Shown: positions 1 to 64,000 of the stretch, in pieces | Position numbering within the stretch: the stretch's first letter is position 1 | How the letters are laid out: the number at the start of each line of letters is the position of its first letter | Source of the DNA: Sphagnum compactum | Lineage: Eukaryota | DNA length: 64,000 nt | Assembly: GCA_965153455.1 (NCBI GenBank) | Contig: OZ234493.1 | Location: 9,042,213-9,106,212, forward strand | Reading direction: 5' to 3' | The notes under the pieces: model-generated | What the model was told of the DNA's origin: nothing | What the model saw: only the letters and a program-made list of their open reading frames with translations | Database searches by the model: none | Translations under genes and position numbers: made by a program

Positions 1-170
1 GTTTACACAAAACAAGCTAATGGTTTCTTGCAGGCTTGTGCCCGTAACATATGGATGACGAAAGGTCTACAAGGTTGGTAGAGGTTTTTGGTTGTTTACA
101 GAAGCAAGCTAATAGTGTTTTGCAAGGCTTGTGCCCATAACATATGAACGATGAAAGGTCTACAAGGTTT
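1..170 (+). repeat. Two ~80-bp direct repeat units
   Basis: GTTTACA.AA..CAAGCTAAT...GGCTTGTGCCC.TAACATATG...GAAAGGTCTACAAGGTT at 1-76 and 94-170. Confidence 0.85.
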
Positions 171-1179
171 GCCACTCTCAGTCTTAACCTTCCTTTTAAA
201 AAAACACAAGTTTTGATTACACTCGGTTTTCATTATTCTTTACCCTTTGCTCTTACCTTTCACTTTTAGTCCTTTTGCTTCCCTTGTCTTCTTGTTTCCT
301 TGGAATAAAGTTGGCCATGTTTACATCATTTGTACTAGAATGAGCTCCACAAAGTTAGACACAACTATTTTCCCTTGTTCTCGCCTCTTTCCTACCCAAT
401 TTGCTTTTCTTCCTCAACTTCCCCTTGCTCTATCCAAACTAGGCATGGTGTTGATGGTCGCAAGGATGTTATTTTTCATGATTTGCCATGATTGATGTTC
501 TAGTCACACAAAGCAACTCTTTGTAGTAGATTTGCCAACATCATGGGCTTTATTGAAAACTTCACAACTATTTTTGTCCTATGTAAATTATGTTGTTAAT
601 TGCAAGTTTTAGATTTCAACTTCATTATATTTACATATCAAGACGAACTTTTAATTTTCCAAGTTGTAAAAAAATAACCTAGGTGACTACTTATGCCCAA
701 TATATGTTTGACAAGTGGTAGCCACACGTGGGTTAAGAGGTGAATAACTACTTGCTTAGGTTTAGAAGGGGAGAAACAATGGTTACTAAGTTAATTGTTG
801 AGTACAAAACTTGTGGTTACACAATTCAACCATGGTAAATTCTACAAGCAACCAAATTCAAGTTGTAGTAGGAAAATTGACAACTAGCTCATGAACAAAG
901 AAACATTTAAACACCCACAACATGAACTAAGTAGAAAATCAACATAACTTTTTCTTTTCTTTTTTGGTGTAACAAACTTAATATTAAGTGCCTTCAACCT
1001 TGTCCTTCTTAAGGGAATTGAACCCTAGCCATTATGGACCTTACCCACTTCAATTAGAAAATACATGCTTACAAAAACAAAAGTTAAAACAACATAAGAT
1101 ACGTATTAAAAAAACTTGTAGTAATGTGAGGTTAATACTTGTAGAATATCTAATGTATTCATAACCATAAAAACAAATG

Positions 1180-1990
1180 TAAGGTTCAAACATCCAATTC
1201 ATGACCCTTTTTCACATTTAAGATTATGATTGCAGTATCAAATGGAAAGGTTTCAAGGGTAAAAATAAAAAATAAAAATTTGCACATACATGTGCATAGT
1301 GAGATTTAAGTGCATTATCAACCTATTTTTCAATTTACTTTACACAAAATTCAAGGTGAAAAAACACCTCTTGTCTTTCACACTACTTAATACCATAATC
1401 ATTAACAACTCAATTCATTCAAAACATTTAGATAGTTGATGTGCAATGAGCTGGTTGTTCCATAACACGCACCGCATTTCATACATAGATTATTGTTGTG
1501 AGGTAGTTTCATGACAACTTGGGAATTATTTTGCATTGCAATCTTGAAGAAAAAACACTTATGGTCTAGTAGCTTTTCATTAAAAATAAACTAAATGAAA
1601 ATTTGATTTAGACCAACACTCTTCCCATAGTAGTAATGGGCTTTTAGAATGTTTAATTGCACAAAAAATGTGTGTTTCGCTTATGATTGAACCCAAAATT
1701 GTGAAAACATAATGATTGTGATATGCATGGTATCCTGAGCAAAAAAACCTTTTTTTCAATTCTTCAATGAGACCCAAAATAACGCTAGTGCATTACTTCT
1801 TCATGTCTTCAATTACAGTCAACCAATCAACTTTAAAAACTAAATTGAAGACCCTCATTATAGAATCTTGCTTGTGCACCATGATAATACACCCAAAACA
1901 TTGGAATGTTGCACTTTCCAAAGGAAAACTAAAAACAATAACCCAACTCATGTTCAAAGCTTCATTCTAATGTTTAACAATGGAAAAAAA
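1180..1990 (-). mobile_element. Decayed hAT-superfamily transposase C-terminal (dimerisation) region
   Basis: Minus strand ~1395-1280 reads VVLSSVKDKRCFFTLNFV*SKLKNRLIMHLNLTMHMYVQ, matching the hAT dimerisation consensus (S...ERCFS.L...K.KLRNRL..HL). It is preceded by FFKIAMQNNSQ. Confidence 0.7.
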
Positions 1991-2154
1991 TGTTAAATTA
2001 CTTTGATGAATACTTAATGGTTAGATCATAATACGTTAGGTCACGAAATTGCATATGCATATACATTGGGTCTAATTAAACTTTGAACACATTTGAACCT
2101 TGGAATTATGAATGTTAGACCTAAAAAGTCTCAACATTGCATTATAGTTCCAAA

Positions 2155-4307
2155 CACTACTAGAATTTTTAGATTTTGTAACTATTATTTGTAACTAATT
2201 TTCAGTTGCATGCAATTACATTTTTTTGTAGTTTTTAAAAACAAGTTGCACACGACATTTTGTTGCATGCAACATTACATATACAACATATATATATAAT
2301 GTCAATATATGTGTTTATCCATACATACCAATTCAAATGTAATTGCACTTTATATGCAACTCTCCTTACAACTACAATGCAACTAATTGATGTATGGCAT
2401 GTGTTTTAAAATTGGGCAAATTACTTGCGAGACACATGTCATTTTTAATTATTTATGTTTTTCAAAATTAAAATATCATTGGATTATTTTCAATTGTCAA
2501 AACTTTTGCCATTACAATGATGACACGTGGCACACCATGGAAGATTCATTGCAAATTTGACATGTGTCCAATTTTAGCACTAATTATATGGTGACACATG
2601 GCAAATCTAAGGCCCACTTATCCATTTTTTTCATAAAAATTAATGAAACTTGGATCATCCAATTTAAGGTTAATAAGATGTTGACACATGGTGCCTAGGT
2701 AGGTAGGTAATTATTATGCCCTACTATGTAAAGAGGTAGGTTGAAAGGTAGGCTTAAGCTAGATAAGTAAGTTTAGAATTTTATTTTGAGTTTAGCCATT
2801 TAAGGTCAAGTTTTTTTATTAGTTCATCCACAATGGCATTTAGTACTTGTTTTGTGGACACGACTATTGAACCTATTTATATAATGTTCAAAATTGGATT
2901 GAAGGCCAAAAGATATGGGATAAAAAATTTCAATTATAAGCATCACCAACTTAGTTGCACATTAGATGCAACTACTATGTTAATATTTATGTTATGTACT
3001 ACCTTAAATTACTTATTAGCTATATATCAATATATAGAAGTAATAATAACTAATAATATTAAAATAAAATTTATGGAAAATAAAATTATTACTATTAAAA
3101 ATGAACAATATTTTTTGGTGTTAAAATAATTATATCAATAATTATAAATAAAAATATTTTAAATAATTATGATTACATATAATAATTTATAATATTATAA
3201 TATTATTACCTAATTTAAGTTAGTAGGTAGTTAATTTAGGCTAGAATATTTATAAGTTAACCATGTATCCTACTGGCCATAGGTATATTAACATAATTAA
3301 TAATAGTACAAATAGATATAATTATAGTTTTAATAAAATTTTAATAAAAATATTACCTATAGTATTTAATCATTACTATTATAATATCAATATACTAATA
3401 ATAATAAGAACTAATATTAACTGTTCATATTAATATTAATCTTTGTTATATCACCAAGTTAAAGGAAAGTGGGGCATTTAAAAAATAGTGTGGTTGCAAC
3501 TTTGTTGACTTTTTATTTTATTTTTGTTTCATCAAATTTACATTTTTACAAATTCCAAATAAAATTCATGAATAAAATAGGTTGAATATTTTTTAAGTTC
3601 TACTTGCCAATAATAATATTTAATATATTTGACAAATATAAATTGAAAACTTACAATATATATTTTAACCATGGTTTGTTTAATGTAACTTAATTTGACC
3701 ATGGTTAATTTAGCTTTCTAGTTAATTTAACTTAAGTTAGTTTGGCCATGGTTAATTGGGCTACCTAATTAGTTTAGCCATGGTTAATTTAATTTTTTAA
3801 TTAGTTTAGGCATGATTAATTTCATTTTATAGTCAATTTAACCATAGTTAGTTTAATCATGATTAATTTTAGCGTCCTAATTACTTTATCCATGGTTTAG
3901 TTTAGCCATGGGTAGTTTAAATTCCTATTTAAGTTGTTATTATAACCAATATGGTTAGTTTAATCAAGGTTTAACTTAGGTTTAACTTTGGTTAGTGTGA
4001 GTTTAATCTATGTTTAACCAATGTTTAGTTTTGGCTAGCCTTCATTAGCATGGGTTTAGTTTTAGTGCTAGAGATATAACATTATTATATATAGCTTAGG
4101 TAGATATTGGGTATACTAATGTAGGTTTGTATTAGCTCATGATATTATTTTTATGACATGTGTCCATATTTTACACCATTAGCTACATGTTAGTTGCGAC
4201 ACAACCATACAACCCAAAAAATATACGATTTCAATTTTGTAATTGCAAGCATGACCAATGTAATTGCAAATGACAATTAGTTGCATATGACATGATTTTC
4301 ATCAGTG
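2155..4307. mobile_element. Possible non-autonomous CACTA-type element
   Basis: Starts CACTACTAGAA (2155) and ends TTTTCATCAGTG (4307), flanked by AAA on both sides (3-bp TSD-like). Both subtermini are rich in GTTGCA/TGCAAC motifs. The TIR match beyond CACT is poor. Related GTTGCAAC/GGTAGG-rich sequence recurs at ~19650-20800. Confidence 0.35.
3660..4060 (+). repeat. Degenerate minisatellite (TTTAGCCATGGTTAATTT-type units)
   Basis: About 10 degenerate CCATGGTTA-centred units at roughly 30-bp spacing. Confidence 0.7.
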
Positions 4308-5169
4308 AAATCGGTTTTAACAACAATGTTTGTTGATTGGTCCTCAAACAAAAGGGGCATGCTTTTCTTTCAATTGTTCAATAACACATGATTTAAAACC
4401 TTGAAAAACTAACACCATCTATGCCAAAACATATTAGATTTGAACCTAAGTTCGACTTAGAAAGCCTTCCATATTGTAGCAAGGCATGCACAATTAACTT
4501 GGTGAGATTATTTATAAAATCACAATCCGTAACTTATGTAGAGTTAATGTAGGAGGGGACTTGTTTCCACCCTTCCACCACAAACACATGTAGACTTATT
4601 CAACTTTAGTAATCAAATAATTGTGATTTCATCACAACTCACAACAATAAATTGGGCCTTCTACATCACCATACACATGGACCACAAAACCACCTTGTGC
4701 ATACATTCTACCATACTCCAACTAGAAGAATCCAACCAATGATTCCAAGGATTGTTAGGCTTTCAAATAAAATTGAATATGTTTTTCATATTCCTAAAAT
4801 CTAACATTGGTTGTGCTTGCTTCAAGAGATGAAGTATTGTAACAAATTACACAAAATTATGTTTCCTGTCAATATGACCAATGTTAACAACTTGCTAAAT
4901 GATAGATTTTTTGCATGTTAACTCTTTTTTTTTTTTCATTTTTAACATGTTGATTTTTACAACTTATGAAATGTTCCCAACATGCATCACAAATGTGCAA
5001 CTTGACCTTGCAATGGTTAGCATGTTTTTTTGCAAACCATTGAATTTGGGAATAAACAACTTATCATGACATTGCACAACATTGTACTTGTGAATTTTTT
5101 AAGCAATGCACAAGATTGTTTATTAGTAGCTACTACTGCTCCTATTCTTGTAGGCCACTGTTTTTTTTC

Positions 5170-6400
5170 ATGCAGTACTTTGTTTCAAGATGCATCGTTT
5201 CGGACCCGAAATGCAAAGCAAAAGACTGAGCACACGCCATGTGATGTTAAATCCTATTGGCCCCAGCTCCTTTGCAAGCTAGAGTGCCTACATCACCGAA
5301 TCCTTTTACTGAACCGAATCACTTTGAAGAGGAGTTGCCAGAAGAGAATGGACTGCGGGGATTTGCCAGGGGACAGGACAGAGATAGAGTGTTACCTGCT
5401 GGTGGAGGAAGGTTAGCTCGAATGTCTATAGCTGATCGCCTTCTCTTCCAAAAACTAAAGAAGAAGTGCAGTTCGCAAGAAAAAACATTAGAGAGGCATT
5501 CTGAAAGTTTGCACCTAGCTATTCAAAAAAGCAAGGTGATTCCAAAATGTGCAGATTGGAATTATGTCAAGGTATTCAAATTTTCCATTTTCAATTAAAA
5601 ATCTTAAAAAGATGAATAAAAAAACTAGGATGAAGATGTGGTTTGTATCCTCATGATAATTAAGATGTGGTTTTTATGTTCCTCTTACCCATAATAATTC
5701 CCACATAATGTTGTGTTTTTGTGTAGAAAAAACTACTATATATTACTAGGGAATTGTTCCTAGGAAAAGATGCAACAATCTACACATTCTATCCATTGAT
5801 GGAGACAATGAAGGATGCAATATTGCATACCTTTGCAATCCCTGAAGAAGACATAGAAACACGACAAGTTTTTCTCCAAGCTTGGGGACCTCAAACCTTG
5901 CAAGAGCCAAGCCTTGGTGGTCGGGTTGCCAAACAAATGAGGGATACAAGAGGTAATTACACCCGAATAGCTCGAGAGGAATTGTACTGTCTCCTCCACA
6001 TCCCGAAACCCCCCTTAAATGCATCCATGACTGTGAAGGAGGAATGGAAGGAGGCTTTGGACACTTTGAAAAATGAAGACAAGTGGTGCATTGCAGAATT
6101 ACCAGATGGACAAATTGATCTATGGCTCTATAGCAATCCATGGAGTAGTGGCTAAAGTCATTGTGGGATCACATTATGATCCTTCTAAAAAGGTGGATCT
6201 CACCTTGGACCAAACCTCTTTTCTTTTTCTACTTGTTGGAGCTTGCGATGGAGGATAAGAACTTGTCACACGTGGATGGCCGAGTACAAGCCCACAATAT
6301 GAAGTTCCTTGAAAACAAGATTGTCAATGTCATTCCTATGTTGAAGAAGTTCCAGGTCCTGGATCATCCCCATGATGAGGAATATGCATAAGACAAATAT
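5170..6400 (+). pseudogene. Decayed spliced ORF of unknown function (probably transposon- or virus-derived)
   Basis: Coding-like GC island in AT-rich DNA. ORF 5257-5571 ends at a donor (AAG|GTATTC), an AT-rich intron runs to TGTAG| at 5726, then frameshifted coding segments 5754-6155 and 6161-6391 follow. No family recognised. Confidence 0.45.
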
Positions 6401-7680
6401 CCTCCCAGATGTGATGCCTTAATGCATGCAGATTGGTTAATTTTCCATTAAAAAAATAGTGAAGATGAACAAGCATCTTAGTACATTGAAAAGTGTTTTG
6501 CATGGGGAGGGAAGTCTAATTCAGTTCACATTGCCAAATTAGGCTTAATGGCATCACATAATTTTGAGGTTGTTGAAACCTATAGTTTTGGGTTCTAACT
6601 CTATATACTTTGATTCCTTGTTCCGACTGCAGATTCTGCAATCTTTGTTAACTTTGCCATGAAATGGAGTACATTCATGAATCTGCAATATTTGCTACCT
6701 CGCTATGGAATGGATTACATTCATTGTTGTTGTCATATTGCTAGAATTGACATACTAGTTACCTTCAAAGAAGAGTTGTCTTTCCAATCACATAGATGTC
6801 CTCTTTCCAATATCTTATTGAAGTTGATGGCTTAAGCAAGTCAAAGGTTATGATGCAAGAGGTTGTAGATAGATGCAAAAGGGAGTAGTACTCTTAGATG
6901 GGGGGATACAAGGATTATTTGTATTCAAAAATGCAATATTGCTGGTTGCTGGTGGTTTCTCTAATTGCTTAAAACAGCAAATGAAACAAAGCTTGGATGT
7001 TGCAACATTTGTTGAGGAGTTCAAGGACATTTTGGTAACCCTACTCAATGCTCTTTTTTACACGTTAAGCTGCACTAGTAGAGATTGCTAAACTATTAAC
7101 TATAGTGTGTGAGACTCATAAGCTGCCTTTGGCATAGACTTGGGTTCCTGGCATTGTCACATGTAGTGTATGTTGTAACAGCAGAACATTGGCACTCATT
7201 TGATGAGATCTTTATGTAGTAAAAATTGGGTTCCTTGTGTTGGATCTAATTGTCACAAAACTTTAACATTGATAATACATCTCTTTCTCCTATTCATGCG
7301 CATCATGATCTACATAGGTTTGGTTTATGATAAATTTTGCGTCATGCTTTATGATAGGTAAAGCCCATGGGGCGAGGGACATTACCAAAACACGAGGCTG
7401 AACTCAACCATCACCTTATCCTAGGCCCCTTATATTGATAATGCCCCACCCTAGGGCTTTACCTTACACAAAAATTGCCCTAATTCAAGGTAGGGTGGTT
7501 GAATGTGCAATTTTCCTTGTCAAATTAATGCAAAAATTCACACCAAAAACAAAAAAAAGGCTACCAACATCATTAAAAAGGTCAAATAAACTACACAAGA
7601 CTGTTTTAAACATAAATAAAAAATAGAAATTATAAATATAAGGGCATACATCTAAATAAAGGAAGGGTGTGCTACACTTT

Positions 7681-8240
7681 GGCCTTGCCATTTTACATTA
7701 AAATGTATCTTAAGGCAAAAGAAGAATTATGCAAACTCAAATATATTTCACCATGCAAAAATTATACCTAATCTTCAAAAAATCCCATAAGAGAAACCAA
7801 AATCCTTCAAGGTATTATAACTCTATACCCAATCTCAAGTTTCAACACAAGTCAAAATATCATCTTTCAAAAAATCCTCATATAAAAATAGACCTATTAT
7901 TATTATACCTCGGGGCCTATAAAAATCCCTTAAGCTACTACTATACTCTATAATGAATCTAAACACAACAATATCCTTCTTGCCTTGCCATTTAGATTAA
8001 AAAAGTATTTCAAGGCAAAAAGAATAATTATGAAAATTCAAATATTTTTACTGTGTAAAAATATAATCTTCAAATAAATCCTCTAAAAAAGAGACCAAAA
8101 TCCTTCAAGATATTATAACTGTATAACTAATAATCTCAAGTTTTAACACAAGCCAAAATTTCATCTTTCAAAAATCCTCATATAAATAAATAGACCTATT
8201 ATTATTTATTACCTTGGGGCCCAAAATCCCTTAAGCTACC
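7681..8240 (+). repeat. Tandem duplication with 300-bp period directly upstream of PYROXD2
   Basis: GCCTTGCCATTT..ATTAAAA...AAGGCAAAA...AAAATCCTTCAAG.TATTATAACT...AGACCTATTATTAT...GGGGCC...AAAATCCCTTAAGCTAC occurs at 7681-7940 and 7981-8240. Confidence 0.9.
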
Positions 8241-8379
8241 CACCGTGGCCGGGGGCGGCCGATTCCCGCTGGCGGAAAAGACCATTGGCGCGTGCAGAAT
8301 GGGGCAAGGGAGGCCAAGGGCAGAAAGAACGTTCTTTAAGACGTGCTAACGCTTCGTAGCGCTTTGCACAGACACAGTA

Positions 8380-11300
8380 ATGGCGTTCTGCTGCGGGCGA
8401 CCTTGCGGAGCTGCTGCTGGGACTGCTGCGGCGCTGGGGATTGCTGTCGCCTCTTGCCGCTTCCTCTTCACAGATGCTAAGCTCAAAGGCAGTGCCTGGC
8501 TTTCGGAAAGGTTACAAATTGGAACTCATTAGATTGAAGTTCTCTCCAATGCTCTTGTTGCTCAGGATTCGTAATTGCAGGTCTCTTACCTCATCATGTA
8601 AGTTAGAAGATGCAGAGAGGTTTTTTTTGGGGGGGGAGGGGGGGGGGGCTGTTCTCTTTTGGTGTGCCAATTCTGCAATGGATTAGAGCGATTCCTTTAG
8701 ATTGTCTTGAGAGTTGTGAGGCGTGCGTGCATTTGTGCGTGAGTTTTCAGAAAAAGACAGCCGAAATTCTTGGTCTAAAAAGACTTGGGAGAATTATGAC
8801 TGTTGCGTATGTGTTATGTCGACTCTCGTCTTCTTGAAGATATGGTAATATCTGTTTAGCGGGAATTTTAGGTGGGAGAGGGATTGTTTGAGAGAATGGG
8901 ATTGTTTTCTGAGAGTCGACATCTGTGATTGAATGGTACTGGGACGATTTCGATATTGTGGGGGAAGTCTCTGTTCGTTGATTCCTAGACAGATTGGTTT
9001 TTTCCAAACAATGTGTTTTGGGAATTGCAGAGTGTGGGATGCGGTTGTTGTTGGAGGAGGCCACAATGGTCTCACGGCGGCAGCGTACCTTGCCCGTGCG
9101 AATCTCCAGGTGGCAGTGCTAGAGAAGCGGCATGTACTGGGTGGCGCAGCAGTCACGGAGGAGATTGTCCCGGGGTTCAAATTCTCAAGAGCAAGCTACC
9201 TTCAGAGCTTACTTCGGCCAGGCATTATCCAGTAAGCACAACAGAAAATCCACCATTCCACCTTTGGAATTTGAGGTTCCGGACCACATACGCATTTCTT
9301 TTCAAGAGTGTCACATCAGAGATTTAACACTCAGACATGGGGGGTGGCAGGGAGCTTGATTTGCAAAGGCATGGTTTGAAGTTGCTGCCAAGGAATCCAT
9401 CCTCATTCACTCCAACTGTAGATGGCCGCTTTCTTCTCATGGGTCCTGATGCTTCACTGAATGAGGCAGAGATATCAAAGTTTTCTGAAAAAGATGCTAA
9501 AGCATATCCAGAGTAAGTCTTTTGAATCTATCAACATTAGAGGGTGATGGGGCAGTAATGGAATGGAGATGATCTGTGCTATGAATATTGCACATGCTTG
9601 TAGAGAAAACCTTTCATGGCTGTGACTACTTGATATTGGTTTGGTATTCAGATATGAACGGCAACTAGAAAAGTTTTGTTCAGTGATGAGTCCTCTGTTG
9701 GACACAGTGCCTCCGGAGATGGGCATAAAGAAGGGTTTGCTGAAGGGAAGAATTTGGGATGGTTGGTCCAAGACCAAAGTGCTTGGGGGTTTGTTGAAAC
9801 GCTCAGCAAAGTTGGAGCAAAAAGACATTGCGTGAGTGGACAGGTTTTTAATTGATATCTTGTCATGGATGGCCACTTTCTTTATTTCCATCTTTCAAGG
9901 TCTTGAATGTGCTACACAGTATGGACTTTTCAAGGACTGATTTGTTTTGCTGTTGACAGCTGATTGGTGGTTGGGTGATTGTGGTTCTTCTGCATAGAGC
10001 CTTTGTGGAGCTGCTGCTTGCCCCAGCTTCTAAAGTTCTCAACAGCTGGTTTGAGGTACCCTTCTAAGACACTGGGGACTCAGTGACCCTTCCAACCCTC
10101 ATTGTTATTTGACAAGAGGGCTAGACTGCACCAAGTTAAATCAACTGAGACGATGACTCAGCCTTCACATTGAGTTATGAGAGGTGTTTGGAAACTTTAC
10201 AATTGTTCAATTTCTGTAGATTGATTGATCAAGGGAGAGTTATTATGAAAGTGGTGGTAGGTCTGTTCTGAGGCACTTATAAAGAGTGGGAGTCACAGAA
10301 TCATTTCCTGTCACTACCTCAGAGGAAGCTCCAGTTTGTATTCAGCTGTTCTACACACTTTGACAATGATGCTCCAGTGTTGGGTATGGTGGTGAAGTTG
10401 TGAAAGCTCACACAATGGTCAAATCTGCTATGTGGGGACTGCAGTCAGATGTGCTGAAGGCAACATTGGCAACTGATGCAGTTATTGGAGCAATGGTTAG
10501 TGATTTCAACCTGAGTTACAAATTGGAGTCTAAGGATAGGGATCCAGAGGACTGAACTAGATTCCAGGAAAAGATATTCTGACTTCCAATTTTTTTCATG
10601 CAGGCAAGTGTTCATACACCTGGCAGTGGATATGTGCTATTGCACCATGTGATGGGTGAAACTAATGGTGCTCGTGGCATATGGTCGTAAGTGTCTTCCT
10701 TGCTTTCTCAAGTGACTAAAAGTGGAAATGGTAATCTTTTCTCTGCATTGCTCTACTGTTCTCTTCTGAGGATGCTCATGACCTAGGACACCCAGGTTCA
10801 ACATGTGTTACTGGAATTTTACTAAGATATTAAATCTAAGGCAGAGCATGTTGTGACTGGCTGCTTATTTCTCTAACATCAAATGGCTATAATTCATCAT
10901 GAATGCTTTGCAGACAACAACCTTCTGTTGTCAAATTCCCTCATAGTCTCCTTAACAGATGATTTGGTCTGGACATGTGTTAGAAATGAGCAGTGTGCAT
11001 TTGACAAGGACCTTCCTGTGGAGATTCACATGCTCTTCTGATGTATATCTGCTTATATACTAGGGAAATTACTTGCAATTGGCAGGTATGTGGAAGGAGG
11101 AATGGGGTCTGTGTCAATGGCCATTGCTAGAGCAGCACAGGAAGCTGGTGCAACCTTAGTTACAAATGTGGAGGTTATGAACCTTCCTATAATGATTTTG
11201 CTGCCAAATTGAAAAATACCTCACAACAGCATATGTCATCTTGCAAACTGCACCCGGGAGAGGGAAGGATTAATGTACAATCCTATCATGTATGACCTTG

Positions 11301-14300
11301 AAATTGTTGCTTATTTTGCAGGCAAAGCAATTTTTGGTTGAAGAGCAATTTGAGAATCTTGAGCGAGCAGTCACTGGGGTAAGCATCTTCTATACTGTGT
11401 ACACTAGTTTGTATTGTAAAGGTTTTCATAGTGGTTATCATATCACTTGTGAGTTATATGATGTTCAAAGTTTCCTCCTGCAAATAATACTATGTTACTA
11501 TGATGGTGAACATGAGGACTGCAACTACTTTGGAGAGAGTGATTTGTCAGTAAAAAAGTTGTGTAATACTGCAGAAAAAATGACTGAAATCCAGTTCTTG
11601 AGATAGGCCTGGTGTGGTTAGTGGTCAGGTGGTTCTGGCTGATGGAACAGTTGTACGAGCAAAGCAAGTTCTCTCAAATGCTACACCAGCTGTTACATTC
11701 TTGGTAATCATCTCTCTACTTCCCAGCCATGTAATACTTGTTGCATCCATACATTCTGATGTCAGTACACTACTTGTGTCCTCAACAGAAGGTGTGCTCA
11801 TGAGATGAGGCATGATGAGGATCTCCTGTGATGTGATCTACTCTCTATGTAGGCCTCCCTATGTCTTCAGCTTAGATGCCTGCTTGTACAGGGACATGCT
11901 AAAATGAAATGAAGCTTACCCTCACAAGCTAATTGCAGCTTGAATGAGGATACAATTGACTTTTCTTATTAGGTATGTCTCTTGGGTGCAAGCCAACATC
12001 ATAAATGAGTCTCCCAACTGCTTCCAGAAAAACCCAGCCTGCAGATTTTATATAATGGTTTGCCTGAAATTTTTGGCAGATTATTATTTACTTATCTACA
12101 CCCACTGTCAGGAGCTGATGAAGTCAGCAGGTAGTCATGGCAGTGTGTCACTGCTATCCGTGATGAAGGTGATGGTCTGAAACTTTGTGGGCAATTCTCA
12201 TAAGGTTATGACTGCAATCTCTGTCATGTTACCTTCAAATTGTTGTTGAGGAGATTTCTCTGCAATTTCATACATATGTGATGTTGCAGAAGCTGATGCC
12301 TGATGATATACTTCCTGACGAGTTTATGACTGGAGTCAGATGTATCGACTACAAATCTGTATGCTCCCTTATCTTGCTCTTGTCATCGCTTGTAATGAGT
12401 CCTCCAGTTGGGCAGGAATAAGAGTGCACTCTGCAATCCTCTGTGACTATGGTCCTGCAACCTATGCTTCATTTGCCAAGACTGGTCAGTTGTAAAGACA
12501 TCTAAGATGCTATTTTGGACAGTCTATATTCCACAGGCAGTCATTATGATTTGTGTGAGTTGGGGGCTGGATGAAACTCAAACCCTGACCCACAGCTTGT
12601 TGTAGTGGTCCTACCAGTCAACCTGCAAATTAGTGAATTCTATGGATGCATGCCCAGGTTGACATTGCTGTTGGTTCATTGATGCATTCCTTGGGATGTC
12701 ATGAGATTAGTTTGAAGCTGAATGTGAATGAGGTATTTGGATGGAAACATCAGGGAACAACAAAGATCAACGTGGCTGTGGATACTTTACCAAGGTTTTG
12801 GGCATGTCCACACTCAGGACTTGGGCCTGGACCTGAGCATTTTGGGACTATCCATCTTGGTGCTGACAGGTATTGAATGTTTTTGTCTAAACTGCATCAA
12901 TTCCCTCTTTGAACATTCAAGGGCTTACAGTACTCATACATGTTACCATGCTGTGACTATCTGTGCGATTGGTGGTTGCAGCATGGATGAAATTGACATT
13001 GCCTATAAGGATGCCTTGAGAGGGAAACCATCCACAAGGCCTCTTATTGAAATGACAATTCCATCTGTCTTGGACAATACCATTGCGCCCCCTGGTTGTG
13101 TTCAAACTAACTTTCATGTATATATAAGGTGGTCTTATAGGAGCAAAGAACCTCTCTTGAGAGTGTGTGTTCTGACAACTAGGTGATTGAGAGAGTCTTA
13201 TTGAACAAGGTTGATGGTGTGATATTGGGCTTCAAATACTTGCAGAATCAGGGAAGGGAAATTTGAACTACTTTATCTTAGAAGTGCAAGATCTGTGGTT
13301 GATGTATTTTCAATGTGTCATTTTCTTTGTTTACCTGAGGTTTGTCGATCTACACAGCAGATCTCATGTCTGGCTGAATGATCAGGAAAGCATGTGATCA
13401 ACATGTTTGTACAATACACACCTTTCCACCTTACAGAAGGCAGCTGGGAAGACAAGGCAACTCGAGTATGTGGAACATCTCCTTAAGTCTTAAGGTGTAA
13501 CTGATTATGTACTGTAGTGAATTTGAAATCTGCCAGGGCAGTGCTAAGAGTTCAAGGTCTTGTAGAGAAAGCACAATTGACTATTAAGTGACCAACATTT
13601 TGTTTGACACTGCAGCTGGATATTATGGGTTCTGAATTACCCCTCAGCTGTTCAGGTCTCAGTAGCTAGCTTCAAATGATGTAGTCATCTGTTAGGGACT
13701 ATGTACTACATGCCTTAAGACTTATATGTGGTAGCCTCCTTGTGCAGAATGCATTTGCAAAAACATGTTTTGACCTGGTGGATGAGTACGCTCCAGGCTT
13801 TACCTCATCTGTTCTTGGTTATGACATGCTTACCCCACCTGATTTGGAGAAAGTTCTTGGCCTAACAGGTAAATTTCATCAGACCTTCCATATGCTGTAT
13901 CTCTAGTTTCTGTCTGAGTCTCTGGGCTGTCTCTCCTCCCTGCTCCAAGAGAGCTGTATCCCCTGGACTTTGTGGTTCTGTGTAAGATTGTCTGGAGTTC
14001 TCAATCACACTTTAGCCTCTCTGTCTCTTTATTTTACAGTCTGCCTGCTTGTTTATCTATAGTGGAGCCCTTTCTAACCACACATGGAACTTGACATAAC
14101 CCAACCCAGGTTGGATGGATGCTCCAAATAGTCTTAAGAAAGTTCAGAGTCCCCAACATTTGTAAAGATAAGGTTGGGTACCTGTCCTCATGCTGTAGTC
14201 ACTGAGTGACAAAAGTGTTTCTTGTAGCCTTCCACCTGAAAAGATGTTTGTTTGGAAGTTGGGAGTTGCATACATCAACTACATCAATTCTAGAAGGATA

Positions 14301-15284
14301 TGTGCAGGATGTCCCCATTCTCCACCACTACCCTCTACTAAGGCATCTCTTGTGCCTTCAGCTTGGGTGCTTGCTCTTAGTGGGGTGAGCTAAAATGAGA
14401 TGGAGCCTACCCTCACAGCTCCTTGCAGCTTAAATGAGGCTATGACTTGCTTTTTTATTAGCTATGCTGCTTGAATGCTAGCTCACATTGTGCCAGGCTT
14501 CCAGAAACTCAACATTAACGTACAATGCAGGTTTTTGTTTTATTTTTTTCCTAAATTTTGAGCAGATTACTACATACTTACAAGCAAGCCCAGCTTTCTA
14601 TATATTTAAAAGTTTGACAATTAAGTCAAGGCTGTTACAACCCTGGTGTCCATAATTGTGCACTACATCTGTAGTAGAAACCACTGTATGAAGTCCCACT
14701 GTCAGGAGCTGATGAAGTTAGAATGAAGGTGATGTTCTGATACTTCGTCAGTGACACAAGGTTAAGACTGCTCATTGTCATGTTTGTTGGTTTTGCTGGA
14801 ATCAACAAAACATTTTTCCAGTTAACTTTTTTTGGATTTTTTCTAAGCAATCACAGTGGTCTGTTTGATGGATGGCTATCAAATGCCAATATGGGCCAAT
14901 GCCTGTAGATAGTGGAGCTTATACTTAGTTTTGGTTATGGCTCAGGGGGATTGGCTTGATCTGATATATAGAGTGTATTAATCCACACAGGGGGAAATAT
15001 ATTTCACGGTGCAATGGGGTTGGATGCACTCTTTCTTCTTCGACCTTTGAAGGGCTGGTGAGTGAATCTCTTTTGTTATCTTATTTAAATATTTATTAAG
15101 TTGAGACACCAAAAAAATGTACAGTAGGGCCAAGACTGATGATCTTATGTCCTGTAGGTCTGGATATCGGACGCCTGTGAAAGGACTTTATCTGTGCGGT
15201 GCTGGTTCCCACCCAGGTGGTGGTGTCATGGGGGCACCAGGTCGAAATGCCGCTTCTGTTGTACTTCAGGACAGAACAAAATAG
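8380..15284 (+). CDS. PYROXD2: Pyridine nucleotide-disulfide oxidoreductase domain-containing protein 2-like (phytoene desaturase/CrtI-like FAD oxidoreductase superfamily), 17 exons
   Basis: Phase-consistent GT-AG exons: 8380-8510, 9031-9231, 9351-9512, 9652-9831, 9998-10055, 10445-10495, 10604-10686, 11086-11173, 11322-11378, 11629-11703, 12290-12358, 12754-12869, 12982-13094, 13386-13465, 13748-13868, 14991-15057, 15158-15284. Motifs include the N-terminal FAD-binding [64 protein letters not shown] and C-terminal [24 protein letters not shown]. The start codon and first donor site are less certain. Confidence 0.92.
11850..12235 (+). repeat. Intronic dispersed element, copy A (PYROXD2 intron 10)
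   Basis: Aligns by eye over ~380 bp with 14340-14790 and over ~180 bp with the reverse complement of 53115-53290. Core at 12101-12127 is CCCACTGTCAGGAGCTGATGAAGTCAG. Confidence 0.85.
14340..14790 (+). repeat. Intronic dispersed element, copy B (PYROXD2 intron 15)
   Basis: Shares GCTAAAATGA.ATG.AGC.TACCCTCACA..., GCTTCCAGAAA and the core 14695-14721 CCCACTGTCAGGAGCTGATGAAGTTAG with copy A. Confidence 0.85.
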
Positions 15285-18200
15285 TATTTGCAGCATGGGT
15301 GCTGGAATACAGCTTGCATTCATTGTGTGAAGTGTGAACCAATAGAGCTCTTTGAAAGCATCCCTGAAGCTGTGTGTCAATCTGAATTGGGTGATACTTA
15401 TAATAATCATGCATCTTGCTCTGAATGGGACTTGATTATCTGGTGTGGATGCTCTCTCTAAAAGTAATTAGAAGCAGAGAAGAGAGGTTCTTCCTTGGTT
15501 GAAGAAGTAGCTGTTGCCCCTAATGAAATCTGTAGCTTTTTGAACAAAGAAGTCAGCAGGCACTCTCCCTTGTCACTCAACATTCTTCTCATTTTAGCTA
15601 TGGTCATCGTTCAAACAACTTGTTGTCATCATCATCTTTTATTTGAAGACCTTGGTATTACCTAATAGTTTCATCCCTTACTTCTAATCTTCAGTTTGAA
15701 CATTGCCTTTTCTTTGGAGAAGCCTTGGTCCATGTTGACGACAACGCCTTTCTTTATCAGTGTAAATGTCGGCTGGCTTGTGACCTTTTGCAACCTTCTG
15801 TTTGTGCATGTCTTCTCGTGTTTAAACAATTCATCAATAAAACAAAGGATTGTTTTTAGGATTCAACTTTCAAATGTTCACATCATGAAACCTTGTGTGA
15901 CATTTTTTTCTAATGACTCTTCTAACATCCGTCAAACTCACATCCTTTCATGCTCAAGCTTATGTGTGCGAGCATCACATACTACAATTCCTAACACCAA
16001 ATTTTTAAATCACCTTTCCAATTAGGTTAAGGCTCTCACATCCTATGGTAGCCAATCTTCCTTGTAGTCAACCCATTGACCCTTTGTGTATCCATTTTGA
16101 ACCCATGGTAATGAGCACATGAGGATGATAATGCATTTGCCTCCATTGTTATTGCCCCAAGCTATTGGACATCCATGTGTGGATTTTGGGTGCACCCATT
16201 CAATTGATGGGTTGTTTTGAAGTCCACCCATCTACTTGTTGGGTTTCTTCTCAAAATATGAATGTTGGGTAACTGATTTAATCATACCTCGGTTATTTTT
16301 TTGGGGTTTTCACTTGCCTTTTTTATTTTAAAAAAATTGATTTGAAAGATTATGCAAGATTTGATTAAAATAAAACACATCAATTTTAAAATAAATCAAA
16401 ATTTTAATATAAAATTAATTTTTGAGATATAAAAGTTTTTAATTAACTTGATGTTATGTCTAAAAATTCAATAAGGCTTTTGATGAAAATGCAATAACAA
16501 AAATCATAAGCAAGTTAAATTTTAATTGATTCATTTGTTTGTATTGATGTTGCTTTTTATGCTATAAAAACTTATTATTGTGCTAAGATAGTAGACATGC
16601 ATGTGTGATTTTAAGTTTTACCAAGCATGTATGGGGCAAACACAACTAGTTCTCTAAGTTTAGGCTATTGCAAAGTTATTGAAACTTCCTCCACCTTAAG
16701 CTACTTCCAGTCTACTATAGGCTATCACTAGGCTATCCTAAGCTATCCTAGGTTATTTTACTTGTTATTTTAAGTTATCCCAAGCTACTATTAAGCTACC
16801 TTGGGCTATTATAAGTTACATTAGGTTGTTTTAGAATACCTATGCTACTCTAAGCTATTACTAAACTATTCCTAAAATACTTTGTCAATTTATAAACTAA
16901 AGCAAATAAATTTTTTTTCTAATTGTTATAATTGGTTAAACAAGGTTTTAGGAAATCAATTAATTGACAACTACTAGTCATGTACTTCTAATTATTATAT
17001 TAGTCAAGCCAAAAAACCTTTTTTTTACATAGTGATGGGTGAAAGCATGGTAATATATATATATATTATTCAAGATCCACTTTCTAAATATATAGCGATT
17101 CTCAACATAAGCACATAAAAAATAAATTCAAAACCTTTTTAAATCTCATTATGAAAACATTGGGGCATTCATTGAGTTTGTGGTACATTGGCTACAATAT
17201 TTTAAAAATTAGTATATAATATTTTAGTAAGTAACAAATAGGTTTGAAAATAATTGGTGAATATTGCGTTCTTCCTACTTTTTCATTACAAGTTGGATAT
17301 AATTTGATTATAATATGAAAAAGTTTAGGATGAAAGTCCACAAGTACATTTTAAGTTACCATTAATTTGAAAGTAAATTAAATTAATCATTTTATATGTG
17401 TGCAATCTACTTTGTAAGTTGTGATATTTTCCTAAATTTTGGTGATTATATTTAAACCTATTTTACACATATGGCTTTTAATTAGTTGTAATGAAGGATC
17501 AAATAACATGTTCATATTTATCATTGAATAATGCTTTTATATTCAATATATCAATGCATCTTGATGCCTACTTTCCATTTATGTTATAAAGATCATGAAT
17601 GGTATTTTACCATGTTTTCACCTTGGTCTAAATCTGCCACCCTATATGCACCTCCAAGGTTTAGAAAAAATATTGTATTTTGTAAAACATGCATTCCATT
17701 GTATTTGCACTTATGATTTTTTTTAATAATTCTATTTTTTTCTTGAATTACAATCCTTTTGAGGATAAGATGCCACCTTATGGATTTAAATAATATGCAT
17801 GTTGTTGTTGTGCCAATATTTATGTCATGACCCTAAGGAAATGGGATTATAATTAAGGCTCTAATGATGATAGTTTTTGAAATTGACTAAGAATTTTTAA
17901 AGTTGGCGCTCTATAAACCATTGAAAAGTGATTATATAATACATAACTAAAACTGCTTTCCAAATCAAAAACTTGAAACACAAGTTATGGCCATTTGAAA
18001 GATCACAAATCAAATTTTCAAACTGAACATTGACCAACAAATTGTCCAAGAAAGGGGTCAAATTAGCTTAATGATGTGTTAATGGGAATTAACTTGAAGA
18101 TCTAGTTATTGAATGAGTCATGACAACAATAACATAAAACTGGCACCTAAAGTGGGAGAAATAACCTTTCTTGGTTGTCCCAAAAAATGGAACATGGTGG

Positions 18201-21200
18201 GGGGTGGGGGGGGGAGTGTTCCAATTCCATTCGGTCTCAAGGTGGGTGATTAATGAAATTAAATTTGAAGATCCAAAAAATGGTCATCTTAAGGAACTCC
18301 AAATTGTCCCTATCCACTTTGAAAAGAACACCCTGATGATGTTCTTGAATAAACACTTGGATAGCTTTGAAACCTTTGTGATGGGAGCTGGATCACCTAA
18401 ATATTGGTCAAAATATGAACATGATAAAAGATGAGAATTAATTAAATTCCAAAGCCATTACTAAATCAAGAAAAAATTTCAAGATTTATAAATTTAATTA
18501 GGGAGCTGTGAGCTTTCAATGAACCCTTGGATGATATAATCTTTAAGTTGGGTGAATGCATAGTCGAGTGGTTCAAAAATGAAAAAAAATTATGCTCTTT
18601 ATGAATTTAGACAAGATCTTTTTAAATGATTCAACTGGACACGATTGTTGTTTTAAAACATGTTATTATTATAATATTTGAATAATATGTGCTCAATCAC
18701 CTATAAACCTTCCCAAATCTATGTGAATATTTATATTTAATGTAGATGTTGTTATTTTTTAACTTAGAAGTCCTAAAAGGAAAACTCATAAAGTCCATAT
18801 GAATAATGGCCCATACAAATTTTTTTAAAAATATGTTTTTGGGACAAAATTTTTGAAAAACAAACAAAAATTACAATTCATATGGACTTATGAAAATATG
18901 GTCAAATTTGAACCATTCAAAAGTCCTTAATTATTAAATGGTTAAGGTTTTCAAAAAAAAGATTCATGATATGAGTTTATCATTTTGTATTTCATCATAT
19001 ATTGAATCCCAATAACAAATTTGGAATATGTGAATTAATATAAAAAAATTCATTTTGTAATGTTCCAGTTAGATGACCAGTCCTTATTTTTTGACTTCAA
19101 AAGTCCATTATTACTATCAATAAATAATCACACAATTTTCTTCATAATGAAATTGTTAATTTGGATCCCAGTTTCAATTAGTAGATTTAAAAATATATTA
19201 ATCACCATATGCATTTAAATAAAAGGTACTAAATAAAAACTAAAATGCCATGAAACTAAGCCATTCAATTGTGCATCTACCCAATTTGAAAGACTATCCA
19301 TTGTGTTGGGATACCAAAGAATGAAAAACACCGTGAGGTCTTTATTCACCACATTTGTTGTGTGCCTTGTCATTAGTAGAAAGGAAAGGTCCTTCTTGTG
19401 TTGACCTTGCACATTTCATAGGTTTTTTTATAACCTTAGTGCATCATGTTACTATAATTTGGCTATAAAAGTCCAAGGAAAAAACCATGTCACTAGTAAT
19501 TTGGCTATAAAAGTTTTGAATTGGGCTTTAGGGTCAATAATTCTCAAAACCCCCATTGATACTAACTAGGCCAAAAAGTCCCACTCGACTTGAACACGTG
19601 TTTTCTTTGCTTTACAACCCCATATGAAATTCCTAACCATTCAATACACCAAAACATGGTTTTTATAATTAAAACATTTTGCAACTATTGCCCAATTTAA
19701 CATGTAGTCCTATGTGATATGTTTTTGTGCAATTGCAGCAAATTTAATCATCATTATGATTATGTGCTTATAATTACAACATGACTAATAATCATCTCGA
19801 AAGAAGTGTAACTAGGGTAAGTAAGCTTGGTTAGTTACTTGCAAGGTAGTTAGGCTAGGTGTTAAGCTGGGTAGGTAGGTAGGTACCCTAAATAACTAGG
19901 TAGGTAGTGTAGTTGGGTTCAACTACATAGGTAGGTTAGAAAAAATATTCACAATAATGTGATGACAAATCATATTATTTGTTGAATGTGTGGTGCAATG
20001 ATGAAGGTTTTGGAATTGAAAATTGATTTAACATTATCAAACAATAAACATGTATTTAAAAAATCTAAAAGGAATAAATTTAAGTATGCAAAATTTTCAT
20101 AAATAATAAGAGATGCAAAGTGATAACAACATGTTGCAACTAACCATTGATAATCTCAATAAAATCTTTACGTCAAAATTGTTGTTTTATGATTACATAT
20201 ATGCATTATGAAAAAAAAGATGTTTTGCAACTAGTCTTGCAATTGGGTTTTTGAATTGCGACAATCATTTGCAACTCAACATATTTCTATAATATGTCAA
20301 CATATTCCTATAACATGAATGTCATTAGACGAATTGCAAGAGTTACAATAAACACAACTCACTGTATATGAAACCATATACGTATACAAATTCATGCAAC
20401 TATGTTGCAATTAGATCATTGCAACTACCATGACATTGCGTTACAACTACATAAACAATAATGTGTTGACATGGCAATAATGTATCAACAAATCATCAAC
20501 AGAAATGTAGCAATTATAAGTTTATTTTATGTAGAACGTTTTTATTATTTTAATTGTAATCGTTCAACTTAGGGCCAATAAGATTTTGACACACATCGTT
20601 TAGGTCAATATGTAAGTAGGCCTAAGGTTATGTAAACATTATTACCTACCTTTCTTAAGGTGGGTAGTTAGGCCTAGGTAGATAAGTAGGTAGGCTTATG
20701 CTAGGTATGTAGGTAATTTGAGATAATCCTATTATATTTTTGGTTTAACCTTAACGTCAAACCTTTTTTTATCGACTTATTTCAAATGTCAACAAATACG
20801 ATTAATGACTAAAAAATAAGTGCAAAATTATAGGATTGTTATTCTAAACAACATAATACATGAACAATAAGTGCAACATGTACCAATGACACATGAATCT
20901 CACCAAGTTCCTTTAATCTAACAATAGGTGTATCAACAAGTAGCAAATCTAACTCCCAAAGGCACATAGAAGGTGATATTAATGGAACATCAATAATCAC
21001 ATAGACAATAAGGGTCACACAAGCATGCACAATAGGAACCACAAGATTCCCATAAGTGTAACATGATTTGATTTGTGTACCCTTTGAATGTACTTTCTTT
21101 TTGAACTTGGATTTCAATGACATACCATAATTTAAAGTATGGGTGGGGTAATGTTAAATGGGTTAGGTTACTAGCACTTTATTATTTACATACCAATTAT

Positions 21201-22630
21201 ACTAAACTTATTAGATTATAAATTAAATTATTATTTAGTTTGTTGGTTATTAATTTTGAAATTAGGTTTTTACTTTTTTTTTGAAGATTGTTTCTTACAT
21301 TGTTTAATTTGAACCTTGTTTTGTTTCAAAACCCTAAAGACCTTTTGCATATATGGGGAGGCCATGACAACATGGCATCATGCCAAGGATAAATGATTTT
21401 TTTATATCCTTGCCTTTGACACAAAAAATAAAATTCCCCGAGTTTTTTTATGTAGGGTAAAACCTTAATGTGGAGGCATTCCCAAACTAAAAGATCTATG
21501 ATGAGGCACAGTTGACTCTAACCTTAAGGTTATGAAACTTAAATTTTTTTTTATGAACCTTTTAGTCCAATCTAATTGATACTTGTTTTTTGGGTTTTTT
21601 AAACCTTTAATTTTAATGTTTTTTTAATGAAACTGGAGTTTGGTCCAATTAAAAAATTAGGTCCACTCTCATTTTCATAAAAAACATAACTATTTTTTTT
21701 GTTTAGTTTTAATTTGTTCAACTAATCTATAAAATCCAAAAATAAATATTATATATTAATTATGTGTAACCAATTGAAATTTATTTGCTTGCTTAAAAAG
21801 TAAGGTTAGGTTTTTATTTTTAAAGTTGTATTTATGGCATTTAGAGAACCCAAACTTGTTGAACAAGGGACAACATCTCATGTTTAAGCTATAATTCAAT
21901 TCTTTAAAATTGTTGGTTAACCATTCTAGTTTTAATGGAAATTCCAATAAAATGTGGAACTTCTAGTTTGGAACCCATTAGACTTTGACCTTAAATCTAG
22001 ACTTAAAGCTAAATGAAATATAAAACATGACAACATTGGTCTAAACTCAAAATTTGAAAATATCCCCCACTTGTGCACCTTACCCACCTAAACCTTGTCA
22101 TAAGCTCGATCATACATAAGTCATGATGCAAAAAGAGTGGGAAGGATTGTTTAGATGATAATTACCTTGTTTTAATTACCTATTGGGTAAAATAATCAAA
22201 CCTTATTTTATTGTCATAATCTAGTAAATCTAATTTATTGGTAGTAGGTAAAAATGTTTGAAATTTGTTTTCATTTAAATAAAAACATAGTTAACTATCT
22301 CCATTGTTCTAGGATAATTTTTAATGATTTATTTTAGAAGGTGGGTAAATAGAAATTATTCCCATAAATTTAGGAGAAGATTTAAATATTCTTTTAAAAA
22401 ATGGGTTGGTAAAACATGGTGAGGAAATCTAGGAATGGATGAGGTGATATATGAACTTAGTATGGGTGGTGGGAAACCTATTTGGTTCCTCATTCTCTCT
22501 TGGGTGGTTTTGGAAAAGTTTGAACGAAAACATGTACATGGAAAGTTTGGAATACCAATGATGTATGTGTGTTCCAAGGGCTGAAGATATCTTTTGTGTT
22601 TTTGCAAGTAGATGTGTTTATTTTCTTTTT

Positions 22631-22632
<2 letters not shown>

Positions 22633-22675
<43 letters not shown>
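22633..22675. repeat. (AT)n microsatellite
   Basis: About 21 perfect AT units. Confidence 0.95.
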
Positions 22676-22677
<2 letters not shown>

Positions 22678-25149
22678 TGATTTTGTATTTGTAATCACTA
22701 GTTGGATAGTAGCTACAACTATGAAAAGCAATATAATGATGAAAGTAAATTTACAATGGTGAAGGCATTTACACCTTTTGGGATAATTTACAACACGGCT
22801 AAAAAGATGGACTAGGAACTACCTTCCTACATCACATTGCTTACTTTTTGTTATTTTCACCTTGGTTTCCATGTTGTTAATTTGTTTTTTTGAACAATAT
22901 TTTGTGCAAAGATAAGTAGACCATAGACCATAGTAGGCATCTTTTCTTATGTTTGTGTGATTGTTTACGTGGCAACCCCATCTAATGTTCACTTGGGATT
23001 ATCAAGAGTAAAATTATACAAGGATCTAACACATGTTTATAAATGAAAGATTTTTTGTGCTCTTGATTTGTAGGCAAAGATCCTTTTTGTGAGCTAGGAA
23101 ACATATTGAATAAGATGCATTTCATAAAAATTAAGAAAATTTTCTAAGTGCTTTTGTATGGTATGTGAGGCCATAGGGAGAAGGCCTTACTAAAATAAAA
23201 GGTTTGCACAAAGCAAAGCCAAATGTGGCCCCAGTTTTGATAACATCTTCCTTCAAGGGCCTTATACCATGTCTAAATTTATATTATTTTGAAAAAAAAA
23301 TCATTTTTCATGATATTTAACACATATCCATTAGGTAATAACTTTTCAAAAAAAAAACACATGAACTATTATGCTTATTATAATGTGTCTTATTGCAACA
23401 ATAATGAAAATAACAAGGCTTTGTGGATATGGATACCATTGTACTTAATTTGGTTAGACACTAATTAATTTTGACCTACATGCCACATTGAAAATATAAA
23501 AAATGGTGGAAGGAAGTGACAAATTTTGACCCTTAAATCTTTTACCTTTTTGGAAATCATATAATAAGGACAAAACAATTCATCTTTAAATTGATCATTA
23601 GATTTCACTTAGACTATTGAAGACTTGTGAATCTTATCAATAGATGTCAACTTTATGGAATTATGGAATGTGCCATGACACTAGGAGAAAATTGTTGAAA
23701 AACTGCAAAAGACATTTACTTTGGCAACTTTCCAAGAAATAATTAGTGTTGTGAAGGTATCTAATTTGAAGGGTAAAATTTGGGGGCCTAAGGTCAAGTT
23801 CTTGTGACCTTGACTTGAGTTGACATCATTTTCTTGGAATTGACCCAAGAACTAGACTATGGAGAAAATGTTTTACTAGATCAAGAACTAAATTAGAATC
23901 ATGAAAAAACATTTTTGAAAACATGGTTAGGATATGTATGTTAAAAACTTAATATATAGATTGACGTTTATAACTTAATATTAGATTTAATTAGTTGGTC
24001 AACCTTATATTTGTATAGATCCCAATTTTAATTTGTTGTAAATCTTTGTACCCACATAATCTTTTAACATTAGAAAATGTGCAATGTGGATATGGAACTA
24101 ATCATGGCCTTTATAAGGGAGAAGAATATTTATTTTTTTCTACATATGATGGACATAAATGCTAAATGAGAGGGAATCTATAGACCATTAGGGCCAGAAA
24201 CAAAATATGAAAATGACATTAGTTCACGCATTCACATGATAATATGTTTGACCCTTGAGATGCAATTGTAGTTAGTAAAAAAACAAGATGTGCAAACATA
24301 AGAATAGTTGACAACATTCATGGTGGAAGGGCTATTGATGGTCCAAACATAAATTTTATAAACATAAGAATAGTTGTTTGTTTAAGCACAAATGAAACAA
24401 GTTATGTGAATTTATTTAATCAAGAAACAAAGTTGCTTTAAAGCAACTTTCAACCTCCTATTATCAATTTTGGTTATTTTATAACACTAGCATTCATAAA
24501 CACTAGAGTTTAAAAAAATGTATCAATGCCATTTCCCTTGTCATTATGTCTACAAACAAGGACAACAAGGGGATCATAGATGCAATGCACGATACCAACA
24601 ATACTCAATTGGAGATTGAATAACATTCAAATGTTCAAAAAAAATTCCATTACTTCAAATGATTTGGTTGGAAAATCCACAAGATGAACAAATGCATGGT
24701 GAATGTGTTTTCCAATTTGAATCACGCATCTATCAAGGATCGAACACACATTCTTTTAATTGTAATTTACCTTTAAATGATTTAGGGTCATATGACTTGA
24801 CAAATGATTAGAATGAAAGATAAAACATCCATAATAAAAGTAAAACACATGTAGTGATCCAAATTCCAAGAACACAAGTTGTAGTGGTTCTAATTGAGAA
24901 TCTTCATTTCATATTGCATTCAAATTGCATTTCAGTTGTAAATTACGTTACACACAATGTCACTTAGATTGTATTTCAATTCCAAATTGCAATTCACACC
25001 ATGTCAACAATTAAAATATTGAAAATGCAAGATGTAAGAATTCAATGTTCATAAATCTATGGTTTATGATTCCTTAAATATTGTTGTATCATATCATGTT
25101 GATTCACACTTGAAATTTTCCCCTTTGCAACGTAAGCCAAATGTCCAAT

Positions 25150-26120
25150 CCATTTACTTGATCATCACCATGTTTAGTTGCTAACACACCACATCTATCT
25201 CTATTGCATTCTTTGCCTTCAATTCTTGCATCAACTCATCAATGTTAGTGTTTTTCATTAAAAATCATATTGTGTGACATACAACAACATATGAGCACAT
25301 CTAGAAAGAAATGCACATGCAAATTTGATTTAATCATTAATTCACAAAACATTTTATTCAATATACCAAAATTGTTTTCAATAATTATAGCAAGGAGTTT
25401 CTTGTTATATAGTGCTTCGAAAATGGAATGTTGAACTTACAATTCTTTCTAAGGCACCATTAACTATGGCAAGAATGGGTAGCCCTTATTTCAAATAATG
25501 TAAGGCTTGATGCTTTCATGCAAATCAAGCTTGTTGAACAATATCCTTCATGTTGCCTTTTGATAAAAAACAAGCACAAGTCGAATATGCATCATTATTA
25601 ATCTTGACATCCCCACAAAAACATCCAAAAAATGTCTTTGTGATCAACAATGGCTTGCATTTGCATATTGTATGCTTTCAATTTGAAGGAATAATAGTTT
25701 GTAAGCTTGGACTTTCGACTTTTGGATATGGATTTGAACCACATCAATGGCAAATTAAACATTTGACAAGCCCAAAAATTCCTTGAATCCTTCATTTACA
25801 TGTAATAGCTAATCACCCTTCAACCCATCTAACCTAATTGTTGAAAACAACATTACCAACATGTACAAACTCCCATAAGACTAGATGTACAATTGATTTC
25901 CAAATGGCAAAGAGTTCACTACATTATAATTACTTTAAAATGTGTTTATCCGTAAAAAGAACATGCAACTTTAATGTTCATAAACACTGTGCACCTAAAT
26001 TTTGCATTTTATTGCATTTTATGTTTCATTGTTTCACAAAAGACATGCTAATTGAAAATGTTCAATCCATTTTTTATTATCATATTAAGTCATACAAAAT
26101 TGGAATACCAAGTTGTTGAC
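25150..26120 (-). mobile_element. Decayed PIF/Harbinger (HARBI1/DDE_Tnp_4-type) transposase
   Basis: Minus-strand fragments: GFKEFLGLSNV*FAIDVVQIHIQ (cf. GAIDGTHI), MQMQAIVDH, GYPFLP.LMVP, LYNKKLL..IIENNFGILNKMF and DVLICCCMSHNMI, in the expected order. Many stops and frameshifts. Confidence 0.75.
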
Positions 26121-27024
26121 CTTGCCTTCACCTAATCATTAAGTTCCTGATTCAAAATAACATCATACACACAAGACAATATATAATTATGGATAATCAA
26201 AACATTCATTTTCTAAAACACGTCTAATGCATGTGTCTTCATGAAAAGAAACAATACTTCATCATTTGCAAAACCAATAGATGAGAATGTAAAATCCATT
26301 TAAAATGATAAAAGATTAGCAAGTTTTGTGTTCAAATCAAGAGCCAAAAAAAGTTGTGCAAGTAGGATTGCTTTTATTGTTTCATAACAACAATGTTGAC
26401 CAATTTTACAATGAGACCTTACTAAGAACATAGAAACACAATGAAATCTAAAAAGGAAATGAAACAAAAGGATATAAAGAAAAAAAATACAAACCTTGAA
26501 CAATGAACAACAAAATGATCAACACAATGAACACAAATTTTTTTTATGTAAATGAAGAGCCAAAATGCAAAACATGACAAAGAGCACAATGATATGGATG
26601 ATGAATAATACAAAAACGAAAACATAGCAAAGCAAGGTGGTTGCATTATTGATGCAAACATGAACTTAAACATGACGAAGGACATATTACCTCAAATCTT
26701 ATGAAAGATGAAGATGAAACGTATCAATTGTTGCAAAAATGAACAAGCCACAAACATAAAAGCAAAGCAAATCAAAGACATTGCAAAAACTCAAAAACAA
26801 AGTGTTAAATGAAGATGATGTAAGCATGAATAGTTGGCAAAGACATGAACACTTTTACCACTTTTGATTTAGGGTTTAGGGTTAAACAATAAAGACACAA
26901 GAGAGACAACCACCAACTTGAAGAAAGTGATCTAATTCAACCCCATGTGTGAACATGGATAAATTAAGGCTAATGGTCATAGAATAGATTGTGTGAAATT
27001 GGGACTAGTGAATGTCATCATAGA

Positions 27025-27325
27025 TTGTGGTTTTTTTTAGGGATTTTTGTTTGAAAGCCAAAGTGGCAATGATCGTAAGGAAGATTTAGCCAAATCTGGC
27101 TATAAACTACTACATATATGAAATACAAAATTTTAATCATCCTTCTATATTTTTGGCTACAGATTGAAAACCAAATATAGACATATATGGCTATATTTAT
27201 TTATACTATATTTTTTCCTCACTTGTGGCGATTGAAAACCTCCAAAATCACTTCACATTCGAATTTATTTTGAATTAGGCTATTTGCCGAAATTTCTCCA
27301 ATAAAAAAAAGAAAAGAAAGACTGA
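27025..27325. repeat. Probable MITE-like dispersed repeat
   Basis: ~300-bp non-coding unit with a T-rich left end and A-rich right end (...AAAAAAAGAAAAGAAAGACTG) and an internal palindrome TAGCCAAATCTGGCTA. The family assignment is from general resemblance only. Confidence 0.35.
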
Positions 27326-27911
27326 TGGTACTAGTGAACGTGCTTTCCCGGACGCCTGCTTGCGATGGATGATGGATGCATTATGGGTCACGGGGTAGCT
27401 CTGAATGGATGCGTGAGGCTGCAGGGATGGATGACGATGAGATGTGAATTGAGCTTGAACTGCATGCCGTTGGATCTAGGGCTGATGGACGAGCTGGCGG
27501 AAAGGGATGCAAGTGGAGAAGGGAGGGAGGGGTTCAGCGTGTTCTTGTTTGCCGCTGTTGCTGTGGTCTCGGTGGTGCAGAGCTCGGGCGGGAAGGTTTC
27601 AGGCCGCTGCAATCCCCTGCAGTGCGTCTTCAACAGCACGATCGGACGTTCCCGGAGCAGGCGTTGGGCTTAGGCCTTGCCTGTGGTGTGTGCGTTCCCA
27701 TGTCTTCCGTGCATATATGACGACGCCGGAGTTCGGCAGCAAGGCGGAACAACGACGAGCAGACAGCAGCGGTGGCGGCGGCAGGTGATTGTTGGGGGTT
27801 TGAAAGGTCTTTCAATCAAATCTTTTGAGGGAGGGGATCTTTCCAGCGTCAGTTGCTATTCAGCTGCTCTTTTGTGAGGCTGTTGTTGTTTGCATTCGGA
27901 GAACCTCGTTT

Positions 27912-28234
27912 AAAAAAAAAAAAAATCTTCGTAGAGGTTTCCGAGAGGGGGGGGGGGGGGGGGGGGAGTAGAAGAAGACGCGGTGCTTTATTTTTTCGTT
28001 GCCGCTCTTGTTTTCTTGGGACTCTGCCACCACATCAATGTGTCGAAAAACCATTCTAAAAAATAAAATCTAAAAAACCTTTCAAAACGAGCTCGTTGCG
28101 TACTTGACGTATCTAGCCAGAAGAGGTGGTCTTTTCGTGCCTTCGAAAACCCCCAAAAAAAGTGTCTGCAGTTCGGTTCTGGAGTGCAAGAAGAGTCGAC
28201 GGAAAAAACGCGTTCGTCGCAGAAAACCGTAAAG
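27912..28234 (+). promoter_or_regulatory. A-rich 5' leader region of PABP gene (candidate autoregulatory sequence)
   Basis: A14 at 27912-27925 and clustered A4-A7 runs at 28046-28077 and 28146-28226 upstream of the ATG. A-rich 5' UTR autoregulation is established for PABPC genes. The TSS was not determined. Confidence 0.5.
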
Positions 28235-31200
28235 ATGGCTCAAACACAAGTGCAGGTTCAGCAGCAAGTAGCACAGCAGGCAGCCACAGGCGCTGTGCCG
28301 ACTCAGTTTGTCTCCACTTCTCTTTATGTTGGAGACTTGGAGCCTAACGTGTCCGAGTCTCAGCTTTACGAGATCTTCAGCCAGATTGCTCCAGTGGTCT
28401 CAGTCAGAGTTTGCCGTGATCTCATCACCAGGCGTTCCTTGGGTTATTCTTATGTGAACTTCAACAATGCACAAGACGGTATGCCTCCGATGCTGGCTTT
28501 TCGCTTGAACATTCTTCTGCTAGATATTCAGTATGGAAACAGTATGCTCTGCCATGGTATGCACAGAAGCACGATTGTTTTCTCATCCTACCCAAGGCCC
28601 AAAGCCCTTGCAGGCCTGCATGAACTTGTAGATTGGCTTAACAAGGGTGCTAGTTTTTTGTTTGCCAGTTGGAAAATTCTTACAATGTGTTTTTATTGGT
28701 AATCGTCTGGTGTTGCTTACATATGTTGAGGGTTTAGATGTCAATTCGTGCCAAAGGTTCTTGACCTGAGATTGTTAGTATAGAACATTTGTAGATTTTT
28801 GTTTCTCTTGAAGTGGACAGATATTCACACTTGAGTGCAAGTAGTAAAGGTGACTAGCACTAGTCGAGTATCATGAGGTGTCTTAAAGGTTCCTCGGTGT
28901 GCTTTTCATTGATAACTTGCATATTGTTGCAGCCACTCGTGCTTTGGAGCTGCTCAACTTTAATCCTGTCAATGGAAAACCTATTCGCATCATGTTTTCT
29001 CACCGTGACCCAAGCATTCGCAAGAGTGGAACAGCCAATATCTTCATTAAGGTATACACTTCATTAACATGTCTGCACAGCCGATGTACAGATTATTGCA
29101 GGGAAACTTTTGGGTTCTCTGGGTCAATCAAGGAGGTAAGGTAGATCAGGGTCAAGGATTTCCAGTGTTCAACAGCTAAGGCAATGGTTGGAAACTTTCT
29201 TGTGCAGAACCTTGACAAGGCCATAGACAACAAGGCCCTTCATGACACTTTTTTTGCATTTGGTGCCATCCTGTCCTGCAAGGTGGCCATTGATGCCTCT
29301 GGTCAGTCCAAGGGATATGGGTTTGTTCAGTTTGAGCAAGAAGAATCAGCCCAGAGTGCTATTGAGAAGGTAAATGGCATGCTGCTTATGGACAAGCAGG
29401 TCTTTGTGGGTCCCTTTGTACGACGGCAGGAGAGGGACCAAGGAGGTGGTGCATCCAAGTTCAACAATGTTTATGTGAAGAATCTTGCAGAAAGTACAGG
29501 CGAAGATGAATTGCGGAAAGCTTTTGAGGCATATGGACCTATCAGCAGTGCTGTTGTGATGAGGGATGCTGAAGGGAGGTCTAAGTGCTTTGGCTTTGTT
29601 AACTTTGAGCATGCAGAGGATGCATCAAAGGCTGTGGAAGGCTTGAATGGCAAGAAGTTTGAGGACAAAGAATGGTTTGTTGGCAGAGCACAGAAGAAGT
29701 CTGAGAGGGAGGCTGAACTTAGGGCTAAGTTTGAACAGGAGCGTAAAGAGAGAATCGAGAAATATCAAGGAGTCAATTTATACCTCAAGAATTTGGATGA
29801 CACATTTGATGATGAGAAATTGAGGGAGTTGTTTGCAGATTTTGGGACAATCACATCATGCAAAGTGAGTTGGATCTGATTTTTGGTTGGTCAAAGCTTA
29901 TGGGTTTTGGTGTCTGCCAATGCTATGTTTGCTGTGACCTTTGATAATTATCATGTGTAACTCAGTTGTATTTTTGAAGTGGCGAGGTCTTTGTGATTTA
30001 ACTTTTGGAGGAATGTGACCTATCTACAGTTCCTGATGATGTTCTTTGAATTACAGGTGATGAAAGACCCTCAGGGACAGAGCAGGGGTTCTGGGTTTGT
30101 TGCGTTTTCGTCTGCAGAGGAAGCCACACGTGCTGTATGTTTCTTTAAATCTTTGTCATGTCTAGTTCTTTCCTTTATCTCTGGTCGTATTTTTCCAGAT
30201 CTGAGAGTCAGCATTCTATTTGGTGCATTTATTGTGGAGTTGTTTCTTGGTGATTGCATTACATGTGATGATTGAATTTCCTGTCGTAGTAGATCCTAAA
30301 AATGTATTCCTGATATGGCTCTTGTGGTTCTGCCAATTTTGCAGGTTACAGAGATGAATGGCAAAATGGTGGGGAGCAAGCCGTTGTATGTGGCCTTGGC
30401 TCAGCGCAAAGAGGAAAGAAGGGCAAGGTTGCAGGTGAGACATGAGTCTACTTCTCATCATGTTATCCCCTTCCTATAGATCCCCTTTTCTATTTTAGTA
30501 GGCAATTCACCCTAAACCATCAAGTCCTTTACAGTTTCTTTCTGGTGACCACCTAGTCAATGTGTCATGTGTTATGGAGTTGTCTTCTCCAGGTATGCAA
30601 CACCTAAATATAGGCTCTGAAGTGATTTATGTCATGTTTTGCAGGCACAATTTGCTCAGATGCGGACTCCTGTGGGACCTGCAGTTCCCACTAGTCTTCC
30701 AATGTACCATCCAGGGGCCCCTGGGATGGGGCAGCAACTCTACTACGGTCAGCCACCTCCAGGCCTGATTCCACCACAGGTTTACACACTCTGCCCAAAT
30801 CCATACAAACAAAGATTTCCTTTCACATAGGTTTTTGCAGTTGTGGCTTTAAGAGTTGATTTAGGTATGTTCATTTTTGAAGTTGTGTTGAATGCATTCT
30901 AATTAGACCCACATTTGTATATCTGTTGATACAGCCTGCAGGTTTTGGCTACCAGCAGCAGATGTTGGCTGGAATCAGGCCAGGGGGAGCTCAGATGCCA
31001 AGCTATTTTGTGCCAGTTGTGCCAAGGCAAGGTCAGCAAGGACAGCGGGCTGGAGGGAGACGAGCTGGTGGTGCACCTCCTCAGCAGCAGCAGCAGCCAC
31101 AGCAGCAGGTATGCCTTTCTCATTAATGTGAAAGCCTTTTCATAGAGTGGCTCCTCTCTGGGGAAAAATTGCTCCCTCAATATTTGGATGTGTGTTAACT

Positions 31201-32266
31201 TGCATTTTTGCCTTGTTCTTGTAATTGTGGTTCATGAGGGTCTGTCTGGCCTCTCTTCTGTGGGTGGTTGTATTTTTTAAGAACATAGGTCTTGAGTCCC
31301 TCCTCATCAAGTTTAGAAGTATTATTGCTTGTTTGGATAGAGTATGAGGCTGATGCCACTCATTCTCTTCTGTTTGACAAAGGCATATGTCATTTCTGTC
31401 ATGGGATTCCTTGCTGAGCTATTTGTGTGGTAGTGCCCTTGTTTGCTGGTAGGTGTCAGCATGTCTATGCTCCAAAGAGTCTTTTGTTTAGGTGAAGTCA
31501 GTCATCCTAGTGAAGAAAGTTACACCTTGATTACATGTACTAGAAGCTTGTGTGACTTGATGTGCTTCAATTTTTTTGTTGAACTTGGGTGAGGTCTTTC
31601 TATGTCATGTCTTAGGTTGAGGTTTCATTTGCAGGTGTATTATGCTATTGTCTGAGCTCTTAGTATATTTTGGTATGTGTTTGATTTGCACAGATGCTGC
31701 AGCGTGGTGGCAACCGCAACTTCCGTTATGCTCCAAATGCAAGAAACACCCCTGATTCTGGTCTACCTCCACCTGGTGTCATGGCTATGCTCCCTGCTCA
31801 ACTTGAGATGGGAGGTGTTCCAGTTGCAGCAGCTGATACTGGTGTCCCTCAGCCATTGCCTATCAGTGCACTTGCATCAGCATTGGCTTCAGCTCCTCTG
31901 GAACAACAGCGTGCGGTATGTAGTGTTCTAGAATCTGCAATTTTCTGTCTGCTCTCATGTATTGCATCTTTTTTTGAATTTCATTTTGGTTAAGAACAGA
32001 TGTAATTTAACAGGTTCATGTGAATGCAGATGCTGGGTGAGCAACTCTACCCCTTGGTTGAGCAGCTGGAGCATGATCAGGCTGGCAAAGTTACAGGTAT
32101 GCTGTTAGAGATGGATCAAACAGAAGTTCTGCATCTGATTGAATCGCCTGATGCTTTGAAGTCTAAGGTGGCTGAAGCCATGGAAGTACTGCGCTTGGCA
32201 CATGCGGCCCAGAATGTCCCAGTTGAGCAGCATCTTGCAGGCCTGTCCATGAACGATTCTGCCTAG
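28235..32266 (+). CDS. PABP: Cytoplasmic polyadenylate-binding protein (4 RRMs, Pro/Gln linker, MLLE/PABC domain), 9 exons
   Basis: Exons 28235-28478, 28933-29051, 29208-29864, 30057-30134, 30345-30434, 30645-30779, 30935-31108, 31694-31915, 32030-32266, all GT-AG and in phase. Motifs include [46 protein letters not shown] and the MLLE domain LGEQLYPLV...[23 protein letters not shown]. Confidence 0.97.
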
Positions 32267-33633
32267 ACATGGCAAGCCTGCATACTGGGTCCTCTATTCC
32301 ATTTGCATCTGTCAGGTTGACAATTCAAGGACTTCTCAATTCACTGAATGAGAGTGATGCATTTGCATGACGAGGCAGCAGGAAAGTGTTTTCTTTGTAG
32401 ATGCTTTTAGGTGCTTTCTTCATGTGGGTTCTGGTCAAGCCCTGGCTTTTTCAGCAGGAGGTTGTGGCCTGTCTCATTGTGAGGTATTTTGTCTGTTGGC
32501 TGCTGAAAGAAATCTTAAAAGAATCAATTTCCTGTGAACTGCCTGCCTGTCCTGTATATGGATTAATTCCATAATTGATATGTTTGGTCCTTTTGAGTTG
32601 ACAAAAAAATGTGGTGCAGAGCATAGGACACAGAAATCACCTTCAAAGATGCTCTTTTGATTTCATGCACTAATGGAGAGTGCTGTGTGGCTTGTACCTG
32701 TAGTTGATGTAATGGTGACTTGTCACTGTATAGCAGTTATCTATGAGGACAAGCTAACTGCAGTGGGTGTGAGTTACAGTTGGCTATCCCAATCTAATTC
32801 TTGTTTCCTTTAGTTTGGATGGTACTGACATAATGGTGCTGATAATTACCTTGGCAAGAAAGAATTTATGTCTTCTTAAGGGAGGAATAATTCTGTTTGA
32901 TATCATGCCCTTAAGATACAGTAGAATCTTTTTGCCAGTTCTTTGTGTATAGGGTGGATCCTCAGGTGTGGGCATTCTGGAAATCAGAGCCCATGCAAAG
33001 GACAGTAGCTAGCATGGGCCTGATTTTTGTTCTGCCTTGCTTTTCTTGGGACTTTTCTTGATGTTACCCTCTTCTCAGGGCTTTATCCTACACAGAAAGC
33101 ACCAGCAAGATTTTGTCTTTCTGCTCCAATGGATGCAATTTGATTTGAATGTAGGTTCCAGATTTTCGAAAAAGATCCAATGCAAAAATGGAATATCAAG
33201 CAAAAGTGAGCAGAGAAGCATGAAACAAGAAACATGGTATTTACAATCACAATCAAAGCCGCAGCACAACTTGCCAAGGAAAAAATGTGCCTCTGGTAAT
33301 GAAAAATGAGAATAGAAAAATTTATCAAAGACTAACTAGTGGCAGCCAGTACCTAATCAAGTAATTGTAAGTGGCAAAACACATGGCAATTAGGATTCAA
33401 CAAACCTCAAATTACTCTGCATCTAAACTAGTTTCTGATCTCCTCGTTGGAAATAGATCAAACCCCCCCTCCCTCTGGAACACTTGTGATCCACTCAGGC
33501 ATTAGGCGTTCAAGTGAATACTTATTATATAAAGTCATGTGATATCAGAGTTCTCAGATAGTCAAGCACTGCTTCAAGAAATCGTGCAAACGAGATGGAA
33601 GTGATAACCAGCTGCATGCATTTCATCCAAGTC

Positions 33634-36600
33634 TCATTCTAAAGAGCTTGGCGTTGAATGGAGAGTGAGGGCAACACCTGTCACAAAGCTGGTCAAATTG
33701 ATGCCCACTTCTGCAACCAAATTTCTAATGTCCATTGAAATGTCTGATGGGCTTGCCACGCCACGATTAACCTGCATTGTGCTCCACAAATACAAGTGAA
33801 ATCCAGTTTTAAAAAACCTTGTAACATCACAACATGAAGGTTCATCAATGGGAAAAAAAATTCCTACAGTTCCTGCAAGTTGTGGCATTTCATCTGGGAC
33901 CAGTTTTGTACTGCTCTCATTGACAAGGGCATGGAATTGAACAGAATTATTGTAGTACCAATCAAATTTCTGGTGCTTACAGATAGTGCTGACACCCGCT
34001 TGACAAACTCCTTGTTGTACCCTTGCACCTCTGCCACTACATCTGCCATGTCGGCTCGAGACACCTTATCAGGGCCTCCCAAATTCAAGACCAGATGCAT
34101 ACGACTCCCCTCAGTGGCAATACTTTTTGCAATTAGAAGCTCTATTACATTCACCACATCCTTCACATATATGGGGCACCGAAACTCATCACAAAAAAAC
34201 TCCCCTTCTCCACCCCCTGAGAGTACACCGTCAATCCACTGCAGCAGTCATCAGGCACTATTAGCTAGCAAAACACCCATCCAAGACAACTGACCTATAT
34301 GTATTGATGGTATTGCATATCTATGGATAAGAGGGAAATGTCAGATCATTGAAAGGCTTCGTCCAAGCCAGATAATTACATGCGTGAAAACCTTGAAATA
34401 GATGCAACCTGTCCACCCTTTTCTATCAGAGTTTCTCTAGGGGTATAACAAGGGTAACTGTTACCCATTCATTGAGACCCCATTAAACAGATTATCTTCA
34501 CACATCAATATCACAAACAGTCTTCACAAGCACAGGTTGACTTATTTATGTGGACAAAATGAAGGAATGTAGGGTATTTTCAAGAAGGCAGCGAACTTTG
34601 CCAAGAAAAACTTTACCTGGAGAGGCAGGGTTTTTGGGAGGGGGATGAAAGGCTGCGGTCCATAAATGATGCTACTTCTTAGAATTGCATAATTAGCATA
34701 GTTTGATTTCACATAGATTTCTGCCACCACCTTTGATCTTCCATACACATTCACAGGCTTGGTTTCATCATCTTCTGTATAGAATGATTTGATTCCCTCA
34801 TAAACTGACAGAATCCCACAGTGACAACAAAGATATTAGCTTTTCCAGCTATGCAAATTGTCCTGGGACATCACAGAGTTCACGAGAAAGATATGACCTG
34901 GAAACTGTAGATCAACTGCACATGGCGAACTCACTCTCACAAGAAGAAGTACCAAAAATTGAGAACAGAATTGAGAACAGAGCAGTATTGAATCCAAGTA
35001 TTCCCAGAGTTCTATGAGAAGTTGCTATGGCTGACCCAAAATTGAGTGCAGCCATTTAAACTGGTATTTCGATTGGAGGAGGATTTTGATAAAGTGAAAA
35101 TACTTGTGGGCCTTCACTCCAGTCCCTTATTCAGACATGGAGTTCTGATTGCTTTGGACAGCATGACCTTGCTTTGACTATTAATTAGGTTATGAATGGC
35201 AATGCAGTACCTCACCTTGATCAGTTGAGAGATGGATGAGGAGGGGAAGAGTTGGTGCATTCATGGATGTCAGCCACTCTACGACTGTACGAGGGACATT
35301 TATAGCCATTGCCACATTTGGGTTTTGCTCACATGCCCGTGGATTGGATAGGGCTGCACAGTTTACCACCACACGTGGCTGCCACAATCATCCACCCTCC
35401 CCCAGCACAAAACCATGAAAATCCTGTCAAGCTCACAATGATACTGACACTTTGTGCAGTGGAGTTCTCTGTTCAGAGGGATCTAAGTCCAAGGCCCCTC
35501 ACAGCCACAGGTCCTTTCCAACCGGCATTCTACTATAGATGCAAAATATGGGCACTGGTATCATTGTGAATTCCAATCACAATTCCTTGCCATATGGACA
35601 TCACAAAATCTCCAGAGGATTTTTGCACTCTCTTTACTGGACAATTGGAAAAAATAATGAATATGTTGAAGCTTTCACGAAAGAAATAAATAACATTGAG
35701 ACCTCAGTTCAGGCTTCGCCTGATTGCATGGAGAAGCTGTTGTTCTTAGTCCTATGTATGAAATAGTAAAGGAACATTACTCGGACTGATCATGTGGAAT
35801 ACTTTTCTCTTTTGAAAATTGTTCCAGGGGTCTGCATCCAAAGATTGGAAAAGCAAGAACTGGGCTTATTGGCTCAAGATAACAATTAAATTCATCACTG
35901 CAACCATGAAAATTCAGCATCAAACCCAGCAGGAATTGGTAAGAGGACCCTGGCTTCTGATGCAAAATAACACAGATACCATTCTACTTGAAGACAAAGC
36001 AAGTATCCCCTGAACCTGGAACAATGCAATTCTGACATAAAATTTTCAGAATAGCAAATGCCAGAAAGAACAAAAGATGTAACTTGGTTGCACAGACTTA
36101 TGTATCTACTGCTTCCAGGGGCTGAGACTTCACCAACAATACAGATTTGCTGCATCACAGAGTTGGTTGAAAAATTCTTGCATGTCCAAATGATAGGATA
36201 TGAAAGCCAAACATCAGTCAGATTCCTACAAGGCATAAGGCCTCCATTGGGATTGGAATACTCCTGTAAGGGTTTGATGAGTAGATGGATTTCGAAACAC
36301 AGATAGAGATTAGAAAGGGACCAGTCACTGGCATCTAAACTACTACTGTGGAACCAAGATCCCAACCGTGAACACTGATCGAAAGTGTAGTAAACCCAAC
36401 CCCTTTTTTAACACAAAGAACTTAACCTAAGGATTCCTCTGATCCACCAAAGCTCAAACATGGGCAGAAGGATGATGACTTACAAAGCCCAACTCCGAAG
36501 ATATGGAATCGAGGCCATGGCCACTGACCAGATCAACTTGGAACGATTTTACATTGGGAAGATGTTGTTGTAGTTGTGGCGATGGTGGCTGAGAGTGATA

Positions 36601-36717
36601 GGTGTATGCCACTCTATACTTATGTGCCTGACATTTTGCGAGCTCAGCCAATAAATGTAAACCCAAGTAACCCGATCCACCCACCACCACTACCAGATCG
36701 CTTTTCCCATCCTCCAT
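33634..36717 (-). CDS. RmlD (dTDP-4-dehydrorhamnose reductase)/MAT2B-like NAD(P)-binding extended SDR protein, 5 exons
   Basis: Exons 36717-36484, 35378-35216, 34804-34617, 34238-33981, 33771-33634, GT-AG and in phase. Rossmann motif VVVGGSGYLG, NCAALS, HLSTDQVYEG, catalytic YxxxK (PVNVYGRSK), DEFRCPIYVKD and SPSDISMD are all typical of the RmlD_sub_bind family. Confidence 0.9.
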
Positions 36718-37059
36718 TGCACTAGAGCACCTTCAAGCTTTTTAGATAAGAAAATCCGTTTGGGTCGAAATGGAGGGAGAAATAGACCTCGGAAACTGAA
36801 TTTGCTGAGATGTTCAGCTCCCTCCTTTGATCCCCAGAAAACGTTAAATGAGCCAAGGTTCCTAATTGCAGGCAATTACAAAAGTAGTGCTGCATTTCTT
36901 TTGTCCCTATCTGGCCTTTTGCCCATCCAAGATGTGTCTGGTAGAAACTAGTGACCAGACACAGTTTTGGGTCCTGCTATAAATTTTGGGCCTGTAATGG
37001 ACAAAATTTCCTCCCCGGCTCCATTATTTTAGGCAGATTACCTTGCTTGTAATTTTCAT

Positions 37060-39400
37060 TACATTTGCTTTTATTGACGTCGCTAGCCTGGGACGTAGCA
37101 TTCATGATGTCATTCACCATCACTCATACTATTTCTGCAACTTTGTCTGTTGCAAAGAAGGAAGGAAAAAAAATTTGTTCCAGAGGAGGAACAACAACTT
37201 GCTTGCTTGTTCTTGCACATCTCTCAGTGACAGGGAATGGTCAGAAGAGTTCAACATTTTGGGATAGGGTTTGCACACACTACAATAAGTATTGTCCACT
37301 TGGTTGCACAGAGAAGCTTGCGCGGTTCCTAGAAACAAAAGGGGGGTTTATCAAACATGATGTGAATAAGTTTGTTGGAGCTTTTTGAGGTTTTGTGTGA
37401 TTTAGGAATGAATGTAGAGAATGTTTTGCACAACACCTTAGAATTGTACAAAACAAAGCACCCCTGAAATGCAAGCTTCACTTTTATACACTGTTGGTTA
37501 GTGCTGAAAGATGTGCCATGCTTTGATGATGTGTGCGCAAAATCGTAGAAGCTCACAACTCCATCCATGAAGCACAAGAGTGCACTTGCATTTGATGCTA
37601 CTATTAAGCTTGATGGAAGTGAAGTGCAGCTAGTTGATGTTGAGTTATCTACAACAAGACAACCACAAGGCACAAACACAATTAAAGAACACCAAAAAAT
37701 CTAACACCTAAATGAATTCACTGCTAGGGTCCAAGCAAGGGCCATAGGAGACATGGCACTTGCCACATTGAAGAAGGTTGCGATTATGGAAGATCATAGC
37801 ATGATGGCTCTCTTCACAATATTAGAAGCATCTTTAGTTTCAAAAAAAGCTTGTGAATATTTCTTGCTTTGAAGAACCAAAGAGCTTAAGATGTTGTGAA
37901 CTTGATTGAATGAAATGTCAAATGCCATGCTGAATGTTGTTGTTTTGAATGTTGCATCAAATGTTGTTGAGCCGAACGTTGTGCCAATGCTTCTAGTAGT
38001 TTTGATTGCCCATGTTGGAACTAGTCCAACAACATCAATTTGATAAATATTGATGCATAAGTAGAGGAAATAAGTGTTGACATGATGTAGAATCTATAGT
38101 GCATGCTAGGGCATATTTGAAGGAAAAAAAAAAAATTGTTCATGAAAAACTTCGTACAATGGGAATTTTCATTGCAATGTGAATTCATTGTCTCCTTTTA
38201 GAGTCCATAGATGATCAATCAAGTCATTTCATAGTTTGAAGTGCATATTTGCATATTCTATTTCTTGAGGCCATTTTTGTATTCAACAAAAGAGAGCCCT
38301 TGCTTGATGTGAATTGTGGTTGCATCAAAACATGGTTCTAGACCTTTAGTCTCCTCATCTTCTACTATCATATTATGTGAGATAACACACACAATGAGAA
38401 TATATGAAACTACACTCTAATCCCATTGCTAAGAAGGGTTTTGAATAATTGCAAATTGACTTTGCAAGACCCCAAAGCTTTGTTCAAAGTCCTTCCGAAC
38501 TACTTCATGGTGTCGCGCATAGTGGTTACGTTTCTCACATTGTGGTTCATGAATTGTTTATTAGAATATTGACTCTCAAAGGTAGATGCCATCCATCAAT
38601 AGGTAGTACTTCAAATAATTATTCCCATTCACCTCAAACCCAAGGTTGTTGCTTACACCAATCAACAAATCATCTACCAAAGGTGAGTGATCCAAAACAT
38701 TTAGATCATTATTTCCATTGGGGTAAACCAAAATGAACATGTCAAAACCAAAGTCTTTTTTTGTGATGGATTTTAAGATGAAAAAACAATTTTGATCTTT
38801 ATCAAAAATTGAAAGGACCATGTTGTTGGGCAATTATTTCATTTATAATGCATGCAGTCCAAAGATGTAAACATCCCTAGAAACCCACACTCAAAATTGA
38901 TTTCAATTTGCTTCTCAAAAACCCTCCTATTGGGTTGTTAAAGGTACATGAGTTTGAAAACTTTTTCATCATTCAAGAAAAAGATTTCAACCTTTCCATA
39001 GTTGTGTTCTTTCCTATGTAAACATATTTTGTCGAGTGCATTAGTTGCCATGCCATAGGCTAACATCCTAATCATAATAGTACATTTTTGGATCACAAAC
39101 AAGCCCATGGCACCACAAGCATTTCGCTTTTAAACAAAATATGGATCATTTGTATTCATTGTTGCAACAACAACAAGAAAAAATGAATGTCGCATTTAAA
39201 ATTGACGTAAAAAATGATGTTCATCATACATTGGGTTTGGTGCAAAGTAATTGTACATTATTTGTTCATCACCAAACACTTTATCACTCACAGCGTTTGG
39301 TTGTTTTCTTGGCCTATTTTCACGATGCATTCGATGAACATTGATTTTAATATGTTGTGACACAACCAAAAATTGTTCATTTTTTTCATCATCATCAAGA
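37060..39400. mobile_element. Decayed PIF/Harbinger DNA transposon: Myb/SANT-like (NAM-associated type) ORF on + (~37140-37900) convergent with DDE transposase on - (~39350-38190)
   Basis: + strand: GQKSSTFWDRVCTHYN...IKHDVNKFVG and FTFIHCWLVLKDVP. - strand: GFLGMFTSLDCMHYK*NNCP (canonical GFPGMLGSIDCMHW.WKNCP) at ~38890-38830 and NNDLNVLDHSPL...VNGNNYLKYYLLMDGIY at 38720-38580. Many stops and frameshifts. Termini not resolved. Confidence 0.85.
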
Positions 39401-40109
39401 TTTACCTATAGTTGCATCAACAATATGGCATGCCACTCCTCAACCATAGCTAGAATCACAAGCTCACAATCCATAAAAAAAGACAAGTAGGAAAAAATCA
39501 GGCCCAAATTAAAAAAATGGGAGAAATAACATAAAGGTAAAAAATGATGGCTAACAATGGGCTTTAATTTTATAAAATGGGATAACACTATATTTAGTGC
39601 TCGCATCGGGGCTTGCAAAGTAATATTGTCAGGTAGTTTTGTGTACTACAATAAGAGATGCCCTAAAAGTAGATAATGACAAAAGAAATGTAATAATATT
39701 TTTTTATTGCTTGCATTTAGGACCTTTGGTTAATTTAAGGTATTCAACTTTGGCCCTAAAGAGGAGGAGGCAAAGGCAAATGTGGCACATCTTTTGCAAA
39801 CACATGTGGTTAGTTTCAAGTTTCAACCGTGGCCAATTTAGGTATTGGCAAATACTAAGGTTTTTAAACCTTGGGACTATGTCCATAAATATTAAAACCA
39901 TTTCTTTACCATATCAAGGTTTGACTTATTTCATAAAATATTCAATTTACTTTGAAGTTGTCTTTTGGGTTTTTAATATTTTGTGTTTTCTGGTTTGTGA
40001 GTGCACAACTTATAAATAATTTTCATTCTTTTGAATTTTAAAGTTGATATTTGCAATGAATATGATGACAATTGGCATTGTCTTATTTGCTATCTTTTTT
40101 TTTAATAAT

Positions 40110-40580
40110 AATGATTTGAAATTTGAACCACATGTCCTTAGGGATTTTTTTAACTCATACAATTTGCAAAATTGAAAAATAAAATAAAATAATACAAGTT
40201 TGAAATAAGATGGAAATAGTACGTTTTATCAACATAATGACGAAAACTGACTATAACATAATTCTTTTTCTTTACAACGGTTTAAAATCTAGACCACATG
40301 TGCCTAAGGACATCATTTACTTCATGCAATTTGCATAATGAAAAAAAAATTCCAATTTTCAATAAGATGGAAAAACCCACAAAAATTGTATAAAACTCTC
40401 CTTGACAAAAGGACATAATATATATATATATAATGGCTTGAAATTTGAATCACATGTGCCTAGGGATGTTTTTTAATTCATGCAATTTTTAGAATTGAAA
40501 AAAAAAAGGAAAAAAGGTTTGAATGATGATGGTAAAAATGCCACAAAAACCATATAAAACCCTCCTTAAACATAATTCCA
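40110..40580 (+). repeat. Three degenerate ~160-bp tandem units
   Basis: TTGAAATTTGAACCACATGT.CCT..GG...ATGCAATTT...GAAAAAAA...AAGATGG recurs at ~40115, ~40280 and ~40437. Confidence 0.8.
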
Positions 40581-41267
40581 TATTTGTTTTTGAAACCTTA
40601 ACCTTAATACAATTTTTTTATTAGGAATATATTTTCCTTATATTTTATACTATACAGAGGCAAATTCAAGAGAGTGAAAATAATTCTAAAATAATCATTC
40701 TAAAAACGACATTAACATGTATACATGCACAAACATTTAAAAGAAAAAAATAAAATCCAAGTATTTATGAAAATTACTTATCCTTAATACATACATGCAT
40801 AGGATGTGTTATTGGAGCTTCTAGTATTGTCAATATAATTAGTCTTTGGACTTTAGAGATATTGCAATGTTGTCCTTACAAAAGTGGATTTTTTTGAGGT
40901 AAAATTTTATAATAAACATTATTTTTTTGACTGATGGTCTCCTATATTTTTTACATGGTGTATAACAATAGTTATTATTATAAGCATGGGGCTCCATGTC
41001 CACGCATAGGGGCTTGAATGATGGGTAAAGTGAAAGGTTGACATTGAAGTGCCCCATTTGCCCTTCAAAACAGTGCATGTGCTTAAATTTTGTGGTTGCA
41101 TTTGGGTACAAATTAGTTATAAAGAGCCAACTACCTTGAGGATTGTGTCCTTATTGGGACATTAACATCAGAATGTTTTACAAACTATGTTTAAAATCAT
41201 GATTTACAAATCATCTTTTAAATGTTTTAATTACTGTGGCCCGAAAAAATGTTGCATTATACTATAA

Positions 41268-41916
41268 CTAGTGGGTACCTGTGACCTTTGGACACTGTGA
41301 AGTCCCCCGGTTTCTTTAAACCAAGAGAGACACACACAAAGGCGCAAAGCAGCTATTTTTATTTTTATTTTATTTATTTTTTACGTTGAAAAGTCCCCCA
41401 TGAAAACATACATGGTGAAGCGAGCATTTTGGAATTTTTTTTTTAAAAAAAAAAATCGCCACATTTCCAGGAGGGGAAAAAAAAGAGTTTCCTGCATGGT
41501 CACTTTATCTAAAATCCATTACATGCCTGGAAATCCTATGGAGACGGAATGTCTGATATATATAAAAGCCCCATTTTAGTCTAATCCTATATATTAATCC
41601 TATATATTATTATCCCATCTGGGTATATTTAGAGGCCGGCCGGTTCTGCCAAACCCCCTTCCCAAGCCCTGTCAGGCCAGGTGCGGCTCATTTCGGGACC
41701 TCGTTTCTGTCATCTGGGGGGTTGCACAATCGTGTCTCTCCGCCATCACGACCCGCACCTGGCGCTGGAACATTTCAGGTCAGGTGCGGCTCATTTTGGA
41801 ACCTCGTTTCTGTCATCTAGGGGGTTGCAGAATCGACCTCGCAGAGACTGTTAACGGGTCAGAATGGACAGGTTCAGACAGACACACTGACAGACCAAGT
41901 GAATTAATATATAGGA
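41268..41916 (-). mobile_element. Non-autonomous Helitron-like element (649 bp)
   Basis: Minus strand begins A|TCCTATATATTAATTCACTTGGTCTGTCAGTGTGTCTGTC (41916) and ends with an imperfect hairpin GTGTCC-AAA-GGTCAC about 10 nt before CTAG|T (41271-41268). This gives 5'-TC, 3'-CTAG, a subterminal hairpin and an A|T target with no TSD. The interior is GC-richer than the flanks. Confidence 0.7.
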
Positions 41917-44900
41917 TGTAAATACATACCAAATTTCCCATAAAAATGTCATTTAAAAATCACTTGAAACATTTTAAGATATTTTCAAAGCAATGAAAAT
42001 CATTGGCTACATTATTTAAAGAATTTTTTGGATATTCTACATTTATTAAATGGATTTCAAAATTTTCCAAATGTTCCCATAATACACTTGTAAAAGTTCA
42101 TCCAAAACTTTCAATTCAACATCAATTTAAATAACTATTTATCATAATGAAAATTAAGCAATGGTTACACTTTGGAATGATTCCTTCTACCCAATTTGCA
42201 TCCATTTAGTTTGTGTTCTTCAAGAAAAAAATCGCATATTCATGAACCATATATATATATATATATATATAATTCACTAAGTTGAAAATATTTGAGCACA
42301 TTCAATATGAATTGGAGAGTTAACAACTAGTTTGAGCAAGGAAAATGCCAAGAGATTTTTTGTAACTTTCAAGAATCTAATTCCTAACACCTTGTTGTAA
42401 GGCTTGCACTTGCAATTCAAATTTATTGAAGGGAAATTGTATTTAGCAAGTGCTTGACATGTAGGAAAAGGGTAGGGCTCACCTTTCCCATGTAAAAACT
42501 AGTGTTGGCCACATTTTGAGAAATGACTTATGTATTGGGCTACATTTGGGCTTAGATATTGAAAATCAACCTATTAGGTAACATTTTCGACAAGAGTCAA
42601 ACATGTATAGCCTACCTCCTTGGATGTTGATGATGTAGTGAATTATCAAGACCCATTTGGTCTAGTATCACTTTGATAAATTTGATACCCTACCTTTACT
42701 CACCCATGTGGATTTATGCTTCACCCAAATAGGTTATTTCCAAACTTTAAAATCATGTTTGCCATGCACAATTGAACTTATTTGTCAAATGACGTTTTCA
42801 CAAGTTGCATCAACTTACCTACACATTAAGAAGATAATTTTTTTGTATTCTGTAATGAAGATAAACAATTTTACGAGGACAATACCCAAGTAAGCTTCCA
42901 TATGTTCATGTCACTAACAATTCAAAAACTAGATATCTATGAAAAGCTAGTGCAACCTTGAAGATGTCAATAGAAAGCTCAAAAGGCCCTTTCATTTTAT
43001 TAAAGTTCCACAACATTCGGTGATCCTTAGTTTGGGAATTTAAAAAAATCAAATTTTTTGTATAATGGTTTTTAGGTTGTATTCTATGGTTCCCAAGCTA
43101 AATATTTGAAAAGGTCAACCCTTATGAACAATAGGCAGGTATTTCAAAAACAATACAAAGGAAATTGATAACTAGGGGTAGATTTTAAAGATGTAAATTT
43201 GATACCCAATGAGTCCATTAAAATTTCAAAATCTCATTATTTGATACCATGCGTGACATATTAAATTTGTTTACAAAGACAGTATTTGATTGGATATTTA
43301 AAAAACCAAAAACCAATCAGCAATGGTAAAAACTAATGTTCATGTGTTGATATGTGTTTTTGCAACATATCTTCAAATAGGAGATATAATTTTAAAAAAT
43401 TTATTACCCATAAAGAAAAATACGATATAAACATATTAACATCTAATTTTTTCTATTAAGGTAGAATTTGGGTGTTAAAAAACTTAAGATTTATGGTTTA
43501 GGGTAGATTTTTGGTACCCCCTACATCATATGCCTATTTTTGAGGTTTTAAATGGGTATATATAAAATAAAATTTAATGCCCCAAATCCAATGACCACAT
43601 GTTCACACCTAAATGCCGAGAAAGATACCTATATTGAAGTTTTCCCATTTTGATTCACATGACTTTAGTGTTCCCCACTATCAATTCACATTACAAGTGA
43701 AATTGGCATAACCACCTATCCCACCTAGGAAAAAGCTTTTAAAAATACCTACTTAAAACAACAAAAATGGTTATGTGCTATTAGGTCAACTTGTAGATTT
43801 TCTTTAAAAAACTTGTGATTGATGAATGTAACCAAATAAAATCTATTTTTTCTAGTTAATATTTGACCATTAGTTGTTCCCATTTAAAGATTTTAATTAA
43901 TTAATTACACATTTATAATCTCAAGTAAAAAAAATGGTTATATATATAGGTATAGTTTTTATTTACCCAAACTCCCAATTATATCCTTTTTTAGTTACAC
44001 AAAAGTTTTTAGCTTGCAAAACATTTATGTATAGGTTATAAAAAATGCATTTCACATGGAAAAATTGTATGCATTTTTAAAAGGTATATCAATTTAGAGA
44101 AAATAGGGTAGATTACAAGATATATTTTATATATTCAATTGGTATATCTTGGGTAAAAATAGACCTATACATAATTAGTAAAATCTTAGGAATGTTGTAT
44201 TGATAAGCCCATTTTCACATATTAATAAGGTATCAATTGGTATTGAGTACTTTCATACTGATGCACCTATAAGGTTCTTCCCGATACTTGGGGGATGAAA
44301 CATTAAGGGCATTGACACGAAGAAAACATAAGAAAAAAATTGGGGCACATTTCTTAATTTCATGCATTTAAAAAAAAAGGGTGTAAAGGAGTTCTAGGAT
44401 GGGGATTAAAAACAATTTGACAAGTTCATGAACTTTTCATGGACAAGTCACTTGCAAAATGGGGCTAACTTTGAGTCACAAATTTGACTTGGATAATGAC
44501 ATTTACATGATTCAAACTTGGGAAGAAGCCATAATTTTCTTCCCTATAGTATACTTTGTGCTTTTTTACATGGATTTCATTGGAGATCATTTGATTCTTG
44601 CTTCCTGGGTTTTTGTGGTTGGGAGTTGAACTTGTCGATTTGACTTTCAACCTTTTCTTAGACATAACTCATAGCTTCAAATGAATAATGCAAGTTCATT
44701 TTCGATATTTACATTTTGAGACCTTTCCAATATTATGAATTTTTATTTATTTTTACAAGGTTTATCCCTTTCATTTTTGTTCCAAACCTTTGTGAAATTT
44801 TGAGACTCATAATTCCCAAAGTGCAAGATCAATTCGAAAGTCTCAAAAGTGCTTCTTTTTCATTTCTTTAATGTTTTAGGTTTTTTTTTGCCTTAGTTTA

Positions 44901-45819
44901 TTCTTAGGCCATTTTTTCTTTGTTTTGCCGCAACTTTGGTCACAAGCCCAAGTTTAAGGTCATGACACATATGGGTGTGATATTGATATTGGATCATTTT
45001 CAACATTTTCATATCATCATAGTCCTAATATTGGATTTATATTGAGCCTAATATTTTTTCATTTGTTTTAAGGTTCATTTTGTACACAAATCTTGACAAT
45101 ACAACCATGTTTGATGCATTCATGTGGAACTAGGTGAAAAATAATGTATGTGATGATGTAATATTTATTGCATCTTGCATTAACCAATGAGATTTGCTAA
45201 CCCACAATCCATGAAACTTTGCTTCAGCTATAAAAATTCCAAAGTTTCATTAGGTTAATTAACAACACCTTAATCAAAAGCCTTGGAACATTGAAACACA
45301 AAAGTCATGGTTCAACATATGGCATGAAAAAATCTATTCACAAATAACATCATGGTTTTTTATCATCACAATTTGTTCATCTATTTGGATATTGGCTATC
45401 TAGGTTCCTTTCATGATGGGTCCATATTGTGGTAGTTTAAGCTCTAGAAAGCTTGGTGGTAGTATTTTGTTCACACATATGACTACTTCAAATATCTACT
45501 AGGTGGCTTAGGCTATTGGGGGGAAAAAATGTTCATCATCCATTGGATTAGCAAGTGAAAGTGAGCTCTTAATGCCAACCAATCTATATATAATCATAGC
45601 ATACAACAAAATGCATGTAGGATACAAAGTCAAAGTGAAGTGAGGAATAGGAAATTTCAAGGATAATGGAGGTGTTTGATGAAAAGTATCTGATTCAACA
45701 AAACCCACTTCTACATTGTAATGTTCAAATCTATAATTTTTCTTAAGATTATGTTGGATTCCTCCATTTCTACCCAAGATCATGAACAAGTATGGGTTAG
45801 AAATCAAATTATTTCAAAG

Positions 45820-46170
45820 CATCATGTTGTCACACTCACAAAAGTCATTAGATTCCAAAATGTTTCAAAATGTCATACTATCACTCACAAAAAGTCATTG
45901 GATTCCAAAGTTCGTCAAATGATCACATTGTCACACTCACGAAAAGCAATTGAATGCCAAATTGCTTCAAATTGTCACACTGTCACACTCACAAAGGGTC
46001 ACTGGATTCCAAAGTGCTTCAAATGTCACACTATCACACTCACAAAAAGTCATTGGATTCCAAATTGCTATCACGTTATCACACTCTAATAGACTCATTG
46101 ATTCCCAAATTGCTCAAAGCGTAGCACTATTACAATCACCAAAACCTACTAGATTTGAAGTCAAGAAATG
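45820..46170 (+). repeat. ~45-bp tandem minisatellite
   Basis: About 7 units of TGTCACACT.TCACACTCACAAAAAGTCATTGGATTCCAAA...CTTCAAA. Confidence 0.9.
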
Positions 46171-46179
46171 TCAAACATG

Positions 46180-46460
46180 ATCGGTCTCTACCTTGCTACA
46201 AGTAGGAGAAAGGTTCAAACATGTTCAAAATTTAAGCTTAATTTGAACATACCCTAATTAGGTTTCTACCTTGTTGTAGGTAGGAGAGAGGTTCAAAAAT
46301 GTCAAGTTTGCGCTTCATAAGTGTCAAATAGATCCCTAATTAGGTCTCTACCTTGTTGTAGGTAGGAAAACAACTCAAACATGTCCAATTTAAGCTTAGT
46401 AAATCATACAAACCCTAAATAGGTCTCTACCTTGCTGCAAGTAGGAGAGAGGCTCAATAA
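46180..46460 (+). repeat. Four ~80-bp tandem units with palindromic core
   Basis: GGT(C/T)TCTACCTTG(C/T)T(G/A)(C/T)A(A/G)GTAGGA at ~46183, 46261, 46342 and 46423. The linkers are mutually similar. Confidence 0.85.
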
Positions 46461-47989
46461 CTATCAAACAGACTCCCCAATGTGGAAAACCACCTCGACA
46501 ATCAAAAAACCCCCCAAATGTTGAGCTCTTCAATGAAATAATCGAGACAATCGTGAACGATTCCGTGAGCTTCTTGAGTGAGATCCACTAACAACATGCT
46601 TCTTAATTATGCCTGGAAATTGGAGGGAGAATAGAATTCAAAACTCTAATCCTCACCTCCAAAGCTTGAGAGCTCCTTGAAAATTGGAAATGTGAAGGCT
46701 GAAAAATCTTTGTGCAAATTCGTTCTCCAACTTCTGAGTGCTCCACTTTGCGAGCCACTCCACTCTGTGGTCGAGCTATTCAGGTCTCCAATACTTTCTT
46801 CTCCGTGCCCAAGCTGGAACCACACAACTCCACGTTAATCCGAGTTTTGTATGTACCAACATGTCAACGTTAGATTGCTGCCATGTGGTTCCTTGTCCAA
46901 ATTCATCTTCCGAGAAACTGGAGAATGGTTTCAGAACCTCCATTGGTTGATTCTGGTTGCTCAGGCTTTAAATGGTTTAGGAGATCATCTAGTTCGGTTG
47001 CAGCCATTATTGGGACTTATACATATTATGGTGCAATTAGCTTCTGTATTAGGTGACGGTCGTTGGGAGGATCTGGCCAAAAGGCCGCTGGCCACAAGCT
47101 GGGTCTAACCAATAGCTCATTTTCTGACATAGTTGGCACTGGGGAGAGATTCTGCCATGTCATTAGGAACTTTGTAGACTAGTTGCTAGACCTCACAATA
47201 TTCCATGTGCCAGTTCTTTGCATTGGAAGCAGCAGCTGACCCTAAGATGCATAGGGTTAAGGGCAATATCTCTCCTAAGTGATAATTCCATTGTCTATCT
47301 TGCATCCTACCTCCACCGTCATCTAACAACTCTAACTTGGAATAGGTGCATGGAATACACTGTGGCCTTTGAAGATGTGATTGAAAATCTCATTCAACTT
47401 CAAATGGAACCCCGTTGGAAAGACAATTTGAGACTGTCAGGGACACTAGAATACAAACATCACTGAGACATGTTATGGACATGGCATACTGCATATTGCA
47501 TATAGCTTCAAGCGACTTTCAATATTTCAGCTGATTGCAGTAAATTCTTAGGTGCCTCATGGCACGTATTTAGAGGTGCTCACAGAGTGACAATCTGTGT
47601 GTGCAGATTTTTTGATGTGATTTCAGTGTATCCACAAACCATGGGAACCCTCAAGACTTGGGATGCTACATGTTAGTCTCAACAATTCTGAATTGGGTGC
47701 TGATATTCACCAATATATGTCCAAGCTCTGAAGTCTGTTCTAATCATGCTGAACCTGTGATCAGCCCCATTGATTTAGTCTTCTTGTAGACACTGCTCTG
47801 GGTGATTTCTGTCCTGAAATTTGTCCCACCAACAGATTTAACTACCCTGATCCTAAAGCCTGAGATTCAGTTGATTTGTAAAGATATGCACTTCAAATCT
47901 TGTTTCAACAGTCTAAGTTCTGTTTCTTATGGGAAAGCTAGCAGTAAATTCTTCTCAAAAAATTTCTCCCCATGCTTATCTACTAGCAA

Positions 47990-50808
47990 ACTTGGATTTG
48001 GAGATCCTTATGAATAGGGACTGAGCAGTATGACTGAAATCTTGGTTGAACACCGTTCTCCTTCCTTTGAGTTGTGATCTAGTACAAGTGACCAGTCTGA
48101 GAAAAAACGCTGCCCTTCTTTTAGGTCTCCAACGATGCTGTTTTCCCTATACATCACACAAGAAACAACCTCATGCTTGGATTGTATTTACTACCAGAAC
48201 ACTTGCTGTGAAAACCCACAACAAGCTCCAAAACATCAATACATGCAAGTTTATTTACAAGAACGTTGGATGCATATACCTTAAACTTTTCAGGTGGAGA
48301 TGGCTTCCAGCATTGAGAATGCCTGGAGGATTTGATGTGTGATGGCAATTTTTTCTGTGCAATAAAGTAACAGACACACAAGTAAGAATGGTTTTTAAGT
48401 CAAGCAAAGTATGTAAAAGTAAGATGATTCACAAAGGAAGCACTGAGCTTACAGAGATTCTTGCTCAATTGTGATGATGCCTTTGAACTCTAAATTTTTG
48501 TGCTTAGCTGCCTTATCCAGCTTGTTTCTATGGTTGCGGTTCTGATCCAGTTTATGTAGGGGTCCATTTGGTTGAGAAGGCATGCTGATCTTGTCTGAAT
48601 CTTTCCATCCCAGCTTCTCCCAGGTTAGTACTTCAACCAAATCTTGTGGAACTTCATCAGGGTTCTTCAATCCAAGGTAACAGTCATTGCCCCTATTACT
48701 GCCTGTTTGATATTCCTCAACCCCATCAGGATTCACACTTGTGTGACCAATTAAATTTTCAAGATGTTGCTGATTCTTGACTAACATCTGCTTTTGGTCA
48801 TGTAACCAAGTCTCCTGCAACCGAAGAGCACTCAAACAATGTCCTTTTGTAACTCCTTGTGGAACTGGAGCTTTAAGCTTATTGCTGTGTGTGGAGTCAT
48901 CAGATGGGCCAGGCAGTTAGTCTGCTGTTGATTCCAGGGCTAGCATAGTTTTTGACTCCTCTGTAACAATGGCCAGTGGGTGAGCCAGGCTGAGTTTGAG
49001 CTCAACTGGGCACCCAAGTGCAATTTGAAAAGCATGACAGGTGCTGCTCTGAAGCCTCCCAGCTTTTGCTTTGTGTTCTGGATGCTGAAATTCCAGATGG
49101 GAAACTGCATAGGAGTTATCTATTACATTCAATAAGCACTTTATCTCAGAGCCCAGTGTTAAAACGTGAATGATGTACAAAGAATCAGTCACTCCTGGTG
49201 TAACAAAAGGATGTGCATTGTAGCCAGCTACAACTTGTAGTATGGGGATACAACTAGCTCCAAATTCTAGTCAATTTAAGTGTTCGTTAGTGGAAGTAGT
49301 GACTTGTTGCATTCATTTGGTTGGGAACTTTAAGTTGAATATTTTGAGCCTGTAGGGAGCTTTCATGGGAGCTAGACAAAGGATAATTCGGTTGGTAAAG
49401 AGAATACAGGCATGATGCAAGGGACTTTTCCCCCCAACAAGAGAAGACTGCTGCTCACCTTTTGCAATACAGAGAGAAATCAATGTGCCATGGGCCTGCA
49501 AGAGCTGTCTCAACACATTTGACCGGCACCCTTGGAGAACCTTCATCCAGAGGTTTTCCAATTCGTTGCATGCAAGGACTTGGAAGTCATGGAATTCAGC
49601 TATTTGAGTCCCATCAAAAAGCACAGTGGGGCAAATTTGTGTTGTTGCCACCAAAGGACTCTTTTGGGATTTGTCTGTTGGTGACCCTGCAGGGTACACT
49701 TTGGCTTGTGATTGGTGTACTGAAGGCAGCAGCCTTTTCTTGCCCTCTGAATGATAGAGGCAAGTTTGGGTGACAGTCTCTTTCTTTTCTTCAATGACAG
49801 CAGTAGCTGGCAGTTTGGGTGTAAGCATCACATGTGAATTTTGGGGTTCTGGTGGTCAAGAATTTGATTTCCAGAAGCTCTAATCTTGGGGGTATAAGCT
49901 TCTGCAGCTGTGATTTTCTCAAGGGTATCAAATGCAATAGGGCTTGGTGACATGCTTGTGTCCAAAGAGGATGGAAGGTATGATCGATCAGGGGCAAATT
50001 GCAGGAGTGCTGCAGTAAGCCTTGTTGATTGGTTGTTTGAGACACGTAGCTGCTTCTCTGATTCTGCCAGGACCTTCAATGCTTGCTGTAAACGTCGTTG
50101 TTCTGCCTTCTGTGCTGCAAAACAAACAAAAACGATGTTTAAGACAAATTCAACCTTCTGTAGGTGTTGAACCTCTTGATAAATTTTACTCCTCCCAGAA
50201 CAAGAAACAGACCATGCAAAGTACAGATACAATAGGCCAGGGCATACAAAAATTTCTTTTGAAGAATCCTTTTTTGTGCATTGCTCAGTGTATGTTAAAG
50301 ATCCCAGCCAAAATGTTGGTAATCAGGGAGGCAAGCTGTGTGACCAATGACAAGGCATCCACCCCCAAGTCAAGAAGCTCCCGCATACATCTCACAGTGT
50401 TTGCCGTGTCTGCTGAAAGTGCCAAATCCAGCAGGTCCAGCAACTTGTTATCTGGAACTAGCCCCACTTGCAAAACAATTGGAATCAGACACAGCCTATT
50501 CAGTTGCAGAGTACATCCAGACCAATGCCACATAATGGCATGATGATGCAGAAGTTCACATGTGCTGAAGACAGACTTACAAGCTCTTGAACCATGGCTA
50601 ATGAAACGTTCCTGTCCCAAAGGCTGAGTTGATCCAGCATTCTCTCTGCATCATGAAGAGAGCCATTAGCTCTTGCTGCAGTCAATGATAGTGCAGCCTC
50701 CTCCACCTCAAGCTCATCTTTGGTAGCAAGGGACTGCAGCTGAGTCACTATTTCCACCTCTTTCACTTTTCCAAAGGGAGCTTTTGGCACCCGAGAGAAT
50801 TCCCACAT
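47990..50808 (-). pseudogene. STI-like: 5'-truncated, intron-retaining STICHEL-like (DNA polymerase III gamma/tau-related) pseudogene
   Basis: Exon remnants ~50808-50581 (ANGSLHDAERMLDQLSL...VQEL), 50467-50248 (VGLVPDNKLLDLLDLALSADTANTVRCMRELL), 50114-49459 (RLQQALKVLAESEKQLRVS...LTAALLQF; ELENLWMKVLQGCRSNVLRQLL), 49119-48453 and probable small 3' exons ~48350-48281 and from ~48146. Disablements: acceptor CAA in place of CAG at 50470-50468, in-frame TGA 50287-50285, frameshift near 49830, in-frame TAA 48919-48917. No N-terminal or P-loop exons upstream. The 3' end is approximate. Confidence 0.85.
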
Positions 50809-52364
50809 TGCCCTATGACGAGCAAATTACTAAACATATAGCAACTCTGTTGTGAGTCAGGAGCTGCCGGATAAGCTGAGCATGTTTTACTGCACATTGA
50901 ACTAAATCAAAATTAGAACAAAGTGAGTGCACAACAATTATATCAAAATCGGATGTCAATGTGCCTTCAAAGTTGGATAGAGCTACAATGCACCTAACCT
51001 TGCACTATTCCATTATTCATTGCATGGAAGATGTGAATAATAGGGATGTTTCTTGTCATAATCAATGAGTCATGATGTTTAATGGTATGTGCTTAGTATG
51101 CATTGTAATTGAGTAAAGCCATCAAAGATTGGAGTATGAACAATATTTAAGCTTGCTCTATCTTACTACATGATAAAACATGAACAAAATTACTTCGAGC
51201 AAGACCCCAATAGAAAATCATAGACAAAATAATCATTATGTATATTCTTACATTATATTTGCAATGCTATGGATACATTTGCTAGTTTGGAATACAAACA
51301 CCGTTAAAAACTTGCAACCGACATTAATTTCTAAGAAAATGTAAATTGCTCTGACGTCATTTGAGGCCTCAATTATATTATCGACATCCAAACCCCATAC
51401 AAAAGAAATTCATTGTGGATTTGAGAAGCTCTTATGCTCTGCTTGAAGTTGTAATTTTTTTGCTTTAATGTGCTCAAAAAACCCAAAGTTGTTTCATAGG
51501 TAATGCAATTCTAAAAGGGCTATTGATATATAGCCCTAAGATGCATCTTGATTATTGTTGAATTATTGTTGAGCTCATGGCAGTCTCCTTAAACGATAGT
51601 AAACAAGACAATTGAAATGATTTAGGTCATAAAGCGCTACTATGGGATTTGAGGTGTTAATGGTCATTGTTTACAGAATTGAATTTACATCTGAAAAATC
51701 AGGAGGGAATCCCTTTTCCATCAGGATCTTCCATTTTCTAGTGGGATCTTAGATTTGTTCATAGTGGATTCTGAGTACTTCTAGGACTTTTGCAGACCAT
51801 TAGGTTGAAAAGAAAGTGCACAAGTCTCAGGCATGTGTAAATTGGCACCAATACATGTTGCCAAAAAACAAACATTGCTGGCACAGACAGTACTACTCAA
51901 AATCTACATAGACTTACTTGACTTCAACAGGGTTGGATAACCCAACTCAATGCTTTTCACCTGGGAGCTCAAGAGCCGATGAAACCAGAGCACCACATCC
52001 ACATACAACAGGAAAAATAGACCTCTTTCTTTCTCAATTCCAGGCACTTAGTGCTGATGAGAATATTTAAACAAATATGCCAAAAGAAAAAAGAAAAACC
52101 CCCTAGTTTCCAAGTGAATTTGGTGCTTTAGGAAAGAACTATTACAAGCCTGGAACCTCAGGCATCCACTGGCGTATGATCCTTTTATGCCCTGGGTCTT
52201 GAATCCTGCATTGTGAATACACCACATATCACATAGCCAAGAGACTGTTTGATCATTACAGAACCAATTCTGTAGGGTTTTGCTACTGAAAGGGACAAAA
52301 GTTTGCCTCTTCCAATGGCCTGAAACCTGCCTGCTGTAGCCAACTGAATGCATTTGGCAAGGAC

Positions 52365-55300
52365 TCAGAGATCAAGAAGCAGGCGTCGAGGGTCCTCAAC
52401 TTTGTCCTTAACTGCACGGAGGAATAGAACTGCCTCCCGACCATCAATTAGGCGGTGGTCATATGTGAGGGCCACATACATCATAGGTCTCACTACAATG
52501 TTTGTGCCAATAACCACTGGCCGCTTCTGGATTGAGTGCATTCCCAGAATTGCCGACTGCATGAATCAACACAATCACCAATAATAAATTCCAGGTAACT
52601 CATATAAAAAAAATGTCATTAGACTAAGTTCTAACAGTCCATGCTCCTCAACTCTCAAGCAAAAAGGTATCTGGACTCTTAAGCTCAACTCCAGAAACTG
52701 TCAGAATCAGGCACAGATTAGATAATAATACCATCTAGTTCTCCAGTCTGGATTCTGAAAGCAAAAAAGTCTGGGACTCTCAAGTGCTCTTCATTCCCCG
52801 AACAATTGAAATTGAGACTGACACAAGATTGAACTGCTAGAATGCATCCAAGAAAATGTTATGAATGTATCTAAGGCTGAGTGCATTTTCCTTCCATATG
52901 TACTTGATCCTTAAAATCACAGAAAAAACTGAATATCATTTATAAGAATAGAGAAATCTCCATTCTCACAATGAAGAAAAAACCCACAGCAAGGTTAACA
53001 CTTCTTCAAGAAGTCACAGAAAGCTCCAAACTAGGAAAGACAAAAACAAACACAAAACAGAAAAAACAAAAAACAAAAACCCACGGTGTGAACAAAAGTG
53101 CCAGTCTCACACTTGTTCAGGGACCATCAACAGTAGTATGTATGATAGTGACTTAACTACCATAACTTCCCCACTGACTTCATCAGCTCCCTACAGTGGG
53201 TAAAGGCCAGTGAAAAACACCAACCTGCGAATCGAGTTTCTGCTGCAAATCCGGAAGCAACGGGAAGACTCAGCCATACTACTGGCTAGCAACAGATCAC
53301 AACACAAGGACAAGACAAAAACAGACAAACAGAAAAGGAAAAGCAGAACTTTAAGGGAAAGGACAGCATGGAACAAACACAGAAAAAACTGAAGAGCAAT
53401 TTGAACAAGAATGAAAATTTCACTGGAAGTTCAGTGACCATCAATGCAACATGTATGTTAATGACATGCGACATGTATCAGCAATGCAATATAATCTCAC
53501 ATTTGTCAAAACAGACTTGGGAGTGTGTAATGAAACAATCAGTGAAGATGTGTTAGGATTTTGGCAGCATCCTACCTGGGGTGGGTTGATAATAGGCGTG
53601 CTGATAAGACTTCCATAGACACCACCATTAGAGATGGTGAAGGTGCCACCAGCCATATCATCAATTGAAATGCTGCCATCATTGGCCTTTTTCCCTAGTG
53701 TGTTGATTGTCTTCTCAATTTGGGCAAAGTTCATGTGGTCTGCCCCACGGATCACAGGCACCACAAGACCCTGCAAATACCAACTGCATTGGTTATTGCT
53801 GAAAGAAAAGGAGATAACATCTCCACCACAGTTGATATGAGACTAATGCATACAGCCTCACTCTATACTGTCTACACTAGCATGCAACAAAAACTGGCAC
53901 ATTCCTGCCAGTACACATACCTTGGGACACAAACATCCTTGGTTCACACTTTATTTATTCGCTAGATGAAGCCATATAACAAGTTGCAGAGGTAGAAGCT
54001 GTCTCACCTTGGGAGTACCAACAGCAATACTGATGTCAACATAGTCTCGATAGATGATATCATCACCATCAATTACAGCATTCACTGAAGGCAACTGCTG
54101 AAGCGCACTTACTGCTGCCTTCACAGCCAAACAGGAAAGCCAAAAAGAATTCAGACACACTTTCAACAATTCGATCAAGTCACAAGGCATTATTCCCCTT
54201 GGTGAATGTTGCTGCAATTCTTAATAGCAAATATGAACACAGAATGTCTGAATGGATTCTCAGTTTCTGGAAATAAGTCACAAGGATCAATCTGTGCTTG
54301 GAGTAAATCAACATAATTTGAGAGCTTGGCAACTAGATAAGGCTCTGGCTAAGGACAGAGTATGTGGGGATAATGAGTTTTATTCAGATGATGGAGCAAA
54401 ACTGTTGAATGGTACCAACCTTCACAAATCCAGACATGAAGCCCAATTTCACCCCATGTTTCTCTTGGAATGCATCCTTGTATTCAGCACGCATGTCCAT
54501 CAAGTTGGTCCTGAAATCCAATACATTCAGACCATAAGGTTCACAAGACACATCAAAGTACACAATTCTGTCACTCTCTTCCCATGGGTCTAGGTCACAA
54601 ACACCCTCTGCCTGAAGGATTACAAGACGCTAAAGAACATCAAACATAGGACCTTGGCTCTTAAACAGCCTGAAGCAGAAAATGCAGAGCACGAGGGTAG
54701 TGGAGCCTATGTCCATTATGGACATGGTATCAAGATAACAACAAGAGAACAATGTGCTCAGTCTCATAACCAAATAAATGTTCATTTGCCAATATAATAG
54801 ACAAATGCACACGGATACCTCACAGCAGACCATAGTTTTAGAGCACAAAAACATACATATCAATTTCATTGAAGGTTGTAAGCAGAGCAAAAGTGTTCTG
54901 AGAGTCCTTCAGCCGGGTGGCAACCCGTTTCCGCAACCGTGTCATTGGAATCTGGCAGATTTCCATAAACTGATGTCAACTAGGATAATAACAAATAGCC
55001 AAGGAAAGCACTACCAACAAATGACTAATGCAGACTGAGGACTAGCAAAGACAGGAAGCAAGGAAGATAACAAGAGACAATTTGAATGCAAATTAACCTA
55101 ATATGCAGACCAATTGACTGGCCAGTTCTCAACAATTAAGCGAAAGAAGAGCCCAAATAGCCCTCACCCTCCGCTCTCCACCTTTAGGTGGAAGATGCAC
55201 TTCTGTGCGAGATTGGCTTTGGGAAGCTGCAGGTGCTGGTGGCACTTTCTCTGGAGTCTTAGGTGGAGTCTGAGGAGGTGGCTGGGGAGCAGGAGCTGCT

Positions 55301-58300
55301 GGCTCAGGTGGAGGAGCCACCTTTTCTTCTTTAGGTGGGGGAGGTGAGGGCACTGACATTGCCCCTGCCTCTCCTACAGCCACATTTGCAACTTTTGTTC
55401 CAGGAGTAACCGTATCACCTTCCTTCGCAGTTACCTACAATTACATACAAGAGCCTAGCATTGATCAAATTCAGAGACTTCTCATGGAGAACACTTCCAT
55501 GACAATCACACAATACTACTGGTCTCCGGATAAGGTATGCAAATTAGTCCTAGATTGAGTTAGTCATGGGCAAAATCCATCTCACATGCCTGAGATCATG
55601 AGTTTAAAAAAGTATACAAAGTTATCCTGACATATCCTTGAAAAATCTCAAAGAAAAGAACATGTGAAATTTACTTGAAAATACTCCATGGTCATCACAA
55701 GATTATGGGCATCTATATAACATATTCAAACAGATCAACACACAGGTATGAAATCAGTACCGATTCAATTTTACCAGCAACAGGGCTCCGCACATCAATT
55801 GTGACCTGACATAAAGAATCAAAGGCACCCTTAGAGCACAAAGGATTAACCAAAAACCAACATCAGAGAACTATCAGTGTTCCTGGACCCACAAGACAGC
55901 TGGCCAAATCCAAGCAATAGTCTACCAATTCAAACTGTAGTTCTACAAAAAAAGTTTAAATACCTCTGCAAGACATGCAGATCATTAGGAGGCAGCCAAA
56001 GAGAGGATAATACACAGCATTGAAGGACATAGAGGCCTGTGTCACAAACCTTGTCAGTCTCAATCTGAGCAACAATCTCATCAACAGCCACTGCATCCCC
56101 AGGCTCTGGAACCCGACATATCTCATACCATTAGTTGTATAACAAACAATATAAGTTCAGAAAAAATGCTGAATCCATCAGAATCCAATCTTTTGTCACA
56201 AAGCACTGTAGTGCAAAAGATCCCCACTCCATTGTGGAGCACAATGGAAATTACTTGCATGTGAGAACATGCGTGGGAATACAACGTGGCAGGATTCTGA
56301 ACAAGATTAGTACTGCTTACTTTTGAGAATTGCTGCAATAACGCCATCTGGAACAGAGTCACCCATGAATGGAACGACAACATCCCCAGGGTCACCTGCC
56401 ATTCAAAAACGAGGGAAAATATGTTGGTTGCAGTAACCTCAGGCACATGAGTCATAGGCGTTGAATAGGAAACTTATCCACAATTCATGACACTTTGTTC
56501 CATGAAGTAATGGCAACCATTTGGAACCAAATTTAGTGCTCAATGTCAAACATAATAGGATGTGACAAATATCAGATGTAGGCATTTTTCAGGACATCCA
56601 TTACCAAATGGTAGCTGTGAAAATTGCTTCAGTGTATGCTGTCTATGGGAAATGCATGTCTTCCACTGGAGAAAAAGACCCAGATTTAAAGCAAATCAGC
56701 AAGTATCCACGCTGAATTTCTGCTTCTTCATGAGCCAATCATGCAAGATTCACATACCAATTCTTTGTTTGTAGAAAACCTGGACTTAATGGAACCCTAA
56801 TGCATGATGGAAGAGAAGTGATGAACCACTCAACAAAACAAATTCAACTAACACTAATGTTGAAAGGGTCCGACTCATCTAAAGTGCAAGAAAATGCATG
56901 ACCAAAATAAAGAAATATTGCATGAGGGGATAACTTTTCTGGCATTGAGCACAATGACCATTGTCATGTTGAACAACAGCATATAAGTAACAGCAATAAT
57001 GCTGCCATGTAGGAAGCAAAAATAATTGTGCAATGTGGTCATTGTCACACACTAATGTCTCTGAAAAATACATTACTTGAAACTATCCTCAAAATGGATA
57101 CCTGCAACATCTGCAAAGGCCCTGCTCCATGCTTCCCAAATTGGCTTGTGTCTGGAAGCTGACAGGTCCCTAGTACACATCCACCAGGTAATATGTTATT
57201 ACTTGCTGGATCAGCAAGCTCCCACATCACTGGACCCACACCAGTCCTCTCTACAAACCTACACATTCCAAAGTTGTTTGCACAAGATGGGCCATAGAAG
57301 GGTGACAGTAACATAATTTCCTTTTTTTAAAAAAATCACCTGCAATCTGCTTTTGTTCTAACAACATTGGGATGAGATGTAACCATGAGAATGCATTGAA
57401 CCCTACTCTAGACAAATTATTGCAAGCTACTGTGCAATCCATCACTACACAGCTTCCTGGTGTCTGTTTCCAAAATCAAACAGGGAATGTGGAGGGAATA
57501 GTTGGAATTTCAAGTACCTCAACTCAAATTGTGAGACCTTATCTGCAAAACAAGGATAGAACAAGCAATATCATCAACTGTAAATCATAGAGTAAAGTCT
57601 GTGAGCTCAAGGTGCCAATTCCACTCCCCAACACCCCCCCCCCCAAGGAAAAAAAAACACAAAAAAAGTAGTTTGAGAGAATACAGACAGCAAATATTTT
57701 CAGAGTCACCACCTAGAATGATCTGAACTACAATGAGGCTATTGGCTCCCTATAACTTGTTCTTGAAAGCATCTCCTGGAGATGATGCAGACATGAAACT
57801 TCCTAGCTATATAAAGATCTTTGCCAATCAAAGACTGCCATTAAAACCTAGCTTCATCTGCTACTGTGAGAAGACCAGTAAACCCTGGAGAATATTGCGT
57901 GCTTTTGACGCATTACCTAAAGAGGATGCAGACACCAAAGCTCGTACATGTTGTAACCTCCTCGGTACAGCTCCCCCCTGCAACAGAATGCACTAAACCG
58001 ACCGTTTCACATGCCTGCTCATAGCACAGGTCACCCACGATCTGGCCACAAAAAAGACACGGAGATAGGCAGAACGGAGGCAATAAAGATCCCTGGAAAA
58101 TCATCATTGATCTCCCGTCCCCCGTCCCCGAATAAGATCACCTCTCCTTCATTCATCGTCGTCTGAAAACCCTGGAATCCTTCCGCCTAGAATTTTGCGT
58201 GGCTCCAGGGGATTATAGCAGCAGGGAAGAAGAGGAGGGCAATGAGAGAAATACCTGAAGAAAACAGGAAGAGGAGATGCGGGACGCGCGCAAGGCGTGC

Positions 58301-58332
58301 GATCGCAGCAGCCGCAGAAGAGCGCGCTCCAT
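52365..58332 (-). CDS. DLST: Mitochondrial dihydrolipoyllysine-residue succinyltransferase (2-oxoglutarate dehydrogenase E2), 13 exons
   Basis: Exons 58332-58255, 57977-57917, 57542-57518, 57169-57102, 56395-56321, 56105-56050, 55805-55761, 55434-55168, 54951-54857, 54510-54420, 54118-54008, 53770-53576, 52556-52365. Arg/Ser/Leu-rich presequence [21 protein letters not shown], lipoyl domain with IETDK, Pro-rich linker, [33 protein letters not shown] and catalytic TYDHRLIDG. The presequence exons 2-4 are less certain. Confidence 0.95.
53115..53290 (-). repeat. Intronic dispersed element, copy C (DLST intron 12)
   Basis: Minus strand reads GCTAGCCA...TGAGTCTTCCCGTTGCTTCC...CCCACTGTAGGGAGCTGATGAAGTCAG (53200-53174)...GTCACT...TGATGGTCCCTGAA, collinear with copy A. 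Confidence 0.75.
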
Positions 58333-58941
58333 CGTCACCACCGACGTATGATGCTCATTCAGCAGCCAAACCTCCGTATCCGCAGCCAAGGCGAGCTATG
58401 CGTCCAGCACTTACTACACTCCCCCAAAAGCATGCAGCGCGAATCCTTTTTCTCTTCCCCACGTGGCTGCTACACAAGAGATCCGTGAGAGCTTTCCAAC
58501 GTTGACAGCAACGATGGTGGTAAAGCCCACGCCCCCTTTCTGTCTGCTTGCAGCAACAACGATAGCGGCCGCGACATGACGACAGCAAACCACGCGCCCA
58601 GAAAAACCAACCCAAAACAAAACAGACACATTTCCTCTCTGTCCGATCCCATGCTCCTGAGCCACAACGTCACGAGTTCCCCGCCTCGCCTCCCCGCGCC
58701 ACGCCTCGCCCTCGCCCCCCGGGGCGCGTTTCTTTTTTGGCTAATTAAGCCCGTTGGCTAAAACAATTTCGTTTCTTTAATGAAAAATTCGCCAGATTTT
58801 TCACCAAATGGATTTATCAGTTGTCAGTGCTTTCAAAAAATATTACTTTGGCTTTTTTTCTTTTTTTCTTTTTTTCCCCCAGAAAACCCAAAAAGATATA
58901 TACTCTAGAAAATGGATTAAAAAATAACAAGAATAAATTAC

Positions 58942-59745
58942 CTATTTCACAAGAGGTTGGTGGCCTATTAATTTGGTGTGGAGTTGAAGCAATTGTGCTT
59001 TCACATCGTCGTCAACCATTATGGACAATATAGTATAGGGTTGTGTTCGAAAAGACCGATTGTCCACTATGGTTGCTATCACGTTCTTGACCAACACCAT
59101 AACACATTGATTAAAATTTTTGGCTTCAACTAATTGGTCATATTCTGTCTTGAACTGATTGTTAAAAACAAAAAACATTTCGATCAAATTGACTTTCACA
59201 TTAACAATCATGAGTCGCCCTTCATGGTTACTCTCTCCACCTTTTATTGTGGTAACAATGATAACAATAGTAGTAGTGGAAAATTTGGATTGCAACAACT
59301 TGGATCTAAATTCTTTCAAATAATCAAAATGGAAAAATAGTGGAATCAAAATAGGTTTAAACGTTGTAATGGATGACACGATAGTGGTGGATTCCACCGT
59401 AAGAATAATTGGCATGTCCCTTTTTTCAAACCCCCTCTGAGATTTAGCCTCAATTCCAAAATTTTCAACCTTGACATATAGTCCTTTTTGGAGTACATTT
59501 TCATGCATTTGAATGTGGGGGGACTTAACATGCAAGGTGATCGTAGTCAAGCCTATTCAGTCAAACAACTCACAATAGAGATAAACATAACCTAGATCAT
59601 CCATGGGTTTTTGGGTTATGTGGTCAAAAGTGCCATACCAATTTGGCACCAACCCCTCAAAAGTCACATCATGAAAATTCATATCCAAATCATCCACACC
59701 AATAACTTTCCTATCTTTATGGACAACAACAATAAATGACAACAT
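58942..59745 (-). pseudogene. Decayed ~265-codon ORF, beta-rich, putative tandem OB-fold (RPA70-like, possibly Helitron cargo)
   Basis: ORFs 59745-59557 and 59550-58942 are in the same frame, separated by one TGA. The alternating hydrophobic beta pattern (LYCELFD..GLTTITLHV...LQKGLYVKVENFGI...LTVESTTIVS) is reminiscent of OB folds. The fold assignment is inference only. Confidence 0.4.
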
Positions 59746-60134
59746 TCTAAAAGATGAAAATCAGCAAAATTTATCTCAATGCAAGATATAAACACTCACA
59801 TATAAAATGCACATCACTTCCTAGAAAATCACTCCTTGAACATTCAAGGTGAAGATCAAACCGAAAGAAAAGGTGAAAAAATACAAAGAAATATATATAA
59901 ACATGAAAGTTTTATATGTTACAAGGAGAAGTGAAAGATAGTAAATAAAATGTTTATATCCAAAAAATTGTATAAGATCCAAGTCTTTAATGGGTTGTAA
60001 AAAAGATGGCTAGATTAATTAATCAAAGTAGTTAAAGGAGACTAATTAGTCAAAGTAGTTACCTTACTAAGTAAGAACTAATATACTAACTAACAACCAA
60101 TTTACTAACACTTATCAAATTCTAATTTAATATT

Positions 60135-61240
60135 TAAAATGGTTAGATTTGTGATGTTATAACATTTATAAAAATCAAATCTATGGTCAAATCTATGATG
60201 CTATAATCTATATTAAAGTCAAATTTGTGGTTAGATCTATGATGCTGTAACACTTATAAAATTCAAATTAATGGTTAGATCCATGGTTAGTGAATATTAT
60301 TATTAAGGCTAAATATGTTATTAGATTTGTAATATTGTAATGTTTATAAAGGTCAAATTTGTCATTAAATCCATGCTTAATTAACATTTATAAAATCAAA
60401 TTTATGTTCAAATATGTGATGTTGTAACATTTATAAAAATTAAATTTATGGTTCACTAACATTTATAAAAATCAAATCTTTTATCAAATTTGTGATGTTA
60501 TAACATATGTAAAGGTTGAATATGTGGTTAGATCCATGGTTAATTAATATTTATGAAAATAAAATCTATGGTCACATCTGTGATGTTGTAACATTTATAA
60601 AATTTAAATCTATGGATAGATCTGTGGTTAGATAACATTTATAAAAATCAAATTTGTGATGTAACACATATAAACGTTGAATCCATGGTTAGATCCATGG
60701 TTAATTAACACTGATAAAAATGAAATATGTGGTCAAATCTATGATGTTATAACACATAAAAGTTCAATGTGTGGTTAGATCCGTGGTTAATTAATATTTA
60801 TAAAAATCAAATTGTGGTCAAATCTATGATGTTATAACATATGTAAAGGTCAAATATGTGGTTAGATCCATATATAGTTAGTTAACACTTATAAAAATCA
60901 AAATTGTGATCAGATTTGTGTTGTAATACATATGAAAGTCAAATTAATGGTTAAGTTTGTGATTAATTAACAACTATAAAAATCAAATTTGTGGTTAGAT
61001 TCGCAATTAGTTAAAATTTATAAAGGTCAAATTTGTGGTTAGATTTGTAATATTGTAAAATATGTAAAAGTTGAATATATGGTTAAATCTATGCTTAACT
61101 AACACTTATAAAAATAAAAAATCTTATAGATTTGACCATAGATTTGACTTTTATAAATATTAAATAATCATGGATCTAACCATAGATTCGATTTTTATAA
61201 ATATTATAAAATCACTTTGACCTTTTTAAATGATAGGTTA
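60135..61240. repeat. AT-rich ~40-bp tandem array with terminal inversion
   Basis: More than 20 degenerate units of ACATTTATAAAAATCAAATTTGTGGTTAGATC(T/C)ATG. The orientation flips after ~61110. Confidence 0.9.
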
Positions 61241-61362
61241 GAATATGTAATTATTTTGTTAGTTAAATGTTGTCATGTATTACATACGGATTTGATTTTT
61301 ATATCTGTTAAATCTGAATTGATAAATATTAATTAATTGTTTATTAACTAATATCCATTTTG

Positions 61363-61480
61363 AATCCATCCGTCCATCTTTCATTCACCCATCATTCATC
61401 CTTCATACATTCATTCATCATTCATCCATTCGTTCATCCTTCATCCCTCGTCCATTCATCCATTCATGCATCCTTCATCC
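61363..61480 (+). repeat. (CATT/CATC)n low-complexity tract
   Basis: Repeated TTCATCC/TTCATTC units. Confidence 0.85.
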
Positions 61481-64000
61481 TTTTCTTTTTTTTTCTTAAC
61501 GTGATTGTTTAGTCAATAGTGAACTTATAATCAAACCTTATCCATTAAACTCTTTTCTTCAACCCCTGTGCCCACTTACTATTGTTCCCTTAAAGCCAAT
61601 AAACAACCAAGAAAGAAAGAGCCTTTGAAAGGCTTCCCATTTATTCCAAACTTTGAAAAAACAACCTGAACATAAGTTGCTTTAGCACAAGACATCAAAC
61701 AAGGACAAAGTTTTTCCATGGAATCTGTATAAACTTGATAAGTGGGGGAAATATCCATAAGATGAATGCCCTAATGAGTGGCCCATTTAGAGTTTTTTAA
61801 CAATTTTTAAAAAATCATATGAAAATTAGTTTACAATGTTAAATTTATTATTTCATGTTCCATCATATATTGACTCATTATATGAAATTTTAAATGAAAA
61901 TCAGTATAAAATTTTAAATTTCTACCATTCCAATTAATCAATTCGTGATAAATTTAATAGTTTTTTGTTTAGTTCTCCTAAAGGTTGTTGGTGACAACAA
62001 TTCTTTGTGAAATCAATTATTCCATGTTTTCTTCTTTTCACTCCCTTCTATTGTCACTTTATTCCAATTTGTTTTCTCCTCTTCCCTTAAACCTTTTCAT
62101 TTTAAACATGTTCAATTTAATGAATTTTTGGCCAATAGTTCCTTTCTATCATGCATTCTTCATTTTGCTTGAAACTCAAATGTTGTTCAACATTAGCCTA
62201 GATATTTTCACTTGGGTTGATGTGGCAAAATATTTGAAATTTGTCAAAACATATTTTGGCCATGTTGTCAAGGAATATTCTTATTCTTGTAAGTTCCACT
62301 ACACTCTTGCTTTTGTGTAATTGGGTCAAAACACATAACTAGGAGCCAAAAAAAGTGTCGGATGTTAAACATAATTAGTCAAAATTCAACATTTATTTTT
62401 TATTACCATTTAAAACCATAGTAATCATGGCAAGTTAATCATTTTTCTCTCATATGAATGTCAAGGAATTTAGAATAAAAATTCATTCAATTCAATTTTA
62501 AGTTTTGGTTTTAATTTAGAACGTTTGAAAATGTACACCTATTGCATCAGATGGAGTCATTTTTGCAAAGGACTATCAAAAGGACTCATATAATAAAATA
62601 ATTTTCATTGAAAAAATATAGATGATAAAACCACATTAACCACACTAAAAAAAACACCCATACTTTTAAAAATGTGGAATTTTAAAACTTTAAAAATTCA
62701 AAAAATGTTTCCAAATTTTAGAATTTCAAGAGTCCTTTGCCACATATAAATGAATTATAATGTACATGATGTATGAAAAAAGTTATAGTTTAGAGTATAA
62801 AAAAACTAAAGAATGTGAACTTTTAATTTTTGGTGATGACTTAAAATTTTGATCATTTTTCAAGATGAAGCATTGAATCTGTAAAGAATCTACACACTTT
62901 TAAAAATTCATATTTATTCAATAATGACTAACAAAAAAAATGTGATGCATTGGGGAACATTTAAATATTTTTTTTAAAAGTTACAAAAAATTTCTTTCAA
63001 AAATTCATTTGCATGTAAAAGGTTTTTTTGGGAAAAATAATGTGTAGTCCTTTTCCAAAGTAATCCCTTTGGCTCCTAATTATAGGTTTTGACCCAATTG
63101 CTTGTTTGTGTTCAATTTTGTTGAAGGTTTCAAGTTCTAACATGTGTAAGTTTTGTTCCCATTTTTGAAAGTGTTCCATTTCCCCTTTACATTTGTAGTG
63201 CATTTCCCTTTTTTTCAATAACTTTCATCCTTTTTTTTTTTTCAGTTTTGTGTTTTTTGTTGTGGTGTTCTTTTGTGTTGATTGCTACAAGTTTCACACA
63301 TTCTTGATTTCTCGCTATTTTGTCTTTTGTGTTTTCTATTATGTTATCCTAGCTAGTAATTTGTTTTTAGGTAACGATGTTTGTTGCATTTTGGCATGTG
63401 AACAAAAGATGTTACAAATAATTTTCCCAATTATTTTGTGTGTTTGAACTTTGATTATTAAAACGGGTTTTTCATAAATTGTACTCATAATAAGATAGTT
63501 TCGAAACCCAAAAAACAAAATTGTCAAAAAAATTACAGTTTTTGATTGATATTAAATGATTATGAAATATGTTTGACAAAATGTAATACATGTACCAAAA
63601 TATTTCAAAGCGAAAATTGACTCCAAAAATTACTCAAACAACTACCAAACTTTATGAAATATTTATACATATATTGAATATGAGTTGATTGTAATATTTC
63701 AATTCCATATACAAAAAAATTGATTCATATGATTTCATAGAAAAAGTCTAAATGAGATGTTTCATTCAAACCAATGTAAACGTGTGAAAAAATTAAAAAA
63801 ATTGTTGAAAATTACTCTCATTTGAAAGGTAACGAGAATAATGTTAAAAATCTTATGTCAAATATTCATTTTATGTGTTTCTCAAAATGCGAGGTGAAAT
63901 GAAAGAATAACTATCCCAAAATTATATATATATATATATATATTATATCTTGCTCAAAGGCCCCCAAGTATTTTCACCCATTCAAAAAAATTGTGAAAAA

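Follow-up and report, generated by a model that had tools for sequence, protein, structure and literature searches.

Sequences shared by three moss introns are probably insertions of a Penelope-like retroelement and its non-autonomous derivative

Introduction

Introns of two unrelated genes of Sphagnum compactum carry the same non-coding sequence, in the sense orientation each time, which raises the question of what kind of element this is and how it came to be there. The three copies (A, B, and C) lie in a 64,000-nt stretch of contig OZ234493.1, the whole of which we call the window. A first-pass annotation made from the letters alone proposed an intron-resident RNA, "snoRNA-like or SINE-like," or else a shared splicing or cryptic-exon element. 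Our analysis indicates, with a probability of roughly 0.88, that a single moss retrotransposon family gave rise, by insertion, to all three intron sequences, copy C being the 3' end of a Penelope-like element (PLE) and copies A and B representing a non-autonomous derivative. The SINE-like half of the earlier proposal came close, in that A and B would be copies of a non-autonomous retroelement and C the terminal part of the autonomous one; the snoRNA-like half was not supported.

Results and Discussion

Three copies of one element in the window

One related element is indeed present as three sense-oriented copies in introns of the window. The positions given for them by the first-pass annotation are right, but the true extents of all three exceed those given (Table 1). 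The 14-mer GGAGCTGATGAAGT occurs exactly three times in the window (12111, + strand; 14705, + strand; 53177, - strand) against 0.32 expected, a count matched by none of 100 shuffles. The best-kept portion of the copies is the 27-nt core, with the reported identities of 26/27 (A versus B) and 25/27 (A versus C), and its flanks are heavily diverged, as had been described, the A-B flanking blocks being 74 to 75% identical. Other features described for the copies were confirmed too: TGATGGT..CTGA downstream of the core, an internal deletion and a specific hairpin (14709-14718/14742-14751) in copy B, and CCCACTG/CAGTGGG arms in copy C. A profile search of both strands returned no further copy in the window.

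Loci that bear the core split into two families, T1 (copies A and B) and T2 (copy C). Copy A lacks about 45 nt of the T1 5' leader, and its downstream TGTGATGT stops 5 nt short of the intron's 3' end (12289, from RNA-seq joints). Copy B is matched by nhmmer in two parts, 14331-14581 (profile positions 2-265) and 14695-14855 (positions 271-440); a 114-nt internal insertion (14582-14694) contains a partial duplicate of the core, and 35 nt are deleted 3' of the core. Copy C has the 3' terminus of other T2 copies. Internal repeats are found at this copy (53465-53429/53152-53115 and 53416-53375/52956-52915), and the small T2 piece directly upstream of it is a partial tandem, pseudo-LTR-like.

Table 1. 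Coordinates of the element copies, their cores, target-site duplications, and host introns in the window
Feature	Position	Strand	Basis
Intron with copy A, FAD-oxidoreductase gene	11704..12289	+	GT..AG joint, 17 reads, stranded poly(A) RNA-seq
Upstream 8-nt target-site duplication of copy A, TGTGATGT	11827..11834	+	Direct reading; target-site duplication scan
Copy A, near full-length T1, non-autonomous	11835..12276	+	nhmmer profile positions 2-446, E=1e-126; colinear blocks with B
27-nt core, copy A	12101..12127	+	
Downstream target-site duplication of copy A, TGTGATGT	12277..12284	+	Direct reading; target-site duplication scan
Intron with copy B	about 13869..14990	+	GT..AG joint, 19 reads, RNA-seq
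Copy B, older T1-family copy including 5' leader	~14289..14855	+	nhmmer; leader alignment
27-nt core, copy B	14695..14721	+	
Last intron of 2-oxoacid dehydrogenase acyltransferase (DLST-like) gene, with copy C	~52557..53575	-	Flanking exons match PF00198
Copy C, 5'-truncated T2, last ~470 nt (3' UTR) of putative Penelope-like element	52913..53383	-	T2-profile nhmmer, E=3e-142
27-nt core, copy C	53174..53200	-	
Short, partial T2 fragment just upstream of copy C	53377..53465	-	nhmmer, E=0.0013

A probable retroelement in a coding and a non-coding form

The element is repeated well beyond the window. Metagenome contigs scanned for an exact match at 20 core positions gave at least 126 matches in at least 123 stretches, many of them on contigs of 10 to 100 kb, which correspond to at least about 104 distinct loci. 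Contig word depth was 300 to 2300 over copy A and ~9 to 45 beside it; summed over DNA contigs from the same species, it was 305 to 926 versus 9.

At the loci listed, T2 copies have a precise common 3' end followed by unrelated flanks, and going upstream the number of aligning partners drops stepwise, to >1.8 kb. Retroelements that undergo 5' truncation leave this pattern, in which the 3' end is sharp and the 5' ends are many. Upstream, T2 continues into a putative reverse-transcriptase (RT) ORF, and RT-like motifs are present in the ORFs upstream of T2. One such ORF of 290 aa finds 40 proteins, the nearest 86 to 98% identical; its distant relatives are 900 to 1000 aa long with PF00078 and PF01541, and moss ORFs are homologous to 900- to 1000-aa PF00078 proteins at E values of 1e-18 to 1e-9. 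When nine of the hits were rescanned, GIY-YIG (PF01541) lay near the N terminus in 6 of 9 (residues ~27 to 240) and RVT_1 near the C terminus in 4 of 9 (~614 to 939). The moss protein pieces are colinear with a GIY-YIG + RT protein (P0002 versus P0006, E=5e-47), and P0046 aligns with residues 2 to 304 of P0006, including its GIY-YIG stretch (E=3e-24). Both the moss proteins and the L015 ORF have, by eye, a C-x-C at the position that aligns with the linker joining nuclease to RT. Pfam returned no families for six moss ORFs at E<=1, and no family for P0001 to P0004 at E<=10, and P0046 gave no GIY-YIG match at E<=1. It is therefore through their homologs, which do have such matches, that the RT and N-terminal pieces of the moss are assigned to PLEs. 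By this homology, T2 appears to be the 3' UTR of an autonomous PLE of the Naiad/Chlamys type, whose GIY-YIG nuclease is N-terminal and whose RT is C-terminal. In the 2-kb flanks covered, no full-length element was found and no contig had both the nuclease and the 3' UTR, the two being joined solely via overlapping protein clusters.

T1 is a non-coding element of roughly 450 to 500 nt with a 5' part of its own, and its profile (446 positions) gave 158 matches. Positions ~130 to 371 of T1, in its 3' two-thirds, align with T2 over ~240 nt of the PLE 3' UTR, and the two families finish in an identical terminal motif. T1 copies begin at many different profile positions, as expected of 5' truncation, and some form head-to-tail tandems (L004, with six 78-nt 3' units, and L001, L027, L071, and L029). 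Copy A likewise has a "go-back" joint from 12272 to 12102. Target duplications of 8 to 15 nt flank copies at L060, L122, L040, L079, and L111 as well as copy A. A scan for such duplications gave scores of at least 8 in 11 of 61 copies compared with 6 of 298 mismatched controls, 5 of the 11 belonging to the L004 tandem, and most of the 61 copies lack a clear duplication. Pseudo-LTRs or partial tandems, together with 5' truncation and a fixed 3' end, are thus seen in the T1/T2 set. T1 is probably a non-autonomous derivative of the PLE.

An ordinary tRNA-derived SINE with a LINE as its partner would resemble this system, as it too would be a short non-coding element whose 3' part is common to a longer coding element, with 5' truncation and target duplications. 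Such a SINE is nonetheless very unlikely here, since ARAGORN detected no tRNA-like heads in the window or in 10 loci with full-length copies, Rfam gave no matches at E<=1 in 12 loci, and the copies end in neither poly(A) nor a simple repeat. In relatives of the coding part, RT is combined with GIY-YIG rather than with an AP or RLE nuclease, and head-to-tail tandems are typical of PLEs, according to Craig et al. (2021; PMC8557442).

The core and its RNA structure

Immediately 3' of the core, T1 and T2 both form a hairpin that stays paired although two of its pairs have changed in both positions (AU 12/GC 12; UA 16/CG 11). In the alignment, 93.8% of cells are paired, and the covariation score was reached by none of 500 shuffles; one or two events account for the compensatory changes. 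Covariation inside the T2 lineages is weak (10 to 69 of 500 shuffles, according to the measure used, attain the observed values), and predicted folding energies are ordinary (z-scores of +0.11 to -1.35). The core is broken in 16 copies that were found independently of it, and CTGA is missing from 6 of 14 T1 alignment rows.

The first-pass annotation likened this region to a box C/D snoRNA, which would make it a host-selected small RNA processed from many introns, its box C being UGAUGA in the core and its box D the CUGA further downstream. In typical T1 and T2 sequences, CUGA does follow UGAUGA at a distance of 65 to 70 nt; the copies are intronic and sense, as intronic snoRNAs require; and in copy A the region is flanked by CCCAC and GTGGG. 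However, Rfam yielded no match for the window (gathering score), for A and B (E<=10), or for 12 well-kept loci (E<=1), and the 5 nt before UGAUGA are not complementary to the 5 nt after CUGA, so that a terminal stem is lacking. The decay of both core and CTGA also speaks against a structured host RNA, as does the fact that the T2 motif follows a putative retroelement ORF, in its 3' UTR, and we regard a host snoRNA as highly improbable.

Within a PLE-based family, the core and the surrounding hairpins are most likely a cis-acting RNA element of the retroelement itself. In SINE-LINE pairs, the short parasite retains a 3' RNA element that is recognized by the partner's reverse transcriptase and is therefore conserved while the rest diverges. 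The logic of T1 and the PLE would be alike, although T1 has no Pol III (tRNA, 7SL, or 5S) head and its partner is a PLE, not a LINE. We infer that T1 is mobilized by the PLE and that the core is a recognition element. PLE protein would copy T1 in trans, presumably through target-primed reverse transcription, and the core may be needed by the PLE machinery for binding or priming. It would for that reason be kept in the T1 and T2 source elements while the rest drifts; individual inserted copies decay.

Host introns and splicing

RNA-seq joints place A and B, and exon profile matches place C, in introns in the sense orientation, as first described. The introns with A and B belong to the same + strand gene, with four introns between them. 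The protein has a FAD/NAD-binding oxidoreductase fold, so the earlier PYROXD2 label is supported to the level of the fold. On the other strand, the exons on either side of copy C match PF00198 positions 106-171 and 171-232. Only 13 nt separate the end of copy A from the next exon, and the branch site and pyrimidine tract of its intron must therefore now sit in the element.

The intronic, sense location and the closeness of copy A to its exon would also suit a splicing-regulatory or cryptic-exon element that is common to host genes and co-regulates them. This reading is highly improbable. Introns with A and B are spliced cleanly at normal GT..AG joints (read counts in Table 1); among the joints listed from one poly(A) RNA-seq run, none uses A or B as a cryptic exon; and decay in the copies is like that of neutral DNA. 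The idea that two mitochondrial proteins are regulated together, which had seemed plausible, is not borne out, because the family lies beside or inside genes with no common function, including those for Exo70, histone, Piwi, G-beta, ClpS, ATG8, PEP carboxylase, uricase, MCM, and UDPGP.

In algae and fungi, introners put near-identical, mostly sense-oriented sequence into introns whose genes are unrelated. An introner, that is, a mobile element that created its own host introns, would thus explain similar, strictly sense sequence in unrelated genes, and copy A accounts for 442 nt of a 586-nt intron. However, the moss element does not supply splice sites, and its ends are not those of the intron when RNA-seq limits are compared with profile limits. 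The 131 nt from the 5' splice site to copy A are unlike family junctions (320, 341, and 66 of 500 shuffles as high), and without copy A the intron would still measure ~135 nt. Copy B fills only ~570 of 1122 nt and copy C ~550 of ~1020 nt, and copies occur outside coding regions as well (L006, L019, L021, and L056). We regard an introner as highly improbable.

Relation to known Penelope-like elements

Craig et al. (2021; PMC8557442) describe Naiad/Chlamys PLEs with pseudo-LTRs and tandems and without a canonical hammerhead, non-autonomous derivatives with the same 3' end as the PLE, and a few BlastP matches in mosses. Relatives of T2 have the order of these PLEs, GIY-YIG, CxC linker, and RT, and the moss family is like them in its 5'-truncated copies with a sharp 3' end, its pseudo-LTR tandems, its AT/T-rich target sites, its non-autonomous partners, and its lack of a canonical hammerhead. 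In contrast to the spike-moss Naiad/Chlamys families, which that account gives as rDNA-specific, the moss element is dispersed in genes. T1 resembles MRC1, a non-autonomous Chlamys derivative of Chlamydomonas, by description: both are short and non-coding, share the 3' end of an autonomous PLE, and form pseudo-LTRs and head-to-tail multicopy insertions (PMC8557442). Unlike MRC1 as described there, T1 is old and diverged (copies ~75% alike) and lies largely inside genes in sense.

Least probable of all is that the element is a hammerhead ribozyme or of the retrozyme type, CUGAUGA supplying one half of the catalytic core: CUGAUGA is invariant, copy A has a downstream CUGAAAC and CCCAC/GTGGG arms, and canonical PLEs have hammerheads, some Naiad/Chlamys 3' UTRs having a "half core" (PMC8557442), but GAAA, present in copy A, is absent from the family consensus (CTGACAC in T1 and CTGAAC in T2), the helix II hairpin is lacking, the mere 5 nt between the would-be cleavage site and CUGAUGA leave no helix I, and no Rfam hammerhead model matched the window, A and B, or the 12 loci. 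The moss family resembles vertebrate non-LTR retrozymes, which have been proposed to derive, as tandem non-autonomous elements, from the pseudo-LTR region of PLEs (preprint of Li, Clavereau and Pollet, 2026; 10.64898/2026.07.22.740005). According to that preprint, the vertebrate retrozymes have active hammerheads, are enriched in intergenic DNA, and are excluded from introns, whereas the moss family is hammerhead-less and common in introns.

Sense orientation

By the first-pass annotation, transposon-like copies in random orientation would speak against its proposal. Numerous, transposon-like copies were found, but random orientation was not; the claim that the element is always in sense extends from the window to 29 of 32 loci with a recognizable neighboring gene, among the loci listed. 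In 75 of 83 flanks T outnumbers A, and young and old copies are alike in both co-orientation and T skew. Intronic retroelements usually show the opposite, an antisense bias.

Either target choice or selection against antisense copies may have caused the bias. It is possible, although we hold this only tentatively, that the retroelement is specialized for transcribed DNA, choosing the T-rich sense strand of introns or being coupled to transcription. A target could be, for example, the pyrimidine tract just ahead of 3' splice sites; insertions into genes would then be almost solely sense, and tolerated. If true, this would be a strand-specific, intron-seeking lifestyle that is not known from Penelope-like elements.

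So strong a sense bias is unexpected for a passively scattered retroelement. Some copies, those outside coding regions named above, lie downstream of gene ends.

Results and Discussion

On the evidence of their sequence, the three related elements that lie in introns of the window (copies A, B and C) are copies of a moss Penelope-like element (PLE) and of its non-autonomous partner, and the candidate "intronic structured RNA" of the first-pass annotation falls away in favor of transposon sequence. Copies A and B belong to a non-coding family of ~450 to 500 nt, here termed T1, and copy C belongs to a family with an upstream reverse-transcriptase (RT) open reading frame (ORF), termed T2. Constraint on the transposon, and not on the host, would account for the conserved 27-nt core, the best-kept part of the three copies.

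The window's DNA is eukaryotic and contains spliced genes. The 14-mer GGAGCTGATGAAGT occurs in it exactly three times, against 0.32 expected, and none of 100 shuffles reached three. Copies A and B are colinear in four blocks, three of them 74 to 75% identical and the core block identical at 26 of 27 positions; copy C has 46 nt around the core in common with A, at 83% identity. The 14-mer count and the block alignments bear out the annotated relationship of the three copies, and the statement that none is intergenic in the window also stands, since a profile search of both strands returned only these three and, immediately before C on its 5' side, a partial piece of 89 nt. That all three are intronic and in sense was confirmed by RNA-seq joints for A and B and by flanking acyltransferase exons for C (see the table). 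The introns bearing A and B are separated by four others, according to the RNA-seq joints, in a + strand gene with a FAD/NAD-binding Rossmann domain at its start, and copy C lies in sense in the last intron of a DLST-like gene. The insertion point of copy A is 5 nt upstream of the intron end. Metatranscriptome contigs from run X16, ~97% identical to the window, cover 13748-14985 (copy B and the whole intron) as well as 11674-11927 (the 5' part of copy A), and both insertions are therefore common to a close relative; these contigs may stem from unspliced RNA or from DNA carry-over.

Positions of the three copies and their introns, in window coordinates
Feature	Position	Strand	Evidence or context
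Copy A	11835-12276	+	
Intron with copy A	11704-12289	+	GT..AG joint, 17 reads, stranded poly(A) RNA-seq, same species label
Copy B	14289-14855	+	
Intron with copy B	~13869-14990	+	GT..AG joint, 19 reads, stranded poly(A) RNA-seq, same species label
Copy C	53383-52913	-	Between two exons matching the 2-oxoacid dehydrogenase acyltransferase catalytic domain, 106-171 and 171-232

The T2 copies share one precise 3' end position with unrelated flanks beyond it, and farther upstream fewer and fewer loci align, in steps (e.g., 74, 58, 43, 29, 14 and 5), out to >1.8 kb. Stepwise loss of this kind typifies retroelement copies truncated at the 5' end, and we read the T2 copies as such. ORFs upstream of T2 bear RT-like motifs, and none of six compared with Pfam reached any family directly. 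A search with a 290-amino-acid (aa) ORF returned 40 proteins, of which the moss-type ones were 86 to 98% identical and the tail consisted of proteins of 900 to 1000 aa annotated with PF00078 and/or PF01541. A rescan of nine matches placed GIY-YIG near the N terminus in six and RVT_1 near the C terminus in four. The moss protein piece P0002 is colinear with one protein of this kind, P0006 (E=5e-47), and a second piece, P0046, reached via the N-terminal part of P0002, matches residues 2 to 304 of P0006 with the GIY-YIG stretch included (E=3e-24); Pfam called no GIY-YIG in P0046 itself. The T2 ORF ends ~250 nt upstream of the core, which leaves no space for a C-terminal nuclease. The architecture pieced together for moss T2 and its relatives would be that of the Naiad/Chlamys PLEs of Craig et al. 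2021 (PMC8557442), for which that paper also reports pseudo-LTRs and tails, the lack of a canonical hammerhead, non-autonomous derivatives that have the 3' end in common with them, and a small number of BlastP matches in mosses. We found no description of the T1/T2 family in the literature on PLEs in moss.

Iterating nhmmer from copy A gave a T1 profile of 446 positions, of which copy A spans 2 to 446, with 158 matches in the loci listed and the window. T2 aligns to positions ~130 to 371, some copies align a second time at the terminal motif, and the termini of the two families are alike. T1 copies begin at many different profile positions, which points to 5' truncation; full-length copies carry ~45 extra nt at the 5' end, a leader that is present in B and absent in A. 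Head-to-tail T1 tandems occur at five loci on metagenome contigs (L004, L001, L027, L071 and L029), and one head-to-tail junction is also found in both DNA and RNA from the species of the window. Amplification of the 3' terminal unit of T1 alone is evidently possible, as at L004 (~800-1270 in element orientation), where six head-to-tail 78-nt (~70 to 78) 3' units consist of profile positions 376-444 alone. Clear T1 target duplications are confined to a minority of copies: a duplication score of at least 8 was reached by 11 of 61 copies versus 6 of 298 mismatched controls, with the L004 tandem alone contributing five of the 11. Those outside L004 are L060 (15 nt), L122, L040, L079, L111 and window copy A (8 nt, TGTGATGT). 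At the L029 tandem junction (~1965-2025), seen also in runs X22 and X5, a 36-nt linker puts the reverse complement of a core segment, GGAGCTGATGA, directly before the core and yields an 11-bp hairpin that normal family sequence does not have. Long open frames of 513 and 522 aa adjoin T1 copies at L008 (55-1593, +) and L071 (2455-4020, -), respectively, and neither had a Pfam match at E<=1e-5.

When public metagenome contigs were scanned for 20 specified positions of the core, at least 126 matches were obtained in at least 123 stretches, many of them on contigs of 10 to 100 kb, and at least ~104 distinct loci were left after pieces at least 95% identical were merged. Among the matches listed, 56 are T1-like (copies A and B included) and 54, plus most of 16 variants, are T2-like (copy C included). 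The summed word depth in contigs of a same-species DNA run, which is no copy number, was 305 to 926 over copy A versus ~9 beside it; over copy B, which is more diverged, these contigs did not pile up. Raw Hi-C DNA reads (run X21) had a depth of 0 to 3 per bin, too thin to inform on copy number.

The core is the part that is unchanged between the T1 consensus and all T2 lineages, and its place in T2 is within the 3' UTR. Three hairpins can form around it in the minimum-free-energy structures of T2 copies. In the hairpin directly 3' of the core, pairing has survived the divergence of T1 and T2, two of the pairs having changed in both partners; 93.8% of the cells in the T1/T2 alignment are paired, none of 500 shuffles reached the covariation score, and the compensatory change amounts to one or two events. 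Within the T2 lineages, 89.9% of cells pair and covariation is weak. Exceptional stability of the core region was rejected, as five copies had ordinary energies (z-scores of +0.11, -0.86, -0.10, -1.35 and 0.00). In sixteen copies found merely by their nearness to a scanned one, the core has undergone substitutions or deletions; in this set it is 80.4% identical to the consensus versus 76.0% overall and ranks 36th among 285 27-nt windows; this set is biased, since copies with an intact core had counted as primary matches, and it shows merely that the core can decay. Because the core is common to the T1 and T2 consensus, is followed by a paired 3' hairpin and is lost in individual copies, it is probably a cis element of the retroelement RNA, for recognition or priming by the PLE protein. 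Its conservation would then act in the source elements and not via the host. In an animal PLE, as described in a biochemical study (PMC11167929), the binding region lies elsewhere, at the ORF start, and reverse transcription initiates internally.

The proposed host functions are not supported. A cryptic exon had been suggested, and the poly(A) RNA-seq run lists no joint that uses A or B as an exon; copy A is covered largely by reads that stem from other copies and match it partially (147 of 371 fit only partly), and all 15 reads at 11931 show a different letter. A host snoRNA-like or otherwise structured RNA finds no Rfam match at any threshold tried, and a box C/D snoRNA in particular was rejected, there being no adjacent terminal stem and the motifs decaying in copies. 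Further candidates are unlikely. A hammerhead (CUGAUGA...GAAAC in copy A) depends on a GAAAC that is private to A against the family consensus, and Rfam reports none. An extension of copy A up to the 5' splice site, in the form of a tandem or pseudo-LTR, would make the whole intron element derived; the similarity was not significant, with 320, 341 and 66 of 500 shuffles scoring as high. An introner-like element that forms the whole intron conflicts with element ends that differ from the intron ends, and no tRNA-like head of a tRNA-derived SINE was found in T1 at ten loci with full-length copies or in the window.

The sense orientation is the one property worth pursuing; both T1 and T2 copies in genes are almost always in sense. 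We scanned 443 flank ORFs against Pfam: 295 of the 296 of at least 90 aa outside repeats (the other was a duplicate), and, at loci still without a match, 148 of the 242 of 70 to 89 aa, picked by a crude composition score. Among the loci listed, a host-gene exon lay within 2 kb in 32 distinct loci, with the element co-oriented in 29 and opposite in 3 (two-sided binomial p ~3e-6). All ten loci with the element firmly within the gene have it in sense (10/10), and the window copies agree (3/3); in all three opposite cases (L006, L021 and L008) the element lies past the C-terminal end of the gene. An independent check of co-orientation comes from the T-over-A skew, which is +0.13 on the sense strand of window introns (11/11 at or above 0). 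On the element's strand it is positive in repeat-masked flanks of up to 1 kb at 75 of 83 loci (T1, 38/43; T2, 37/40), amounting to ~+0.3 over the first 25 nt past the 3' end and to ~+0.1 as far as 500 nt. The bias is equal in old and young copies.

The orientation bias is real, and its cause could be a strand-asymmetric target (e.g., T-rich tracts) or the fast removal of insertions in antisense. If target choice is responsible, the bias offers a handle on strand and site selection by the little-understood PLE nuclease and RT; if selection is, it is informative about the sequences that moss introns tolerate. There are also hints of insertion adjacent to 3' splice sites. The element's 3' end lies ~15 to 170 nt upstream of a host exon at L010, L038, L050, L073 and copy A, the exon starts at the four loci, not at copy A, being inferred from Pfam matches alone. 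Vertebrate PLE-derived retrozymes are, according to a preprint (10.64898/2026.07.22.740005), excluded from introns, the opposite of the moss T1/T2 habit, and we found no bias of this kind in the literature on sense orientation of PLEs in introns.

These results present a true moss with a dispersed PLE, probably of the N-terminal-nuclease type, accompanied by an abundant non-coding family (T1). The high mutual similarity of some of the PLE copies makes these look recent. PLEs of this type have so far been shown in green algae, spike mosses, slime moulds and animals, with mosses merely hinted at.

Other features of the window were recorded along the way. A 44-bp AT-rich tandem repeat array occupies several blocks of 60100-61235, and the terminal stretch (61126-61235) runs in the opposite orientation to the other repeats, giving arms of up to 110 nt that are 76 to 86% complementary. 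Adjoining short tandem arrays at 45800-46480 consist of ~52-nt units (45805-46114) and ~80-nt units (46180-46481). By eye, ORF pieces at 28000-32300 (+) resemble a poly(A)-binding protein gene, with RRM-like exons and a C-terminal PABC-like exon.
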